IMG/VR virus record: IMGVR_UViG_3300031994_000011
Span: 64,001 to 128,000 of that record
DNA length: 64,000 bases
Source: a virus
Taxonomy: Duplodnaviria; Caudoviricetes
Direction: 5' to 3' (one strand)
Shown: one piece after another, positions 1-64,000 of the stretch
Layout: each line of letters opens with the position of its first letter
Position numbering within the stretch: position 1 is the first letter of the stretch
The notes under the pieces: generated by a model
What the model saw: the letters and a program-made list of their open reading frames with translations, nothing else
Databases searched by the model: none
Told to the model about the DNA's origin: nothing
Translations under genes and position numbers: made by a program

Positions 1-255
1 AAACATCTTTATGATGCTGCTATTGTTGCTGTTAATGCTGCGGAAGCTATTTATGGTCGCTATAATGGTTCACAAAAATTAAAGGCAGCGTTAGAATCTC
101 TAAGACAAAAAGGTTTTAATGTTAACTCTACTCAAGTTGCTGAAGCTGTCGAAGCCGCGTGGAAACAGCTAGATCAAGCCATGCACATGAGCGGTGAAAA
201 ATATGAAGATGAAGAGGAAGAGGAAGAAGAGCAAGAATAGGCTGTAGAAGAGTAA
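1..255 (+). CDS. Holin (LL-H-like), 3' part; one in-frame TAG at 238
   Basis: Frame 1 reads ..AVNAAEAIYGRYNGSQKLKAALESLRQKG..EAVEAAWKQL, then an acidic tail EEEEEEQE*AVEE ending in TAA 253-255. The pattern AV.AAE..G.G..K...IEAAV is typical of LL-H holins. Confidence 0.65.
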
Positions 256-258
256 TCT

Positions 259-287
259 TTGACTTTTTTCTTATTTTATAGTATAAT
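259..287 (+). promoter_or_regulatory. SigA/sigma70-type promoter
   Basis: TTGACT(259)-N17-TATAAT(282). Confidence 0.75.
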
Positions 288-310
288 AAAATAAGAGAAA
301 GGAAGGAAAT

Positions 311-808
311 ATGGAACAAAGACAAGGATTAATACCTATTGAAATCTATACAGATGGCTCATCAAAAAATATTAAAGGAACACGTTTCGGTGGATGGGCC
401 TATATTGTAGTAAAAGATGGACAAGAAGTATTACATGTGGCGGACGGAGAAAATCTTGCTACCAATCAAAAAATGGAACTTGTAGCAATTATGAATGCAT
501 TAAAATACGCAGCCTCCGTTCGCCAACCTTATGAACATGTAATGATTTACAGCGATTCAGCTTACGCTATAAATTGTTATAAAAATCAATGGTATTTGAA
601 TTGGCAATCTAATGGATGGCGAAATGCTAAAAATCAAGATGTAGCAAATAAAGAAATTTGGTATGAAATAGTACCTTTTTTTGAAAATCCTTGGTATGCT
701 TTTTATAAAGTAGAAGGACACAATGGTGTCTTTTGGAATGAAAAATGCGATAAACTTGCTCAACGAGAAGCAGAGAGATTAAAATTAAAATGGCGAGGTT
801 TCACATGA
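311..808 (+). CDS. rnhA: Ribonuclease HI
   Basis: IYTDGS, TNQKMEL, YSDSAY, KVEGH, NEKCDKLA motifs. Confidence 0.93.
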   Translation: MEQRQGLIPIEIYTDGSSKNIKGTRFGGWAYIVVKDGQEVLHVADGENLATNQKMELVAIMNALKYAASVRQPYEHVMIYSDSAYAINCYKNQWYLNWQSNGWRNAKNQDVANKEIWYEIVPFFENPWYAFYKVEGHNGVFWNEKCDKLAQREAERLKLKWRGFT

Positions 809-1131
809 ATAATGATATTTATGAAGTAACACGAGATGATTATGTTGGCTTTCTTTGGCAAATAAAAAAAGAAGCTATGAGAGTAGAAGAAGAAAATTCA
901 AATGACTTTCATTTTGTTAAAACTTATAGTGTAAATACTGGTAATTATCTTTGTATGCGCATGATACCTTCTAAAGATAATGAAACAGATATTGAACATT
1001 ACTATATTTTTAATATGCCAGAAGATAGTGAAAGGCAACCACCAAAACCAGTAAGAAAAATTGTACTTGAAACTAAAGAAGAAGTACAAGAATTTTTTAA
1101 TATTTTAAGCAAAGTTAATAATAAAAAATAA
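805..1131 (+). CDS. Hypothetical protein
   Basis: ATG overlaps the rnhA TGA (ATGA); open 108-codon frame. Confidence 0.7.
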   Translation: MNNDIYEVTRDDYVGFLWQIKKEAMRVEEENSNDFHFVKTYSVNTGNYLCMRMIPSKDNETDIEHYYIFNMPEDSERQPPKPVRKIVLETKEEVQEFFNILSKVNNKK

Positions 1132-1155
1132 CCATATAATAAATGTGGTGATATT

Positions 1156-3555
1156 ATGGGTAGAGGTAGTTTTAGAAAAAATTTTTTTGATGAAGATAAT
1201 ATAAGTGTTGGAAAAAGATATGTTTTTTTTCAAAGTTTAGGCACACCTGGTCCTGGATATAAAAAAACTTCACCAATATATTTTATATTAAGAGGATTAG
1301 GAGAAAGCTATGTCTCACAAGCCGCTGCCGCATTGGGCAAAGTTTCTTCTAAATAGTAGATGAATAATTAGCAAATAAAGAAAATAGAAACATATATACA
1401 AGTTATTGGATAGGCAGCAACAAATTAGTTTAACTCTTAGCATCAATTTTTATAGCATATGCTTGAATATAGCTAGAAGGATTAGAGTATTAAAATGTTC
1501 TTTTAGCAACATAGAGATTTATTAGACCCAGATTCAAAAAATTTTAATTATACTGTCTTTATAAAATTACTTAATGAAGAAATATCATAGTTCAAAAATT
1601 TTCAGCAATAGAGACAAAGAGTATTATTAGAAAATGCTCGATTTATAGAAAAAAAAATAGAATAGTTATCAAGATAGGACCCTGAAGCTGCGGAAGAAAT
1701 TGAAAGAGCATTTTATGAATAGGATTATAAAGTTTATGAAAAAAAATTAGATGAATATGATATTTTAAAAAAAATATCTGAGGATGATAAATTTCAAAAG
1801 GATTATATAGGATTATTACGTGATAAAATTATGACTATAATGGGACAATTTAGCCGATCAATAGGAGATAAACAAATAAAAGAAAAACTATAGCAAGGTG
1901 TTAGACAATATGGTCTAAGTGGTTCTGAAGATAATTTAGCTAATGAAGTGTTAACATTATTAATTAATTATCTTCTTAATAATGCTAATTTTTAGCAACT
2001 TCAAAATGAAACCGCTGGCGCAATTAAAAAGAATTTTTTAGATTCATTAGATTCTAAGCCTGGCCATGAAATTTCTCTTGGACCTAATAATTTAAAAAAT
2101 ATACAAAACGCAGTTGGGAGAAAAGCCGTTAAATCAATAGAAGAATTATCAATTTCAATTGGAAAAAACATTGGTGAAGCTTTTATATCTTTATCTCAAT
2201 AGGCTAGAAATACAATTATTGGGCAATATGAAGTACAAAATGAACTTAATAAAATACTTAGAAATGTTACAGATATGACACAAATAACCGCAGCACAAAA
2301 AGGACAAATAACTAAACTTTTTAATCAAAAGATTGCCGAAAGGTTACAAGAAAAAAATATTAAATTAAAAGATCTTGATAGGCAACAAAGACAGGCTTTA
2401 ATCAAACAATTTGAAAAATAGCAGCCTGATTTTTTTTCTCCAACAGAAATTGAAAATAGTCTGCGTAATAGTTTTAAAGTATCAGTACAAGGCGGCTCTT
2501 TAGCTGAAATTGTATAGGCCATGATAATTAACGCTATTGGTGGAGCCTTACAAGGGGGAAATATGACGGCTACTGTACATGGCGCCAAAACAAATGTAAA
2601 GACTGATATAACTTTTAATTATGAACTTCCTTCGTCTTTAAAAATTAAAGATGAAACCTTACGTCATCATGCAAAAAGAATTGTTGACGACGCAAGAGTG
2701 AATTTCGTTTCAAATTATAAAGATAGAATACTTGAATATAATAATGGTAGTACTAGTGTAGCTGAAGCTAGCACAGCTTATTTAGATACTCTTAGGCAAG
2801 CAAGTAAAGAGCTTGAACAAGTTGCTATGAATTTAGGAAAAAGTGGAAAATAGGTCCCAGAAACTGTTGCACAAGCTTTTTCTAGTTTTCTTGGAGGAAA
2901 TATATCTGTAAAATAGTACGTAAAAAGTGGAAATTTAGGATTTCATGGAGGCTCTCTTGGTGGTAATGGCGCACCAGATGAAGTATTAGAAAATATAACT
3001 GAAATGTATACCTTAGGTGGAATTAGTCCAATAGATAAAGATACTTTATATTTTGCTGTAATTAACTGTGGAGCAGATGCTCTTGGAGCAGGATTAAAAT
3101 CTTCCATACAGGATTATCTTTTAGGTGGAGCGGCTTTAATGATGTTTGACGATGGATTTACAGCAACAAATAATTACTTGGAAACAATGAGAACTGCTTT
3201 AGGCTTTTCTGCTGCCCCAGGATTACATTTATTTGCTGTAAATGGTAGATTAATTCCAGCTTCATATGTATATTCTTCTATTTATAATGCTTTATCACAA
3301 GCTTATGCTCATATTATAGAAGAAGTACAAATAACATTTAAGTCACAAGCTTCTTCAATAAATAAAGTTACTATAACAAATAGTATTTCTTAGGAAGGAA
3401 ATAAACCTAGTTACTTAAGTATGCCCGCCGCGCAAGACAGATGGAATAAAGTCGCTGAAGATGCTCAAAATTCTATAAATATTTCTTTTTCGTTTTTAGG
3501 TGGAATATTAGATATTTTTGAAGGTATTGATAAAGCATTTGACAGTTTTGCCTAA
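1156..3555 (+). CDS. Large hypothetical protein (799 aa, 23 in-frame TAG)
   Basis: I read frame 1 codon by codon across the gaps between track fragments: no TAA/TGA from ATG 1156 to TAA 3553. Joins fragments 1156, 2521 and 3004. Confidence 0.85.
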
Positions 3556-3567
3556 ATATGATATAAT
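3539..3567 (+). promoter_or_regulatory. SigA-type promoter with extended -10
   Basis: TTGACA(3539)-N17-TATAAT(3562), with TG upstream of the -10. Confidence 0.75.
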
Positions 3568-3586
3568 AAATATAATTGGAGGATAT

Positions 3587-4141
3587 ATGAAAGTAATTTT
3601 AATCAGTGGAAAAAGTGGTTCTGGAAAAGATACTATAGCTTCTTTTCTTAAAAAAATTTATTAGCAAAAAAATAAAAAAGTGATAATTATTCATTTTGCT
3701 GATATGGTAAAAGAATATGCTAAATTATATTATAATTGGAATGGTGAAAAAGATGTGGCTGGGCGACAGCTTCTTCAACAGCTCGGTACAAATACAGTGC
3801 GCGCGGCCTACCCTAATTATTGGGCTGAACTTGTAGCTAAATTTTTAAATGCCGCAGGAAGAAAAAATCATTTTGATATTGCTTTAATCCCAGATTTACG
3901 TTTCTTAAATGAATATTTAATAGTTAAAAAGTACAATAAAGATTGTACTACAATTCGTATAAATAAAATCAATGATGACGGTACTTATATACTTAATAAA
4001 GCTTTTACTCAAGAACAAAATAATCATCCAAGTGAATGCGATTTAGATGACTATAATTTTGATATTATGGTTAATAATAATGGAACACTTGAAGATTTAG
4101 AACAAAGTGCTCAAGAAATTATTAAAGAATATTTAAATTAA
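3587..4141 (+). CDS. Deoxynucleoside monophosphate kinase (one TAG at 3662)
   Basis: The P-loop MKVILISGKSGSGKDT lies upstream of the TAG; downstream are HFAD, RQLLQQLGT, DLRFLNE and HPSE motifs. Confidence 0.88.
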
Positions 4142-4150
4142 GGAGATAAT

Positions 4151-5341
4151 ATGGAACTTTTAAGGAAACTTGATGTTGAAAAGTATTGGTCTTTTCCGAC
4201 TTCATATAGTCAAGAAAAACGAGAAAATGAAATTAAAGCTATGATAATGGATGGTCGTCATTATTATCAATTAAAAACCGACGGTAATTATAGTGCTTTT
4301 GTATGTGATTTTGATGGAGAAAAGCATATTATTAGCAGAGGAAAATCTACTGTTACTGATGAATATTGCCTTCTTGAAGATAGACTATTTTTCTTTAACG
4401 CTGTAGCAAAAGTATTTGATAAACCTACTAGATTGATGGGTGAAATCTATTATGACGGTGGAATTGATCGTCAGGTAGGCTCTGTATTGCGCGCGCTACC
4501 AGAGAAGTCCAAAAGTATTCAAGATAGAGATTATTATCTTGAAGCGCAAAAGAAAGTAAAATTCACCGCTAAAGACAAACGAGATATTGAAAATAATGAA
4601 TTTTTTAATCAAAAGTTAAAGTGGAGAATTTTTGACTGCTGGTACTATGATGGTGAAAGCCTCATGAAAACTCCTTGGATTGAACGTCAAAAATATGTTA
4701 AAATGGCCGCCGAACGTATAAATCATCCATTAGTTTCATATGTTCCATATTATCCAATGGATAATAATTTTTATGATAATCTTGCTAAGATTTTTGAAAA
4801 CGGCGGTGAAGGAGTAGTTTGCTATCTTGATAGCGGCATTCCAGAACCTTCTAAAAGAACAGCACATAAAACTCTTAAAGTTAAACGAGAAGTAGAACAT
4901 CTTTTGGATGTAGTCTTTACTGGTCTTGATGAATGTAAAAAGAATTATGATGGAAAAGAGCTATCTTCTTGGCCTTATTGGGAGAACACTAGAACTGGTG
5001 AAAAAATTCAAGGACAATTTTTTGGAGAATTTCAGAATGGCGGCTCTTATATTCCAGTAACTCGTAATTATTTTTATAATTGGCCAGGCGCGGTATTTTG
5101 TAGCGCTTATGATGATAATGGAGAATTAGTTCCTATCTGTAAAGTCTCTAACCTAACAGATGAATTAAAAACTTCATTAAGAGATAGTTTTTCTACAGAA
5201 TGGATGCTTTGTCCCGCAACTATTGGCGGCATGGCGTTAAGTGATGCTAATGGTCTTTCTGTTAGACATCCTTATTTAAAATCTATTCGTAAAAATGATC
5301 TTGATCCAAAAGATTGTACTTTAAAGAAAATACTATCATAA
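4151..5341 (+). CDS. ATP-dependent DNA ligase
   Basis: KTDG adenylation motif, GEIY, IFD, GEGVV, KVK, RHP. Confidence 0.85.
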   Translation: MELLRKLDVEKYWSFPTSYSQEKRENEIKAMIMDGRHYYQLKTDGNYSAFVCDFDGEKHIISRGKSTVTDEYCLLEDRLFFFNAVAKVFDKPTRLMGEIYYDGGIDRQVGSVLRALPEKSKSIQDRDYYLEAQKKVKFTAKDKRDIENNEFFNQKLKWRIFDCWYYDGESLMKTPWIERQKYVKMAAERINHPLVSYVPYYPMDNNFYDNLAKIFENGGEGVVCYLDSGIPEPSKRTAHKTLKVKREVEHLLDVVFTGLDECKKNYDGKELSSWPYWENTRTGEKIQGQFFGEFQNGGSYIPVTRNYFYNWPGAVFCSAYDDNGELVPICKVSNLTDELKTSLRDSFSTEWMLCPATIGGMALSDANGLSVRHPYLKSIRKNDLDPKDCTLKKILS

Positions 5342-5369
5342 GTTATTGAAAAATAACGAGGAGCTATAT

Positions 5370-5981
5370 ATGGATTTAGATTTTTTAACTATACCTGAAT
5401 AGGTTAGTAGTTTAGACCCTGTAAAATTTCAATATTTTAATCAACTTTTTAATCATAGAACAATCATATTAAATCAAGAAATTAGCTAGAATCTCGTATA
5501 GACTGTTTATCTTCCTTTACGAGAATTTGAAACTGATTCTTGTACCGAGCCTATAACTTTAATATTAAATTCTATGGGAGGGTCCGTTTCTGACGGATTC
5601 TTTCTTGCTCATTATTTAACTACTTATTCAAAAGAACTAAATATTATAGTTACAGGTTGCGCGGCCAGTATGGGCGCTGTAATACTCTGCGGAGGTGGAA
5701 AAAATCCTAATGTTCATAGAATGTGCTTCCCAAGTACATATGGACTAATTCATGACGGGTATATTACATTATCTACTAATGAATCTAAAACTGCTTCAGA
5801 TATTATGGCATTTAATGATAAAGTTGATCTCCAAATTAGAGATTTTATTTTAAGTAACACAAATATTACAGCTGAGCAATACGATGCTCAAACACGCCAC
5901 CAATGGTTTCTGACAGCAGAAGAAATGAAAGAATTAAATCTGATTGATGAAATTATTGGAAGTGATAATAATGATAATTAA
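5370..5981 (+). CDS. ClpP-family protease (TAG at 5400, 5487, 5499)
   Basis: RTIILNQEIS*NLV*TVYLPL, LNSMGGSV, AASMG (catalytic Ser), LIH, WFLTAEE; GAGGAG RBS before ATG 5370. Confidence 0.88.
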
Positions 5982-7212
5982 TTTTTTAGATACCTCCGCT
6001 ATTTTAAATGGCGCGCTAACTACATATAAAAAAGATGCTTGTATAAGTTCTATTTCTTTAATGTAGTTATAGAATATAAAAACATCTGCTTTTAAAGACA
6101 ATCAAATTAAGTATCAAGCTAGATAGGCAGTTAGAGAAATCATTGATAATAATAATAATTTCTTTTTTCCTTCTTTCTCTCAAAGATAGATAGAAAAAAC
6201 TTTAAAAAAGTATAATTTTTTATCTAATATAAATGATCATTACATAATTTGTTAGGCCGCACTAATGGCAAAAAGTAGCGCATATTAGGTAAATTTTATT
6301 ACTTGCGATGGCGCGCAATACTTACTAGCAAAAAGAATACCTTCTTTAAATTCAATATATTATGATAAGATATTACTTGATAATTATGAAAATAATTAGT
6401 ATTGTGGCTGGGGTAAATATTATCCTAATGAAAAACAATTATAGGCGCTATATGCCGATCCTAAAATGAATATTTTAAATTGTAAAACCAATGAATATGC
6501 TTAGATTTATTATTAGAATAAATTACAAGATGTTCTTAGATGGTCTGGAAAAGAATACGAACCGTTAAAATATAAGGACATTAAGAGTCGTTTTTTAAAT
6601 GAAACAATTAAGCCATTAAATTTGTAGCAAAAAATGGCTTTTGATTTATTACAAAATAATTAGATTCCTGTAAAATTATTGCCAGGCGCAGTAGGAACAG
6701 GTAAAGATTATCTTATGCTTACTCACGCGCTTGATTTGGTTCAAAGAGGAACTATGAATAAAATTATTTTTGTAAGAAACCTTGTTCCTTTTAAAGATGC
6801 ACCATAGATAGGATATCTTGCTGGTAATTTACAAGAAAAAATTGCTTGGGGCATGGGGCCGCTAGCATCAATTCTTGGTGCTGCAGGATTATAGGAAATG
6901 TAGGCTCAGGATATGATTGAAGCAGTAAACCTTGGCTTTATCAGAGGTATGTCATGGGATAAAACAATTATATATGTTTCTTAGGGTCAAAATATAACTG
7001 GCGGCGGCTACAAGTTATTAGTCAGCAGATGCGGAGAAGGAAGTCAATTATGGGTAAATGGCGATATTCTTCAAACAGATGCTAAACGTTTTTAGGAAAA
7101 TAATGGTATTGATAGATTAATTAAATCACTTAGTGGCGATCCACTATTTGGAATGGTTAAATTAATAAAAACAGAACGTTCTAAAACAGCAGAACTAGCT
7201 TCTAAAATTTAA
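5971..7212 (+). CDS. phoH: PIN-PhoH protein (about 17 in-frame TAG; missing from the ORF track)
   Basis: PIN start FLDTSA..LM*L*NIK; KPLNL*QKMAFDLL; Walker A GAVGTGKD; AP*IGYLAG; FIRGMS; IYVS*GQN; SRCGEGS; NGDILQTD; ERSKTA. Confidence 0.92.
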
Positions 7213-7216
7213 TAAT

Positions 7217-7273
7217 GTGGGCGGGAAACCGCCCACTTTTATTTTTGACTTTTTTTAAAATTCATGATATAAT
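7217..7273 (+). terminator. Intrinsic terminator fused to the next promoter
   Basis: GTGGGCGG-GAAA-CCGCCCAC followed by a T-tract running into TTGACT(7245)-N17-TATAAT(7268). Confidence 0.85.
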
Positions 7274-7294
7274 AAAAGAAAAAAGGAGGAAAAT

Positions 7295-7600
7295 ATGGAA
7301 GAGAACTTTGAAGCCTTGAAAAAAAGATATTGGATATTTTTTAATTTCGCTGAATTTGATAATAATGTAGAAAATTTTGCTAAAGATATATATGAAGATA
7401 TAAAAAATAATATTACATTAGTCGCAGCATTTGTAACGGTCCTTAATCATAAATGCTGGTATTGGTATGATAAGGGAAATGATGAATTATCATCAAAATA
7501 CTCAGATTTATATTATAAATATAATGATAAAGCTTGGGACTGGTTGGAAGAGCAAGGAACCGACGAAGAAAAAAGTTGGTACTTTAAAACAATGGATTAA
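7295..7600 (+). CDS. Hypothetical protein
   Basis: AGGAGG RBS, open frame. Confidence 0.75.
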   Translation: MEENFEALKKRYWIFFNFAEFDNNVENFAKDIYEDIKNNITLVAAFVTVLNHKCWYWYDKGNDELSSKYSDLYYKYNDKAWDWLEEQGTDEEKSWYFKTMD

Positions 7601-7613
7601 AGGAGAATAAAAT

Positions 7614-8135
7614 ATGAAAATTTATTTAGCAGGTAGTATATTTTATTATGGAGATGTATTACGAAATACAGAATGGGCTAAAAAAATTCGTGAAGCGATT
7701 CCAAATGTAAACTTATATAGTCCAATTGAAAATACTGAAATTAACGGAGCCGAGGGAAAAAAGAAATTTGCCGGCTCACAAGAGATTGCTAATGGAGATA
7801 ATGTTCGTTTAAACAATACTGATATTTTAGTTGCTTGTATTGATGGAGATATTCTTCCGGCAGGAACTTGCGCCGAAATTGGTAAATTTCATGAAAAAAT
7901 TGAACGTGGTGATCATAAATATATTGTTGGTATTTGTACCGATAATCGCCAAATGTACTTAACTTATAGTGAAGAAAAAAATAAAGGCGGTGCTGCTTCT
8001 CTTGGAGAACAACAATATAGTTATCAGAATCTTTACGTTACTGGTTTAATTAAACAAGGCGGCATTTTAGTATCTAATATTGATGATGCTATTTCTTTTA
8101 TAAAAGAAAAAGAAAAGGAGTATAAAGATGAATAA
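7614..8135 (+). CDS. Nucleoside 2-deoxyribosyltransferase-family protein
   Basis: KIYLAG, YSP, D..RL, GTCAEIG. Confidence 0.85.
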   Translation: MKIYLAGSIFYYGDVLRNTEWAKKIREAIPNVNLYSPIENTEINGAEGKKKFAGSQEIANGDNVRLNNTDILVACIDGDILPAGTCAEIGKFHEKIERGDHKYIVGICTDNRQMYLTYSEEKNKGGAASLGEQQYSYQNLYVTGLIKQGGILVSNIDDAISFIKEKEKEYKDE

Positions 8136-8340
8136 AATTATTCATTTCTTCTATTCGCTATATAATCCTTATCCTTGCGGCCGCACTAAAGTTGATAGTT
8201 ATTTATGTTGTAAACGAAAAATGAATAGATGGAATTCTTATCTAACCAAAGATAAAAGAAAATGTTATTGTCGTTTTTGTAATACCATAAAATTTTCAAG
8301 TACTCATCCAATTGATTTTAAACAACCACATAAATGGTAA
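8128..8340 (+). CDS. Small Cys-rich hypothetical protein
   Basis: AGGAG RBS, overlaps the upstream stop. Confidence 0.55.
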   Translation: MNKIIHFFYSLYNPYPCGRTKVDSYLCCKRKMNRWNSYLTKDKRKCYCRFCNTIKFSSTHPIDFKQPHKW

Positions 8341-8354
8341 GGAGGAATATAAAA

Positions 8355-8546
8355 ATGAGTGAAAATTCCTTATGTAATACTTGTGGAAATTTTCATTGTA
8401 TATTTCAATCAGGCATTAACTACGTTAAATGTGACTTTTATATACCTAAAACTTATGAAGAAATATACATAAAATTTATTGATACTGCTGGCAATTTTCA
8501 TTGGATAGGAACTAAAGGTGAACATATAATAAAGCTCTCTTTATAA
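8355..8546 (+). CDS. Small hypothetical protein
   Basis: AGGAGG RBS, CxxC. Confidence 0.6.
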   Translation: MSENSLCNTCGNFHCIFQSGINYVKCDFYIPKTYEEIYIKFIDTAGNFHWIGTKGEHIIKLSL

Positions 8547-8574
8547 ATATTTAAAAGAATTGGTGGAGAAAAAG

Positions 8575-8811
8575 ATGACAAATCCTAGTAAACCAATTGT
8601 TCAATTAAAAGATAATAAAATTATAGCAATATATAATTCTGCTTATGACGCCGCAAAAATAACTAATTTATCATATAATCATATACAAAAAGCTTGCCAT
8701 AATAAACGTGGTGGCGCAGGCGGCTATAAATGGAGATATGCCACTTTAGAAGAAATTGAATAGTATAATAAAGTTTATTATATAAAAGGAGGAAAAAATC
8801 ATGAATTTTAA
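8575..8811 (+). CDS. NUMOD1-like DNA-binding protein (reads through TAG 8761)
   Basis: SKPIVQL..YNSAYDAAK..IQKAC..AGGYKWRY; the next non-TAG stop is TAA 8809. Confidence 0.65.
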
Positions 8812-9163
8812 TCAAATTTCAACTGGCGGACCAGAAGATATGCCAAAATCAACAACTACTTGGACAATAAATAATGATTATTTATTTACGCCTCAAGGAT
8901 GGATTTGTCCTAAATGTGGAAGAGTATATTCACCTACGACAGAAATGTGTTTTTACTGCGGCAATGAAACAAATCAAATTACTGTAAGCGATAAAACTTT
9001 TCCAGATGATTGGTTTATTTATCATGTTACAGACCCTCTAAAAGAACCAGAAGTTCATTTAGATAAAGATTGGAAGAATAAAGAATTTTATGTTGATTAT
9101 GAGTCTCTACCATATTATAATGATGATAATTTTTATAAATTTTATTTAAATCATAATATATAA
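8801..9163 (+). CDS. Hypothetical protein with zinc ribbon
   Basis: GWICPKCGRVYSP..CFYC. Confidence 0.7.
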   Translation: MNFNQISTGGPEDMPKSTTTWTINNDYLFTPQGWICPKCGRVYSPTTEMCFYCGNETNQITVSDKTFPDDWFIYHVTDPLKEPEVHLDKDWKNKEFYVDYESLPYYNDDNFYKFYLNHNI

Positions 9164-9174
9164 AGGAGCATAAA

Positions 9175-9363
9175 ATGAGAAATCCCGGACGTATTAAAAT
9201 TATTTGTGAACAGCTTGCTTCTATATGGCAGGAAATCCCTGATTGGCGACTTGCTCAACTTATGAGTAATATATTTGCTACAAAAGATTGCTTCTATATG
9301 GAAGATAAAGAGTTCATTGAGTATATACAAAAATATATAAAAGAGGTAAAATATGGAGAATAA
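9175..9363 (+). CDS. Conserved small phage protein
   Basis: MRNPGRI..W..PDWRLAQL. Confidence 0.7.
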   Translation: MRNPGRIKIICEQLASIWQEIPDWRLAQLMSNIFATKDCFYMEDKEFIEYIQKYIKEVKYGE

Positions 9364-10633
9364 TTTAATTTATGGTATTAAAGATAAACCAAAAACAGTA
9401 AAATAGTGGATTCTATATCCACTACAACAAGTCTTTTCTGTATTAACAGCAACATTATTGATTTCAACAGTATGCGGCGCGCCGCTAAGTAGTGGAGTTT
9501 TTGCTGCTGGTATTGGAACATTAGTATATCTTATTTTTACAGGCTTTAATAGCCCAATGTTTGTTTCAAATGCGGGCGCTACTTGCTCAGCAGTTATTGC
9601 CTCGCTAGCCCTAAGTGGCGGAAACACTGTAGCAGTTATAGTTGGTGGAAGTGTAACTGCGCTACTTTATTGTATAATTGCGCTAGGAATAAAGCTAAAA
9701 GGAACTTCTTGGTTGAATAAAATATTTTCAACTTATACTATTGGCGCAATTATTATGGTAATTGGCATTAACTTATCTAAATTTGCAGTATCATATGTTC
9801 AAGTAAATAATGAATATAGCTTAGTTGGCATGTTAGTCGCTATCTTTGTTATGTTTGTAACAGCTATTACAGCACGATATGGAAAAGGTTTTATTAAAAC
9901 AATTCCTTTCCTTATTGGACTTTTAGGTGGATATGTACTATGTCTTGTTCTAGAACTGTTTAACATTCACCTACTAAACTTTTCAGCTTTTGATAATTTA
10001 ACTCTATTCTCAGTTCCACATTTTGCCTTCTATGACGCCAATTTTTCTAACTTTAATTGGATGTTAGTTCCTCAAATCATTGTTATTTGGGTAGCAACTT
10101 CTATTCCAATGCTATTAGAGCATCTTGGCGATCATAAAAGTCTAAGTAGCGTTATTGGAACAGACCTCACTCAAAATCCTGGTATTCATAGAACATTAGT
10201 TTCTGATGGCCTCGCGTCTCTTATTGGATGTATTTTTGGAAAAACTCCCAATACTAGCTATGGAGAAAGTATTAGCTGTACAGCTGTAAGTAGAGTCGGC
10301 AGTAGTTATGTTATTGTTACCGCAGCTGGCATTATGATTTTAGCCTCATTCTTTACTCCTCTTATGGCCTTCTTTGAAAGTATTAGTTCTGTAATCTTTG
10401 GCGGAATTAGTTTTATCGCCTATGGTATGATTGCTTTCTCTGGTCTTAACATGCTTATTAACAGTGGAATAAATTATAAAGATACTTCAAAAGTAATGGT
10501 TGTATGCGCTATTCTCACTACTGGTATAAGCGGCGTTGAGCTACAGCTTGGTCCAATTGTATTCAGTGGAGTTAGTCTAGCAATGCTAGTTGGTTTAATT
10601 ATGGATTTAGTTTTAAATTATAAAAAGAATTGA
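9353..10633 (+). CDS. NCS2-family uracil/xanthine permease (TAG at 9404)
   Basis: Start MENNLIYGIKDKP..LQQ, many TM segments, EHLGD, signature PNTSYGES. Confidence 0.88.
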
Positions 10634-10641
10634 GGTATAAA

Positions 10642-11352
10642 ATGACATATCAAGGTTCAAAGGCTAAATATTCAAAATATATTTGTCCAATATTACAAAA
10701 TTATATTGATAAAAATAATATTGAAACTTTTGTAGATTGCTTTGTTGGCGGGGCAAATATAATCACTGATATTAAATGTAAAAACAGAATTGGTATAGAC
10801 AATAATCAATATTTAATTGCTTTATGGAAATACTTACAAAATAATCCAGATTATGAGTTCCCAGTATATCCATCAAGATAGGATTGGGATAGATGTAAAA
10901 ATAAAATAGAAGAAAAAGATTGGTATATTGGATTAGTATCAATTTTTTGTAGCAATATGGCTGGTGGATTTCCAGCAGGTTATGATAAAATGGGACTTAG
11001 ATATAATGGTAGAATTAAAAATTGTAAAAAAGATTTACCATTTTTAAAAGGTGTTAATTTTATCTGCGATGACTATCATAGTATATCAAACTATACAAAC
11101 TGTTTAATTTATTGTGACCCGCCATATAGCAATACGCATAGATATAATTATCAAAAATTTGATAGTAATGAATTTTGGAATTTTATAAGAGAACAATCTA
11201 GCAAAAATTATATTTTTGTAAGTGAACAAAACGCTCCTGAAGATTTTATTTCTATATGGAGTAAAGATATTGAACACAATATTCGTGGAGCAAAAAGAAT
11301 TGCAACTGAACGTTTATTTGTATTTAATAATGGTCTTATAAAAAATTATTAA
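10642..11352 (+). CDS. D12-class DNA adenine methyltransferase (TAG at 10879)
   Basis: YQGSK, DCFVGGAN (SAM-binding) and YCDPPY are in one frame, joined across the TAG. Confidence 0.88.
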
Positions 11353-11412
11353 GAAATATGCCTATCGCAAGATAGGATTATTTCTTTTTATTAAAGGAGT
11401 GTCTAATAAGTC

Positions 11413-11592
11413 ATGATACAAGAAATAATAGATAGATATTATAATTTTATAAAACATAAAGGATGGACTTATGAAACCGCAGCTGAAAAAATAGAATGTA
11501 GTCGTACACATTTAGGCCGTGTATTTAATGGACGACGTGCTCCATCTATGACATTACTTATGAAAATGGAAGAGGTTATGAAAAATGGATGA
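11413..11592 (+). CDS. XRE-type HTH protein (59 aa, below the track cutoff)
   Basis: GWTYETAAEKIECSRTHLGRVFNGRRAPS. Confidence 0.75.
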   Translation: MIQEIIDRYYNFIKHKGWTYETAAEKIECSRTHLGRVFNGRRAPSMTLLMKMEEVMKNG

Positions 11593-11773
11593 AATTAAAA
11601 CTTATTGTGTATATACACGTTGGCTAGCATTAGAATTACGTAAACAAGGATTTAAAATTATTAAAACAGGTATAAATGAATATCATCCACAATTTGATGT
11701 ATGGTTTTTTGAAGATACCAAAGAATTACAGGCCGCTATATCAGCATTAAATAAACAACGTAAACGCGGCTGA
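11585..11773 (+). CDS. Small hypothetical protein (DUF5659-like)
   Basis: VYTRWLA..L..GF..N..P..VWFFE. Confidence 0.6.
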   Translation: MDEIKTYCVYTRWLALELRKQGFKIIKTGINEYHPQFDVWFFEDTKELQAAISALNKQRKRG

Positions 11774-11787
11774 GGAGGAACCTAAGT

Positions 11788-12165
11788 ATGCCAAATTATT
11801 CAAATCAATTACGTTTAAATTTAACTGAATTAGATAAAATCACACATAAAGAAGGTAATCGCTTTATACAGCCAATTGATTTTAAGTGGGAAGCCGCAGC
11901 TATGCGCAACCTTAATGGAAATGCTTATAAAATATGGCGCTATCTTCTACGATGGTATGGTAAAGATTATTTTTATTATTCTCCTGCCGCTATTCGTAAA
12001 GAATTAGGTTTAGGAGAAAATGGCGCGACATCAGCTAGAAAAGAATTGGAAGCAAAAGGATACATTACTCCTGTAAATAATAAAGAAAATATTTATACTT
12101 TTACTCCTGTTCTTCCGGTTGATTATGAAAATTTAAAAAATAAAAAAGATTTATTTGATGAATAA
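11788..12165 (+). CDS. Winged-helix protein, candidate replication initiator
   Basis: LNGNAYKIW.YL..S..I.KELG....ARKELEAKGYI; lies directly upstream of the iteron array. Confidence 0.6.
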   Translation: MPNYSNQLRLNLTELDKITHKEGNRFIQPIDFKWEAAAMRNLNGNAYKIWRYLLRWYGKDYFYYSPAAIRKELGLGENGATSARKELEAKGYITPVNNKENIYTFTPVLPVDYENLKNKKDLFDE

Positions 12166-12289
12166 CCACTTTTTTCGTGGTATTCATTGCCACAAAAATC
12201 GTGGAATTATATCACGAAAATCGTGGCATAGTTCCACGAAAATCGTGGTCTTTCCACGAAAAAAGTGGCAATATCCACGAAAATCGTGT
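12166..12289. repeat. Six 15-bp quasi-palindromic iterons CCACGAAAATCGTGG
   Basis: Copies start at 12166, 12190, 12212, 12234, 12254 and 12275, followed by an almost pure A/T tract at about 12290-12350. Confidence 0.85.
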
Positions 12290-12373
12290 AAGTAATATAA
12301 ATATAATATAAATAGAATAAAAATAATAATATAAATAAAAAATAAAAATATGGTCGCGCCGCGACATGAATAT

Positions 12374-12402
12374 TTGACTTAATATAAAAATTACGATATA
12401 AT
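12374..12402 (+). promoter_or_regulatory. SigA-type promoter
   Basis: TTGACT-N17-TATAAT. Confidence 0.75.
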
Positions 12403-12432
12403 TATTATAGAAAAAGAAAGGAGATTAAAAAA

Positions 12433-12804
12433 ATGGGGCTTGATTGTAGAATCATAATGGCAAAAAATCGTAAACAAATCGAGATGGAAGATTTCTGGGA
12501 CAAGTGTGCTACCGGTTTTGTACGTGATGAAGATGGCTGTATTGATTTTACCGTACCCTCGGAAGTTGCTTATTGGAGAAAATTTTGGGATTTGTATACA
12601 CCAGTAAGCAATCGTCTTGGACTTGAGAATGGTGAGATGGCTGAAATTAATAAAGATGATCTTTATTTCATTCTTGATATTATTTGTGCCACTCCTGATT
12701 ATTGGGGTAAGTTTGATACAGTTCCTACAATTTGTGAACTAATTTATCATTATAATGAGATTCGTGAACATGGTATGACATTATTCTTTGAAGGAGATTA
12801 TTGA
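12433..12804 (+). CDS. Hypothetical phage protein
   Basis: MGLD..EVAYWRK, a pattern common in phage proteins. Confidence 0.7.
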   Translation: MGLDCRIIMAKNRKQIEMEDFWDKCATGFVRDEDGCIDFTVPSEVAYWRKFWDLYTPVSNRLGLENGEMAEINKDDLYFILDIICATPDYWGKFDTVPTICELIYHYNEIREHGMTLFFEGDY

Positions 12805-12805
12805 T

Positions 12806-13519
12806 ATGTCAAGAATAATTATCACTGGAGATACTCATGGTTCTGTTGAAATGAATCGTCTGAGTTTTAAAAATTTTCCAGAGGGACACAACCTTACCAA
12901 AAATGATTATGTAATAATTACTGGCGATTTTGGTGCAGTTTGGGATGGAACTAAAACAGATGAGTATTGGCTAGATTTTCTTGAGGATAAGCCTTTTACA
13001 ACTTTGTTTTGTGATGGAAATCATGAAAATTTTAATCTTCTTTATAATTATCCCGAAGAGGAATGGAACGGTGGAAAAACTCATGTAATTAGACCATCAA
13101 TTCGTCATCTTATGAGAGGGCAGATTTTTACAATTGATAATAAGAAGTTTTTTGTAATGGGTGGCGCGACCTCTATTGATAAAGGTTTTAGAAAAGAAAA
13201 TGAAAGTTGGTGGTCGCAAGAAATTCCATCTGTTGAAGAATTTGATGAAGGAATTGTAAATCTTGAAGCTAATAATTATAAAGTAGATTATATTATAACC
13301 CATTGTCTTCCAGATAGTTTACTTGATATTCTTTATTGCGGTTATAATGAACATGATTTACTTACCAATTATCTTGAACATATGGTCGCGCGCACTACTA
13401 CTTTTAAAAATTGGTTTTGCGGACATTATCATACTGATAAAGTAATTCATAATAAATTTTATGTTTGTTATCATGACTTTTATGAAATTACTGATAATAA
13501 AATTATAAAAATTGATTAA
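12806..13519 (+). CDS. Calcineurin-like metallophosphoesterase
   Basis: GDTHG, GDFG, GNHEN, ITH, GHYH. Confidence 0.92.
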   Translation: MSRIIITGDTHGSVEMNRLSFKNFPEGHNLTKNDYVIITGDFGAVWDGTKTDEYWLDFLEDKPFTTLFCDGNHENFNLLYNYPEEEWNGGKTHVIRPSIRHLMRGQIFTIDNKKFFVMGGATSIDKGFRKENESWWSQEIPSVEEFDEGIVNLEANNYKVDYIITHCLPDSLLDILYCGYNEHDLLTNYLEHMVARTTTFKNWFCGHYHTDKVIHNKFYVCYHDFYEITDNKIIKID

Positions 13520-13529
13520 GGAGATAAGT

Positions 13530-13724
13530 ATGAGTAAAACTATTTATGATTCTGTTTGCCCTAAATGCGGCAGCGATAATTGGTATCAATATAGTACTGA
13601 TGAAATTGAATTTTCCTCTGATGGGACAGGTCATTATTATATTTACTGCCATTGTAAAAATTGCGACAATGAATGGAAACAACACTATGAGTTTAAGTAT
13701 ACTATTGAGAGGGAGCGAGATTAA
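13530..13724 (+). CDS. Zinc-ribbon protein
   Basis: CPKCGS..CKNC. Confidence 0.65.
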   Translation: MSKTIYDSVCPKCGSDNWYQYSTDEIEFSSDGTGHYYIYCHCKNCDNEWKQHYEFKYTIERERD

Positions 13725-13726
13725 TA

Positions 13727-14143
13727 ATGCGTTTGTGGCATAAATATCTTATTTCAGTATTACCTCGTGAGCAACTAGTAAGTCAATGGCGCGAATGCAG
13801 TGCTCTAGCTTCGAATATTCAAAAGAAGGGTAGCCCTAATCATATTTTATGTAATTTTATTTTAAATTATGATTATGATCATTTTATTTCTTATGCTTAT
13901 TATATTAGAGAAGAAATGACTAAACGCGGCTATCGTACAATGAATAGTGTATGGAATAAGATTGTTTCACTTAAAACTGATTATAAACTTTTGTCGCTAA
14001 AAGATATTTATCCAGAAGAAATGAATGATACTTATTGGACTATATGCTATTATAATCTAATGGAAAAATGGTTGCGCGGCGGCATTAAAAATGAAGATTG
14101 GATGAAAATTGATATTGCGGATAGTGAATGGAGAAGTAATTAA
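13727..14143 (+). CDS. Pyrimidine-dimer DNA glycosylase family protein
   Basis: MRLWH..LPREQLVSQWRE..EM.KRGY. Confidence 0.8.
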   Translation: MRLWHKYLISVLPREQLVSQWRECSALASNIQKKGSPNHILCNFILNYDYDHFISYAYYIREEMTKRGYRTMNSVWNKIVSLKTDYKLLSLKDIYPEEMNDTYWTICYYNLMEKWLRGGIKNEDWMKIDIADSEWRSN

Positions 14144-14153
14144 GGAGTAATAA

Positions 14154-14612
14154 ATGGAAATCTATCTTGGCGGACCTTGCGATAGTGAACATCGTACTCT
14201 AATGGTCCACGTTGCGGAAACACTACGAAATATGGGGCATGAAGTATACTGCCCTTTTGAATTAAAAATTGAAAATGCATGGGATTATTCTCAGGAAGAT
14301 TGGGCGCAGATGGTATTTAAAGCAGACATTTCCGCAATGAACAGCTGTGACTGTGCTATTGTTATTTCCTTAGGTCGCATTTCTAGCGCGGGGACTAATT
14401 GGGAATGTGGTTATCTATATGCTTGTGGAATTCCGGTATATATATTACAGATTACTGGAGCCCCTACTTCTTTAATGACATTCTGTGGCGCAGATTATTT
14501 TGTATCTACAAGCGAGGCCGATTTGACAAATGAATTAGAAACTCTTATACCCCTAATTGAAAACCAAATCATTAATTCTTATAAAAAGGAATGCCTTACT
14601 GTACTAACATAA
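14154..14612 (+). CDS. Second nucleoside 2-deoxyribosyltransferase-family protein
   Basis: IYLGGP, VYCP, VF.AD, SAGTNWECG. Confidence 0.82.
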   Translation: MEIYLGGPCDSEHRTLMVHVAETLRNMGHEVYCPFELKIENAWDYSQEDWAQMVFKADISAMNSCDCAIVISLGRISSAGTNWECGYLYACGIPVYILQITGAPTSLMTFCGADYFVSTSEADLTNELETLIPLIENQIINSYKKECLTVLT

Positions 14613-14626
14613 ATATTGGAGAAAGT

Positions 14627-14839
14627 ATGAAGATTAAATATAAATTGATTTATGAATGGGTGAGTGAAGAACCTGATATTCTTGATTGCATGAATGCGAA
14701 TGAATATTCAATTGAAGAGGCAATTAATGATTCAATTCAATGGAATCAAGAGGAATTTGCTGATAGATTGAACAGTTATAGCATGAAAATGTTAGGACTT
14801 GAAGGACAATTTGAATACGAGGTTGTGAATGATAGGTAA
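14627..14839 (+). CDS. Small hypothetical protein
   Basis: GGAG RBS, co-oriented. Confidence 0.55.
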   Translation: MKIKYKLIYEWVSEEPDILDCMNANEYSIEEAINDSIQWNQEEFADRLNSYSMKMLGLEGQFEYEVVNDR

Positions 14840-15023
14840 AGATAAAGCAATTGAATATCTTGATTGGTATTTTTATGATGATGATGGTAATGTAGATAAA
14901 TATGCAATTCAAAAGTATAATAATTTAAAGAATTATATTGATATTTGTGAAAAATGCTTAATGAAAACCACACATATTGAAGCTGGTTTTCAAGGACATA
15001 ATTTAATTATACAGGAGAGATAA
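14829..15023 (+). CDS. Small hypothetical protein
   Basis: GAGGT RBS, overlapping chain of genes. Confidence 0.55.
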   Translation: MIGKDKAIEYLDWYFYDDDGNVDKYAIQKYNNLKNYIDICEKCLMKTTHIEAGFQGHNLIIQER

Positions 15024-15024
15024 G

Positions 15025-15249
15025 ATGCCTTGTGGTTTTGGTGATAAAGAATGTGCAATTTGTTTTTATGGCTCAGGTTGTATAGCCGCAATGTTAGATG
15101 ACTATTGGCAACCTGCTACGAAAGAACAATTAATTTCTAGATTAAATAATAATGAATATTCTGATTATAGACAATTAATGATCGATACATTATATTCAAA
15201 TTTTAATATAAAATATAATATAGAAAAAACAGACATAAAAAAGGTTTAA
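15025..15249 (+). CDS. Small Cys-rich hypothetical protein
   Basis: AGGAG RBS. Confidence 0.6.
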   Translation: MPCGFGDKECAICFYGSGCIAAMLDDYWQPATKEQLISRLNNNEYSDYRQLMIDTLYSNFNIKYNIEKTDIKKV

Positions 15250-15295
15250 CTTTTCTTTTAATTTATAATATAATAATAAAAAGAAAGGAATAATT

Positions 15296-15595
15296 ATGCA
15301 GACACATATCATTGAAGAACAAACTTGTGATATGGGCCACGGGAAAGGTGAATATATCTTTTCAAATATGACTTTAGAACAAGTTTTAGATTGGTTTGAA
15401 CAAAACTTACATGACTGGGGAACAATTATAATCCAATTTAAAGATGGAGATATTTTAAGAAAATTTGATTATAATTTATATAATGATTCACAATTCTATC
15501 ATCATTTAAGTTGGGAATATAATTTATTGGTAGAAAAAATAGAATTCTATTATTGTTTTATGAATAAGGACATTATTATTTATTTAAATAAATAA
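15296..15595 (+). CDS. Hypothetical protein
   Basis: AAGGA RBS, open frame. Confidence 0.6.
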   Translation: MQTHIIEEQTCDMGHGKGEYIFSNMTLEQVLDWFEQNLHDWGTIIIQFKDGDILRKFDYNLYNDSQFYHHLSWEYNLLVEKIEFYYCFMNKDIIIYLNK

Positions 15596-15640
15596 GTCAA
15601 ATCAATAAGATTTGACTTTCTTTTTAATTTATGATATAAT
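15594..15640 (+). promoter_or_regulatory. Hairpin overlapping the gyrB promoter
   Basis: AAGTCAAATC-aataa-GATTTGACTT inverted repeat contains the -35 (15612); TG-N-TATAAT at 15635. Confidence 0.7.
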
Positions 15641-15667
15641 TAAATATAAAGAAAAGGAGGCGATAAA

Positions 15668-17533
15668 GTGGCTTATGATGCTAATTCAATTCAGGTAAGA
15701 GATTTTCGTACTGCCGCACGAACTACACCTGGTATGTATATTGGCGCGGATGGGCAAGATGCAATGTTTAATTGTTTTCTAGAAATTCTTAATAATGCTT
15801 GTGATGAAGCTATTATGGGGCGAGGAAACGAAATTACTGTAGAAGTAAATGATAATGATATTAAGATTTCTGATAAAGGAGCGGGAGTTCCCCATGGAAA
15901 AAATAAAGATACAGAAGAAGTACTCATCGAAATATACACTTCTGCTCATTCTTCTGGGAAATTTGATTCAACTAATTATAAAAGAGTTCGTGGTATGCAT
16001 GGTATTGGGTCCAGTACGGTGTGCGTTTGCTCGGAAATTTTTGAAGTATGGAGCAAACGAGATGGGGCAGAATGGCACCTCTTATTCAAAGATGGCATAC
16101 CGCAATCTAAAACGGCGGATAGAATTCGATCTACAAAAGAAACAGGTACAACAGTGTATTTTAAACCTGATAAAACCATATTCCATCTAAATGATGAAAC
16201 GCCATCTTTTGATAAAGGACGAATTAAAAATGAATTACGTTTAACTAGTTATTTTATTCCAAATGTTACTTTTATCTATAAAACGAATGAACAAGAAGAA
16301 AGGTTCATATCTAAAAATGGGCTAAAAGATTTTGCCGCTGATAATATCACAAAGCCGCTTCATAAACAATATATTTATGGAACAAAAACATTTGATGGCG
16401 ATATTGATATTGAAGTATTTGCACAATGGACTACAGGACGTGAAAAATGTTATGTATTTTCTAATGGCGCTTTAAATAGTGGTGGTGGTACTCCTGTAAC
16501 AGGAATGAAAGCGGCTTTTACGCGCACTATTAATGATCAAGCAAAAGAAAATTTTGATAGTGAAATGATTCGTAAAGGACTAGTCACAATAATTAACATT
16601 AAACACCCACATCCAATATATCAAAATCAAGTTAAAGATAAAATTCAAAATCAAGAACTTCGTGGTTATACGCAGACAACCTTTACAGAAGCGATTAAAG
16701 ATTGGATTATAAAAAATCAAAATGATTTTAATAAAATTATAAATATACTTATTACTGATAAAAAAGCAGAAGCCGCCGCGGAAAAAGCACGCCAAGGTGT
16801 TCTTAACTTTGAGAAAAAAGAAACAGAGCATAAAAAGCAAAAAATAACTTCTTCTGATAAGTTTAAAGATTGCGAAAAGCATGGGCAAGATTCAATGTTA
16901 ATTATATGTGAGGGTAATTCAGCACTTGGCGGCCTCATGCCCGCACGAGACGTCAATAAGGAAGCTCTGTATGCTGTGCGTGGTAAGGTAAAAAATCTAT
17001 TAAAGCATCCACTTGATGAATGTCTTGAAAATCAAGAAGTTTCTGATATCATCATGGCACTTGGATGCGGCATTCAAGAAAAGTATAATAGTAAAAAACT
17101 TAATTATGGTAAAGTAGCTATCGCAACAGATGGCGACGTCGATGGTTTCTCAATTATGTGCCTTATCTCAACGCTATTTTATGTGTTGATGCCAAAATTT
17201 ATTGAAGAAGGCAGACTATGCTGGCTTCGTGCACCACTTTATAAAATTGAAAAAGGTGGACAAAAATTATTCGCCTATAATGATGAAGAGCTAGAAAAAA
17301 TTCGGCAAGATCGCACGAATTGGGAAATTACTCGCGCAAAGGGTCTTGGTGAACTTAATGCTGATGATATGGAGTGTTCTATGCTTCATCCTACAGAACG
17401 AAGGCTTGAAGTATTAACCATTCACGATGCTGAAGCTGCGGCAGCAAGTATTATGATGTTAATGGGGCCAGAGGTTGAAGGTAGAAGAAAATTCCTATTT
17501 GAGAATGTGGATTTTAATATATTAAATAATTAA
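15668..17533 (+). CDS. gyrB: Type IIA topoisomerase subunit B (GyrB/ParE)
   Basis: PGMYIG, N.CDE, GMHGIG, EGNSA, RGKVKN, TDGDVDG, KGLGE. Confidence 0.93.
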   Translation: MAYDANSIQVRDFRTAARTTPGMYIGADGQDAMFNCFLEILNNACDEAIMGRGNEITVEVNDNDIKISDKGAGVPHGKNKDTEEVLIEIYTSAHSSGKFDSTNYKRVRGMHGIGSSTVCVCSEIFEVWSKRDGAEWHLLFKDGIPQSKTADRIRSTKETGTTVYFKPDKTIFHLNDETPSFDKGRIKNELRLTSYFIPNVTFIYKTNEQEERFISKNGLKDFAADNITKPLHKQYIYGTKTFDGDIDIEVFAQWTTGREKCYVFSNGALNSGGGTPVTGMKAAFTRTINDQAKENFDSEMIRKGLVTIINIKHPHPIYQNQVKDKIQNQELRGYTQTTFTEAIKDWIIKNQNDFNKIINILITDKKAEAAAEKARQGVLNFEKKETEHKKQKITSSDKFKDCEKHGQDSMLIICEGNSALGGLMPARDVNKEALYAVRGKVKNLLKHPLDECLENQEVSDIIMALGCGIQEKYNSKKLNYGKVAIATDGDVDGFSIMCLISTLFYVLMPKFIEEGRLCWLRAPLYKIEKGGQKLFAYNDEELEKIRQDRTNWEITRAKGLGELNADDMECSMLHPTERRLEVLTIHDAEAAAASIMMLMGPEVEGRRKFLFENVDFNILNN

Positions 17534-17534
17534 A

Positions 17535-17813
17535 ATGATAATTTATAGATATGAAAAAGAAGATGGCGGAGGGCCATATTTTACACCTGATGGGCATTCA
17601 AGGACGTATACAGATATTTATTTTAATGATGATATATTATGTGGAGCTGAATCAATTGATAATTTAAATAAATGGTTTATAGAAAGAAATGCTACTAAAT
17701 TAATTCAAGATTGTAAAATTGTCAAATATGAAGGAGAACTAATTCATAAATTTATTCATAGTGGAGAGGCAGTGATTAGAAAATCAACTGCTAAACAATT
17801 AACTTCTCCTTAA
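17535..17813 (+). CDS. Hypothetical protein
   Basis: IYRYE...GPY; flanked by a duplicated gyrB end. Confidence 0.65.
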   Translation: MIIYRYEKEDGGGPYFTPDGHSRTYTDIYFNDDILCGAESIDNLNKWFIERNATKLIQDCKIVKYEGELIHKFIHSGEAVIRKSTAKQLTSP

Positions 17814-17891
17814 AATTATGTATAAGTTTATAGATAATTATAATTTTTGAGAATGTAGATTTTAGTATTTTAAATAGATAAGGAGAATAGT

Positions 17892-18071
17892 ATGAATAAT
17901 AATTCGCGTAATCGTGGTATTGGATTTATGGGCTTGCTTACAATAGCATTTATTGTATTAAAACTATGTCATGTTATAGAATGGTCTTGGCTTTGGGTAT
18001 TGTCTCCACTATGGATTTCATTTGTAATTATTATGATGATTGCTATTTGGCTTGCGAATAAATTTCAATAA
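17892..18071 (+). CDS. Small membrane protein
   Basis: GIGFMGLLTIAFIVLKLCHVIEWSWLWVLSPLWI; AGGAG RBS. Confidence 0.8.
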   Translation: MNNNSRNRGIGFMGLLTIAFIVLKLCHVIEWSWLWVLSPLWISFVIIMMIAIWLANKFQ

Positions 18072-18162
18072 ATTTAAATTGGGATAGGGCTTGGACGTTA
18101 GAAATAAAAGAAAATTTCTTATTTAAAATGTTGATTTAATATCTTAAATAATTGAGGTAAAT

Positions 18163-18510
18163 ATGAATATTGAGAATGCAAAAATTACAAATACACGTAT
18201 TTCTATGGCTGACCATGGTTGCTTAACTTTTGATTTAACACTTGAAGGTGCCGGTTGGGGTTGTAATTACGGTGGATATTGTATTGGTAATGGATACTTA
18301 GGTGCTAAAGAATTTACAGCAAGTTCAGGTAATGGACTCGTGGCTATAATGAAGATTATGGATACAGTCGGTGTAGAGTGTTGGGAAGATTTAAAAGGTA
18401 AATATGTTCGATGCAAGATAAATGATTGGGGAGGAACTATTGATGAAATTGGTAATTTAATAGAAAATGAATGGTTTAATATTCGTGAATTTTTTTCTAA
18501 TAATAATTAA
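18163..18510 (+). CDS. Conserved phage hypothetical protein
   Basis: NAKI..DHG.LT..GGY..VGVE.WEDLKGK.VR. Confidence 0.75.
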   Translation: MNIENAKITNTRISMADHGCLTFDLTLEGAGWGCNYGGYCIGNGYLGAKEFTASSGNGLVAIMKIMDTVGVECWEDLKGKYVRCKINDWGGTIDEIGNLIENEWFNIREFFSNNN

Positions 18511-18550
18511 CAATAATTAAAATTTCTGATATATAATAAGAGGTATAAAA

Positions 18551-18745
18551 ATGGATAATAAATATAAAATTATGGATATTTTATTAGAAGAATTTAAATA
18601 TATTTACTGTGATAGTTGTAGACTTCAAGACAGTGAAAATTGTGAAGGATGCTATAGAAAATATATTAATTGGTCTTTGTCATCAGAAACAGCAGCGAAT
18701 ATTGCTGATAAAATTATAAATGTATTTGAAGATAATAAACCATAA
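18551..18745 (+). CDS. Small Cys-rich hypothetical protein
   Basis: CDSC..CEGC; GAGG RBS. Confidence 0.6.
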   Translation: MDNKYKIMDILLEEFKYIYCDSCRLQDSENCEGCYRKYINWSLSSETAANIADKIINVFEDNKP

Positions 18746-18752
18746 ATTTTGA

Positions 18753-19001
18753 ATGGATGATAATATGAATGAAAAAGAATTTATAGCAGCTATAAATGAG
18801 ATTATTCTTAGTTCAACAGCTAATGGTGGTGATCCCGGTGGTCCTTATATGACGGAGCAAGAATGGGCACAAAAAAGTATAGAAAAATTATTATATTTAT
18901 TAAATTTAAATAATAAATACCATGTTGAATTAGTTAGAAATTTAAGATATGATCTCACAACTTGGATAGATCCAATTCCGCAAATAGTTGACAATAATTA
19001 A
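18753..19001 (+). CDS. Hypothetical protein
   Basis: Open frame, GGDPGGPY. Confidence 0.6.
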   Translation: MDDNMNEKEFIAAINEIILSSTANGGDPGGPYMTEQEWAQKSIEKLLYLLNLNNKYHVELVRNLRYDLTTWIDPIPQIVDNN

Positions 19002-19038
19002 ATTTTATGTTATAATATAAAATGGGAGATAAGAAGAT

Positions 19039-19800
19039 ATGGCACAAAAAATTGATATGACGGGTTGGATATTAAGTGAACATGGTGTCCCAGACAGTAT
19101 TCTCACCGTCCTTGAAGAAGATAAAGAATACCGTATTTTGCATAATATTAAATTAACTGAAGCATATTGGAAATGTCAATGCAAATGTGGAAATATAATC
19201 AGTGCACGAGGCTCTTCACTAAGAAGAGGAGATATTTTATCATGCGGATGTATTCAAAAGCAGCGTACATCTGCTGCCAGAAGATATAATTTAGTTGGAC
19301 AACGCTTTGGAAAATTATTAGTATTAGAATATAGTAAAACTTATACAAGACCAAATGGAAAAAGTGGAGATGCCATTTGGAAATGCCGATGTGATTGTGG
19401 CAATATAACATATGTAGTAACTAATAGTTTAATGAGCGGTCAAACAACAAGTTGTGGTTGTAATGTTTCATCCGCAGAAGAATTAATTAGAACCATATTA
19501 ATAAAACATAATATTCCATTTGAAGTTCAAAAACGGTATAATGATTGTAGAGATAAAAAGCCATTACCTTTTGATTTTTATATAAATAATAATTTTTTAT
19601 TGGAATATGATGGGGAACAACATTATAAAGAATGGAATCGTGGAGAATCAACTCTGGCAGATAGACAAAAACATGATAATATTAAAAATAAATATGCAAA
19701 AGATAATCATATTCCTTTAAAACGTATACCATATTGGGATTATAATAAAATAACATTTGAAACTATTATGGATGATACGTTTTTATTAAAGGAGAAATAA
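19039..19800 (+). CDS. Free-standing putative homing endonuclease (CxCxCG repeats plus Vsr/DUF559-like nuclease)
   Basis: Two WKCxCxCG..SCGC units, then E..I..L..PFDFY..LEYDGEQHY..D..K..A..LKRIPY; own promoter at 18988-19016. Confidence 0.75.
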   Translation: MAQKIDMTGWILSEHGVPDSILTVLEEDKEYRILHNIKLTEAYWKCQCKCGNIISARGSSLRRGDILSCGCIQKQRTSAARRYNLVGQRFGKLLVLEYSKTYTRPNGKSGDAIWKCRCDCGNITYVVTNSLMSGQTTSCGCNVSSAEELIRTILIKHNIPFEVQKRYNDCRDKKPLPFDFYINNNFLLEYDGEQHYKEWNRGESTLADRQKHDNIKNKYAKDNHIPLKRIPYWDYNKITFETIMDDTFLLKEK

Positions 19801-19802
19801 TA

Positions 19803-22181
19803 ATGCAAAAGAACGTAGATTTTCAAAATACATTAGAGGCATCGTTTCTTGCCTACGCTGCTTCGGTCGCGCAGGAACGAGCAATTCCCGATGTAAGAGA
19901 TATGCTAAAGATTGGTCTTCGTCAAGGCTTATATGCTCAATATACAAACAAATTAACTTATAAAGATAAATTTCAAAAGGCGCAAAAAAGTGTCGCAGCG
20001 GCTATGACTCAATCATATGTTCATGGTGACGCAGCGATGTATGATACTTTTATTCGCGCGGCAAGACCATGGTCCTATCGTTATCCTCTTGAAGCAGTTC
20101 AGGGTAACTATGGTAATCCTACATCACCTGATAGTCATGCTCAAGCACGTTATGTTGAAATGAAAGCCGCGGAAATATCTAGTATATTTTTTGATGGCTT
20201 AAAGAAAAATGCTATTGGCGACGAATATTATTCAAATTATGATGATACTGAAATGATTCCAAGTGTCTTCCCTTCAATTGGCTTTTGGAATATAGTTAAT
20301 GGATGCTCTGGTATTGCGGTTGCTTTAGCCACTTCAGTACCAGCTTTTAATCTTAAAGAAGTAAATAATGCGTTAATTACTTTAATTAAAAATCCAAATG
20401 CTACTTTTGATGAAATATATTGTATTCCGGATTTTCCTTGCGGCGGTACAATTATAAATCCTAGTGCTGTAAAAGAATCGTTGAAAATTGGTAAAGGCGA
20501 ATCTATTAGATTAAGAGCAACATTAAAATATATTCCTGATCAAAACATGATTCAAGCAACCGAACTTCCTCATAGTGTCTTTACTAATACTGTAATTGAT
20601 CAACTCGCTGAATTAGTAAATAACAATGAAAGTTATGGTATTGAAAGAGTAGTAGACCATACAAAAAAAGAAGCAGATATTCGTATTTATCTTTCTAAAG
20701 GCGTAAATCCAAAACGAATGATTGAAAAACTTTATAAAGATACCTCATTAGAATATTGGTATTCTGTAAATATGGTGCTTCTTGACCAAGGAAGATTCCC
20801 TAAAATTTTTGGATGGAAGACAGCTTGTGAAGCTTATATTACTCATATTCGTCTTTGTAAACGTCGTGAAATTCAATTTGATTTAGACAAAGCTCTTGCT
20901 AGAAAAAATATTGTAGAGGGCTTGATTAAAGCATATTCTATTATTGATGAAATAATTGCTTTAATTAAATCTTCAGCTAATCCAGCAGAAGCATCTGTTA
21001 AATTGATTTCTGAATATGCCTTTAATGAAGAACAAGTAAAAGCAATTCTTGCTATGAAACTTTCTTCATTAACTAAACTTGATATTGTAAAACTTAATAA
21101 TGAACTGGAAGAACTTAATGAAAAAATATCCTGGTTCCAATACTTATTAAATAACCCCTCTGCTCTAGATGAAGAACTAATAAAGATTTTAAAAGATGTA
21201 GCTGAAAAATTTGGAGACGAGAGAAGAACAAAAGTATTGAATTTAATTGATAGTAATTCTGAAGACTTGGAAGAAGTTTCAGAAGAAGAAGTTGGTATTT
21301 TACTTTTTGATAATAATATGTTGCGCGTGGTAAAAAGAGATGATATTCAGGGCGCAAAGCGGGGAAGAAAAGGAACTAATATTAAACCTCCTAAAGGCGC
21401 AAATCTAATAAATACCTTGTATACAACTACACTTGGAACTGTTGCTGCTTTCACAAATGCGGGCCGTATGTATAATTTTAATCTCTCGGATATTGATTGT
21501 GATAAAGATTATTCAATTTATGAACTAATCAATGTTCAAGGAGATGAAAAAATTATACTTCTCACTGATATGACTTCTTTTAATGCTTATCATAATTTAA
21601 TTACAGTAAGTAAAAATGGATACATTAAAAAAAGTAAAATCAGTGAATATAATACAAAAATAAAGAAAGGCGTAGTAGCAGTAAAACTGGAAGATAAAGA
21701 TAGTCTTGTGGGAGTATTTCTATCTAGAAATGAAAAAGATAGAATGTTTATTGCCGGTTCTGGCGGGAACTATAATTTCTATAAAGTAGAAGAAATTTCT
21801 GCTACTGGTCGCGCGACTAAAGGCGTAAAAGCAATTAAATTAAATACGGGAGAATTTATTCAGTCAGTAACTATAGTAAAAGAAGATATTCCTTACAGGG
21901 GAATTTTAACTATTACTTCGTCTGGTAAAGGTAAAATAACTTCAATTGAAGATTTTCCAGAAACAAGTCGTGGAATAAAAGGACCACAAGTTATGGCAAC
22001 TAAAGAAGAAAAACTTTCTGTGGTCTATGCCGTTCCTGATACACAAGAAAAAATCTTTATTTCTACTAATAATAAAGCCGTATTATTGAATATAGAATCA
22101 ATTCCAGTTCAAAATAGAATTACAACTGGAGTACGCATTATAGATGCGAGGGACAGTAACACAACTATTGAGATTATGTAA
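19803..22181 (+). CDS. gyrA: Type IIA topoisomerase subunit A (GyrA/ParC)
   Basis: RAIPDVRD, HGD, QARY (catalytic Tyr), NG..GIAV, C-terminal pinwheel repeats (R.TKGV). Confidence 0.93.
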   Translation: MQKNVDFQNTLEASFLAYAASVAQERAIPDVRDMLKIGLRQGLYAQYTNKLTYKDKFQKAQKSVAAAMTQSYVHGDAAMYDTFIRAARPWSYRYPLEAVQGNYGNPTSPDSHAQARYVEMKAAEISSIFFDGLKKNAIGDEYYSNYDDTEMIPSVFPSIGFWNIVNGCSGIAVALATSVPAFNLKEVNNALITLIKNPNATFDEIYCIPDFPCGGTIINPSAVKESLKIGKGESIRLRATLKYIPDQNMIQATELPHSVFTNTVIDQLAELVNNNESYGIERVVDHTKKEADIRIYLSKGVNPKRMIEKLYKDTSLEYWYSVNMVLLDQGRFPKIFGWKTACEAYITHIRLCKRREIQFDLDKALARKNIVEGLIKAYSIIDEIIALIKSSANPAEASVKLISEYAFNEEQVKAILAMKLSSLTKLDIVKLNNELEELNEKISWFQYLLNNPSALDEELIKILKDVAEKFGDERRTKVLNLIDSNSEDLEEVSEEEVGILLFDNNMLRVVKRDDIQGAKRGRKGTNIKPPKGANLINTLYTTTLGTVAAFTNAGRMYNFNLSDIDCDKDYSIYELINVQGDEKIILLTDMTSFNAYHNLITVSKNGYIKKSKISEYNTKIKKGVVAVKLEDKDSLVGVFLSRNEKDRMFIAGSGGNYNFYKVEEISATGRATKGVKAIKLNTGEFIQSVTIVKEDIPYRGILTITSSGKGKITSIEDFPETSRGIKGPQVMATKEEKLSVVYAVPDTQEKIFISTNNKAVLLNIESIPVQNRITTGVRIIDARDSNTTIEIM

Positions 22182-22193
22182 AGGAGAATAAAA

Positions 22194-22655
22194 ATGGATA
22201 AACATTATCTAAAACTTTTTACTTAGCTAGCTCATACTATTGAAGTTCTTGCTGAACAGGTGATTTCTATTAACCATGATAAGAAAGATGAAAAAGGTGA
22301 AGAGACTGCTACTATCATGCGCGATGATTATCAGCAACTTTATGATAGAATGCGTCAGGCTGATTTTGACCCGGTTACACTTTCTAAGCGAGACTATGCT
22401 CGTTTCCTTGTCGGCGCGATTATAGTAGTTCAGCAAATTGAAACTCGTATTGAGAATGAAAAGAAAGCTATTTCTGGCTATAAAATTGATTTAATTCCTA
22501 AACTTGAAAGAATTATAAATGAAATTAAAGAAGGGGAAGAAGATAAATTACCAGCTTTAATTTCAGAGCTATTTGAAATCAAGCCAGAAGAAAAGACAGA
22601 AACTAATTCTTCTAATGAAGAAAAAGTTAAAGAAAAAGAAAAGTCTAATAATTGA
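22194..22655 (+). CDS. Hypothetical protein (TAG at 22224)
   Basis: AGGAG RBS before ATG 22194; MDKHYLKLFT*LAHT continues into the track ORF. Confidence 0.75.
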
Positions 22656-22800
22656 CTAAAAGCAAAAATTACGCTATAATATAATTGTTGAAAGGGAGAA
22701 AAAGTCCTTCAACCTCGGTAAAAAGAAAAAATTATTATTTGACTTTTTACGAAAAATACATTATAATAGATATATAAGAAGGCGGGAGACTGACTTCTTA
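22652..22800 (+). promoter_or_regulatory. Tandem SigA promoters, each followed by a hairpin
   Basis: TTGACT 22652/TATAAT 22675 and TTGACT 22739/TATAAT 22762. Confidence 0.75.
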
Positions 22801-22841
22801 ATATAAAAAAATATTTTAAAAAGAAAAAGGAGATTATTACT

Positions 22842-23159
22842 ATGACTGTTAATAGCGAACTCGTACTAAACTATCTAAAGAAAGAATTTGGCAAGGAACA
22901 TACAAAGCAGGAAATCGCCGAGACTCTAGGCATTTCTCTCCCCGCCGTAACCGGTAGTGTTAATTCTTTAAGGACTAAGGGTTATGTCTCTGAGCGTGTT
23001 GAAGAAGTTGAACTTGAACCCGCAACTGAAACCCGCAAGGCTAAGATGAAGGTTATTCGTTATGAAACTCTAACTGAAGCTGGTCTATCCTATGATCCTC
23101 AGGTTGAGGCTGAGCAGAAGGCTGCTGAAAAGGCCGCGAAGAAGGCTGCTAAGGCTTGA
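22842..23159 (+). CDS. Winged-HTH DNA-binding protein
   Basis: VLNYLK..T.QEIAETLGIS..AV.GSVNSL..KGYV; Lys/Ala-rich tail. Confidence 0.75.
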   Translation: MTVNSELVLNYLKKEFGKEHTKQEIAETLGISLPAVTGSVNSLRTKGYVSERVEEVELEPATETRKAKMKVIRYETLTEAGLSYDPQVEAEQKAAEKAAKKAAKA

Positions 23160-23176
23160 TGGAAGGCTTGATGGAA

Positions 23177-23231
23177 GGCAGTCCGAAAGGGCTGCTTTTT
23201 ATTTGACTAATAATAAAATTTGAAATATAAT
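23177..23231 (+). terminator. Terminator fused to promoter
   Basis: GGCAGTCC-GAAA-GGGCTGCT plus T-tract; TTGACT 23203/TATAAT 23226. Confidence 0.78.
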
Positions 23232-23269
23232 AATATTGTAAAAGATAAAAAATAAAGGAGAAAAAAATT

Positions 23270-24166
23270 ATGAAGAATATTCTTGAACAGGCAATGAATA
23301 AAGTAAATGTAGTAGGGAAACTTCTTTAGGCGGCTGTATTTGATGGTTCTCTGAAGGATGGAAGAAAATATCTAAGAGCTAATCTTACTATTAAAGTGAC
23401 GCAGACTTATGGTGGACGTGAAGAAGTAAGTGAAATTCCTGTAAGCATGTTTGCTGCACAGTATACTAATGATGGTCGTCCCAATCCGGGTTATAGTCAG
23501 ATTCAGGACCTTACTAATATGAAGAGCGCGCAGACCGTAGGTTATGATAATGCTGATGTAGTTAGAATTAGCGGCGCAAATCTTCGTGAAAATAACTTTG
23601 TTTCAAAGAGTGGTCAGCTAATTGATGGTTGGCAGATTAACACTTCTTTTATCAACCTTGGTAAAGGTGACGGTGTAGCTTCTTTCGCTGCTGATATTTT
23701 TATTATGGATATGAGTCGTGAAACTGACCGTGATGGTGATGAAACTGGACGTCTTATTATTAAGGGCGGCCTAGTCCAGTATGGTGGACGCCTTGATGTT
23801 GTGGAATTTGTTGTTGAAAATCCTGAAGCAGTTGATTTTGTTGAACGTAATTGGAATATTAATGATACTGTTGGAGTTAAGGGTCGTATTCGTGTAAGCT
23901 CTAGAGAAGAAAAAGCGTCTGGTGCTTCTAGTTCTTGGGGTGAAGATGTCCCTGATATGACTACTAGAACTATTAGGGAACTAGTTATTACGACAGGTAA
24001 TGACGAAGGCAAGGAAGAAGAATTTGCTTATGATCCTGCTGATATTAAGAAAGCTTTTAATGTAAGAAAGGCAAATATTGAGCAGCTACAGATTGATGCT
24101 AAGAACGCAAGTGCTAAGAAACCTGCAGCTCCGGCAGCTACTGCCTCTAAGTATAGCTGGGAGTAA
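23270..24166 (+). CDS. Putative ssDNA-binding (OB-fold) protein (TAG at 23327)
   Basis: AGGAG RBS; NKVNVVGKLL*; beta-rich; aromatic/acidic C-terminus; lies upstream of AAA ATPase and helicase. Confidence 0.6.
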
Positions 24167-24197
24167 TCCCAGCTATTTCTTATAAGGAGGGATATAA

Positions 24198-25208
24198 ATG
24201 GCAAAGATAAATTTAGCAGAATTACAGCCAACAAGATTATGTAAAGATTTACGTGGACGATTTGTTGAAATTTTCGGTCGTGAAAAAGCAGGAAAAACAA
24301 GTACTGCTGTGTTGTGGCCGCGCCCGCTACTTTGCGCCTTTGAAATTGGTTATCACGCATTAGCAAATATATATGCTGCAGATATTGATAATTGGAGCAC
24401 TTTTAAAGATATCTGTCGTCAGTTAAAAAAGCAAGAATTTAAAGAACGTTTTGAAACTATTATTATAGATACTGTTGGCATAGCTTATAGTATGTGTGAA
24501 GACTATATAAAGCAACAGCAGGGAGTCACAGAAATTTCTGAAATTCCTTGGGGTCGCGGTTTTAAAATGTTGCGTGAAGAGTTTGAGAAAACTTTTAGAG
24601 AACTTTCTAAACAAGGATATGCTATTGTTTTTATTGCTCATTCAAAAACAAAAACCACAGATGTAACAGATAGTGAAGGAAATAAACTTGAACAAATTAG
24701 TCCTAATTTACCACCAGCATGTGCTGAGGCAGTAAATGGCTTAGTTGATATTATTGCTTATTTAGGAGTAGAATATGATGAAAATCGTAATGCTACTCGT
24801 TGGTTATATTTAAGAGAAACTCCCACTATTTTTGCGGGATCAAGATATAGAGCGATTGTGCCTAAAATTCCTTTAAGTTATGATGGTTTAGTAAAAGCAG
24901 TGGCGGACGCTATGGAAGAAGAAGCTAAAATTACTGGTACTAGTTTTATGACTGAAGAAGAATTAAATAACTCTAATATTGAGAAGCCAGAAGCTTCTTT
25001 TCAAGAGGTAATGACAGAAGCTAAAGAATTGTGGAGTAGATATTTAGATGCTGCTAATTCTCAGGAAGAAAAAGACATAAGATTAAATACAATGCAAGCG
25101 ATCATTTCTAAAATTTTTGGCGGAAATGGCTTTAAACTAAGTCAAGCAATACCGCAGCAAAAATCTTTAGTAGAATTATTTAATGCAGAAATGGAAGATA
25201 TTATATAA
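24198..25208 (+). CDS. AAA_24/Sak4-like ATPase
   Basis: GREKAGKT, TIIIDT, VFIAH. Confidence 0.82.
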   Translation: MAKINLAELQPTRLCKDLRGRFVEIFGREKAGKTSTAVLWPRPLLCAFEIGYHALANIYAADIDNWSTFKDICRQLKKQEFKERFETIIIDTVGIAYSMCEDYIKQQQGVTEISEIPWGRGFKMLREEFEKTFRELSKQGYAIVFIAHSKTKTTDVTDSEGNKLEQISPNLPPACAEAVNGLVDIIAYLGVEYDENRNATRWLYLRETPTIFAGSRYRAIVPKIPLSYDGLVKAVADAMEEEAKITGTSFMTEEELNNSNIEKPEASFQEVMTEAKELWSRYLDAANSQEEKDIRLNTMQAIISKIFGGNGFKLSQAIPQQKSLVELFNAEMEDII

Positions 25209-25220
25209 AAAATTTTTATT

Positions 25221-25277
25221 GGGCTTATGTGGAAACATAAGCTCTTTTTTGACTTTTTTTGAATTTTATGTTATAAT
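25221..25277 (+). terminator. Terminator fused to promoter
   Basis: GGGCTTATGT-ggaa-ACATAAGCTC plus T-tract; TTGACT 25249/TATAAT 25272. Confidence 0.78.
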
Positions 25278-25313
25278 ATAAATAGAGCATGAAATAGAAA
25301 GGAGTTTATATGT

Positions 25314-25802
25314 ATGAGTGATACGTTAAAATGCTTTGAATGTAAGCAATCATTTAGAAAAGAAGAATTGGTTTTTTATACTCCAATCTCTGCTAAAATT
25401 GGACATAATTATTGTATTAAATGTCTACAGGAAAAACAGCAAAGAGAAAAGTTCTCAAATAAAGTATGTGAGATTTTTGGTTTGAAGTCTCCAGGGCCTC
25501 GTATTTGGACTGAGAGAAAACGTTTAATTAACACTTATGGATATACAGATGACGTAATAGTAAATTGTTTAGATTATATTTATAATGTAGACAAAAAGAA
25601 AAAGTTATCTGAATCACTTTGTTTAGTTAATCCAACTACAGTAAATAGAATGATGAACTATCATCGTTCTGAAGAAAATAAAATTAAACGCATGGCTAAC
25701 ATGATTGCAGAAACTGAACAAATTAAACCGCACATTGTTCCAATAGAAAAGAAAGAAAATAAAAAGCAATCATGGGATTCGGATGAATGGCTTGATGATT
25801 AA
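25314..25802 (+). CDS. Zn-finger protein, possible helicase loader
   Basis: CFEC..HNYC..C; precedes the helicase. Confidence 0.55.
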   Translation: MSDTLKCFECKQSFRKEELVFYTPISAKIGHNYCIKCLQEKQQREKFSNKVCEIFGLKSPGPRIWTERKRLINTYGYTDDVIVNCLDYIYNVDKKKKLSESLCLVNPTTVNRMMNYHRSEENKIKRMANMIAETEQIKPHIVPIEKKENKKQSWDSDEWLDD

Positions 25803-25814
25803 GGAGGGTTTTAA

Positions 25815-27419
25815 TTGACATTATCAGATAAAATGGCATACCGTCAAATTATCGGTTGTTTAATGAAAAACCCGCTTCTTTTTTTAGAATATATAGATAT
25901 AGTACCAACTGATTTTGATATAAAAGTCGCGCGAATTTGCTTTATAAATATTAGAAAGCTTTATGATGAAGGCGCGACTGTATTAACTCCAATTGAAGTA
26001 GATCAAGAAATTGAAAAACATGAAAATAGCGCAGAAATTTATAAAAAAGAAGGCGGGCTAGACTTTTTAAAAACAGCGTATGAATTTGCCGAGCCAACTA
26101 ACTTTAAAATGTATTATACTCGTTTAAAAAAATATGCGCTATTAAGAAGGCTATATAAAGAGAAGTATGATATAAGCGAATTTTATATAGATGATAAAGA
26201 TATAGATGATCCATTAAAAGCATTAAGTATACAAGAGCATTTTGATGAATCAAGTCTTGAAGATATTTTAAATTCAATTGAGGGTAGATATAATATTATT
26301 AGAAATGAGTTCTTAAATGGTGGGCGCGCAAAAGGTGATCCAGCAGAAGGAATTACAGAACTTATTGAAGAGTTACAACGTACTCCTAATATGGGACCAA
26401 GCTTAGAAGGAAGAATATTTAGTAGCGTATGTAGAGGAGCAAGACAAGGATGCTTTTATTTAAAAAGTGCTTCTTCTGGTTGTGGTAAGTCAAGAGGAAG
26501 TGTATTTGATGCCTGTCATTTAGCTTATCCTATAAGATGGTCATATGATGATGAAACTTTCGTTCAAGCTATGGATTATAAAGGAGATCCAGTTGAACCA
26601 GAAAAAGTATTATTTATCGTAACAGAGATGGATAAAGAAGAATTACAAACGATTATTCTAGCTTATCTATCTGGAGTTGATGAAGGACATATTTTAACTG
26701 GTAGATATGATTGGGGAGAATTATCAAGGGTTGAATATGCCGCACAAATAATTAAAAAATATAGCGGTTATTTTTTAATTGAAGAAATAAGTGAACCGAA
26801 TCTTGTTAATATACAAGCAACAATTAAAAAATATGCGACTATAGAAAATGTTAAATTTGTATTTTACGATTATATTCATACAACCGCGGCCTTAGTTAAT
26901 GAATTTTCAAAAAACGGGCTGCGAGAAGATGTCGTACTTATGCTTCTCTCAAATCAACTTAAACAGTTAGCAAAGGATTATAATTTATTCATTATGTCAG
27001 CAACTCAAGTTAATGCTAACGCAATGGCTGAAGATGGTGAATTTAAAAATGAAACTAGTATAAGAGCTTCAAAAGCAATTGTAGATAAAGCTGACGTAGC
27101 AATGGTTATGACCAGAGTGAACGATAAAATCTGGAATAGTTTAATGCCACAATTAAAGATTGGGGTAAGAGAAAATTTAATAGATCCTAAGATTATTGAA
27201 GATTCAAATTATAAACCAACGCATATTATTGATATATATAAAATGCGAAGAGGAAGATATAAAAATGTTAGAATATGGATAAGTCTTCATCTTGGCACTG
27301 GAAGAAGAAAAGATTTATTTATAACCTCAGCAGATAATCAACCATTAGGAGAAATTCCTGATTTATTTGAAACTTCAACTTTCGTTCCAATACTTAATTG
27401 GAAAGAAGGGATAAAATGA
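25815..27419 (+). CDS. DnaB-like replicative helicase
   Basis: Walker A SGCGKS, TEM, FYDYIH, LK.LA, SATQ, K.RRG. Confidence 0.85.
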   Translation: MTLSDKMAYRQIIGCLMKNPLLFLEYIDIVPTDFDIKVARICFINIRKLYDEGATVLTPIEVDQEIEKHENSAEIYKKEGGLDFLKTAYEFAEPTNFKMYYTRLKKYALLRRLYKEKYDISEFYIDDKDIDDPLKALSIQEHFDESSLEDILNSIEGRYNIIRNEFLNGGRAKGDPAEGITELIEELQRTPNMGPSLEGRIFSSVCRGARQGCFYLKSASSGCGKSRGSVFDACHLAYPIRWSYDDETFVQAMDYKGDPVEPEKVLFIVTEMDKEELQTIILAYLSGVDEGHILTGRYDWGELSRVEYAAQIIKKYSGYFLIEEISEPNLVNIQATIKKYATIENVKFVFYDYIHTTAALVNEFSKNGLREDVVLMLLSNQLKQLAKDYNLFIMSATQVNANAMAEDGEFKNETSIRASKAIVDKADVAMVMTRVNDKIWNSLMPQLKIGVRENLIDPKIIEDSNYKPTHIIDIYKMRRGRYKNVRIWISLHLGTGRRKDLFITSADNQPLGEIPDLFETSTFVPILNWKEGIK

Positions 27420-28540
27420 TTTCTACATTAAAAAATCAAGATGAAGAATTAAACTATATAAATATTACTAAACAAGATATCTTTAAATCTATAACTTTAG
27501 AAGATGTTAAAAATTTTCTTGAAAGTTTAGGTGTTTCTAAGATTATTGTAAATGAAAATAAAAATTATATAGTTTGTCCTACAATATGTCATAATCCAAT
27601 AGAATATGCTGAATCAATGAAACTTTATTGGTATCAAGACCATAAAATCTTTCGTTGTTATACTGAATGTGATGAAAGTATGACAATTTTTAAATTATAT
27701 CAGAAATTTATTAAAGTAAATGAAAATAAAGAAATTTCTGAAGAAGAAGCAATTAAATATGTAGCAAAATGTTTAAATCATTTAGTTCAAGAACAAACGC
27801 CAATAGAAAAGAAAATAGATATTGATTTTGAGAAATATCAGTTCGATAAAAATATTCCACAACTTCCAGCTTATTCATCTGCTTTGTTAGGATGCTTTAC
27901 ACATTATTATCATCCATTATGGCTAAAGGATGGTATAAAAAAAGAAGTTATGGATAAATTTAAAATTTCATTTTCAATTAGCCAAAATAAAATTATTATT
28001 CCACATTTTGATATAGATGGTAGATTAGTAGGAATAAGAGGTCGCGCGCTAAATGAAGAAGATATTGCTTTAGGTAAATATCGTCCAATACAAATTGGGA
28101 CTACTACTTATTCACATCAGTTACAGTTTAATTTGTATGGAATATATGAACATAAAAAGGGTATTATCGCGCGCAGACAAGCCATAATTTCAGAAGGCGA
28201 AAAATCTGTAATGCTTGATGATGGATATTATGGCGAATTTAGCAATTGCGTAGCCTGTTGCGGCTCTACATTTAATAAATATCAAATTAGTATGTTAACT
28301 GATATATTAGGCGCAAACGAAATTATAGTAGCGCTGGATAAAGAATACGATGATTGGCGTTCACTTCGTGCGAAAAAATATAGAGAAAAAATAGAAAAGA
28401 TGTGTAGAAGATATACAAATCAAGCATCATTTTCTTATATTTGGGATTATGATAATCTTTTAAATGAAAAAGATTCTCCTTTTGATAGAGGAAAAGAAGT
28501 TTTTGAAAAACTTTATAAAAGCAGAGTAAAAATTAGATGA
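27416..28540 (+). CDS. DNA primase
   Basis: Zn-binding TICHN..CYTEC, IIIPH..G.LVGIRGR, TOPRIM EGEKS and ALD. Confidence 0.87.
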   Translation: MISTLKNQDEELNYINITKQDIFKSITLEDVKNFLESLGVSKIIVNENKNYIVCPTICHNPIEYAESMKLYWYQDHKIFRCYTECDESMTIFKLYQKFIKVNENKEISEEEAIKYVAKCLNHLVQEQTPIEKKIDIDFEKYQFDKNIPQLPAYSSALLGCFTHYYHPLWLKDGIKKEVMDKFKISFSISQNKIIIPHFDIDGRLVGIRGRALNEEDIALGKYRPIQIGTTTYSHQLQFNLYGIYEHKKGIIARRQAIISEGEKSVMLDDGYYGEFSNCVACCGSTFNKYQISMLTDILGANEIIVALDKEYDDWRSLRAKKYREKIEKMCRRYTNQASFSYIWDYDNLLNEKDSPFDRGKEVFEKLYKSRVKIR

Positions 28541-28554
28541 AAGGAGTAATGTAA

Positions 28555-30609
28555 ATGAAATATAAACTAAGAAAAAATTTTACAAAAGACCCAGAAAATG
28601 CTATATATGAAATACTTACAGATAGGGGAGTAGAGGATTTACAAAATTTTATACATCCTAATGAAGGATGCGAATTAGATTCACATGACTTAAATAATAT
28701 TGAAGCCGCCGCAGATAAATTACTTTCTCATTTGAGAAAAAATAGTAGTATACTAATTGTAGTGGATTAACGTCATAGTCCACTTTAAACCGGTTAAATT
28801 GCGGGAAGTTCCTTAGAGCCTTAACAACCAAATTAAAATAGTAATATTTTAATGGCGAGGTTAGCGACCAAGGTAAGGTAAAATCGTTAAGGATTGGATA
28901 ACCAGACGCAGCGAAGTTTCTTATTACAAGAAAAACGTTCAACGACTATAATACCGGACATATTTTATATGTATTGTATAGTCTAATCCCTAAAAATTCT
29001 TATTCAAGAATTATTAAAAATACGATGAAAATCGGGGTATATAATGTGCGACGCAGATGGTTTTACAAGTAGTTCTATTTTATGGCTTTACATTAAACAT
29101 ATTTTCCCTAAAGCTAATTTAGATTTTACAGTTCATGAGCATAAACAACATGGACTGGATGACAAAATAGACTGGATTAGTAATGAAGCAAAATGGGATT
29201 TAGTCGTTGTTCCAGATGCTGGAAGTTACGATGTTGAAGAACATAGGATTCTTAATGATATAGGAATTGATGTTATTGTATTAGACCACCACGAACAATT
29301 ATATGATGAAAACGGAAAACCAATTATTTCAAAAGCTCCTAAAACTATTGTTGTAAATAATCAATTATCTCCAAATTATAAAAATAAATCTTTATGTGGC
29401 GCGGGCGTAGTATATAAATTCTGTGAGGTTTTAGATGAAAAATTAGGAATAAATCAAGCAAGTAATTATATTGATTTAGCTGCCTTAGGAGAAATTGCTG
29501 ATGTAATGAATAAAGCAGATACAGAAACAAATTATATCATGCAGGAAGGGCTATCTCACATAAAAAATAAAGGCTTCCAAACTTTAATAGAAGCTCAATC
29601 TTTTTCACTAAAAGAGAAAGCCAAGTATCCGTATCCAGGATTAACAACAACAGATATTGCTTTTTATATTGCGCCATTGATAAATGCTATTACTAGAGTT
29701 GGAACATTAGATGATAAAAGAACAATGTTCTATTGTTTTATTGACCCGATGAAAGAAGTTCCTAGTACAAAACGCGGTGCAAAAATTGGTGATATAGAAT
29801 ATGCCGCAGAAAAGACTGCTAGAGTTGGTGCTAACGCAAAATCAAGGCAGAATAAAATAAAAGAAAAAGCAATTGATTTGATTGATTTTAAAATCAAAAG
29901 AGATAAGCTAGATGAAAACAATATTATAATAGTTGAATTAACAAATGCTGATGACATTCCTCAAGAAATGACTGGCTTAATTGCTATGGCGGTAGTAACT
30001 AAATATCATAAACCATGTCTTATTGGAAGGAAAAATGAAAAAACTAATTATTTCCAAGGTAGCGCGCGAAGTGATGGAAACTTTATATCCATGCCAAGCT
30101 TGAAAAAGTTCTTAGAGGAAAGTGGATATTTCATCTATGTTGCGGGTCATGAAAACGCTTTCGGGCATGGTATAGACTATGATAATATTGGTTTATTTAC
30201 TAAATATGCTAATTCTACTTTATCGCCAGCTGACTTTGAAAATTGTTATATAGTAGATTATATATTAGATGCTCGTGATGATAATTATGAATTACTAGAC
30301 ACTCTAGGAAGATATCCAGAATATTTTGGTAATCAAATTGATAAAATTACAGTAGTAGTAGAAAATATTTCATTAGAAAACATTCAATTGATGGGCGCAG
30401 ATAAAGATAGTATAAAAATTAGTTTTAATGGAATAGATTATGTAAAATTTAAAGATATGAATTTTATTGAAGAAGTAATGTCTAATAGGCTAAAAGAACT
30501 TACTATTAAAGGCAGCGTTAATTTAAATACATGGGGCGGGCGCACTACAGTTCAATGCTTTATCGAAGATTATGAATTTAAATGTGATGATCATAAATAT
30601 GATTTTTGA
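28555..30609 (+). CDS. recJ: RecJ-like DHH exonuclease, spliced (exons 28555-28767 and 29047-30609)
   Basis: Splicing restores IVVD|CDADG (motif I); DHH, GAGV, GSARS, AGH follow. Confidence 0.9.
28768..29046 (+). mobile_element. Group I intron without ORF (279 nt)
   Basis: P1: exon AGTGGAT pairs with GTCCACT (28778-84), U.G at the splice site. Core elements AATTGCGGGAA, ACGCAGCG, GTTCAACGACTA, TATAGTCT; terminal G at 29046. Confidence 0.9.
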
Positions 30610-30634
30610 CTTTTGGTATAAATTATGCTATAAT
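30606..30634 (+). promoter_or_regulatory. SigA-type promoter for dnaE
   Basis: TTGACT-N17-TATAAT with TG. Confidence 0.75.
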
Positions 30635-30656
30635 ATGATTAAAAGGAGATGATAAA

Positions 30657-33600
30657 ATGAGTTTATATCCCGGTAGTGTTCATAATCATACTGATTACAG
30701 TAATGAAACTCTACGTGATTGTATTAACACAGTTTTCAGCTTAATTGATTTAGCAATTAATCTTGGGCATGAATGTGTGGCAATTACAGACCACGAAACT
30801 ATTTCTAGTTATATTAAAGCAGAGCAATATTATAAAAAAGTCAAAGAAAAGCATCCAGATTTTAAACTTATTCGTGGAAATGAAATTTATCTTACACGAA
30901 ATGGTTTGAACGCAAAGAATTATGATAGAACAAAAGATAGATATTTTCATTTTATTCTTCTTTGTAAAGATTTGATTGGATATCATCAAATCTGTGAGTT
31001 ATCAACTCGCGCGTGGATGCGTTCATATATGAGCCGCAGATTACGTAGACGTCCAACTTATTATCAAGATTTAAAAGATATAGTAAAAGCTAACCCTGGG
31101 CACTTGATTGCATCAAGTGCTTGTTTGGGTTCACAATTAGATAAATTTTTACTTCAATATATGGATACGGGCGACGAAGAATTTTATATCACAGCAAAGC
31201 GCTGGTGTCTATATATTGAAGATATTTTTGGAAAAGGCAATTTTTACCTTGAAATGCAGCCATCCAATAATAGGGAACAGATTTTTATAAATAAACAACT
31301 TTTAAAAATTTCAAAAGAACTCAATCTTCCATATATCATTACAACCGATAGTCATTATGGAAGGCCGGAAGATGCGTCTATTCACGAAGCCTTTCTTAAT
31401 GCCCAGGAAGGCGAACGAGAAGTTAAAAGTTTCTATGCTACCACTTATATGATGAAAGATGAAGAAATTAGAAGTTTCTTTCCATATTTAAGTGAAGAAG
31501 AACTTGAAACGGCATATAATTGGATTCGTCATATAAAAGATGAATGTGAAGATTTTAGTATCCTGCAGCCGCTAGAAATCCCTCAGCTTCCTTGGCGTCA
31601 TTTTGAAGGCCCGACTGGATTAGAATTAGCGCGTATGATTAAAGTTATACCAGCAATAGAAAAATTTTATAATTCACCTTATGAAGCAGATAAAACATTA
31701 GTAAAAGCCGTATATCATGGTATAATAAATCATCCAGATCTTCAGAATGAAAAAGCCTATCAGGCAATTAACAAATGTCTTGAAATGACACGGGAATCAA
31801 GTGAAGTTAATAATGCGCGTTGGTCAGCATACTTTTTGAATCTTCAAAAGATTATAGATGAATGTTGGAATGCAGGAACATTAGTTCTTCCTGCCAGAGG
31901 TTCTGGTATGGGATTTGTTCTTCTGTATGCTTTAGATATTATTCAAATTAATTGTTTAAGAGAGAATACTAAAACTTATCCTTGGAGGTTTCTTAACCCA
32001 GCTCGTGTATCTGTTCTAGATATTGATGTAGATATTGAAGGTTCAAAGCGTGGTCAGGTATTAGCGCATTTAAGAAAAGTATATGGTGCAAATCGTGTTT
32101 CAAACGTAGCGACTTTTAGACTTGAAAAATCTAAATCAGCTGTTCAGACCGCAGCCCGTGGATTAGGAATTGATATTGATGAAGCACAGTATGTATCAAA
32201 CTTAATCACCGCAGAACGTGGCGCAACATATACTTTATCTCAGATGTATTATGGAGACCCAGAAAATGGTATTGAACCTAACCAAGCCTTCATAAATGAA
32301 ATTAGTAAATATGATAGATGGTGGGAAGTTGCGAGTAAAATTGAAGGATTGATTTGTGGGGTAGGTATTCACGCTGGCGGCGTAGTGTTTAAAGATAAAG
32401 ATTTCACAGAATCTAGTGCTCTTATGCGCGCACCTGATGGAACCGTTATCACACAATTCGAACTTCATGATCTGGAAGCTGTTTCAGAAATTAAAATGGA
32501 TTTGCTTTCAGTTGAAGCCGCTGATAAAATTCATACTTGTTTAGACTTGTTAGTAGAACAAGGATATGTTCCAGCAGGCAAGAATTTGCGTGAAACATAT
32601 ATGAATGCGCTTGATGTGTATAAAATTGAGCGTAATGATAAAAAGATGTGGGATATGGTTCAAAATCATGAAATCGTATCATTATTTCAAATGGAACAAC
32701 AGAGTGGAGTTCGTGGTATTGCCTTAACCCATCCAAGAAGTGTTGACGAACTAGCTACTTTAAACTCAGTTATCCGTCTAATGGCAACCGAAAAGGGTGC
32801 TGAATCTCCACTAGATAAGTACACTCGTTTCAGAAATATTCCAGATGCTTGGGATAAAGAAATGAAATTATTTGGTTTAACTGATAAAGAAAGAGAAATT
32901 CTTCATAAAGAACTAGATATATCAAATGGTTTATCAATTACTCAAGAGCAGTTCATGCAGTTAGTCCAACTGCCGGAATGTGGCGGCTGGGATTTACAAT
33001 TTGCTGATAAATTAAGAAAAAGTATCGCTAAATTTTTTGGTGCTTAAAAAAGAAATTTTTTATGAAACTCGGAGCAAAATAGGTGAAATCTAAGTAAGCT
33101 TAATCACATAATCTTTGAGGATAAATCAAGGAGGTATGTGGTATGAAAACAAAAATTACATAGGATATTTTAGATATCTGGAAAACAAGATATCTCAATG
33201 GTGAAACTGCGCGTAATATATGGCAAGATTATAAAGATTTATGCGCAGAATGTACCGTTGAAAGGCACATTAAACAAATGGGAATTTCTCGCGGAAGAGG
33301 AGTTAAATATAACATTGAACAAAATAAAAATAATATTATACAAGAATATTTAACTTCTAATTATACAAGTCAAGAATTGGGTGAAAAATATAATTGCAAT
33401 GAACGTACAATTTGTGAAATATTAAAACAAGCGGGAATAGAGTTACACTCTGGAAAACGTTCATCTTGTAATGAAAAATATTTTGAAGTAATAGATTCGC
33501 CCAACAAAGCATATCTTTTAGGTTTTATTACTGCGGATGGAGCGATTATAGGAAAATATAATAGTAGCTGTGTGATTGAAGTGCATGAAAAAGATAAAGC

Positions 33601-35856
33601 TTTAATTGAATTCGCGCAAGCAGAAATTAATCCTAATGCAACTATTACTAAATGTATTAGTGAAAAAAAACATAATTATAGGATTAATTTTTCTAGCAAA
33701 AAGATATGTCAAGACTTAGAGAAATATGGAATTGTTCCAAATAAAAGTAAAATTATTGAAACAATTCCAGAACATTTAATTCCTGATAATTTATTACGTT
33801 ATTATTTTCGCGGCTTGATAGATGGAGATGGATGTATTCATATGAACGGCGGCATTTCTATTTACTCAGGGAGTGAAATATTTATAAAAAACGTACAAAA
33901 TTGTTTAATTAAAAAATTAAATGTATCAAGACTAAAGATATATCATGGTACTACATATTTTGTAAGTTGGACCAAAAAATCAGATAGATAGAAATTTTAT
34001 AATTTTCTATATAAAGATTGTCTAAATGATACATTTTATTATCCTCGAAAATATCAAAGATTATATGATAGCTTATATGATAACACCTAGATAACTGAAT
34101 AAATTACGAATAGGTTATTCAGTATTGTAGAGCATAGGCAGTGAATAAATATAATCTGCCCACGAGTGTTCCGCATCTAAACGTAAAGTCGTAGATGAAA
34201 ATATATGCCGACCTTATAGGAAACTATAAGAAGTAAAGGATAAAAAGCCTTTACGGTAACAAAGTGAAGAAAAATCCGAAAGAGTATGAAGAGCTTGAAA
34301 AGAAATTTTTTGAACGTGTAAAAGAGCAAAAATTGAGTGAAAATTTCTGTAATTATGTATGGAAAGTAGAAATCGCGTTAAGTAGAGGATATGGTTTTAA
34401 TGCGGCCCATACTTATTCGTATTCTATGGTTGCTTTACAAGAAATGAATTTAGCATATAAATATCCAATAATCTTTTGGAATACCGCAAACTTAATTGTA
34501 GATAGTGGTGGCACCTCAGAAATTGAATATGATGAAGATGGTGAAGCATCTTATATTGTAGAAAATGAAAGAGAAGAGAATGAAGAGGATAATGAAGAGC
34601 TTGAAGATTGGGAAGAAGAAAATGAAACCGAAGAAGATGTAAAAGAAGAAAAGAAAAAAGAAAAAACTAAAACTGTAGATTATGGTAAGGTTGCCGCGGC
34701 AATAGGTAAATTCAGTAATTATGGTATTAAAGTTGCCGCACCAGATATTAATTCTTCTTCTTTTACTTTTACTCCAGTTGTAAAAGACAATACGATTCTT
34801 TATGGATTACGAGGAATTACAAGACTGTCAACTTCTACAATTAAAGATATTATGATAAATCGACCCTATACTTCAATAGAAGACTTTCTTACAAAAGTAA
34901 AAGTTAATAAAGTTCAAATGATAAATTTAATTAAATGCGGAGCTTTTGATAAGTTAGAAAATCAGCCAAGGGAAGAAATCATGAAAAAGTATCTTTCAAG
35001 TATAGCTGATAAGAAACAGCGTTTAACTCTTCAAAACATGCAGATGTTAATCACAAAAGAACTTATTCCTGATGAAATGAGTTATTATGCTAAGTTATTC
35101 TTATTTAATAAATTTTTAAAGTCTCAAAAAACAAAAATAGAATATCAATTAAATGATAGCGCAATTAACTTTATATCAGAAAACTTTTCTGCTGATTATA
35201 TTAGTAATGGAACAAGCATTAGTGTGAAAACTTGGGACAACTTATATAGTCGCGCCATGGAGCCAATGAGAGTATATTTAAAAGAACATAAAGATGAAAT
35301 GCTAGAAGCATTAAATAATTCATTGTACAAAGAAGTTGAAGATAAATATGCTCAAGGAAATATAAGCCATTGGGAAATGGAATCTGTTTCATTCTATTCT
35401 CACGAGCATGAACTTATGAATGCTAGTAGGTATTATGATGACTTTTTTGATTTGCCAGAAGAGCCTGAAATTGATAATGTTTTTATGACAAAATCTGGTG
35501 ATGAAATAAAGATGTATAAGTTATCAAAGATAGTTGGAACAGTAATTGATAAAAGTAAAATGAAAAATACTATTACACTGCTCACGCCGACTGGAGTAAT
35601 AAATGTGAAAATATATAAAAATCAATTTGCCTTGTATGATAAACAGATATCTCAAATTGGAGAAGACGGTAAGAAGCATGTGATTGAACCTTCTTGGTTT
35701 AAACGAGGAACATTATTAATGATTCAAGGAATCAGAAGAGGCGCAGATTTTATTCCTAAAAAATATAAATCATCAATTTCTCCAGTAATATCAAAGATAA
35801 CTGAAGTATCAAATAATGGACAATTAAAATTTCAATTAGAACGAAAGGAGGTTTAA
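30657..35856 (+). CDS. dnaE: DNA polymerase III alpha, spliced (exons 30657-33029 and 34267-35856)
   Basis: PHP motifs HNHTDYS and TDH, RGSG, DIDVD, HAGGV, KMDLL; splicing restores LRKSIA|KKNPK; YGFNAAH. Confidence 0.92.
33030..34266 (+). mobile_element. Group I intron with LAGLIDADG homing endonuclease
   Basis: Exon ends in U, intron ends in G. Pairings ATAGGTG/CACCTA and GCATA/TATGC; hairpins near 34095-34260. Boundaries inferred from protein continuity. Confidence 0.82.
33143..34102 (+). CDS. Intron-encoded LAGLIDADG endonuclease (TAG at 33161, 33989, 34088)
   Basis: GGAGG RBS; YLLGFITADG and FRGLIDGDG; C-terminal FYNFLY..RKY lies after the TAG. Confidence 0.85.
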
Positions 35857-35858
35857 TT

Positions 35859-36941
35859 ATGATAGGATTAGTAGATTATGATTTTCAGACTAATACTTCC
35901 ATGCGATTATGTCCTCCAAATTTAGAAATAATGAAATTAGCTAATTATTATAAATCAGAATAGAATAAATATTGTAGACTTATAAATTTAAATTAGCAAT
36001 AGCTTTCTGGATATGAAAAAATTTATTTTTTTAGTTAGAAAGATGGTACCCCAAAAATTCCCGAAGCATTCTTGCGCGCCGATAATGTAATTTTTGGCGG
36101 CACCGCTTTCACAAATGGTGAATATATTCCATTTGAAAATTAGATTATTTAGTATACAATGCCAAAAATAAATATCTATACTGAACTACTTCATCAGAAA
36201 TATAATAATGGAGTAAAGTCAAAAGTAATTTCACATTTTTTAGATGATACTTATTATAGAATGTATGCTAAAAATAATAAATTACCAGTGCCGCCCGTTA
36301 TGATGAGAAAAAGAGTTTATTTATACGATATTGATTTTTTCTACCCAGATTGGAAAGATATAATAGAAGATATATCAGCTAGGAAACCAGCTTCTATATT
36401 AAGAATACACCCTATATATTGTAATACGGTAACTCAATTTGGAGAAATTAGAAGCATATCTAAACTATCTCATAGTAATGATGTGATACTTGATTTAAAT
36501 GTTCCATTGGATGAAATTTATTATTTATTTAAAGTATATAAAAAAATGTTTTTAGCAAATATAACTAAAAATGTAAATGTATATTTGCCACTTGGTGGAA
36601 ATTTTAAAACGCCAATACAATATAGAAAAGATTTAATTTATAAATTAAATTTGTTATATTCTTTCTGGAGCAATAATATCATGATAAAAGTTAAATATAA
36701 AGAAGCTAACATTGGTATTGTTAATCCATTATCTAATTTAATGAAAAGAATTTAGCTTTGGGCAAATAATGATACAAAAGATATAAAAAGTATTAAGGAT
36801 GTCATTGATAGAAAAAATAAGAAAAAGCAATCTATTTAGATGTTAGAACTTGAAGAGTTTTTAAAACTTTATCCAACTAGTAAAACATTGTTTGACCAAA
36901 CTCTTACTTCTATTAGAAAAGGAGGCATATGGAAAATATGA
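35859..36941 (+). CDS. Hypothetical protein with radical-SAM-associated N-terminus (several TAG)
   Basis: MIGLVDYD..PNLEIMKLANYYK..GGTAF; one frame to TGA 36939; no CxxxCxxC. Confidence 0.7.
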
Positions 36942-37141
36942 TTACTATAGATGATATTATATATAATCATGAGCAACTGGAAATGCGTTTAAAAAAAGCA
37001 CTTTCCACAATGGAATTAAGTAAAGAAGTTCGTAACATTCAAGCAGCTATTAAAGAAAATCAATAGCTGTGCCCGCACTTTAGTACAAAATATAATTGGG
37101 TACATGACGGAAAATGTCCCTATTGTGGAAAGAAGGAATAA
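36929..37141 (+). CDS. Small zinc-ribbon protein (one TAG)
   Basis: ENQ*LCPH..CPYCG; ends in TAA 37139. Confidence 0.7.
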
Positions 37142-37142
37142 T

Positions 37143-37373
37143 ATGAAATTTGTTTTATATACATTACCAACTTGTGGTGTGTGCCACATGATTAAAACGA
37201 AATTAGAAAAAAAGAATATTAAATATGAAGAACACGATTTAACAGAAATCGCTGATTCATTAAATATAGACCATGCGCCGGTATTAAAAGTTATTAATGA
37301 TAATGATCCAGGTGCTTTCTTTATCACTAGTCCCGGGGAAATGGTAAAAATGATTAATAACTATATGGAGTGA
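37143..37373 (+). CDS. NrdH/glutaredoxin-like protein
   Basis: LYTLPTCGVC..K.KL..KNI.YEE..APVL. Confidence 0.8.
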   Translation: MKFVLYTLPTCGVCHMIKTKLEKKNIKYEEHDLTEIADSLNIDHAPVLKVINDNDPGAFFITSPGEMVKMINNYME

Positions 37374-37377
37374 TTGT

Positions 37378-39306
37378 ATGAATATCAATATACGATTAGG
37401 TAAAAATTTTACTACTCAATTAAATAAATTTCAAGAAAAATACGGTGAAGAGTTTATGGCTCTTCAAGGATTAGATGATAAAAAATTAAGTCTAACAGAT
37501 TTTATTGATAATTTTATTGATAGTGATAATGTAGCAAATGCTTCTGTAGATAGTAATGCTAATGTCGCGCATAAAGATATTGTTTCTTTGTTAAGTGAAA
37601 TGGCGAAGCCACATCAAAAGATACTTGCTTTAAATAAAATCTATTATGAAGTTCAAAAGAAATATGGTTTCAAAACAGCTAACGAATGGCTTGAAAATAC
37701 ATTAAATTATGCGCTATACATGCACGATTGTAATACAACTTCATTTTTTCATTACTGTTTCGCGTATGATTTAAAAGAGGTCGCTGAAAAAGGACTTTTC
37801 TTTATAGATGGATATTCCGCTGAGCCACCAAAGCATCTTGACAGCTTTGTTCAAATACTAATGGAGTGGGTATGTTTTTGTAGTCGTAGACAATCCGGCG
37901 CTGTAGGTATGCCGAATCTCATTCCTTATCTTTATTATTTCTGGAGTAGAGATGTAAAAAATGGATACTATACTGTATCGCCAGAACGATATGCTAGACA
38001 ACAAATTCAAGCTCTTATTTATAGATTAAATCAACCTTGGGTTAGGACAGAGCAAGCTGCTTTTACAAATACTTCTATTTTTGATCACCCCTACTTTGAA
38101 GCAATCTTCGGTAGCGCTCAATTTCCTGATGGAGAATATATGATTGAAGAGGAAGAAGAAATTATTGAATTTCAAAAACTATTTATGGAAGTTATGTCTG
38201 AATGCCGCAGTCATAATATGGCTACTTTCCCTGTAAATACTATTTCTCTTCTTTTTAAAGATGGTAAATTTGTAGATGAAGAATTTGCTAAATGGGCATG
38301 TAAACATAATATGAAATGGAACGATAGTAATTTCTTTACTGATAGTTCTGTAAATAGCTTATCAAATTGCTGCCGCTTAAAATCTGATATTCGAGACTTA
38401 TACTTTAATAGTATTGGTGGCGCCGCACTAAAGGTTGGTTCAGTAAAGGTATCAACTGTTAATCTTGCGCGCATAGCCTATAAGCATAAAAATGATGAAG
38501 AAGGATTTTTAAAGGAATTAAAAAATATTACAGAAATCAATTTAAAAGGACTTGATTGCGTAAGACACATTATTAAAAGAAATGTAGAAAAAGGATTGCT
38601 TCCTACTTTCTCTCATGGTCTTGTTGATTTTGAACATTTGTATAATACCTTAGGTATTAATGGTATCTTTGAGACAATGAAAACTTTCGGATACACATAT
38701 CAAGATACTTTAGGAAATACATACTATTCTAAAGAAGCAATGAGTTTTGGAGAACGAATTTTTAAAGTCTTTGATGAAACTATTGCTGAATTTAGTAAAG
38801 ATAAAGATTATAAGATTAATAAGGAACAAGTACCCGCTGAGCAGGCGGCTGTAAAGATGTTTAAAGCAGATAGCCTTCTTTATCCAGAATTAGTTGTTAA
38901 AGATTTACCGCTATATGGAAATCAGTGGATACCATTAGGTATTAAGACTACTTTAGCAGAGCGTGTAAGAATTTGTTCTACCTTTGATAAATATTGTAAT
39001 GGTGGTTCAATTCTACATTGTAATGTAGACGCTCCTTTTGATAGCTTTGACAAAGCTTGGAATATGCTTAATTGGATGGCCACTAGCGGCGTTACATATT
39101 TTGCTTTTACTGGAAAAATTTCTGCTTGTAAGCATAATCATGCCTTTTATGGAGATGTGTGTCCTCTTTGCGGCGGTCCAGTAGAAACTTATTACAGTCG
39201 TATCGTCGGGTTCTTCACGCCTGTTAAAGCTTATTCTAAAGAAAGAAAAGCAGAATGGGAATTAAGACAATGGGAGAATATCAATGAAGATAAAGGGGAT
39301 AATTGA
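37378..39306 (+). CDS. nrdD: Anaerobic ribonucleoside-triphosphate reductase
   Basis: YCFAY, QSGA, SNCCRL, PAE, GGSI.H, RIVGF glycyl-radical motif; no ATP cone. Confidence 0.93.
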   Translation: MNINIRLGKNFTTQLNKFQEKYGEEFMALQGLDDKKLSLTDFIDNFIDSDNVANASVDSNANVAHKDIVSLLSEMAKPHQKILALNKIYYEVQKKYGFKTANEWLENTLNYALYMHDCNTTSFFHYCFAYDLKEVAEKGLFFIDGYSAEPPKHLDSFVQILMEWVCFCSRRQSGAVGMPNLIPYLYYFWSRDVKNGYYTVSPERYARQQIQALIYRLNQPWVRTEQAAFTNTSIFDHPYFEAIFGSAQFPDGEYMIEEEEEIIEFQKLFMEVMSECRSHNMATFPVNTISLLFKDGKFVDEEFAKWACKHNMKWNDSNFFTDSSVNSLSNCCRLKSDIRDLYFNSIGGAALKVGSVKVSTVNLARIAYKHKNDEEGFLKELKNITEINLKGLDCVRHIIKRNVEKGLLPTFSHGLVDFEHLYNTLGINGIFETMKTFGYTYQDTLGNTYYSKEAMSFGERIFKVFDETIAEFSKDKDYKINKEQVPAEQAAVKMFKADSLLYPELVVKDLPLYGNQWIPLGIKTTLAERVRICSTFDKYCNGGSILHCNVDAPFDSFDKAWNMLNWMATSGVTYFAFTGKISACKHNHAFYGDVCPLCGGPVETYYSRIVGFFTPVKAYSKERKAEWELRQWENINEDKGDN

Positions 39307-39763
39307 TTGTGATTTTATAAATTACAAAGAACCAACATTAACTATAGAATTTCCATATTGTAGTTTTAAATGTGATGAACTTAATGGTGCGCCAGTATGT
39401 CAAAATAGCGCATTAAGAAAAGAACCAGACATAGAAATATCTGGTGAAGAAATATGGAATTTATATACAGCAAATCCAATTACAAAAGGCTTTTGTTTTC
39501 AGGGCTTAGAACCTTTTGATAGTTTAATGGATTTAGCAGAACTTTTACATTTTATTAGAGTAGATAAACAATGTAATGATGTGATAGTTATTTATACTGG
39601 CTATAATAAAAATGAAGATTTTCTTGTTGAAAACATGATAAGAAAATATCATAATATAATTATTAAATGGGGCCGCTACATAGTAGGTCATAAGCCTCAT
39701 TATGATGAAGCATTAGGAATTATGTTGGCTAGTGATAACCAATACGCGGAGGTAATAGAATGA
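39284..39763 (+). CDS. nrdG: NrdD-activating radical SAM protein
   Basis: CSFKC..CQN, GLEPF, IYTGY, GRY, ASDNQ. Confidence 0.88.
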   Translation: MKIKGIIDCDFINYKEPTLTIEFPYCSFKCDELNGAPVCQNSALRKEPDIEISGEEIWNLYTANPITKGFCFQGLEPFDSLMDLAELLHFIRVDKQCNDVIVIYTGYNKNEDFLVENMIRKYHNIIIKWGRYIVGHKPHYDEALGIMLASDNQYAEVIE

Positions 39764-39957
39764 AAATTCATGCGACTTCTGATGAAGAATTAAAAGCATA
39801 TGTGCGCGCAGGACTAAAAGAAAATGATGGTTTTTGTCCTTGCGTAGTAAATAGTAAAGGTAATGAAAAATTTAGATGTCTTTGTGAAGACTTTAGGTTA
39901 AATAAGAAAGTTGGAGAAACTTGTCATTGTGGTCTATATATTAAAGATGAAGAATAA
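39760..39957 (+). CDS. Ferredoxin:thioredoxin reductase catalytic-subunit-like protein
   Basis: CPC..CLC..CHC.LY. Confidence 0.8.
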   Translation: MKIHATSDEELKAYVRAGLKENDGFCPCVVNSKGNEKFRCLCEDFRLNKKVGETCHCGLYIKDEE

Positions 39958-40019
39958 GTGGGCGTAAGCCCACTTATTTTTTTTATTTATTTGACTTTGC
40001 TTAAAATTCATGCTATAAT
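39953..40019 (+). terminator. Terminator followed by promoter
   Basis: AATAAGTGGGC-GTAA-GCCCACTTATT plus T-tract; TTGACT 39991/TATAAT 40014. Confidence 0.82.
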
Positions 40020-40051
40020 TATTATAAGAAAAAGGAGAGTGATGTGATGCT

Positions 40052-41023
40052 GTGGTTTATGTAATCATATTTCTTATAGCAATAATTATATTCCTCGGTT
40101 ATAGCTTATCAAAGAAACAAAAATTTTAGAAAGAGGAAAGAAATGAATATTATGCCGAGAATTAGAGGCTCGCCGCATAGCACGCTAAATTATAGGCAGA
40201 AATTTTAGCAGATATAGAAAATTGTAATAGAATACGATAGTAGATAACTAGATGTAATAAAGAATTTTCTACTCGTAGTTCTGAATTATAGAATTATTTT
40301 TATAATTTGCGCGCACAACGTAATAAAGATTTAGAAGATTAGTTTTTAACAAAAAGAAGAGAACAGCAAGAAATTCTTAATTTATAGATTTAGAAAATGA
40401 AAACCGCTTCTAACAATAAAGTTATTTAGATTGAATAGGCTACAAATAAAGCCATTTAGACTTTAAATAATTATGTTGCCTAGACAAATGAAAAAGTAAT
40501 TGAATGGGAAACACAATATAATAATTTATTATAGCCACTTAAAAGATTGTAGCAATAGAAAATGTAGCATTTATTTTATACAATTCAAATTCCAGAATAG
40601 TATCAAAAAGATATGTAGTATCTTTTAACTACCGTCGCGCCGCATGTTAATCACCCAGATATTATTAGTAAATTGATTTGGCAATAGTATGTAAAACCCT
40701 ATTTAGACGATACATTTAAGCGAATTGGCATAAAAGATTAGCCTGGAATTTATAAAATAACTTATATTTAGAACAATAAATGTTATGTTGGTAAAAGCAC
40801 TAATGTTAAAAAACGAATAGCTGATCATTTTAAAAGCGTTGTTGGAATACAATCAATTGCTGATCAAGCTGTTCATCATTAGATAAAAAATACTGGATTA
40901 TGGAACTGGATGATAGAAGTGATTGGATACTTTCCAAAAGAAGAACTTAGTGAAAAGTAGAAATTTTATATAAAGTAGTTCCAAGCTATTTAGTATGGAT
41001 TTAATAAAAATAGTGGAGGATAA
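40052..41023 (+). CDS. Membrane-anchored coiled-coil GIY-YIG nuclease (about 27 TAG; missing from the track)
   Basis: N-terminal TM VYVIIFLIAIIIFLGY; PGIYKIT..CYVGKS..RIADH..LSEK*KFYI..YGFN. Confidence 0.85.
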
Positions 41024-41024
41024 A

Positions 41025-41309
41025 ATGAAACTTTTAGAAGGTAAATTTTTTAAAGATTGGTGTATCTTTTTAGCAGAGCAAGATAATAGATATTTTGTTC
41101 TTTATGGGAAAATAGGACAAATAGAGATTAAAGCACAAGTTGACTATAATGAATCATTGAAAGAATCAGTTTATTCTTGTTTTCCAACACGTACTGCTTA
41201 TGTTAATATTCCTTTTATAGACAAGAATAATAATTTATATACCTTACGTAATATTCATAATAAAGAAGAATACAATGCCATAGTAGAAGTTTTGGAGGAT
41301 ATACTATGA
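41025..41309 (+). CDS. Hypothetical protein
   Basis: GGAGG RBS. Confidence 0.65.
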   Translation: MKLLEGKFFKDWCIFLAEQDNRYFVLYGKIGQIEIKAQVDYNESLKESVYSCFPTRTAYVNIPFIDKNNNLYTLRNIHNKEEYNAIVEVLEDIL

Positions 41310-41596
41310 ACGAAGATAAACTACTGAAAGAAGCTACTTCACCGTAGCAATTAGAAGCAGTAGAAAAAATGATTAAAAGTGATATTTAGAAAAAAATCCC
41401 ACCTATGCCTATGAATCGCAAACAGCGTAGAGCGCTACAGAAAAAAATGGGGCGTAAAAATAAAGACTTAAGAGACGTCCAAAAAGTTCTTACAGAAACC
41501 ACAAAGAAAATTGATTATATTGATTTGATTGAAAAACTAAAAGCATTAAATGCTAAAAATGAAAAGGAGAATGAAGAAAATGAAGACACTAATTAA
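41306..41596 (+). CDS. Hypothetical protein (2 TAG)
   Basis: GGAGG RBS, ATGA overlap; MNRKQRR motif. Confidence 0.7.
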
Positions 41597-41792
41597 ACAG
41601 ACTTTTGTATATAATATTGACAACGAACCCGAATCTGCTGATACTATTCAGAAGTTTAAAGATGAACAGCTTGAAAAAGGATATACTGTTCTAAAGCATA
41701 AGACTGATTATAAGGTAAAGAAAGATAGAAAAACCGGTGAGATCGTTGATGAAAATTGGCTAACTGAAATCACAATTGGTTATGAAGCGTAA
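41580..41792 (+). CDS. Hypothetical protein
   Basis: Overlapping chain of genes, open frame. Confidence 0.65.
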   Translation: MKTLIKQTFVYNIDNEPESADTIQKFKDEQLEKGYTVLKHKTDYKVKKDRKTGEIVDENWLTEITIGYEA

Positions 41793-41807
41793 GGAGGTAA
41801 TAAAAAA

Positions 41808-42620
41808 ATGAGTGAAAACATTACTAATTTTATGGATGGACTAAATGAAAATGAGTCTACTAGAGCAATTGGCGATCTAATTGAGCAAGTCATGGCCATT
41901 CCTGATGATACTTTGAATGATACTACGGCTGATATGATGAGCGGCATTATTAGCGGCGCACTAACTAATGCTGTTAAGCAAGAAGCTGTTAGAAATATTA
42001 TGGCTAACTTCGAAGAAAATTCTTATACCAGATCTCAAGCTATTGCCCTTGTAGATAATATGAAGAACGAATTTACTGAGCTACTTAATGGATTACAGCC
42101 TTCTAAATATAAGAGAATGATTCTTGATAATCTATTTAATGAATTTTACTCTATGTTTGATAAGGCTCTTGAAACTTATCATAACTATAATTTCAAGCTT
42201 CCCGTAAAGCTAGACGAGGGCGCAAGAATACCGACTTACGCACATGATACTGATGTGGCTGCAGATCTATATGCTGCTGATGATATGATTATTCCTGCGC
42301 ATTCTCTAAGTAATATGGTTAGAACTGGTGTCCATATTAGACTACCAGAAGGCTGGTGCGCATTTGTAGTACCTCGTTCTAGTATTGGTTCAAAGACTGG
42401 GCTACGGCTAAGCAATAGTCAGGGTGTAATTGATAATGATTATACCGGGCCAATTGGCGTCCTTTACGATAACATTTCTGATTCACCTTATACTATTAAA
42501 GCCGGAGATAGAATCGCGCAAATGTATGTTCTTCCTGTTTATCACTTTAAAGGCGTTGAAGTTGATACACTTGAGGAAACTGAGCGCGGCGAAGGCGGCT
42601 TTGGTTCTAGTGGTAAGTAA
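41808..42620 (+). CDS. dut: Trimeric dUTPase with long N-terminal extension
   Basis: A.DL, PRSS, GVIDNDYTG, GDRIAQ, RGEGGFGSSG. Confidence 0.92.
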   Translation: MSENITNFMDGLNENESTRAIGDLIEQVMAIPDDTLNDTTADMMSGIISGALTNAVKQEAVRNIMANFEENSYTRSQAIALVDNMKNEFTELLNGLQPSKYKRMILDNLFNEFYSMFDKALETYHNYNFKLPVKLDEGARIPTYAHDTDVAADLYAADDMIIPAHSLSNMVRTGVHIRLPEGWCAFVVPRSSIGSKTGLRLSNSQGVIDNDYTGPIGVLYDNISDSPYTIKAGDRIAQMYVLPVYHFKGVEVDTLEETERGEGGFGSSGK

Positions 42621-43357
42621 TGGCAATAAACATTTATGTGGTTTCTAACGCACTTGAATAGCAAGGCTGGAAACTGATAAGTGATACTTATAAAAACTTA
42701 AATACTGAATTAGAAATGTAGTGTCCATAGGGACACAGGCAAATGATAACATACGGGGATTGGCGAAAGCATCCCGTATGTTAGATTTGTTTAGCTGGTG
42801 ACCCTTATAAGGTCAAAAAAAATAAGGTGCCAATCAAAAAGATTGACACTCAAAGAGTTTTAGCACTTGACGCAGCTACTGTAATAACTGGTTATGCTAT
42901 TTATGATGATGGTGCTTTAGTTAGTTATGGAACTTATAAAGTTTAGAAAAATTTAAGCACCGAAGTTAGAATAAATAAAATGAAAAAGTGGCTTGCGGCC
43001 GCTATTGAATAGTGGTAGCCTGATTTTATTGGATTATAGAATATTCAATTACAAGGGTTCAATGGCTATCAAAATGTTGAAATATATCGCGCGCTTGCTA
43101 ATCTACAAGGAGTTTTAATTGATACTATTTTCTAGGCTAGTGTAGACCATGATTTAGTTTATTCTACCTCATGGAGAAAGTATTGTAATGTTGGAGACGA
43201 TAAAGGCCGTGAGAATAAAAAGCGTGCAGCACAAGAAAAAGTAAAGTTATGGTATGGACAAGATTGTACTCAAGATGAAGCTGATGCTATTTGTATAGGA
43301 AAATATTTTGTTCATTTATTAAAAAATAATAAAAGTTCATGGGGTGAAGATATATGA
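42620..43357 (+). CDS. ruvC: RuvC-like Holliday junction resolvase with N-terminal Zn ribbon (multiple TAG; missing from the track)
   Basis: VLALDAAT.ITGYAI, PDFIGL*NIQ, WRK, QDEADAICIG. Confidence 0.88.
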
Positions 43358-43734
43358 TTGAGATTAACGTCTCTACTTTAGTTAATTGTACATAGGCGTT
43401 AAATGAACTAATTAAAAAACCATTGAAAATTAGAACTGCTTATAAAATTGCTAGACTCGCCAGAGAGGTTTCTAAAGAGCTAGAACTTTTTAATAATACG
43501 AAAAATTCTTTAATTTAGAAATATGGTGAACATGATGAGAATAATAATTTAATCACTGAAAATAATAGTTATAAAATTAGAGAAGATAAAAGAAAAGAAT
43601 TTGTAGAAGAGTATCAAGATATGATGCAGCAAACAATTCAATTAAATATTGAACCAATTACTTTAAAAGAATTGGAAAATGAAGAATTTACTCCTCAAGA
43701 AATTAGTAACATTATTGATTTTATTGAAGAATAA
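43354..43734 (+). CDS. DUF1617-like phage protein (2 TAG)
   Basis: AYKIAR..LI*KYGE.DE.N.. Confidence 0.7.
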
Positions 43735-43742
43735 ATAAAAAA

Positions 43743-43773
43743 ATAAAGAGCGGTCAAAAGGCCGCTCTTTATT
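43743..43773. terminator. Bidirectional terminator at the convergence of the two arms
   Basis: ATAAAGAGCGGTC-AAAA-GGCCGCTCTTTAT flanked by A/T tracts. Confidence 0.8.
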
Positions 43774-46700
43774 ATTTATTGTACATTGAAATATTAAAAC
43801 TTGTAAATTTTAGTGTTCCCTCATCTGCTATTTGCAACATTAACATTACTTTATTTATATTTTGGGTACTCGTCGCTGTAAAAGAATGAATTTTTGTAGT
43901 AACGCCACTACGTATAGCTATTGATTCACTTCCAACACTTTTACGTAGAGTATTATTATAATATAATAATATTTTATATTTTAAAAATCCTTGATAGCCA
44001 CTTTGTTGATTAAAATCTATCTATATTGTATATTCTGTATCTTGTATTAAATTTTTCTCAATAGAAAGAGTTTCTGATAAGTTTCTAGTAGGATCTGCTT
44101 TATTTAATGTAACAATTCCTTCAAAATTTATATCAAATATTGTATTTAATTGTACCGTAGGAATCTATGATTCTGTAGCAGTTTCTACTGCTCCATTTTT
44201 AGTTTTTAAAGTATTACATAATACATTTCCTTCAGAATCAACCTTAAAAACAGTATCGCCAAATACATTAGTAAATTCTAGCTACCCTTTATTAGCTTTT
44301 ACTTTAAATTCTCCACCTGCAAGAGTTATAGCTCCTTGAGATCCAATACTAATTGAACCGCCACCTAAGTACATTGAAGAATCATCAGCCGTTAAGTAAA
44401 TAGAGTTCCCATTTAACGCTATTCCACTACTATCAAGTACTATTGCAGCATTATCATTCATTGCCTTTAATCCAGTAATATCTGACTAATTCACCCAATC
44501 AGATGTACCATTTATTCTATATTGAACATTATTCCCATTTTCTTGCTTTTCTACATAAGTCATTCCATTATCATCGATCCAATATATTTCAGTATTGTTT
44601 GCAATTGTAATACCAGAATTTGATCCAATGAGCATTGGATAATTACTGTCATTTCCCAACACAAGTCCATAAGTTTTTCCCTTCCATACTGTTAATCCAG
44701 TAAGTCCGTATGTTTTAATTGGAGCAAAATCTCTAACTATGTCTGCAGCATCTTCAGAAGCAGAGGTCGCATTAGCATTAGCAACTGTTAAACCATAATT
44801 AGCAATAGGTTCTGTATACTAAGTTGTTTGCTGATTTGTTGAAGGATCTTTCCAAACTTGTTTAAAACTAGTATAATATGTATAGTCACTAATATAAGTA
44901 GGAACTGAAGTTGACCACTAGCTCTAAGTGTTAGCAGTTGGTTTATTTGGCTTACTTGTAGCTAGCTTATATAGCTATGTTGAAGAAATTAAAGATATGC
45001 CTTGTGATCCTTGTGTAACAGCTCCTTGCTAACCATCATTAGGATAATATTCACAGCTATATTCAGTTTTTGTACTATTATTTTTATAAGTTATAGTTTT
45101 TTCAATCCATAAATATTTTCCTTTCTAAGGATTTCGTGTAAGGCTCCATCCACTGCTTGGCGGATTGGTAGAATTAGTAGAAACAGCATACCTATATGTT
45201 GGATCACCAACGGGTGTAATCGCATTTATATCACTTAAATCATAATTGCCATTAGTAGTAGTTATTTGTGTGCCAGATAATTGGAAGCTATTAGCAACAA
45301 TATCTCCAGCTATTGTTAATTTTCCAGGAGAATATTTTAAATTATTACCTAATCTAAAGGCATATTTCTAATTTGTATAAACAGGTGTCCAATGATTAGA
45401 AACAAAATCTAAATCGCCGCTATAATCATCATTACTTTTATACATCTTATGATCATAAAATACTATATCATCTGTATTGTAACTAGTGTTTGGTTGAAAA
45501 GAAGGAATGCCTGCTATCTATGTATCTAATATAAAATTATTAGTATTAATCCACATATTTGAATTTGAACCAATTATTATCCCATCATTACTAATTTTAA
45601 CAAAGCTACCATTACTTAATGAATCATTCATCGTTGTTGTACCAATCATTATACCAGCCTAATCCATCAAAATCAAATTTCTTTGTCCATTTACTTGTGT
45701 GGCTAAACCAATCGAATCTTTGGTAATGACAACGCCAGAAATAGAAGAACTATTTTTTAGCGTATTATAATTTATATTAGAAGTATAATTTTGAGTACTA
45801 TTACTAATTGTTCCAATATTTTGACCTACTGCTAAAACAATTTTATCAGAAGTAATCTAAACCGCTCCATTGTTAGAGTTACTATTAGATATATTTGATA
45901 CTCCTAATAAAATTTGATTTTTATCTATTGCAACAGTCGCGCCATCTAACGTTTCATATTCACCAGTATTATCATCTCTACTCATTTTTTTTGAATTTCC
46001 AGAATAAAAAACAATTTTACCTGTAGAGCCCATCCAAATACCTTGAGTAGGATGAAGTATTAAAGCAGAAGCTGTATTATCTCCATTACCAGTTACCAAC
46101 TAAATCGGCTAATGTGGTAACTATTTTGCTTTTTCTAAAAATCCATTTAAAATTTCTGCATTCTAAATATTATTGCCATTTAAAGTTGTTAAACTACTCC
46201 AAGCTCTGATTAAAATATCTCCTGCTATGTTAAAAACTCGTTCTAAATTTTGACTTTTTTTAACATTATCTTCAAATTTAAATGTCATATAATCATCTAA
46301 AGTTACTGGAGATATATCTTCATCATTTAATTCAGCTTTACTATTTAAAACTTTAAAAGAATCTGCAAAAATAGTTCCAGTAATATATAAATCACCACTA
46401 TTTGGATCGGCCCAAAATACTTCATCATTATTCCAGTTTCTTAATTTTAAACCATCCCAGCTTACCTAAACTCTAGTTACACTAGCTGGTAATACTTGAT
46501 ATGAATTATTTATATAAACATTTGCATCTTTTTCAGCAATTAAGAATAATCCATTTTCATTAAATTTTACATACTATAATTCGGTATATCCATCAGAATT
46601 ATTAAAAGAATTAAGATAATCATCAAAGTTATTATATTCATTTTCACTTTCATTTTCATTTTCATTATTACTAACTATACTATTCCATTTATTCTAAAGA

Positions 46701-49700
46701 TCTTTAATTCGCTACAAGGCAGAAGAATCATTAAAATCTTCTAAGAAAGATTTATATCCAAATAATCCCTATTGATTTAATTGAAATCTTAGTCTATCTC
46801 CAGCAAAAATTTTAACTAAATTGGTATCTAATTGTCCAGTAGTAATTAAATCAGCATTTATTCCATTTGGCGTGATCGCGGTATTCCAAATCCAATCTTC
46901 GTTTTCATTTTTCTGAGAAGCAGTAAAAATTCCATCACATCTAAAATTCACAATACCACTTTCGCTAGTGCCAACAATGCCATCTTTCTAATTAATAGTT
47001 AATTTTCCATTATTAAAATTATAGACAATTCCACGCTATGCTAAGGCTTGCTATATTGATTCAATTGATAAATTTCCAGTAGAATCAAATGCACCAGCGG
47101 CCAATCCTATTGTATACGCATTTTTTTTCATATCCTAAGAAGATGCTACTATCGTTGAAAATAAATTTTCAAAATCAGTCTTGTAATTTTTAATAACAAT
47201 CTAATCCTCCCAGGGTTTATCAAGATGCATAGTAATTTCAGAAATATATCCTAAAACTTCTTCAAATTTTAACTAGTTATCATTTATATGAGCAATATAT
47301 CCCATTTTATTGTATATAGTTCTTATAAAATCTGGATTAACCATATTAACATCAATTTCATAAGATACCTTAGGAAATGCGTTCTATTTTAAAACTTGTA
47401 CAGCATCTAAATAAATTGAAGTATCTGCATTAGATAAACAATAATATAAATTTATTTTAGGAATTATCATGCTATTATTTTCTAAAGTTAATTTAGAAGA
47501 ATTTTGTGACTCATCATTATATTTTCCAACTTCTAATAACTCTTCAAGTTTTAAACATAAATAATATTTATCATTTCTAGTTAATAAACGATAATCCTCA
47601 TATTTTTTTAATACTCTATCATTATATAATATAGATAATTGAGTATCAGTCTATTTTAATTTCAAAGAATTTATCTAAATTCTTGGAAACACAGAAATAT
47701 AATACTAATTAGATTGAGAATTATCAAAATTCTAGCCATAGTTATCATTTGATAAAGATAACCAATCACTAGTAGATAGAGACTAAGTATATTCATAACT
47801 AATTTTATGTGTTACTGGATCAATACTTGCTGTTCTTTCCCAATTAGGACTGATCGATATTTTTTCTTTTATCTATGGCTTATCATTATTATAAGTAAAT
47901 TTTCCCAAACAAGCTTGTGTATCGACTGAGCTATCAAAAAAAGTATATTTATCAATTATTATATCAAATAATTGAATAATTTGTCCGCTCTATTCAGAAC
48001 CATTATCCTACAAATTAGTTTCATTTTGCTGTTCTTGTGAAGATAAAGATTCTTCTGAATTTTCAGAAGTTTTTCTTAAAGTTTTAGTAATATAACTCTC
48101 TGTAAGAGGCAACTTTCTAGTATCTTCTATAGTGGTGGTTCTCTATTGCGTAGTTACTTCACTGTAAAGATACTAATTATCATTATTCATTTTTATAGTT
48201 CTAGAATTTAATAAATATTTTTTATTATTATAATCTATTGTATAATTCTAAGTTATTATATAATTATTATCTTCTATAAATTCCTCAGAAAAAGAATAAG
48301 ATGCGTTATTATTCTCTACCTCAGTTCCGTTAAAATAAGCAATAACATTCTCTGAATTATTATCTCCATATGTAATATTAAAAATAAACTATATTGGATT
48401 CTAATGAAATAAATTCTTTTCTTGAATTATAACCTATTTTAATAACTATTCTTCTTCCGTGTCAGTCTTCTACTACGTAATTTGATATTCACTACTTATA
48501 GTATTTTTTCCAGAAAGAGTAATAATCATATTAATATTATTAATTAACAAACTATAATAATCTTCTTTTAATGTAATTTCAATTGAAATATCATTAATAT
48601 TCTATATATTATATAAATTATTACAATCAATTCTATTCGTTCCTTGAGATAAGTATTGATTAGAATTGGTATAAATAATTGTATTTTTATTTTTTATAAC
48701 TATTCTAGTATAAGCCCAATAACCAGAAGCAACTATTATTTCAAAAGATATTTTATTATTATTACTATTAATGGCTTCATTTCCGCCTTTAATTAAAGCA
48801 GTAAGAGTGCTTCTTCCCAATCTCCTAGAACTTTTACTTATTAAAAATACTTGTTGAAATGTTGACTCTTGTTGTTCAGGGATGACCTGTTGCTACCCCT
48901 ACTGTTTCTATTCAGTTATTATTTCATACTTTTTAATAACTGTTTTTTCATTAATTTTTTCATCTTCTGCATTAGTTGTAACTATTAATTGTTTTACCGT
49001 TTTTTCACTAAGCTAACTATTAATTTTTACAATAGTTTCTGAAGAAGGATATGTGGTTTCTTTTTCAAAAGAAGTTAATTGTGAATAAACAATATTATTA
49101 TCTCCGCCAGTTTGCATATTTTTAATTTGCTGTTTTGTCATATCTTTTGCGCCCAATACTATCAAAATTGGGAAGACATTTCCGTCCTTATCTTTTAAAA
49201 GTCCTAATTGACATTCAGAACCAATTGCAAAAGAGCGATAATTTTTCTATGTTTGATTATTTTTTAAATCATAAAAAATTAAACTTATATTATCATTATT
49301 TTGTATGCACTCTAACTGTTCAGAAGTTAATTTAATGCATGGATAAAATTCTTTATCTCTATTTATTCCAGACTCGTAATAAGGAAGTTGTTCACCATCA
49401 AATGGAACAGCATCCCAAATTGGAATAGCATATTTATTTTCATCTAAAAAATTCTAATCATAAGAATAACAATAATTTCCCTATGAATCCTATACGGGCT
49501 ATTCTTCAGAATCAATTATTAACTATCCAGTAGAAAATCCATTCTAAAACGTTGCTTTTAATTTATCACCATAATCATTATACTAGTCTGGAAGCCAATA
49601 TCCCTATCGTAAAGCGGGGCCCATCATCATCTAAAAATTTTGTATCTATTTTTGTTTTTCTAATAATAACTATTCATATCTCTACTTTTTATCTTTTAAA

Positions 49701-51409
49701 GAATCATCAATTTTTTCAATTTTTGCAGTAGCCTTTTCATACTAACTTTCATCAGATGCCATTTTTCTACTCCAAACACTTTTTACACGTTTAATATACT
49801 ATAATGGCTAATAATCATAAGTTAGATAAACCGAACGAGAGAAAGTAGAAGACTATGAATTAGAAGAATTATTTAAAACTATATTATTTACCTTAATTAA
49901 ATTATTAAACTAATCGAACTAAAAAGTTCCAAAAATCTAATCTGCAACCCTATCTTTTCCAGTTGCAGTATAAGAATATTTTCTATATATATGAAAACTT
50001 TCTGGTATAATACCAGTTTGACTTATATTTATAAAATAATTATTATTTTCTCCAGTATTTTGTAACAATATTCCATTTGTCGGCCGCTCTGCAGTAACAT
50101 GCAAAATTCCAGTATCCTCAGTAATACTATTTAATAAAGCACTCGCCTAAGTATATCTCTATTCTGCTAATTTTCTTCCTCTGTCATAAGTTGCTAAGTC
50201 GGCCTATACATTTAAACGAATCTATTCTAATTTTAAAATTTCTTCGCTTAATGGACCTAACTATTCATTTATTGTAGCAATTTTTCGCTAAAACTCAAAA
50301 ACTCCATTATATTGTTCATCCGTTATTGAACCAACAGTATGCATATAATCAAAATTTAATAAATAGTCTTCACCACTTTTATTTGCGGCAGTATCTAAAA
50401 TTGTAATAAAGCCATCTCTACTAGTATCACTATTTACTGGTTTTATATACATTTTTGTTATTAAATTTGTACTATCAGCTTCTCTACTAATAGAAGAAGT
50501 ATTATATGGATATGTAAAATCTAATGCTCCATATGTCTAATTTAAAAAATTATTATAATAAACTACTTTTTTACCTATTATATTATAATTATTATCATGT
50601 TCATATACATATTTACAATGAACACCAAAGGTCTAAGCAATAGTTTGTGTTAAATTATAAACATTACTTTCAGTAACATCTAATAATCTCTATTTTTCTT
50701 TTGCGGCCTAAATTTTTTTAGGTAATCCAGTTGTTCTATCCCATGAAGAAACATAAGTATCCTAATATACTTTATCACTACTTCTTCCTTTATAGCCATC
50801 CCAATTCATATTTACCTAATAAGTCCAATATTTTATACGATCAAAAATTTTATTATTCCAATATTGAATTGTCGCCCGTGGCTAAGAAATATTAAGCTAC
50901 TATCTTTCTGTTTCTGTCGAATTAGACCAAATTCCATATTCATTCATAAATTCGTCTTGAGATAAATCAATTTTATAGCCAATTTTCCCTAACTAATGAA
51001 AAGCAAGCCCTTCACAAGAAACTTCACAAGTTAATACGCCATTCTAATGTGTCTATGTAACCTTAGTTATAATAAACTAAAAAACTTCTTCATCCTATGT
51101 TGCGCGCTACTATGATACTTGTCTAACTGCATCTTTTTTATTGATAATAACTTTTATTTTTCTTGTACTCGCTACAATAACACCATTTGTAGTATTGTAC
51201 CAAATAGGATTCTAAATTCTTTTACCATCCTATAATATATACATCGGAATTTTAAAAGTAAATTCCTGAGTTCCGTCATCAACTATTTTTAACTCGGGTT
51301 CTTGAATCTGTCCTTTATTCTCTAAAGTGGCATACTTCAAGACGGATATAAATCCGTCTTGAAGCGTCCAAATAGAGACTTCATAATTACGAATATCACT
51401 TGAAACCAT
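43772..51409 (-). CDS. Large tail tip/baseplate-fibre protein (about 2545 aa, many TAG)
   Basis: I scanned most of the frame and found no TAA/TGA from ATG 51409 (AGGAGG RBS) to TAA 43772. Motifs YNLTQTIA*TFG, ITKMY, ALR*GYW, TAITPNGINADLITTGQL; beta-rich C-terminus. Confidence 0.8.
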
Positions 51410-51433
51410 TAATCAGTCTCCTCCTTTTTACCC

Positions 51434-53272
51434 TTAATAATACATATTTTTATATTCTATACCAAAATTAGTTAATGGTGCCTCAATAGGTAAATCTGTA
51501 TAAATGATATGAGCACAATGTTTACTTTCTTCATTGTTTTCATCCCATTCAACAATTACGCCACTATCAATTAATGGATAGTTTGTCTCCTATAAAAATA
51601 AGTAAGTTGATCTAACCATATCTCCAACATTTTCTACTTGTATAGAATATTCACCATTAAGTTGATACTCTATTTTTCCAACACAAATTCCAGTTTTTGA
51701 GTTTATAGAAAAAGAACCAGAACACATACTCTATTCATTATCAACAGTCTTCATAATAAAATTTTTCATATCATTACATACAGACATTAATGTTGTTTCA
51801 TCTAGTACATCCAAACCACTTAAACGCTGCTAAACGATATTTAAAGCATATGCTCGCGCGCCATTATGTGTAACTTTATCCCTTATATAAGTTTTTACAT
51901 CCTGCCATGAACTTCCTATTATACTTTCACCAGTTTGATCTTTAACATGTGCTAATTTATCAAACCAATATAAAACTTGATTATATCCATTCCAAGCCCC
52001 TGGTGTAGTAAAACGAAATTCATGTTTATGCTAACTTTCAATAATAATAGAATTATAAGTTTTTCCATCTTCATCTGGCGCATATTTATTTAACGGATAC
52101 TTAATATATGGAATCTTATTCTAACCAGTCTATAGTATCGGTTTCATTGTAAAATATAGAGTTGGATAACTTGGTGCATTGCCAGCATAATATAAATAAG
52201 CTATATTATTACTATCTTTACCACCACTTAATATAACATTAGTACCCTATCCGTCTTCAATAAAACTATAACTACCAATCGCTGGAGCATATGTAACGCC
52301 AACTCTTGAAATCATTACTGCTGCATATGGTGGATTTGTTCCATCCTATGGACTAGCTAATGCCGCTACAGTTCTAATATTACCAAGAGCATTCTTATAC
52401 TAAGTACCCTAAATTTTTATATCTCCACCAATAAATAAATTAGAATAAATTCTAACCATATTCGCAGTAAGAATATTATCCTATAAAATAATTTTTAATG
52501 CATCATTATTACTCATTATAGGATTATTATTATCATTCGCATCAGCCCATCTATATTGATAAAATTCATCTTCTTCTAAATCCTATCCAGTGCCACTCGA
52601 ACTCTAACCACGCTATACTATTTCGCCATCCACTAATGCAACCTTATATCTTTTTCCTAATAAATTCTATAAAGTATACCATAATGGATCATCACATATA
52701 AAACTTATTTTAATATCGCCTTTATATAACGTAGTTGGTATATTATAAATGGTCCCGGCAATAACTTTTTGCTATCTCCCCTAAAATACTAACATATTCA
52801 TAGCTGGCGGCGCCTAAACTCTTGCTAAAATTCCGCGATTGGGATGCTATGCTCTTACTAATTGTCTAATTTTTCCAGGAGCAAACCATGCTTTAAATTT
52901 ATCTAATTGTGTTTGAGTCATACCATCTGTAGATAATAAATACTAAAAAACTAATGGTTTTAAATGCGTTCCCCAATAGAATTGGCCATTTAAAACATTA
53001 TATTCCTATGTTAAATCTTCAAAATCACTATATAAATTATTTTGCATTCGCTAACCTTCTGTCACGCGAATAATTCCAAAATCCTAAATATATTGCCCGC
53101 CAAAACTAAAACTTATAAAAGAACGATACATGAAGGGGAGCCGAAGCTCCCCATCATGTGTTGCCTAATAAACTTGTCCTCGACCTGAAAAACTCTATTC
53201 TGGTATGTATTCTATATTCTATGGCATTTGAGAATTTCCAGGTCTTAGATATCCAACATTATTACCATACAT
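51434..53272 (-). CDS. Distal-tail (Dit)-like protein (about 612 aa, many TAG)
   Basis: AGGAGG RBS; SFISFSFGG..I*DFG, GQFYWG, A*HPNR, YKGDIKISFICDDPLWY; lies right after the tape measure gene. Confidence 0.72.
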
Positions 53273-53297
53273 TTTGCTATTTCCTCCTTTACCTCCA

Positions 53298-56200
53298 TTA
53301 AACTTGACGATATCCACTACGGAATCCTTGTCTAACCAATACGTTCTAAATTTCTCTTGCTACATTTTTAGCATCGTTAGATTGAATATTAAAGTTAATT
53401 GTAGTATCTTGCACCATGTTTCTTTGATTATTATTAACAACATCATTTTCAATAGTACCTTTAATATTATCAGTTAAATTACTAATATCATTCAATGTCT
53501 AAGTCAACGTATCCGCACCTCTAAGAGATCTCTTAAATGACTACTTCATATTTTCAGGTATGATTGCTGCTTTATCCTCTAATGAAGTATCTACAGTAGG
53601 AGTTTGAGTGGTTCCAGCCCTAGTTCCCTAAGTTCTACTTCCTCTAAGAACAGTAGTCCTACCACTACCACCACTACCACCGCCACCAGTAATAGGCTGT
53701 GTAGACTCTTGAGACTATTTTTTCTATTTTTTAGGCATAAGATCTTTGATAGTTTGCTATTGAGCTTTTGCATCATCGCCAGTTCCCTTAACATATTCAT
53801 CAAAGCGATCTTTAACAGTTGGGTCTTGTTTATCCCAATTTTCTCCGAAAATAGACTACATTGCAGCATCTGTTGTGCGCCATCCAATATCTGCGCTACC
53901 TTCAATAGCTTCTTTAATAGTATCATTCATTTTGCTCCAGAAAGGCTATAAATCTTTTCTATAACTTACCCATTGCTATGCTTCTTTTTGTATCTAAAGT
54001 TTTTGTTCTTCAAGTTGTAATGCAGAATAACTTTGATAATCTTTTGTGTTTGTTAATAAGAAACTTACAATGTCCTATGCATCTTGACTCATAATACTAG
54101 TAACTTCTTCCCATAATAAACCATGCTCTTTTTGATACTATAAAGTTTCATTCATTACATCTAATTGAGCATCTAATCTCTAAAGCTGTGCATCAGAAGC
54201 TTGTTGCATAGCATCAATGGCCTATTGTTGCATATTAAAATAAGAATCACGCTATTTTTCATCTAATTGCTGCTGTAAAGAAGAAATCTCAGAAGCTGAA
54301 CCACCAGTACGCTGTAATATTAAAATTTGTCTACGAAGTTTATCTATCTATTTGTTTTCTTTTTGATCCTAATACATTTGTTGTTCACGGTCAAGCTGAT
54401 CCTGCAGTCCCTTTAAATATTTCTAAGAACTCTTTTCAATGGCATCTCTCTAATCTTGTAACTTATCAATAATTTCTTTCTATCTATCTTCTATTGCCTT
54501 TACTACTGCATCTTCAACTTTGCGCTGATTATCTACTATCTATTCTAATATTCCATTTATATCAGATTCTAAAGATAAGATATTCTCAGTAGACTAACGA
54601 TAGCTATCATATAAACTATCTAATGTTTCTTTCCATCCATCTACACTATCCCAGAAATTCTGCATCATCTACATATATAATTCATTATCAGATTTATCAC
54701 CTTTATTTTTAAAATCAATAACTGTACCATCATCATTATATTTAAGAACTTCTGTATCAAATCCTATAGATTTCAAATATTGTATTTGTTTATCCGCGCT
54801 TTCTGCCCAACCAGTAATTTTACCATTAACATCTCTAGTAGTTAATTTTTCAAGTACATCTAAGCCTTTTCCTAAACCAGAAGTATATTGTTGTAAGCCA
54901 TTTTCATCATAAGTAAATATATTACTATAAGTAGAAGCAGCAAGCTAAGCACGTTTTCTATCATACCAACTCTTTTGTAGATAAATCAATTCTTTTGTGG
55001 CAGTAATTTGTTCCATTAAATTTTCTAACTACTTTCTACGACTATTGTAAATGGCTTGTCCATTGGCAATTCTATCTGATTCCAGCTTATCTCTTAATGT
55101 TTGTTGATGTGTAATATCTTGTTCTAATTTATCAATTTGTCTTGTTAAATTGTACCAACGTTCGATTTCAGCAGTAGTGGTTTTAACTTCTTTATCTTTA
55201 TTTCCACCACCACCGCCTCCGCCGCCACCGCCACCAGCGGCCTATTTACCGGCAAGAGAACCAAGATCTTGAGCAGAAGCATTAAGTATTGTCTACCACA
55301 TTGCTCTTATTTGCTTCAATGCTGCTAATGCCGCAGAAGCGCTAGCAAAAGCAGGGCCAACAGTTCCAGTAGCAAGAGATACAGCTACGCGCTAATTAGT
55401 TACAGGTTTACCATGTCCACCTTTTCTACCACTAAGTAATCTACGAGTCTGTAAATGATTAAATACAATAGCATCTGGCGGAAGGTCTACCATTTCAGCT
55501 CCATTTTGACCTACGACATTATATTTACCATTAGCAACAACTAATTCAGGTCCAAGCTAGCCCATAAGAGTCTTTTGATTACCACCAGCTAAAGCAACGT
55601 TACCTTTCGCGGCAATAGTTATCTATTTATCTTTTGCAGGACTTTGACCTTTTACAGTAGCAGGAGAATTTTCACCGCCACCGGCCATTTTAACCTATAT
55701 AGTAGCAACTATTTGAATTAATTTTTTATATGGAATTGAATTTATTGCACTAATTAAACTATAAATTTTCCCAGATCCACTAGATGGAATACTATTCATA
55801 GCAGAAGCAAGCGTTCCTATTGACCCAGTCGCATTACTAACTCCTTGAGCTACTGCTTGTGCCATTGCTGCAGCACTTTGACTTGCATTATTCGCAGCAT
55901 CAACAACTTGTTGAGCACCACTAATAGCTGACTAAAAATCAAAACCAGTTTGGGTTTGGCCATTCGTCACTTGCCCCATACTTGAATTTTTAAAAGCAGC
56001 AGCAATATTATTTATAATATCTGCAGGAGAAGAGGTATCGGAAACAACAGCACTGTCTTTTTTATTGCCAGCCTTATAAATATCTTTCTAAGAAATTTTA
56101 TTATTTAAACTATCTATTGCCTATGCTATTTCATTACCTGTATCTGCTATTTTCTTTGCTGTAGTCTGATCACCATTTCCAGTAGAAGGTGGCTATCTTA

Positions 56201-59200
56201 ATTGTGAACCGCCCATTTCACTATCTTTTTTTCCTTTTACGACAAAACTAGCTTTACTTTCTGTCTCTTTATCTTTAACTTGCTAATTTAAATTAGCAAC
56301 TATAGTATTAACTCCTTCTGACATCTATGCTAATGGAGCATTACTCTTTTCTATTTGTTGTGTATCCTTAGGCGAATTTACTGGCTCATTATTATTAGTA
56401 GAAGTATCAGAAGTTACATTAGAAGGATTTTCATTATCACTTTGTTGATATAAATGTGTGATCATTTCTTCTACTGAATGATATATCTAGGTATTAGCTT
56501 GTCCATTCATCCCAAGAACTTGTAAAAAGCTTTGTAACTCAGCAATACTTTTATCTCGTGTAACAGTAGAACCGGTAAAAGACCCATCAGCATTTTGTTT
56601 AAAGCCCCATACAGGAACTTCACCTTCAGTAATAAAATCATTTCTATCATTTTTTTGTATAATAATACTACCATCTGATAAATATGCACTTGTATAAAAA
56701 ACCCCTTCTTTAGCCTTATCAGGGAGAACTTTTATATCTGTGGGATTATCGCCTTGTAAAATATCTGACATATTACCTTGTTTATATTCATAATCATAGG
56801 TAGGTGATTTAACCTAAGGCTACTACTTATTATCACTGTCATTTTTAGTAGGCGGCCCATCTTTTTTATTTGCAAAATATCTTGCATCTGCTGCCCTACG
56901 TGCTGCTCGTAACGCAGCCTATCTTTCAAGTAAACTTTTATTATACTCACTTTGAAATAAGGCTTCCTATCTATCATATCCATTATTACTACCAACTACT
57001 ACACCATTATTAGGTAGAGTTGGATTATCTTCAGAGCCACCGCCATTTTCATCTGATCCATTGCCATTTTCATTTGATTTACCAAAAGCTTGTATGGCTT
57101 CTTCTGCGGCAGCACCTAAATTTAAAATTGCAGCAGCTGTTTCATTAGAAGCCTACGCTAATGTTTTTTCTTGATCACTTACTTGTTTCGCGGCTTCAGT
57201 GATTCCCTAACCAGCATTTTTTGCTCCATCAGCTACGTTATTAAGACCACTATTAGCATCATCCGCGGCATCACCAGTTCCTGCAACTGCATTTTCGGCA
57301 CCAGCAGCTGCTTCTGCCATTGCCTTCTATGCTGCTTCTTTTTCTTTTTGCGCCTCTTCTGCATTTTTACCATCTAATAAAGCCTAAATATAAGCCATAG
57401 CTCCTTCTACTTTAATATTAAACTAAGAAAGCTAAGCATCTGAATAGATCTCTTTAGCCTAATTAATTTGTGTTTTCCATTCTTTTAATGCTATTAATTG
57501 AGATTCAAGTTGCCAATTTTCTGCTTTAATCGCAGCTTGATATGTCTGATCAATAAGAGGATTTATAAGCTTTAAATCATATGGTTGAGGAATTTTCTTT
57601 GGTGGCTATGATGGACTTGATGGTGATGACGGTGAATCATCAACTGTTTTATCGGTAAAGATGTTCGCTCTTGGAACTCCAGTTGGGTTTCTTGGATCAT
57701 AAAATTCACCGGGTAATTCAGAATCTTCACCAAACTTAGGACCTGTAGAAGAATTACCTCCACTATTTTTATCATCATTTTTAAATGCCCATTCTCCAGC
57801 TTCATCTAATTTAGTGTGTATATTAATTGTAAGTTCAGAACTTCCTTTAGCAAGACTCTATATTAACTTTGCATATTTTGCATCTGATTCATCTTTTACA
57901 TGTAATTTTAAATTCCATTCTTTTGTCTCTACACCAGTAAGTCCCTATTTTGCTTTTTCAAACTATTGTTGCGTCATTGGGCTTTTACCATCTTCAACAA
58001 ATTTAAAACCATATTTAACCTAAAAATCTAAATGTTCTTGAGTGGTTTCTCCCCATTGTTTTTCTGCTTCTTCATAAGTTAAATCTTTAATATCTTTTAT
58101 TTGTTTTGATGTCAATGATGCAGCAGAAGTTTTATCTAGTGTATATATAGTCTTAATCCCTGTCTTTATAAGCCATATTTGATAATCATGTTCATTAAAT
58201 TCTGGTACTTTTCCTTCTCCATATTGCTCTAACATTGCTTTATCATATAATTGTCTCCAAGTATCATTTATATCGGAACTATAATTTTTTCCATCTGCGC
58301 TATATTGTACACCATTTTTAGGGTCTACACGCATATTATATTGAATACCAGTTTTCGTTGTTAAAGTTATAGTAGTAGCTTGTGTTTTTATATCATAATG
58401 ATAACCATATTTTTCTAAATCTTTAATAAAGGGATATTGCTATACTATCATCTGAGCATTTATAGCCGCCTGCACTTCATCTTTATTACTATAAGAAAAA
58501 GTCTTCCCACCAATAGTAACTTTACCATCTTTACCAAATAAAACTGTTGTACCTTCATGAATAACAAGAGTCCTTCCATCACCAAGATTAATATCAGCAG
58601 TTAATTTACTTTCTTTAGCAATTTGTTTAATTGTCCTTATTAAATTCTCTGTACTATAATCACCAGATATTGCCATCTGATATAAACTATTAACAAAAGC
58701 AGTATATGTTTCAGGAGATAAATTACCTTTTTCAAAAACTTCTTCATAAGCACTTTGAAGTTTATCAGCATCTCCACCCGCTGCTTCTATCATCTTATAT
58801 AATGAAACACCCTAAATTGATAAAGCCTTTAAACTTTTTTCCAAATCTTTATTTGTTTTTGCCATTGCTATAATTTCTTGCGCAGCATCTTTATATGGCT
58901 GTTGAAATTGATATTTACCATCAAGTTTAATAGGATTACCGTTATCATCAGTCATAAAAATCTCTGGCAATTCAATTATAACATCATCTGTAGTAACACT
59001 TCCTAATTTTTCCATAGCAACAACAGATTCCAATAGAAGTATCATACCATCAATCATTTCTATTTGAGAAGTCGCCATTGCTTTAAGTGCTTCATGGAAA
59101 TTGGTACTCATATCTGCGGCTCCACCCTACATTTGAAGACCAATTTTACCCATATTAACCATAGCGCCCTAACCATCAATATTTATTAAATTGCTAAAAG

Positions 59201-62200
59201 CCTAATTTATTAGTCGCGCGGCACCATCAGTATCCTTAGCAATCTAATATCCATAAAACATTAATGGCTAACCAGTAATAGTAGCTAAATTTTGGAACTA
59301 ATTAACTAAATTATAAAAGTCATCAACTGCCATTAAATGATAGCCAGTAGCATTTACTAAATCTTCTGGTTTAGTCGAAGTAATTTTTTTACCAGTAGCA
59401 TTATCAAAATATGTAAGCGTCATAGCCTAGTTCATTACTTTATAAGCTTTTCCAATAGAATTTATATAATTTAAAGGCCCTTGTAAATATTCAGGCAATT
59501 TTCTATTCATAAAATCATATTGTTCGGCCTATTGCATTTGAGCCTAAGCAATCTCTTTATAAATACTAAGTCTTTCTCTTAATGCTTGATTATCAGGACC
59601 ATTACTTAATTGCTATTGTAGCGCAGCTATATTAGCCATAGTCTTAGAAATATTCTAGCAGTCCTATCCAGCACCCTATAATGAATCTTTTAATGCTTCA
59701 AATGTTATTTCTGCGGCAACAGTGTCAACATCTTTTAATGCGGTATATAAAGCAATTGCTGCCTAAGTATTTAATTTAATACCATCGAGCGTCATAGAAA
59801 ATGCTGCCTAATTTAGCTATATACCAAGAACATTTTTAGCGAAATCTTGTAATTTTAATTTACCAACATTATCTAAACTACCTTTCAATCCATTAGCTAT
59901 AATATCTGCAAAATTTTTAAATAACTAACTAATTGCATCAGCTAATTCTGCAAGATCTTCTGAAAGCATTAAACTTCCCTATTCAGCAGCATTATAAATT
60001 GTTTGCATTATACCAACAATATTAGCGCCTTCTACTGTTTTTAATATACCATTCTATACATAACCACCATATTGTTTTAATTGATCATTTAATTGTTTTA
60101 TTGAACCTGGTATACTTTGAAGTCCTTTTAATTCTTGTGTATATTGATTCATCCATTTTTGATATTCAACAGAGTCTACTTTATCTTTATTCTCCTCTAA
60201 TGCAGCTATCATTTTAATAAGTTTTTGCTATCTCTAAGTAGTATAATCACTTTCTTTTCTTCCTAGTTCGCTCCATAAATCCGTAACATCAAGCCATTCT
60301 CCGCCAGTTAAGCCACTTAATCCTTCAACTTCCTATCCAATATTTCTCGTTATTTTATTATTTAAATCAACCATGGCTTGATTATATGTTTTCAATGCAT
60401 CAATATATTGTGGACTTCCTGCCTTCCAACCCATCATATTCGCAAAGGCGTTAAAATCAGTTATTCTTAATTTATCTCCGCCTAATAATTCTATAATATT
60501 GGATGCATCTAAAGCATCAACTAATTCCTCAGAAAGCATTATTCCTTGTTTTGTAAGTATCTAAGCAAAAGTATCAAAAGTCATATTAGAAGCATCGCCT
60601 AAAGCATCAATAACAACTTGCTATTTATCTCTTACACTTAAAGTTTTTGCAGCAACACTATTTATTTCTTCTAAAGTCGCATGACCGCTTGTAGTAATTT
60701 TATCTAATGCATAAGCATAAGCTTCATATAAATTATTTATTGATGTAACTACATATTGCCCTTCAGCAATAAGACTAACCGCGCCCGCGCCAGAAACACT
60801 TATTATTTCTGCAGTCGTAGCGTCAATGATACTTCCTGGTGCTGAACCTAATTGCTATAAAGCATTTATATATCTGTCAACCGAACTACGATATAAAGTA
60901 GTTATATTTTCAGCAGTTAAATCAACGCCACCATAATCAGCAATCATTTGCATCATTGCTATTGCATCTGCACCGCCAGATGTAATAATATCAAAAAATT
61001 CACTAAAAGAATCAAATTCGTTAGGAAGTTTTCCTCCTAAAGATTCAACATTTTTCTAAAAATCTTCATATGCTTTTTTTAGAGTTTTATATTGCTAAGA
61101 ACTCCTATCTATAATAGCAGTGCCATCTCCTTTTAATACATAAGGAATATTATCTGCCCATGCCATTACAGCATCTATAAAAGTAGATGAAATTTCTTTA
61201 TATCTTTCTTCAAGTATTTTTTTAATTTGAGCGGTAGAGCGTTGTCCAGAAGTTAATAAATTCATCAAGCCCTATGTTCCACGATATGTTCCATCATCAT
61301 TCTTCTATAAAAGTTCAATAACTTGATCCATTGTTTTTCCATAATGAAGCGCAATTGAAGCAATAGCTTGCTCGTCTAAAGCATTCATATTTGGAATTAA
61401 ATCAGTCATAAAACTATCATAAGAATTTGTTCTCTGATTAGCTAAATAATTAGCATAATAATCCATATATTCTTTACTGTCTTTAGCAAGATTAGAACCA
61501 AAATTGCTCATAAATTCATTCCAATCAGTAATAATATATGAATCTACTCCAGTTCTCTTTAAAAATTTACTTCCTTCCTAAGTTAAATTACCAGCTTCTG
61601 TTAAATAATCACTTAATTGTTTATTTTGAGCAGTAACAAAAGTAGAAATAGCATCTAAATTTAAAGAATCTGCATAACTTAAAAATTCTAATGAACTACT
61701 ATCTTGTAGATTATTATTTTTTATTAAATTAGCATAACTATCATTTAATGTACTTAATCCAATAGTTCCATTATTAAATGCTTCTTCTACTGTATAATAT
61801 ATATAACTTGCTGCCTGTATAAACTCTTCAGCATCATCAATAACAATTTGCCCATTAGTATTTAATTCATTCGCCCAATCTTGATTAAGAGTGGCTAATA
61901 TATTAGCAGTATCACCAGCAATAGTCATTTTACCAGAAAAAGAAGATAAATCACTAACTGCATTTGTCATAATAGAATTAAGCTGTTGATTAATTGCACT
62001 ATTTATTATACGGTAAGTGTTATCATCTATTTTTTCATCTTCATGTTGTTTACTATAAAAAGATTGTAATGTTGTTAATACACCAATAATATTATTACCA
62101 GCAACTGTTAAAACACCATTTTGTATTGTTGCCATAGACCCCATTAATTGAGCATTTAAACTATTTAAGTCTTCATTACTTAATTTAGAAGTTAAATAAC

Positions 62201-64000
62201 TAAGATTAAATTGTTTTCCCACAGAAAAATCTTTTAAAGACTCAATTTCACTTTGAATATTAGATTGAACATTTTCACGAAATTCAATCATAGAGCTTCT
62301 ATAGGAACTAATTTCATTTAAATACGCATCTGAAGTTTTATCCCAACCAAAAGAATCAGCTAATACATTCTAATCTAAGAAACGAATCTAACCATTTCCA
62401 GTTATCTAAGCATAGCCACCAGCAATCCATTGTTCGACAGTACTAACAAACTATTCTGCATGCCCATAAGTCTCAAATAAACCAGATAAATCTGTTAAAG
62501 ACATAGAACTCATTTTTCCAACATATGCCTAACCAATTTTTCCAACATCTCTAACATACGCAGACTGTAAATATTCTACACCAGTATTTAAAATATCTTC
62601 TGGAGCAGCGATACCTTTTACAAGACTATCATGATAAGCTTTAAGTGCTGCAGTAGTATCTCCAACTTTTAAAAGAATATTATTATTATCAACTATATAA
62701 CCAAGATCGCTATGCGCTTTTAAAAATGCTGCTGCATCAGCGTCAAGAAGCTGACCCTAAAAACCACGAATTGCCTAAAGCATTCCTTCTGTTGAAGCAT
62801 ATAAATATTTTTTTCTTTGCTAACTTGTTAAAGTAATTCCTTGACGTTTAGCCCATTTCTATGCTAAATTTAATTTTTCAATTCCATTTTCACCTTGAAG
62901 TATTTTTAACTATTCTTCTACAGTACTATTTATCTACTAAGACGACATTGTAGTAACCTTACGATAATACTACGTCATTGCCTACTTTAAAACTTTAACA
63001 TCTTTTTGAGTTCTATCAGAATCCATAAATCCTTCTATATCTACTTTTTGAGCTAAAGTTTGTTTTGTTAAATTATCAAAAATAATTGCAGTCTAACTCG
63101 TCCAAAGTCCGGCTTCTCTTAATTGATTCTATTGAGCTTCTAAATAATTTAAATATGCTTCTTGTTTTAATTGAAAACTATTGGTTAAACTGTCCCATTC
63201 AAACAAATCGCCAAAATTACTTGCTTCTTCTTTACCACTAAGTTTCATTAATTTATTATATTTCAACATAAAATCTGACATTTCAGAAGTTTCCATTGTA
63301 CCCTAGGTTAATAATGAGGTTGCAGAGCTTACATCAGATAAAAGCTAATCAACTTGTGAAAAAATACTTTCTTGGGCTTCTTTTGTAATACTTATACCAT
63401 ATTTTTCTTTTAATGCTTTTATTTTTTCTAAAGTAATTGAAAAATTTCCATTACCTTCATCAGTAAAATACTACGCAACTTCTTCTTCTGAAAGATTAAA
63501 AATCTTCATTATATTGCCAATATCATCGACAGTTAAATTATTTCTATTTTCTATTAATCCCTAAAGAAGAGTTTCTTTTGATTTCTAAAATTTATTTTTT
63601 TGACTGGCGACCCAAGCATCAATATACTAAGAAGTTTGTTTATCTACATCTCGGACCATTGTACTAACAAAATGTTCAAAATTGTTTATTTCATAAGTTC
63701 TATATCCAGTTCTTGTAAAGTATTGTTGTCCTAATTCAGTTAATTCACCAGTTTCAGTATTTATATAATCTTCTACTTTTGCACCAATTGTAGTTAAAAA
63801 TTCATTTATATTATCTATTGTAATATCAGATGTAGAGACTAAATTTAGCGCTGCAATAGGACGATTATTGTTAGCTTTTATTTTTGACACGGCGAAATCA
63901 TTTAATGATTTTAAACTAACAGTTCCCTATTTATAGCCTTCTTGGGCAGATTTATATAAGCCATTAACTGCATCTAAATAATCTTGTGCAGTTCTAAGAG
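53298..64000 (-). CDS. Tape measure protein, start beyond the window (>3500 aa, many TAG)
   Basis: Track fragments at 56487, 58020, 58440, 58812, 60333, 61305, 61578 and 63627 share one frame. Helical, Ala/Gln-rich; AKG..LMG*LGPELVV..G..GAEMVDL motif; ends in TAA 53298. Spot-checked only, not every codon. Confidence 0.82.

What the first reader, a model, noticed from the sequence alone, without database searches (positions are those of the whole stretch)
1..64000. Phage with a TAG = glutamate genetic code (not the known TAG = Gln code 15)
Seen in sequence: well over a hundred in-frame TAGs interrupt otherwise intact genes, and every gene end I resolved is TAA or TGA. At conserved positions TAG replaces Glu. 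PhoH Walker B IYVS*GQN (6982; consensus DEAQN). PhoH N.*Q (6625). PIN LM*L*NIK (6064/6070). RuvC second catalytic acidic residue PDFIGL*NIQ (43037). GIY-YIG metal-binding Glu LSEK*KFYI (40958). Tape-measure G*LGPE (55557-59; consensus GExGPE). ClpP EIS*NLV* (5487/5499). Tail IA*TF, LR*GYW, A*HPNR. Gln would remove catalytic carboxylates in three unrelated enzymes. Established knowledge: described phage stop reassignments are TAG=Gln (table 15) and TGA=Trp/Gly. UAG=Glu is known from some eukaryotic nuclear codes (peritrich ciliates, Blastocrithidia). I know of no phage or bacterial example but cannot search the literature. Inference: a phage-encoded amber tRNA(CUA), one base from tRNA-Glu(CUC). 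A non-discriminating Firmicutes GluRS could charge it, and it would stay Glu if GatCAB does not amidate it.
Basis: partly seen in the sequence, partly recalled or inferred. Interest (0 to 1): 0.98.

Follow-up and report, generated by a model that had tools for sequence, protein, structure and literature searches.

The report
Phage reads TAG stop as glutamate
A 172-kb sheep-gut (probably rumen) phage reads the stop codon TAG as glutamate through its own glutamate-type tRNA, while close relatives read it as glutamine or as stop; I found no earlier report of this code in a phage or bacterium.

Summary
The window lies in a complete 171,958-bp phage genome. It holds 340 in-frame TAGs in 22 ORFs. 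ORF coverage is 52% under table 11 and 87% with TAG as sense.

I aligned the phage's proteins (TAG=X) to 69 related IMG/VR loci and four whole relatives. TAG columns behave like glutamate columns: E is the majority residue in 223 of 394. All 36 TAG columns that are at least 90% conserved are E (chance about 5e-41). Glu beats Gln by about 220-230 nats.

The same pipeline calls TAG=Gln in two relatives and TAG=Glu in one other genome. The family therefore holds three code states: standard, TAG=Gln and TAG=Glu.

A 74-nt tRNA(CUA) lies 13.4 kb upstream of the window. It carries the tRNA-Glu D-arm and variable-loop signature, which marks tRNA-Glu in 123 of 130 prokaryotic matches. The TAG=Gln relatives carry an unrelated suppressor.

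No phage GluRS/GlnRS or release factor was found, so charging by host GluRS is inferred, not shown. No peptide evidence exists. Four other first-stage notes of this scan on the same genome reached the same reading. I found no prior report in the literature searched.

The parts
1156..3555 (+). 799-aa orphan ORF with 23 in-frame TAG
   Evidence: The only homologs are 25-29% identical family copies. The database holds only the phage's own copy (97% identical, as expected if its 23 TAGs are read as another residue). Uninformative on the meaning of TAG.
5346..5981 (+). ClpP-family protease gene, 3 TAG
   Evidence: Pfam PF00574, E 8e-26. The TAGs at 5487 and 5499 are E in 3 of 3 relatives. The first aligns with Asp of S. 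aureus-type ClpP structures.
5944..7212 (+). PIN-PhoH gene, 17 TAG
   Evidence: Pfam PF02562, E 4e-28. E is the majority residue in 10 of the 17 TAG columns. Six columns are at least 92% E in 120 homologs, including the Walker B position 347 (E119 of 120) and PIN positions 41 and 43.
7295..33047 (+). Block of replication and early genes almost free of TAG (a few ORFs carry one TAG)
   Evidence: About 40 ORFs with 0 TAG and five with a single TAG. This contrasts with 3-8% TAG in late genes.
33143..34102 (+). LAGLIDADG-domain ORF, 3 TAG
   Evidence: Pfam PF14528, E 2e-11.
35859..36941 (+). 360-aa ORF, 8 TAG
   Evidence: TAG columns in relatives: E 3.8, D 1.5 of 8.
40052..41023 (+). GIY-YIG-domain ORF, 27 TAG (8.4% of codons)
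   Evidence: Pfam PF01541, E 2.5e-6. TAG columns: E 10.9, D 2.8 of 27. The TAG at 40958 is E in 4 of 4 relatives. Contigs from an RNA library are identical over the whole gene.
42620..43357 (+).
   Evidence: No Pfam or PDB sequence match. TAG columns: E 4.8 of 9. At the 43037 column three relatives have E and one has TAG.
43354..43734 (+). 126-aa ORF, 2 TAG
43772..51409 (-). 2545-aa structural or tail ORF, 96 TAG
   Evidence: 73 aligned TAG columns: E 22.2, K 6.8, D 5.2, Q 5.0.
51434..53452 (-). 672-aa ORF, 27 TAG
   Evidence: TAG columns: E 6.6 of 22, Q 1.4.
53298..64000 (-). 3' part of a 6244-aa ORF (genome 117298-136032) with 195 TAG, about 110 of them in the window
   Evidence: 92 aligned TAG columns: E 21.8, K 9.3, D 7.8, Q 6.8. 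The TAG at 55557 is E in 3 of 4 relatives.

Best explanation
This phage uses a genetic code in which TAG means glutamate, and TAA and TGA remain the stops.

Shown: TAG is rare in the early and replication genes. In late, structural and some nuclease genes it makes up about a third of the inferred Glu codons.

Shown: the decoder is present. It is a phage-encoded 74-nt tRNA with anticodon CUA at genome 50570-50643, 13.4 kb upstream of the window. Its body is that of a bacterial tRNA-Glu. CUA is one base away from the Glu anticodon CUC.

Inferred: the host's GluRS charges this tRNA with Glu through the 'augmented D helix' (U11-A24, U13.G22..A46, no nucleotide 47). Because the first pair is G1.U72 and not U1-A72, the Glu is not amidated to Gln.

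Inferred: early in infection TAG still acts as a stop in a host that uses the standard code. Once the suppressor tRNA accumulates, the TAG-rich late genes become translatable.

Shown: close relatives have reassigned the same codon to Gln with an unrelated suppressor tRNA, or not at all. The code state is evolutionarily labile in this phage family.
For: 1. Density. ORF coverage is 0.516 under table 11 and 0.867 with TAG as sense.

2. Column statistics for G000 (this phage's genome). Proteins with TAG=X were aligned to 69 IMG/VR relatives and 4 whole genomes. The 581 TAG columns have the profile E 36%, D 9.5%, K 7%, Q 6.6%. Real E columns give E 50%, D 9%. The empirical-substitution likelihood puts Glu first and Gln second at -230 nats, or -218 nats against standard-code relatives only.

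3. Majority and conserved columns. E is the majority residue in 223 of 394 TAG columns, against Q in 27. All 36 TAG columns at least 90% conserved in at least 10 relatives are E. They lie in 12 genes, and the chance probability is about 5e-41.

4. Controls. The same pipeline gives Gln for G002 and G004, two whole-genome relatives (Glu at -165 and -160 nats; conserved columns 14 of 15 and 13 of 17 Q). It gives Glu for G001, a third whole-genome relative (Q at -51 nats; 16 of 18 E).

5. Codon pairs. G000 TAG faces G002 GAA 153 and GAG 22 against CAA 16. G002 TAG faces G000 CAA 44 and CAG 17 against GAA 13. G000 and G001 share TAG at 45 sites.

6. Composition. In TAG-rich genes GAA+GAG falls to 5.45%, against 7.41% in TAG-free genes, while TAG is 2.95% and Gln codons are not depleted.

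7. The tRNA. ARAGORN and Rfam (55 bits) both find tRNA(CUA). Homologs in G001 and in further contigs keep the cloverleaf through compensatory changes: 16 of 21 pairs covary, and U11-A24, C12-G23 and U13.G22 are invariant. Its D-arm and variable-loop pattern, searched with the anticodon left free, hits tRNA-Glu(UUC/CUC) in 123 of 130 matches in prokaryotic genomes. These elements are the published GluRS determinants (PMC9976931).

8. Other tRNAs. The TAG=Gln relatives carry a different 87-90-nt tRNA(CUA). ARAGORN finds no tRNA-Glu(UUC) in G000 or G001, while the other three genomes each have one.

9. Sequence confirmed. Independent DNA contigs and RNA-library contigs carry the same TAGs.
Against: No peptide evidence: the amino acid is inferred from evolutionary conservation only.

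GluRS of E. coli reads U34, U35, C36 and A37 strongly (PMC9976931). This tRNA has C34 and A36, so efficient charging by an ordinary GluRS is not guaranteed. Some Gln or other mischarging cannot be excluded.

No phage GluRS/GlnRS or release factor was found. No shared accessory gene with a translation-related domain was found in the two TAG=Glu genomes. How RF1 is outcompeted is unknown.

The host is unidentified. The G1.U72 pair also occurs in other tRNAs of these phages, so it is not specific to the suppressor.

About 40% of TAG columns do not have E as the majority residue. This is the same order as for true E columns at this divergence.
Confidence: 0.9

Rival explanations
1. TAG is read as glutamine, as in all phage TAG recodings described so far (table 15).
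For: It is the only TAG reassignment reported for phages that differ in code from their host (Borges et al. preprint; phAss-1 paper; Lak paper). Public databases already translate these proteins with Q at TAG. Most relatives in this family do use TAG=Gln.
Against: Gln is 218-230 nats worse than Glu. None of the 36 conserved TAG columns is Q. The codon pairs show GAA and GAG, not CAA and CAG. The suppressor tRNA is of Glu type and unrelated to the suppressor of the TAG=Gln relatives. Q would replace the E at the PhoH Walker B position (E in 119 of 120 homologs) and at the PIN positions 41 and 43 (E in 116 and 118 of 120).
Confidence: 0.02
2. TAG is decoded ambiguously. It is mainly Glu, with a substantial share of Gln (mischarging by GlnRS, or partial amidation) or of termination by RF1. 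The proteome is then statistical at TAG sites.
For: The anticodon is a major determinant for both GluRS and GlnRS, and U35 is shared between them (PMC9976931). From my own memory, not checked here, engineered E. coli tRNA-Glu amber suppressors insert Glu together with some Gln. No RF1 countermeasure was found.
Against: TAG sits at invariant, probably catalytic Glu positions in many essential genes. This argues for high fidelity under selection. TAG reaches 8% of codons in one gene, which would be costly if decoding were leaky.
Confidence: 0.07
3. The TAGs are artefacts (consensus or assembly errors, or DNA that is edited or modified before translation), or the genes are pseudogenes.
For: None found.
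Against: Contigs from an RNA library of another sample and study match with 0 differences over 7.4 kb, including the gene with 27 TAGs. The 769 TAGs are confined to one reading frame of conserved genes. The same trait is seen in independent assemblies: G001, L036 and L267. G000 and G001 share 45 TAG sites.
Confidence: 0.005
4. TAG encodes another residue, such as Asp, Lys, pyrrolysine or a non-canonical amino acid.
For: ARAGORN labels any CUA anticodon 'Pyl'. D and K are the next most frequent residues in TAG columns.
Against: Asp is -301 nats and Lys -348 nats relative to Glu. The tRNA has the canonical Glu-type cloverleaf, which differs (from my own knowledge) from the atypical tRNA-Pyl shape. 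D and K occur at the same rate opposite true E columns.
Confidence: 0.005

Closest known systems
TAG=Gln ('code 15') recoded gut phages: crAss-like, Lak, Garnet/Topaz, and phAss-1/Phassvirus
   Same: In-frame TAG is concentrated in late and structural genes, and early genes are compatible with the standard code. The phage encodes a tRNA(CUA) and no dedicated aaRS. The habitat is the gut or rumen. phAss-1 is a distant structural relative (34% MCP identity) with a guessed Clostridia host.
   Different: The amino acid is Glu, not Gln. The suppressor is a tRNA-Glu derivative. Borges et al. state that only TAG->Gln and TGA->Trp were seen in phages whose code differs from the host's. The Lak paper noted some TAG/E alignments but read them as Q/E substitutions.
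TAG=Gln members of this same phage family (e.g. G002 = IMGVR_UViG_3300021400_000113, G004 = IMGVR_UViG_3300021399_000004)
   Same: Genomes of 165-180 kb with the same gene order and 90% MCP identity to G002. They show the same pattern of TAG-rich late genes.
   Different: Their TAG columns are Gln. Their suppressor is an unrelated 87-90-nt tRNA(CUA) with a roughly 20-nt variable region and a weak 1-72 pair. ARAGORN still finds a tRNA-Glu(UUC) in them.
Eukaryotic nuclear codes with UAG=Glu (peritrich ciliates, NCBI table 30; Blastocrithidia, table 31). From my own knowledge; the papers are only listed.
   Same: UAG is decoded as glutamate by a tRNA-Glu-derived suppressor.
   Different: In those codes UAA is reassigned together with UAG, in cellular eukaryotes with altered eRF1. 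Here only TAG is reassigned and TAA is the main stop (124 of 173 ORFs). The system is a virus-borne tRNA acting in a bacterial host.
Bacterial tRNA-Glu (GluRS identity set of E. coli; 'augmented D helix')
   Same: U11-A24, U13.G22, A46, no nucleotide 47, U35 and A37 are all present (PMC9976931). The pattern marks tRNA-Glu in 123 of 130 genome matches.
   Different: The anticodon is CUA (C34, A36) instead of UUC or CUC. The tRNA has G1.U72, G2-C71 and U10-A25.

Membership tests
Stop-codon-recoded phages (phage-driven TAG reassignment) | In-frame TAG in conserved essential genes; coding density restored when TAG is read as sense | tested here: met
   ORF coverage 0.516 versus 0.867. There are 769 in-frame TAGs, 340 of them in the window.
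Stop-codon-recoded phages (phage-driven TAG reassignment) | Phage-encoded suppressor tRNA with anticodon CUA | tested here: met
   Genome 50570-50643. Found by ARAGORN and by Rfam RF00005 at 55.3 bits.
Stop-codon-recoded phages (phage-driven TAG reassignment) | Recoded codon enriched in late, structural or lysis genes and avoided in early genes | tested here: met
   Window 7295-33047 is almost free of TAG, while the structural ORFs on the minus strand carry 3-4% TAG. The early/late labels are inferred from gene content, not from expression data.
NCBI translation table 15 (TAG=Gln) | TAG columns dominated by Gln | tested here: not met
   Q is 6.6% of the TAG-column profile and the majority residue in 27 of 394 columns. 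None of the 36 conserved columns is Q. Gln is -230 nats relative to Glu.
Bacterial tRNA-Glu | U11-A24 pair, U13.G22..A46 triple and absence of nucleotide 47 (major GluRS determinants) | tested here: met
   The D stem is U10-A25, U11-A24, C12-G23, U13.G22. The variable region is UAAC (G000) or GAAC (G001). These elements are invariant in six Glu-like CUA tRNAs. The determinants are listed in PMC9976931.
Bacterial tRNA-Glu | Anticodon-loop determinants U34, U35, C36, A37 | tested here: not met
   The loop is C32 U33 C34 U35 A36 A37 A38, so only U35 and A37 are kept. C34 occurs naturally in tRNA-Glu(CUC), which made up 52 of the 123 tRNA-Glu hits. A36 is the one change forced by reading UAG.
Bacterial tRNA-Glu | The D-arm and variable-loop signature is specific for the Glu isotype among prokaryotic tRNAs | tested here: met
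tRNA-Gln as substrate of GatCAB / GlnRS | U1-A72 (or another weak 1-72 pair) and G73 | tested here: not met
   G1.U72 and A73 in G000, G001 and L267. The role of U1-A72 is described in PMC9976931. How G1.U72 behaves with GatCAB is not known.
Self-sufficient recoding system (phage aaRS or release factor) | Phage-encoded GluRS/GlnRS catalytic domain (PF00749), or RF-1 domain (PF00472) shared by RF1 and RF2 | tested here: not met
   No match in G000, G001, G002, G004 or G005, while the control genomes gave matches.
Glutamate incorporation at TAG (direct) | Peptides or charged tRNA showing Glu | not testable with these tools
   No proteomic or aminoacylation data are available here.

The most novel reading that the evidence does not exclude
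This would be the first natural UAG=Glu genetic code outside eukaryotes. One family of sheep-gut and other animal-gut (probably rumen) phages of about 170 kb has reassigned the same stop codon to two different amino acids. A tRNA-Glu-derived suppressor gives Glu and an unrelated long-variable-arm suppressor gives Gln, both alongside standard-code members. On the capsid tree the code state changes at least 12 times among 66 rows. A second, unrelated lineage with 22% GC (L269) may use the same Glu-type suppressor.
Probability: 0.85. Interest if true: 0.92.

Novelty: new variant of a known kind. Interest (0 to 1): 0.9.

Why it matters
- It breaks the rule that phage TAG recoding always means Gln. 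That rule had been explained by the intrinsic readiness of GlnRS to charge CUA suppressors.
- It shows that a bacterial GluRS system can support a natural amber-to-Glu code. This is a ready-made, probably orthogonal-in-part tRNA scaffold of interest for genetic-code engineering.
- It offers a natural experiment. Sister phages with standard, TAG=Gln and TAG=Glu codes allow direct study of how codes switch and whether code differences act as barriers to recombination between co-infecting phages.
- It has a practical consequence. Gene callers and databases that apply table 15 mistranslate these proteins, placing Q at conserved and probably catalytic Glu positions (seen). That corrupts annotation, structure prediction and metaproteomic searches.

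Tried and rejected
- my first viral-contig scan for Glu-type CUA tRNAs had one N too many and found nothing. The corrected pattern was used.
- a search for relatives through the DUF2828 gene next to the tRNA gave only two loci. I used whole-genome handles instead.
- PDB sequence searches with the RuvC-like ORF and with the helicase found nothing. The 'RuvC second acidic residue' and 'DExD' claims rest only on family conservation.
- ORF 1156-3555 seemed to align TAG with Q (6 of 19 columns). Its only homologs are 25-29% identical, and true E aligns with Q almost as often as with E there. The database holds only the phage's own copy. The gene is uninformative, not contradictory.
- no phage GluRS/GlnRS or RF. 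Genes shared only by the two TAG=Glu genomes show no translation-related domain.
- the suppressor is not visibly derived from the family's own tRNA-Glu(UUC) genes. Its nearest phage tRNA is only the G001 suppressor.
No Clostridia genomes could be searched, so the host and its GluRS/GlnRS/GatCAB set remain unknown.
- a six-frame ORF tally on small contigs gave spurious Leu signals from antisense frames (TAG is the complement of CTA). It was redone with non-overlapping ORFs.
- the likelihood for the L269 RecA favours Glu only weakly (Asp -1.4, Gln -3.1 nats).


Full report
WHAT THE WINDOW IS. The window is bases 64001-128000 of a single-contig, 171,958-bp virus record with direct terminal repeats, rated 100% complete. 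GC is about 31-34%. K-mer search places it in sheep gut metagenomes, with smaller shares in bovine and other gut samples. Its capsid protein is distantly related (23-34% identity) to phAss-1 and to large siphoviruses of Enterococcus, Clostridioides, Bacillus and Staphylococcus. Its lysin combines Phage_lysozyme2, NlpC/P60 and PG_binding_1 domains. A Bacillota (probably Clostridia) host is therefore likely, but it is not shown.

THE OBSERVATION. Under table 11 the structural half of the genome is shattered. With TAG read through, long ORFs appear, all bounded by TAA or TGA. The window has 340 in-frame TAGs in 22 ORFs and the genome has 769. Coverage by ORFs of at least 80 aa rises from 0.516 to 0.867. 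TAG is nearly absent from window 7295-33047, the replication and early genes. It reaches 3-8% of codons in nuclease, PhoH and structural genes.

The TAGs are not an assembly artefact. DNA contigs match window 40001-48000 without a difference. So do contigs from an RNA library of a different sample and study, including the gene with 27 TAGs. That library may also contain DNA, so it does not prove transcription.

WHICH AMINO ACID. I translated all ORFs with TAG=X and aligned them by tblastn to 69 related IMG/VR loci found through the TAG-free capsid gene. Later I added four complete relatives fetched as G001, G002, G004 and G005.
This is the profile of genuine Glu columns.
- Genome-wide there are 581 columns. 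A likelihood built from the substitution frequencies of the same alignments ranks Glu first. Gln follows at -230 nats and Asp at -301. Against standard-code relatives only, Gln is at -218.
- E is the majority residue in 223 of 394 columns, D in 40 and Q in 27.
- Among columns at least 90% conserved in at least 10 relatives, all 36 that face a TAG are E. They are spread over 12 genes. E makes up 7.6% of such columns, so chance gives about 5e-41.
- Within the window alone there are 278 aligned columns: E 30%, D 10%, Q 8%.
- At the codon level, G000 TAG faces GAA 153 and GAG 22 in G002, against CAA 16.
- Composition agrees. In TAG-rich genes GAA+GAG drops by two percentage points, roughly the share taken by TAG, while Gln codons are not depleted.

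CONTROLS AND FAMILY CONTEXT. The identical pipeline returns Gln for G002 and G004. Glu is at -165 and -160 nats, and conserved columns are 14 of 15 and 13 of 17 Q. It returns Glu for G001 (16 of 18 E). Scoring every locus against the standard-code genome G005 gives three states. About 23 loci have no in-frame TAG. About 40 have TAG=Gln. Only three are TAG=Glu: G000, G001 (IMGVR_UViG_3300021399_000108) and L036.

On a capsid tree G000 is sister to seven TAG=Gln phages (SH-aLRT 100). G001 and L036 sit elsewhere in a 14-row clade, and the tree needs 12 state changes. The genomes are mosaic, with AAI of 51-57% among all five. A single-gene tree therefore cannot order the events. G000 and G001 share 45 TAG sites.

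DISTANT-HOMOLOG CHECKS. The PhoH Walker B TAG aligns with the Glu of DEAQN in PDB 3b85. Across 120 full-length PhoH homologs, six of the 17 TAG columns are at least 92% Glu. These include Walker B (119 of 120) and two PIN-domain positions. The closest database homolog (94% identical) has Q at all 17 TAG sites. This fits a code-15 translation rather than real Gln codons, though I did not inspect its DNA. The phage's own entry for ORF 1156-3555 is 97% identical to my TAG=X translation, as expected if its 23 TAGs are read as another residue. The first ClpP TAG aligns with Asp in solved ClpPs.

THE DECODER. ARAGORN finds one tRNA(CUA), 74 nt long, at genome 50570-50643 in the tRNA cluster. Rfam scores it at 55 bits.
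- Its features are G1.U72, A73, a D stem of U10-A25, U11-A24, C12-G23 and U13.G22, a four-base variable region UAAC (A46, no 47), and the anticodon loop CU-CUA-AA.
- U11-A24, U13-G22..A46 and the missing nucleotide 47 are the major body determinants for E. coli GluRS. An 'augmented D helix plus no 47' is what A. ferrooxidans GluRS1 requires. U1-A72 is what amidotransferases and GluRS2 use to pick tRNA-Gln (PMC9976931).
- I searched the suppressor's D-arm and variable-loop pattern, with the anticodon left free, in prokaryotic genomes. Of 130 matches, 123 are tRNA-Glu (71 UUC, 52 CUC).
- G001 carries a homolog (60 of 70 identical outside the anticodon). A third variant occurs in IMGVR_UViG_3300021399_000301 and in two metagenome contigs. 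The three differ by compensatory changes in the anticodon and T stems.
- The TAG=Gln genomes instead have an 87-90-nt tRNA(CUA) with a roughly 20-nt variable region and an A.C or U.G first pair.
- ARAGORN finds no tRNA-Glu(UUC) in G000 or G001. The other three genomes each have one.
- The suppressor lies in different neighbourhoods in G000 and G001.

MECHANISM AND ITS LIMITS. Three things are shown. TAG is under selection as a Glu codon. A Glu-type tRNA(CUA) is encoded and conserved. None of the five genomes encodes a GluRS/GlnRS catalytic domain or a class-I release factor.

Three things are inferred. Host GluRS charges the tRNA through the D-helix determinants despite C34 and A36. C34 is natural in tRNA-Glu(CUC), so only position 36 is new. 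GatCAB or GlnRS do not convert or charge it. The near absence of TAG from early genes means the host itself treats TAG as stop, so the tRNA works as a timing switch, as proposed for TAG=Gln phages.

How RF1 is outcompeted is unknown. Some misincorporation cannot be excluded.

PRIOR KNOWLEDGE. Full-text searches found no report of TAG=Glu in a phage or bacterium. The Borges et al. preprint states that only TAG->Gln and TGA->Trp were observed in phages whose code differs from the host's. The Lak paper saw some TAG/E alignments but kept Gln. phAss-1 was annotated with table 15. UAG=Glu is known to me only from eukaryotic nuclear codes, where UAA changes too.

Four other first-stage notes of this scan on the same genome proposed the same reading, and a fifth proposed the Glu identity of the tRNA. 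They are not independent evidence. Their tRNA claim was re-tested here and holds.

BREADTH. The Glu-type CUA pattern is rare: 2 hits in 2.9 million IMG/VR contigs beyond the withheld own record, and 17 metagenome contigs.
- Small family contigs show E as the top residue at TAG, jointly in one case, with low power.
- One unrelated contig pair (L269 and L274, GC 22%) has the same kind of tRNA. Its RecA and FEN genes carry 6-9% TAG. In RecA, six TAG columns are Glu-dominant across 134 representatives, including the P-loop Glu. None is Gln-dominant, but the likelihood margin is small.
- Three contigs look eukaryotic, with arrays of tRNA-Gln(CUG).

VERDICT. This is a new variant of phage stop-codon recoding: TAG=Glu through a tRNA-Glu-derived suppressor. 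It sits in a family that also contains TAG=Gln and standard-code members. Direct proof by peptides or aminoacylation is still missing.

Noticed in passing
G002:C1:47569-47658 (+) and G004:C1:51768-51854 (-), i.e. within L120 and L139: The TAG=Gln relatives carry an odd 87-90-nt tRNA(CUA). It has a variable region of about 20 nt that does not form a clean arm, and an A.C or U.G first pair. It is unrelated to the Glu-type suppressor. Its nearest phage tRNAs by sequence are Ser, Leu and Tyr types.
   Followed up: partly
P0002 (PhoH homolog, 94% identical) and P0122 (window 1156-3555 product): In the public protein collection, a 94%-identical PhoH homolog has Q at all 17 TAG sites. The phage's own ORF 1156-3555 entry differs from the TAG=X translation by about the share of TAG codons. 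This fits gene calling with table 15, which would mistranslate conserved Glu positions.
   Followed up: partly
L269:216-4790 and L274 (metagenome Ga0265294): An unrelated contig with 22% GC carries a Glu-like tRNA(CUA) next to RecA, a 5'-3' exonuclease and two other ORFs with 1-9% in-frame TAG. The RecA TAG columns are E-dominant at six positions, including the P-loop Glu, and never Q-dominant. This may be a second TAG=Glu lineage.
   Followed up: partly
genome 50647-50756, 50760-50901, 55951-56100, 60815-60932, 62100-62233 (upstream of the window; L003/L004): With introns allowed, ARAGORN finds five more tRNA genes with 27-75-nt inserts in the anticodon loop. One is a tRNA-Gln(UUG) directly downstream of the suppressor.
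   Followed up: partly
window 46409-46675: Summed contig depth spikes about 25-fold (1895 against about 75 in the source-sample DNA run), and many contigs break at 46633-46670. This looks like a short AT-rich repeat shared with other DNA, inside the 2545-aa ORF.
   Followed up: no
genome 117298-136032 (-), window 53298-64000 and beyond: A single 6244-aa ORF with 195 TAGs. It is very large for a phage of 172 kb and may be a fused tape-measure or tail protein. No Pfam scan of it was made.
   Followed up: no
genome 45998-51364 (L003:8998-14364): The suppressor tRNA sits among RNA-repair or tRNA-related genes: a metallophosphoesterase, an RNA ligase, a DUF2828/DUF7788 protein directly upstream and a PTH2 peptidyl-tRNA hydrolase downstream. 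PTH2 has no homolog in the four relatives.
   Followed up: partly
genome 7342-7869(-), 13486-13884(-), 63905-64255(+; reaches window 1-255, holin family), 92649-92942(-) (window 28649-28942): Several small genes have a single TAG at 95-99% of the ORF, shortly before a TAA or TGA. These may be genuine early TAG stops with back-up stops, or short Glu-containing tails.
   Followed up: no
L278, L282, L284 (ERZ1034375 contigs): Tandem arrays of tRNA-Gln(CUG) genes together with a tRNA(CUA) of similar body. They look eukaryotic (ciliate-like). They show that the D-arm pattern is Glu-specific only in prokaryotes.
   Followed up: no

Follow-up and report, generated by a model that had tools for sequence, protein, structure and literature searches.

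How can a phage keep some of its genes free of a codon that abounds in their immediate neighbours, and what might this do for it? The question is raised by a 172-kb phage of the ruminant gut (G000), and in particular by 64,000 nt of its record IMGVR_UViG_3300031994_000011 (hereafter the window), in which in-frame TAG codons are absent from some genes and crowded into others. An earlier note on this DNA had proposed that TAG is partitioned by function and that the phage, in a host using the standard code, switches code during infection to hold back late or toxic proteins.

A gene-by-gene partition

Once TAG is taken as a sense codon, the number of ORFs that reach 150 aa is 36, vs 24 in the standard code, and full-length Pfam domains are recovered by read-through, those of PhoH, ClpP, RuvC, portal and tape measure among them (functions were assigned with Pfam and PHROGs). 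The core genes of the window without a single TAG are those for ligase, GyrB, GyrA, AAA_24, DnaB, primase, RecJ, DnaE (in two parts), NrdD, NrdG and dUTPase; over 12 core replication/nucleotide genes, 5,977 codons include 482 GAA/GAG and no in-frame TAG, an outcome with a probability of ~1e-47 at the genome-wide TAG/(TAG+GAA+GAG) share of 0.20. The genes for dNMP kinase (start at 3587), permease and Dam, as well as ORF22194 and ORF23270, have one sense TAG each, while TAG makes up 20-60% of Glu codons in the TAG-rich class (Table 1); the tape measure gene has 195 TAG over its full 6,244 aa. All the counts given in the earlier note, whether zero or high, were reproduced on recount.

Table 1. 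Features of the window (window coordinates; promoters and terminators are predicted)
Feature	Position	Strand	TAG codons and remarks
Sigma-A-like promoter, 11/12	259..287	+	Ahead of ORF311 (0 TAG), ORF790 (0) and ORF1156 (23)
ORF1156, 799 aa	1156..3555	+	23, i.e. 32% of Glu-type codons
Promoter TTGACA-17-TATAAT, perfect, with TG extension	3539..3567	+	Heads dNMP kinase-ligase-ClpP-PhoH unit
dNMP kinase	3587..4141	+	1 (codon 26)
ATP-dependent DNA ligase	4151..5341	+	0
ClpP-family protease	5346..5981	+	3 (codons 19, 48, 52)
PhoH-like ATPase	5944..7212	+	17, i.e. 52% of Glu-type codons, Walker B Glu included
Intrinsic-terminator-like hairpin, strong	7217..7236	+	8 pairs (7 GC) then T run; ends dNMP kinase-ligase-ClpP-PhoH unit
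Next promoter after PhoH terminator	7245-7273	+	
Replication block: GyrB, HNH homing endonuclease, GyrA, AAA_24, DnaB, primase, RecJ, DnaE N-part	15668..33047	+	0 in these genes; in the block solely ORF22194 (codon 11) and ORF23270 (codon 20), one each
LAGLIDADG endonuclease ORF	33143..34102	+	3; within ~1.2-kb insertion splitting dnaE
DnaE C-part	34264..35856	+	0
ORF35859, 360 aa	35859..36941	+	8
NrdD and NrdG	37378..39763	+	0
Terminator-like hairpin	39949-39982	+	
Sigma-A-like promoter, 11/12 with TG	39991-40019	+	
GIY-YIG homing-endonuclease-like ORF	40052..41023	+	27 in 323 codons, highest density in window
dUTPase	41808..42620	+	0; in predicted unit common to GIY-YIG and RuvC
RuvC-like resolvase and phrog_1401 ORF	42620..43734	+	9 and 2
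Bidirectional terminator-like hairpin	43742..43773		Between plus-strand block and minus-strand tail block
Two large ORFs downstream of tape measure	43772..53452	-	2,545 aa (43772-51409), 96; 672 aa (51434-53452), 27
Tape measure gene, 3' part	53298..64000	-	110 in window; PF10145 at residues 542-753

Promoters are here matches to the sigma-A consensus; 50 near-consensus ones were found on the plus strand vs 7.2 expected, and such promoters are also predicted to lead into the structural and tail operons and, as described below, the suppressor tRNA. One predicted promoter/terminator pair encloses dNMP kinase, ligase, ClpP and PhoH (1, 0, 3 and 17 TAG), which bears out the alternation of TAG-free and TAG-rich genes that had been noticed in this apparent operon, and a second pair encloses GIY-YIG, dUTPase and RuvC (27, 0 and 9). 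Strand mutation bias is thereby ruled out, as had been argued, since one predicted transcription unit has both kinds of gene by turns on a single strand; because they have predicted promoters and terminators in common, discrimination between them would have to act at translation.

Composition fares no better as a cause. The per-gene TAG/(TAG+GAA+GAG) share, a check that had been suggested alongside the original claim, is strongly uneven between genes (homogeneity test: chi2 = 760, 123 df, p = 1.6e-92), and none of gene length, GC, GC3 (rho = -0.02) and protein conservation (rho 0.03) accounts for it. Off-frame TAG is equally dense in core and in TAG-rich genes (16.1 vs 15.7 per kb), which means that ~144 in-frame TAG would be expected in the core genes from composition alone. 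AT content, named in the earlier note as what could undo its proposal, therefore fails as a full explanation. An artefactual origin (base composition, strand bias or miscalled genes) has practically no chance of being right: a weak correlation of TAG share with GC (rho = -0.19, p = 0.035) speaks for it, and against it stand the equal off-frame densities, the lack of correlation with GC3, the same-strand alternation, the Pfam domains restored by read-through and the Glu residues that homologues show at TAG columns. The partition is gene-specific, and neither a strand nor a composition effect. We also considered TAG as a residual stop followed by a back-up stop, which was rejected (near-terminal TAG in 12 genes vs ~7-8 expected, insignificant).

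Meaning of TAG, suppressor tRNA and host

Judging from aligned homologues, TAG is Glu in this phage and not Gln. Six TAG columns of PhoH have Glu in 111-119 of 120 homologues, the ClpP TAG at codon 52 faces Glu in 28/28 relatives and that of dNMP kinase in 18/24; the genome-wide substitution profile at TAG has a logL of -541 for Glu vs -711 for Gln, and Glu plus TAG amount to 8.27% of codons in TAG-rich genes, vs 7.42% for Glu in TAG-free ones. The code 15 label (TAG = Gln) under which the pattern had been placed has to be abandoned, since code 15 would go with Gln-aligned columns and a tRNA-Gln-like suppressor, and what was found is Glu-aligned columns and a suppressor resembling tRNA-Glu.

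This suppressor, a tRNA(CUA) at genome positions 50570-50643 (ARAGORN; Rfam RF00005, 55.3 bits), is located outside the window, 13.4 kb upstream; as judged by reading its sequence, its D-arm resembles that of tRNA-Glu and its variable loop is 4 nt long. It is directly preceded by a sigma-A-like predicted promoter, and the plus-strand genes around it (genome 45642-55244) have 0 TAG, save one gene with 1. Separate tRNA-Gln(UUG) genes are also found on the phage genome. Searches of that genome for release factor, GluRS and GlnRS genes gave none, nor did an RF1-neutralising factor come to light. At a read-through of 0.99 per codon, the 195 TAG of the tape measure gene would leave 14% full-length product (0.99^195), which makes it unlikely that simple competition with RF1 suffices.

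Could it be the host that reads TAG as Glu, there being no code switch and the TAG-free genes reflecting codon preference or recent acquisition? We regard this as highly improbable. Of 142 ORFs of at least 100 aa, 72 contain no in-frame TAG although their off-frame TAG is normal, genes free of TAG belong to the syntenic core and are not recent imports, the phage has its own tRNA(CUA), and two complete sibling genomes (G003 and G004) have a portal gene without TAG and lack the suppressor tRNA. A first scan of genome contigs for the host with the permease as query gave no matches; in a profile scan, the nearest bacterial homologues came from ruminant Clostridia MAGs at 32-42% identity. Also against a host of this kind, RF1 is present in 96/101 genomes of the sole candidate host order reached in this manner, and BLAST of the suppressor tRNA against five of the permease-match genomes and 301 sampled Clostridia returned short T-arm matches only, hence no similar tRNA in that sample.

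How the partition behaves in relatives

Several hundred related contigs are seen through homologues of PhoH and capsid. Among the relatives, a second phage in which TAG means Glu (G005), with a homologous tRNA(CUA), allows a comparison gene by gene. Its partition is concordant with that of G000 (rho 0.71, p = 2e-12; Fisher odds ratio 22), and remains so on non-shared TAG sites alone (rho 0.66), which means that the two lineages have acquired TAG independently in the same genes. TAG density is lower throughout G005, whose ORF1156-like, GIY-YIG and RuvC genes are recoded and whose PhoH, ClpP and ORF35859 orthologues have 0 TAG. A third relative (L138) shows 1, 0, 0, 10 and 24 TAG over the same gene order, with 10 in the PhoH orthologue, 24 in the ORF1156 homologue (19 in G005) and a dNMP kinase TAG at the same codon number as here. 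Ligase is TAG-free in 28/28 relatives having the gene, while PhoH has TAG in 9/30; in two relatives (G006 and G007) PhoH has 2 TAG and BLAST with the tRNA(CUA) of G000 gave no match. All six genes had been flagged as late-acting: the flag is better founded for ORF1156, GIY-YIG and RuvC, which are recoded in G005, and fragile for PhoH, ClpP and ORF35859, because their orthologues there are TAG-free.

These comparisons bear on a rival account, in which GAR-to-TAG changes drift in where they are harmless and are purged from genes that are expressed before the tRNA or very highly translated, the partition then being a by-product and not a timer. We find this unlikely. The variable TAG status of PhoH, ClpP and ORF35859 among recoded relatives fits it, as does the lower density across G005, which gradual accumulation predicts; so does the +4 context, where TAG and the remaining NAG codons are followed by similar bases (p = 0.95), with no signature of selection against RF1. 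It sits badly with the non-shared gains hitting the same genes in two lineages and with a TAG share unrelated to conservation. It is also hard to square with a TAG share of Glu codons that in many genes is as high as 30-60%, when GAG, the sole single-step precursor that keeps Glu, has a share of 13-17%, a disparity that suggests a directional push. The placement of TAG cuts both ways: among Glu sites of G000 it is 5'-biased (mean relative position 0.385 vs 0.508 +/- 0.027), which counts against mere drift, yet for non-shared TAG in G005 the bias is insignificant (P = 0.25), so that this feature of G000 alone is suggestive only.

Virion, lysis and nuclease genes

Across the genome, TAG is enriched in structural/lysis genes (13 in portal, 6 in endolysin) and depleted in replication/early genes, with exceptions: the capsid candidate and the tail tube have none, in G005 as in G000, and, outside the window, an SF2 helicase gene has 25 and is TAG-dense in two genomes. 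The partition is not simply early vs late. A division by function, as first described, thus holds for core replication and breaks down at capsid, tail tube and this helicase; similarly, tail genes are full of TAG inside the window, as had been stated of all of them, but not at the tail-tube gene outside it, and the high density ascribed to nuclease genes applies to GIY-YIG and RuvC and not to the HNH homing endonuclease and RecJ, both at 0.

Some of these assignments deserve comment. That the TAG-free candidate gene encodes the capsid protein is held with moderate confidence: the Foldseek matches listed for it are capsid and encapsulin shell structures throughout, 43 at E <= 1e-3, in line with an HK97 fold, the AlphaFold model behind them is weak (pLDDT 57), and sequence searches of Pfam and PDB gave no match. 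The 2,545-aa and 672-aa minus-strand ORFs have no family match and may have a tail role, given their position. PF10145 was found in a scan of the first 3,333 of the 6,244 tape measure residues, ORF1156 has no match in Pfam or PHROGs, and a search of the insertion in dnaE with Rfam gave no group I intron. A TAG-gated sigma factor was entertained for a 444-aa TAG-containing gene and rejected, the PHROG 'sigma factor' match being unsupported by Pfam.

TAG is densest in nuclease genes, in tail genes and around the endolysin gene, which would also suit the idea, raised for lysis genes by Borges et al. (bioRxiv 10.1101/2021.08.26.457843), that TAG guards late or toxic genes outside productive infection (defence-forced early lysis, satellites, co-infecting phages) instead of timing them. 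This seems to us very unlikely as the explanation, since capsid and tail tube, the likeliest targets of satellites, are TAG-free; the sequence has nothing that separates guarding from timing.

A probable delay and limiter at translation

The reading that we consider probable is late-gene recoding as described by Borges et al., in a variant in which TAG is Glu and is tolerated according to the time at which a product is needed and its dose. TAG would be read by the phage tRNA(CUA) while the host presumably terminates at it, and suppression would rise over infection, a code switch that we borrow from the phages of Borges et al. A gene could then afford TAG only if its product is unneeded until tRNA(CUA) has beaten host release factor 1, and TAG would also be barred where the amount of product needed exceeds what suppression can deliver. 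Genes would accordingly sort into (i) a zero-TAG class made up of early, replication and nucleotide genes, the genes surrounding the tRNA, and capsid and tail tube as the virion proteins of highest copy number, (ii) a one-TAG class, its TAG often 5'-proximal, with part of the middle genes (dNMP kinase and permease, for instance) and (iii) a TAG-rich class in which PhoH, RuvC, ORF1156 and some of the homing endonucleases join the low-copy proteins of tail, portal and lysis. TAG would act as a per-gene delay or limiter on top of transcription, and the delay would be the selected function. It is solely in this last respect, what selection favours, that such recoding differs from the passive accumulation considered above, with which it overlaps and which we continue to rate as the lesser prospect by far. 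Against timed recoding, TAG in PhoH, ClpP and ORF35859 is, on the evidence of their orthologues, not tied to function; the ordinary +4 context, the 5' bias that fails to recur in G005 and the read-through demanded by the tape measure gene also count against it.

Known systems

Late-gene recoding has been reported in code-15 (TAG=Gln) and code-4 (TGA=Trp) phages of the crAss-like, Lak, Agate, Jade, Garnet and Topaz groups (Borges et al., bioRxiv 10.1101/2021.08.26.457843). As in these, in-frame stops are concentrated in structural/lysis genes, replication genes and the code-change machinery are in standard code, the phage has its own suppressor tRNA, close standard-code relatives exist and recoding favours a homing endonuclease located next to early genes. 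Here, in contrast, TAG is Glu, the phage encodes neither a release factor nor an aaRS, the partition can be followed from gene to gene inside predicted sigma-A units and the highest-copy virion proteins are TAG-free, including the tail tube, which in crAss-like phages is among the genes preferentially recoded.

Distant kin are phAss-1 (Phassvirus) and its relatives, in which TAG was annotated as Gln (table 15; Babkin et al., 2023, PMC10607447); the portal is about 27% and the capsid-position protein about 34% identical. Like G000, they are large phages of the gut in which TAG occurs in virion genes and some DNA enzymes; they have a tRNA(CUA), no dedicated aaRS and recoding that varies between orthologues of close relatives, phAss-1 having three suppressor tRNA genes vs one here. 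In a 29.6-kb stretch of phAss-1, the TAG columns split evenly (Glu 5, Gln 5).

In peritrich ciliates, UAR means Glu in the nuclear code. The same holds for Blastocrithidia nonstop (PMC12153298), and there as here TAG is apparently decoded as Glu by a tRNA-Glu-derived suppressor, but in those cells the code applies throughout the genome and eRF1 is altered, which is not a partition within a viral genome. Late-gene codon usage matched to phage tRNAs in T4 (discussed in bioRxiv 10.1101/2021.08.26.457843) is similar in that early and late genes differ in codon choice, which phage tRNAs serve. The T4 effect is quantitative and on sense codons, whereas a codon that is a terminator in what is presumably the host code can have an all-or-none effect.

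Outlook

A bolder reading is that the translational code switch, and not a transcriptional cascade, is the main temporal and dosage programme of this lineage. We think it doubtful; if true, TAG number and 5' placement would set the timing and amount of each product, in a genome where near-consensus host sigma-A promoters are predicted for every kind of unit (early, middle, structural, tail and suppressor-tRNA). As genes with 96-195 TAG need ~99% read-through per codon to give full-length protein, the phage would also need an RF1 neutraliser, presumably among its TAG-free early genes.

An early/late partition of recoded stops is already the leading model for code change in phages, of which this is one more example. 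What this phage contributes is (i) the series of 1, 0, 3 and 17 TAG in one predicted promoter-to-terminator unit, (ii) the independent gain of TAG by the same genes in a second lineage, (iii) the absence of TAG from what are probably the most abundant virion proteins and (iv) a 195-TAG tape measure, below whose firm minimum the efficiency of suppression cannot fall. From these four, the idea of late-gene recoding gains testable quantitative predictions on dose, delay and RF1 neutralisation. As TAG is Glu here, code-15 pipelines mistranslate these genes and misjudge which are recoded.

A partition that protects only the reading frame

With TAG read as sense, the window has 36 ORFs of 150 aa or more, against 24 under the standard code (functions were assigned by Pfam and PHROGs), and on recount every TAG count in the earlier note proved correct. 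The twelve core replication and nucleotide genes contain 482 GAA/GAG codons among 5,977 codons but no TAG, which has P ~1e-47 given that TAG represents 20% of Glu-type codons genome-wide (ORFs of at least 100 aa). Per-gene TAG share departs from homogeneity (chi2 = 760, 123 df). Off-frame TAG is equally common in core and TAG-rich genes (16.1 vs 15.7 per kb), so that protection extends no further than the reading frame. TAG share correlates only slightly with GC (rho -0.19) and not with GC3 (rho -0.02) or protein conservation (rho 0.03).

The partition is therefore real, but its description as one by function needs tempering: (i) the SF2 (ResIII) helicase, encoded outside the window, is TAG-dense (25 TAG, and 15 in the recoded relative G005), (ii) TAG is absent from the window's HNH endonuclease and RecJ genes and (iii) high-copy late proteins (the 359-aa capsid-position gene and the tail-tube homologue) are TAG-free in both recoded genomes, as are several small conserved virion-block genes. 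The capsid-position gene encodes, with moderate confidence, the capsid protein, since all Foldseek matches listed for its model – a weak one, pLDDT 57 – are shell structures of capsids or encapsulins. The reported TAG density of tail genes stands for the minus-strand 6,244-aa ORF, which carries tape measure domain PF10145, but the 2,545-aa and 672-aa ORFs downstream, for which no family match was found, are tail genes by position only. In lambda-like tails, each tape measure residue corresponds to roughly 0.15 nm, so that 6,244 residues imply an exceptionally long tail, near 0.9 micrometres.

That TAG is discriminated gene by gene within predicted transcripts is borne out by both promoter-to-hairpin units, since each mixes TAG-free and TAG-rich genes. 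TAG counts are, in order, dNMP kinase 1, ligase 0, ClpP 3 and PhoH 17 in the first unit, and GIY-YIG 27, three small ORFs 0/2/0, dUTPase 0, RuvC 9 and phrog_1401 2 in the second. Plus-strand promoters with at least 11 of 12 consensus positions number 50 vs 7.2 +/- 2.4 expected, and such sequences – consensus matches rather than proof of function – also lie upstream of both the structural and tail operons and of the suppressor tRNA. A dense array of (near-)perfect TTGACA-17-TATAAT promoters with TG extensions, preceding small TAG-free ORFs, looks like an immediate-early region.

Coordinates of the features discussed
Feature	Position	Remarks
Promoter, perfect TTGACA-17-TATAAT, TG extension	window 3539-3567	heads first unit; then RBS, ATG at 3587
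Strong hairpin + T run	window 7217-7236	3' of PhoH; next promoter follows
HNH homing endonuclease	window 19039-19800	between gyrB and gyrA; own perfect sigma-A-like promoter, window 18988-19016
dnaE, aa 1-792	window 30657-33032	
dnaE insert	window 33033-34263	roughly 1.2 kb
dnaE, aa 791-1323	window 34264-35853	
Terminator	window 39949-39982	precedes second unit
Promoter	window 39991-40019	start of second unit
Bidirectional hairpin	window 43742-43773	end of second unit
Tape measure gene	window 53298-64000, continuing to genome 136032	6,244 aa vs 5,384 aa in G005
tRNA(CUA)	genome 50570-50643	
Interrupted tRNA genes	genome 50647-50901, 55951-56100, 60815-60932, 62100-62233 (L003, L004)	ARAGORN, Rfam
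Adenylosuccinate-synthetase-like gene	genome 54168-55244 (L003:14168-15244)	358 aa; 93% identity in G005
352-aa ORF	genome 148179-149237 (L006:12179-13237)	80% identity to part of a G005 619-aa ORF
Promoter array	genome 153400-170100 (L007)	

Within genes, TAG is shifted towards the 5' end among Glu-type sites (mean relative position 0.385 vs null 0.508 +/- 0.027), and the first TAG in the window's plus-strand block sits at 0.076 vs 0.271 +/- 0.056, in a test limited to orthologue-aligned regions as a guard against over-extended starts. The shift hints at selection to cut translation short early on; for non-shared TAG in G005, it was not significant.

Among endonucleases, HNH has 0 TAG vs 27 in GIY-YIG and three in the LAGLIDADG ORF carried by an insert in dnaE. 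The intact 1,325-aa DnaE of G005 maps to two parts in different frames, and Rfam detected no group I intron in the insert, which could be an unrecognised intron, or the polymerase could be truly split.

TAG means glutamate

GAA+GAG, the denominator proposed earlier, is the right one, since TAG columns are Glu. In PhoH, six such columns, Walker B position included, are Glu in 111-119/120 homologues, and the Q shown there in database copies stems solely from gene calling with code 15. Across the genome, the substitution profile of TAG columns against G005 fits Glu far better (logL -541) than Gln (-711). In TAG-rich genes, canonical Glu accounts for only 5.45% of codons, vs 7.42% in TAG-free genes, and Glu plus TAG for 8.27%. 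The tRNA(CUA) has, on our reading of its sequence, a D-arm and 4-nt variable loop of tRNA-Glu type, and the phage additionally has tRNA-Gln(UUG) genes of its own. Related phages were taken to read TAG as Gln in the Phassvirus paper (PMC10607447); full-text searching found no phage with TAG=Glu in the literature.

Inserts of 27-75 nt break the anticodon loop of several tRNA genes (ARAGORN with introns; Rfam tRNA matches of 141-148 nt), including the one that immediately follows the suppressor tRNA.

Kinship and conservation of the pattern

The source, one contig of 171,958 bp whose ends overlap by 128 bp (window at bases 64,001-128,000), has GC ~31% and is rated complete with direct terminal repeats by IMG/VR. 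Portal, capsid-position and tail-tube proteins show 23-41% identity to large Bacillota siphoviruses (Enterococcus, Lactococcus 949-like and Bacillus phages) and gut phage phAss-1; membership of the crAss-like phages was rejected. The adenylosuccinate-synthetase-like gene, with two nucleoside 2-deoxyribosyltransferases, a dNMP kinase and a xanthine/uracil permease, is worth checking as a candidate PurZ-type 2-aminoadenine or other modified-base pathway. The 619-aa ORF of G005 may be the large terminase, and its counterpart here may be split by an insertion.

The dNMPk-ligase-ClpP-PhoH-permease synteny is kept in 31 related IMG/VR loci, with ligase TAG-free in 28/28, 2-4 TAG in PhoH in 9/30 and 1-3 TAG in ClpP in five. 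L138, a further recoded relative (PhoH 76% identity), has one TAG in dNMPk (codon 26, as here), none in ligase and ClpP, 10 in PhoH and 24 in its ORF1156-like gene. G005 (163.5 kb) has a tRNA(CUA) homologue and eight TAG in its portal gene; G003 and G004, complete siblings without suppressor tRNA (portal 65-68% identity), have none in theirs. Across 74 reciprocal-best orthologues, TAG share in our phage and G005 is correlated (rho = 0.71, p = 2e-12), and TAG is present in both for 24, in neither for 33 and discordant for 12 and three (odds ratio 22). Since rho is still 0.66 once shared sites are removed, independent gains fall in the same genes. PhoH, ClpP and ORF35859, which the earlier note had flagged as late-acting, are all TAG-free in G005. 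In these three genes, TAG indicates that the codon is tolerated rather than that the product is bound to act late. G006 and G007 (L012, L016) have two in-frame TAG in PhoH and no BLAST match to our tRNA(CUA), and may use another suppressor or another TAG meaning.

Mechanism, host and significance

The late-gene recoding model (Borges et al., bioRxiv 10.1101/2021.08.26.457843) fits: standard-code genes would be translated immediately and, as tRNA(CUA) builds up, TAG-bearing genes would become translatable. Going beyond that model, full-length yield would scale as s^k so that, for the 195 TAG of the tape measure gene, ~99% per-codon read-through would give 14% full-length product, and 95% about 5e-5. 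Since no release factor, GluRS or GlnRS is encoded, RF1 would have to be overwhelmed, or neutralised by some as yet unrecognised factor. A small residual cost per TAG would account for the TAG-free state of the most abundant proteins.

The nearest bacterial homologues of the permease are in ruminant Clostridia MAGs (32-42% identity). A standard-code host is likely, because RF1 scores above the curated cut-off in 96/101 genomes of their order, no tRNA similar to tRNA(CUA) was found in 301 Clostridia and the portal genes of G003 and G004 are TAG-free. The partition is already known in code-15 and code-4 phages, as is a recoded homing endonuclease beside early genes (bioRxiv 10.1101/2021.08.26.457843), and our finding is largely a well-documented case of an established pattern.
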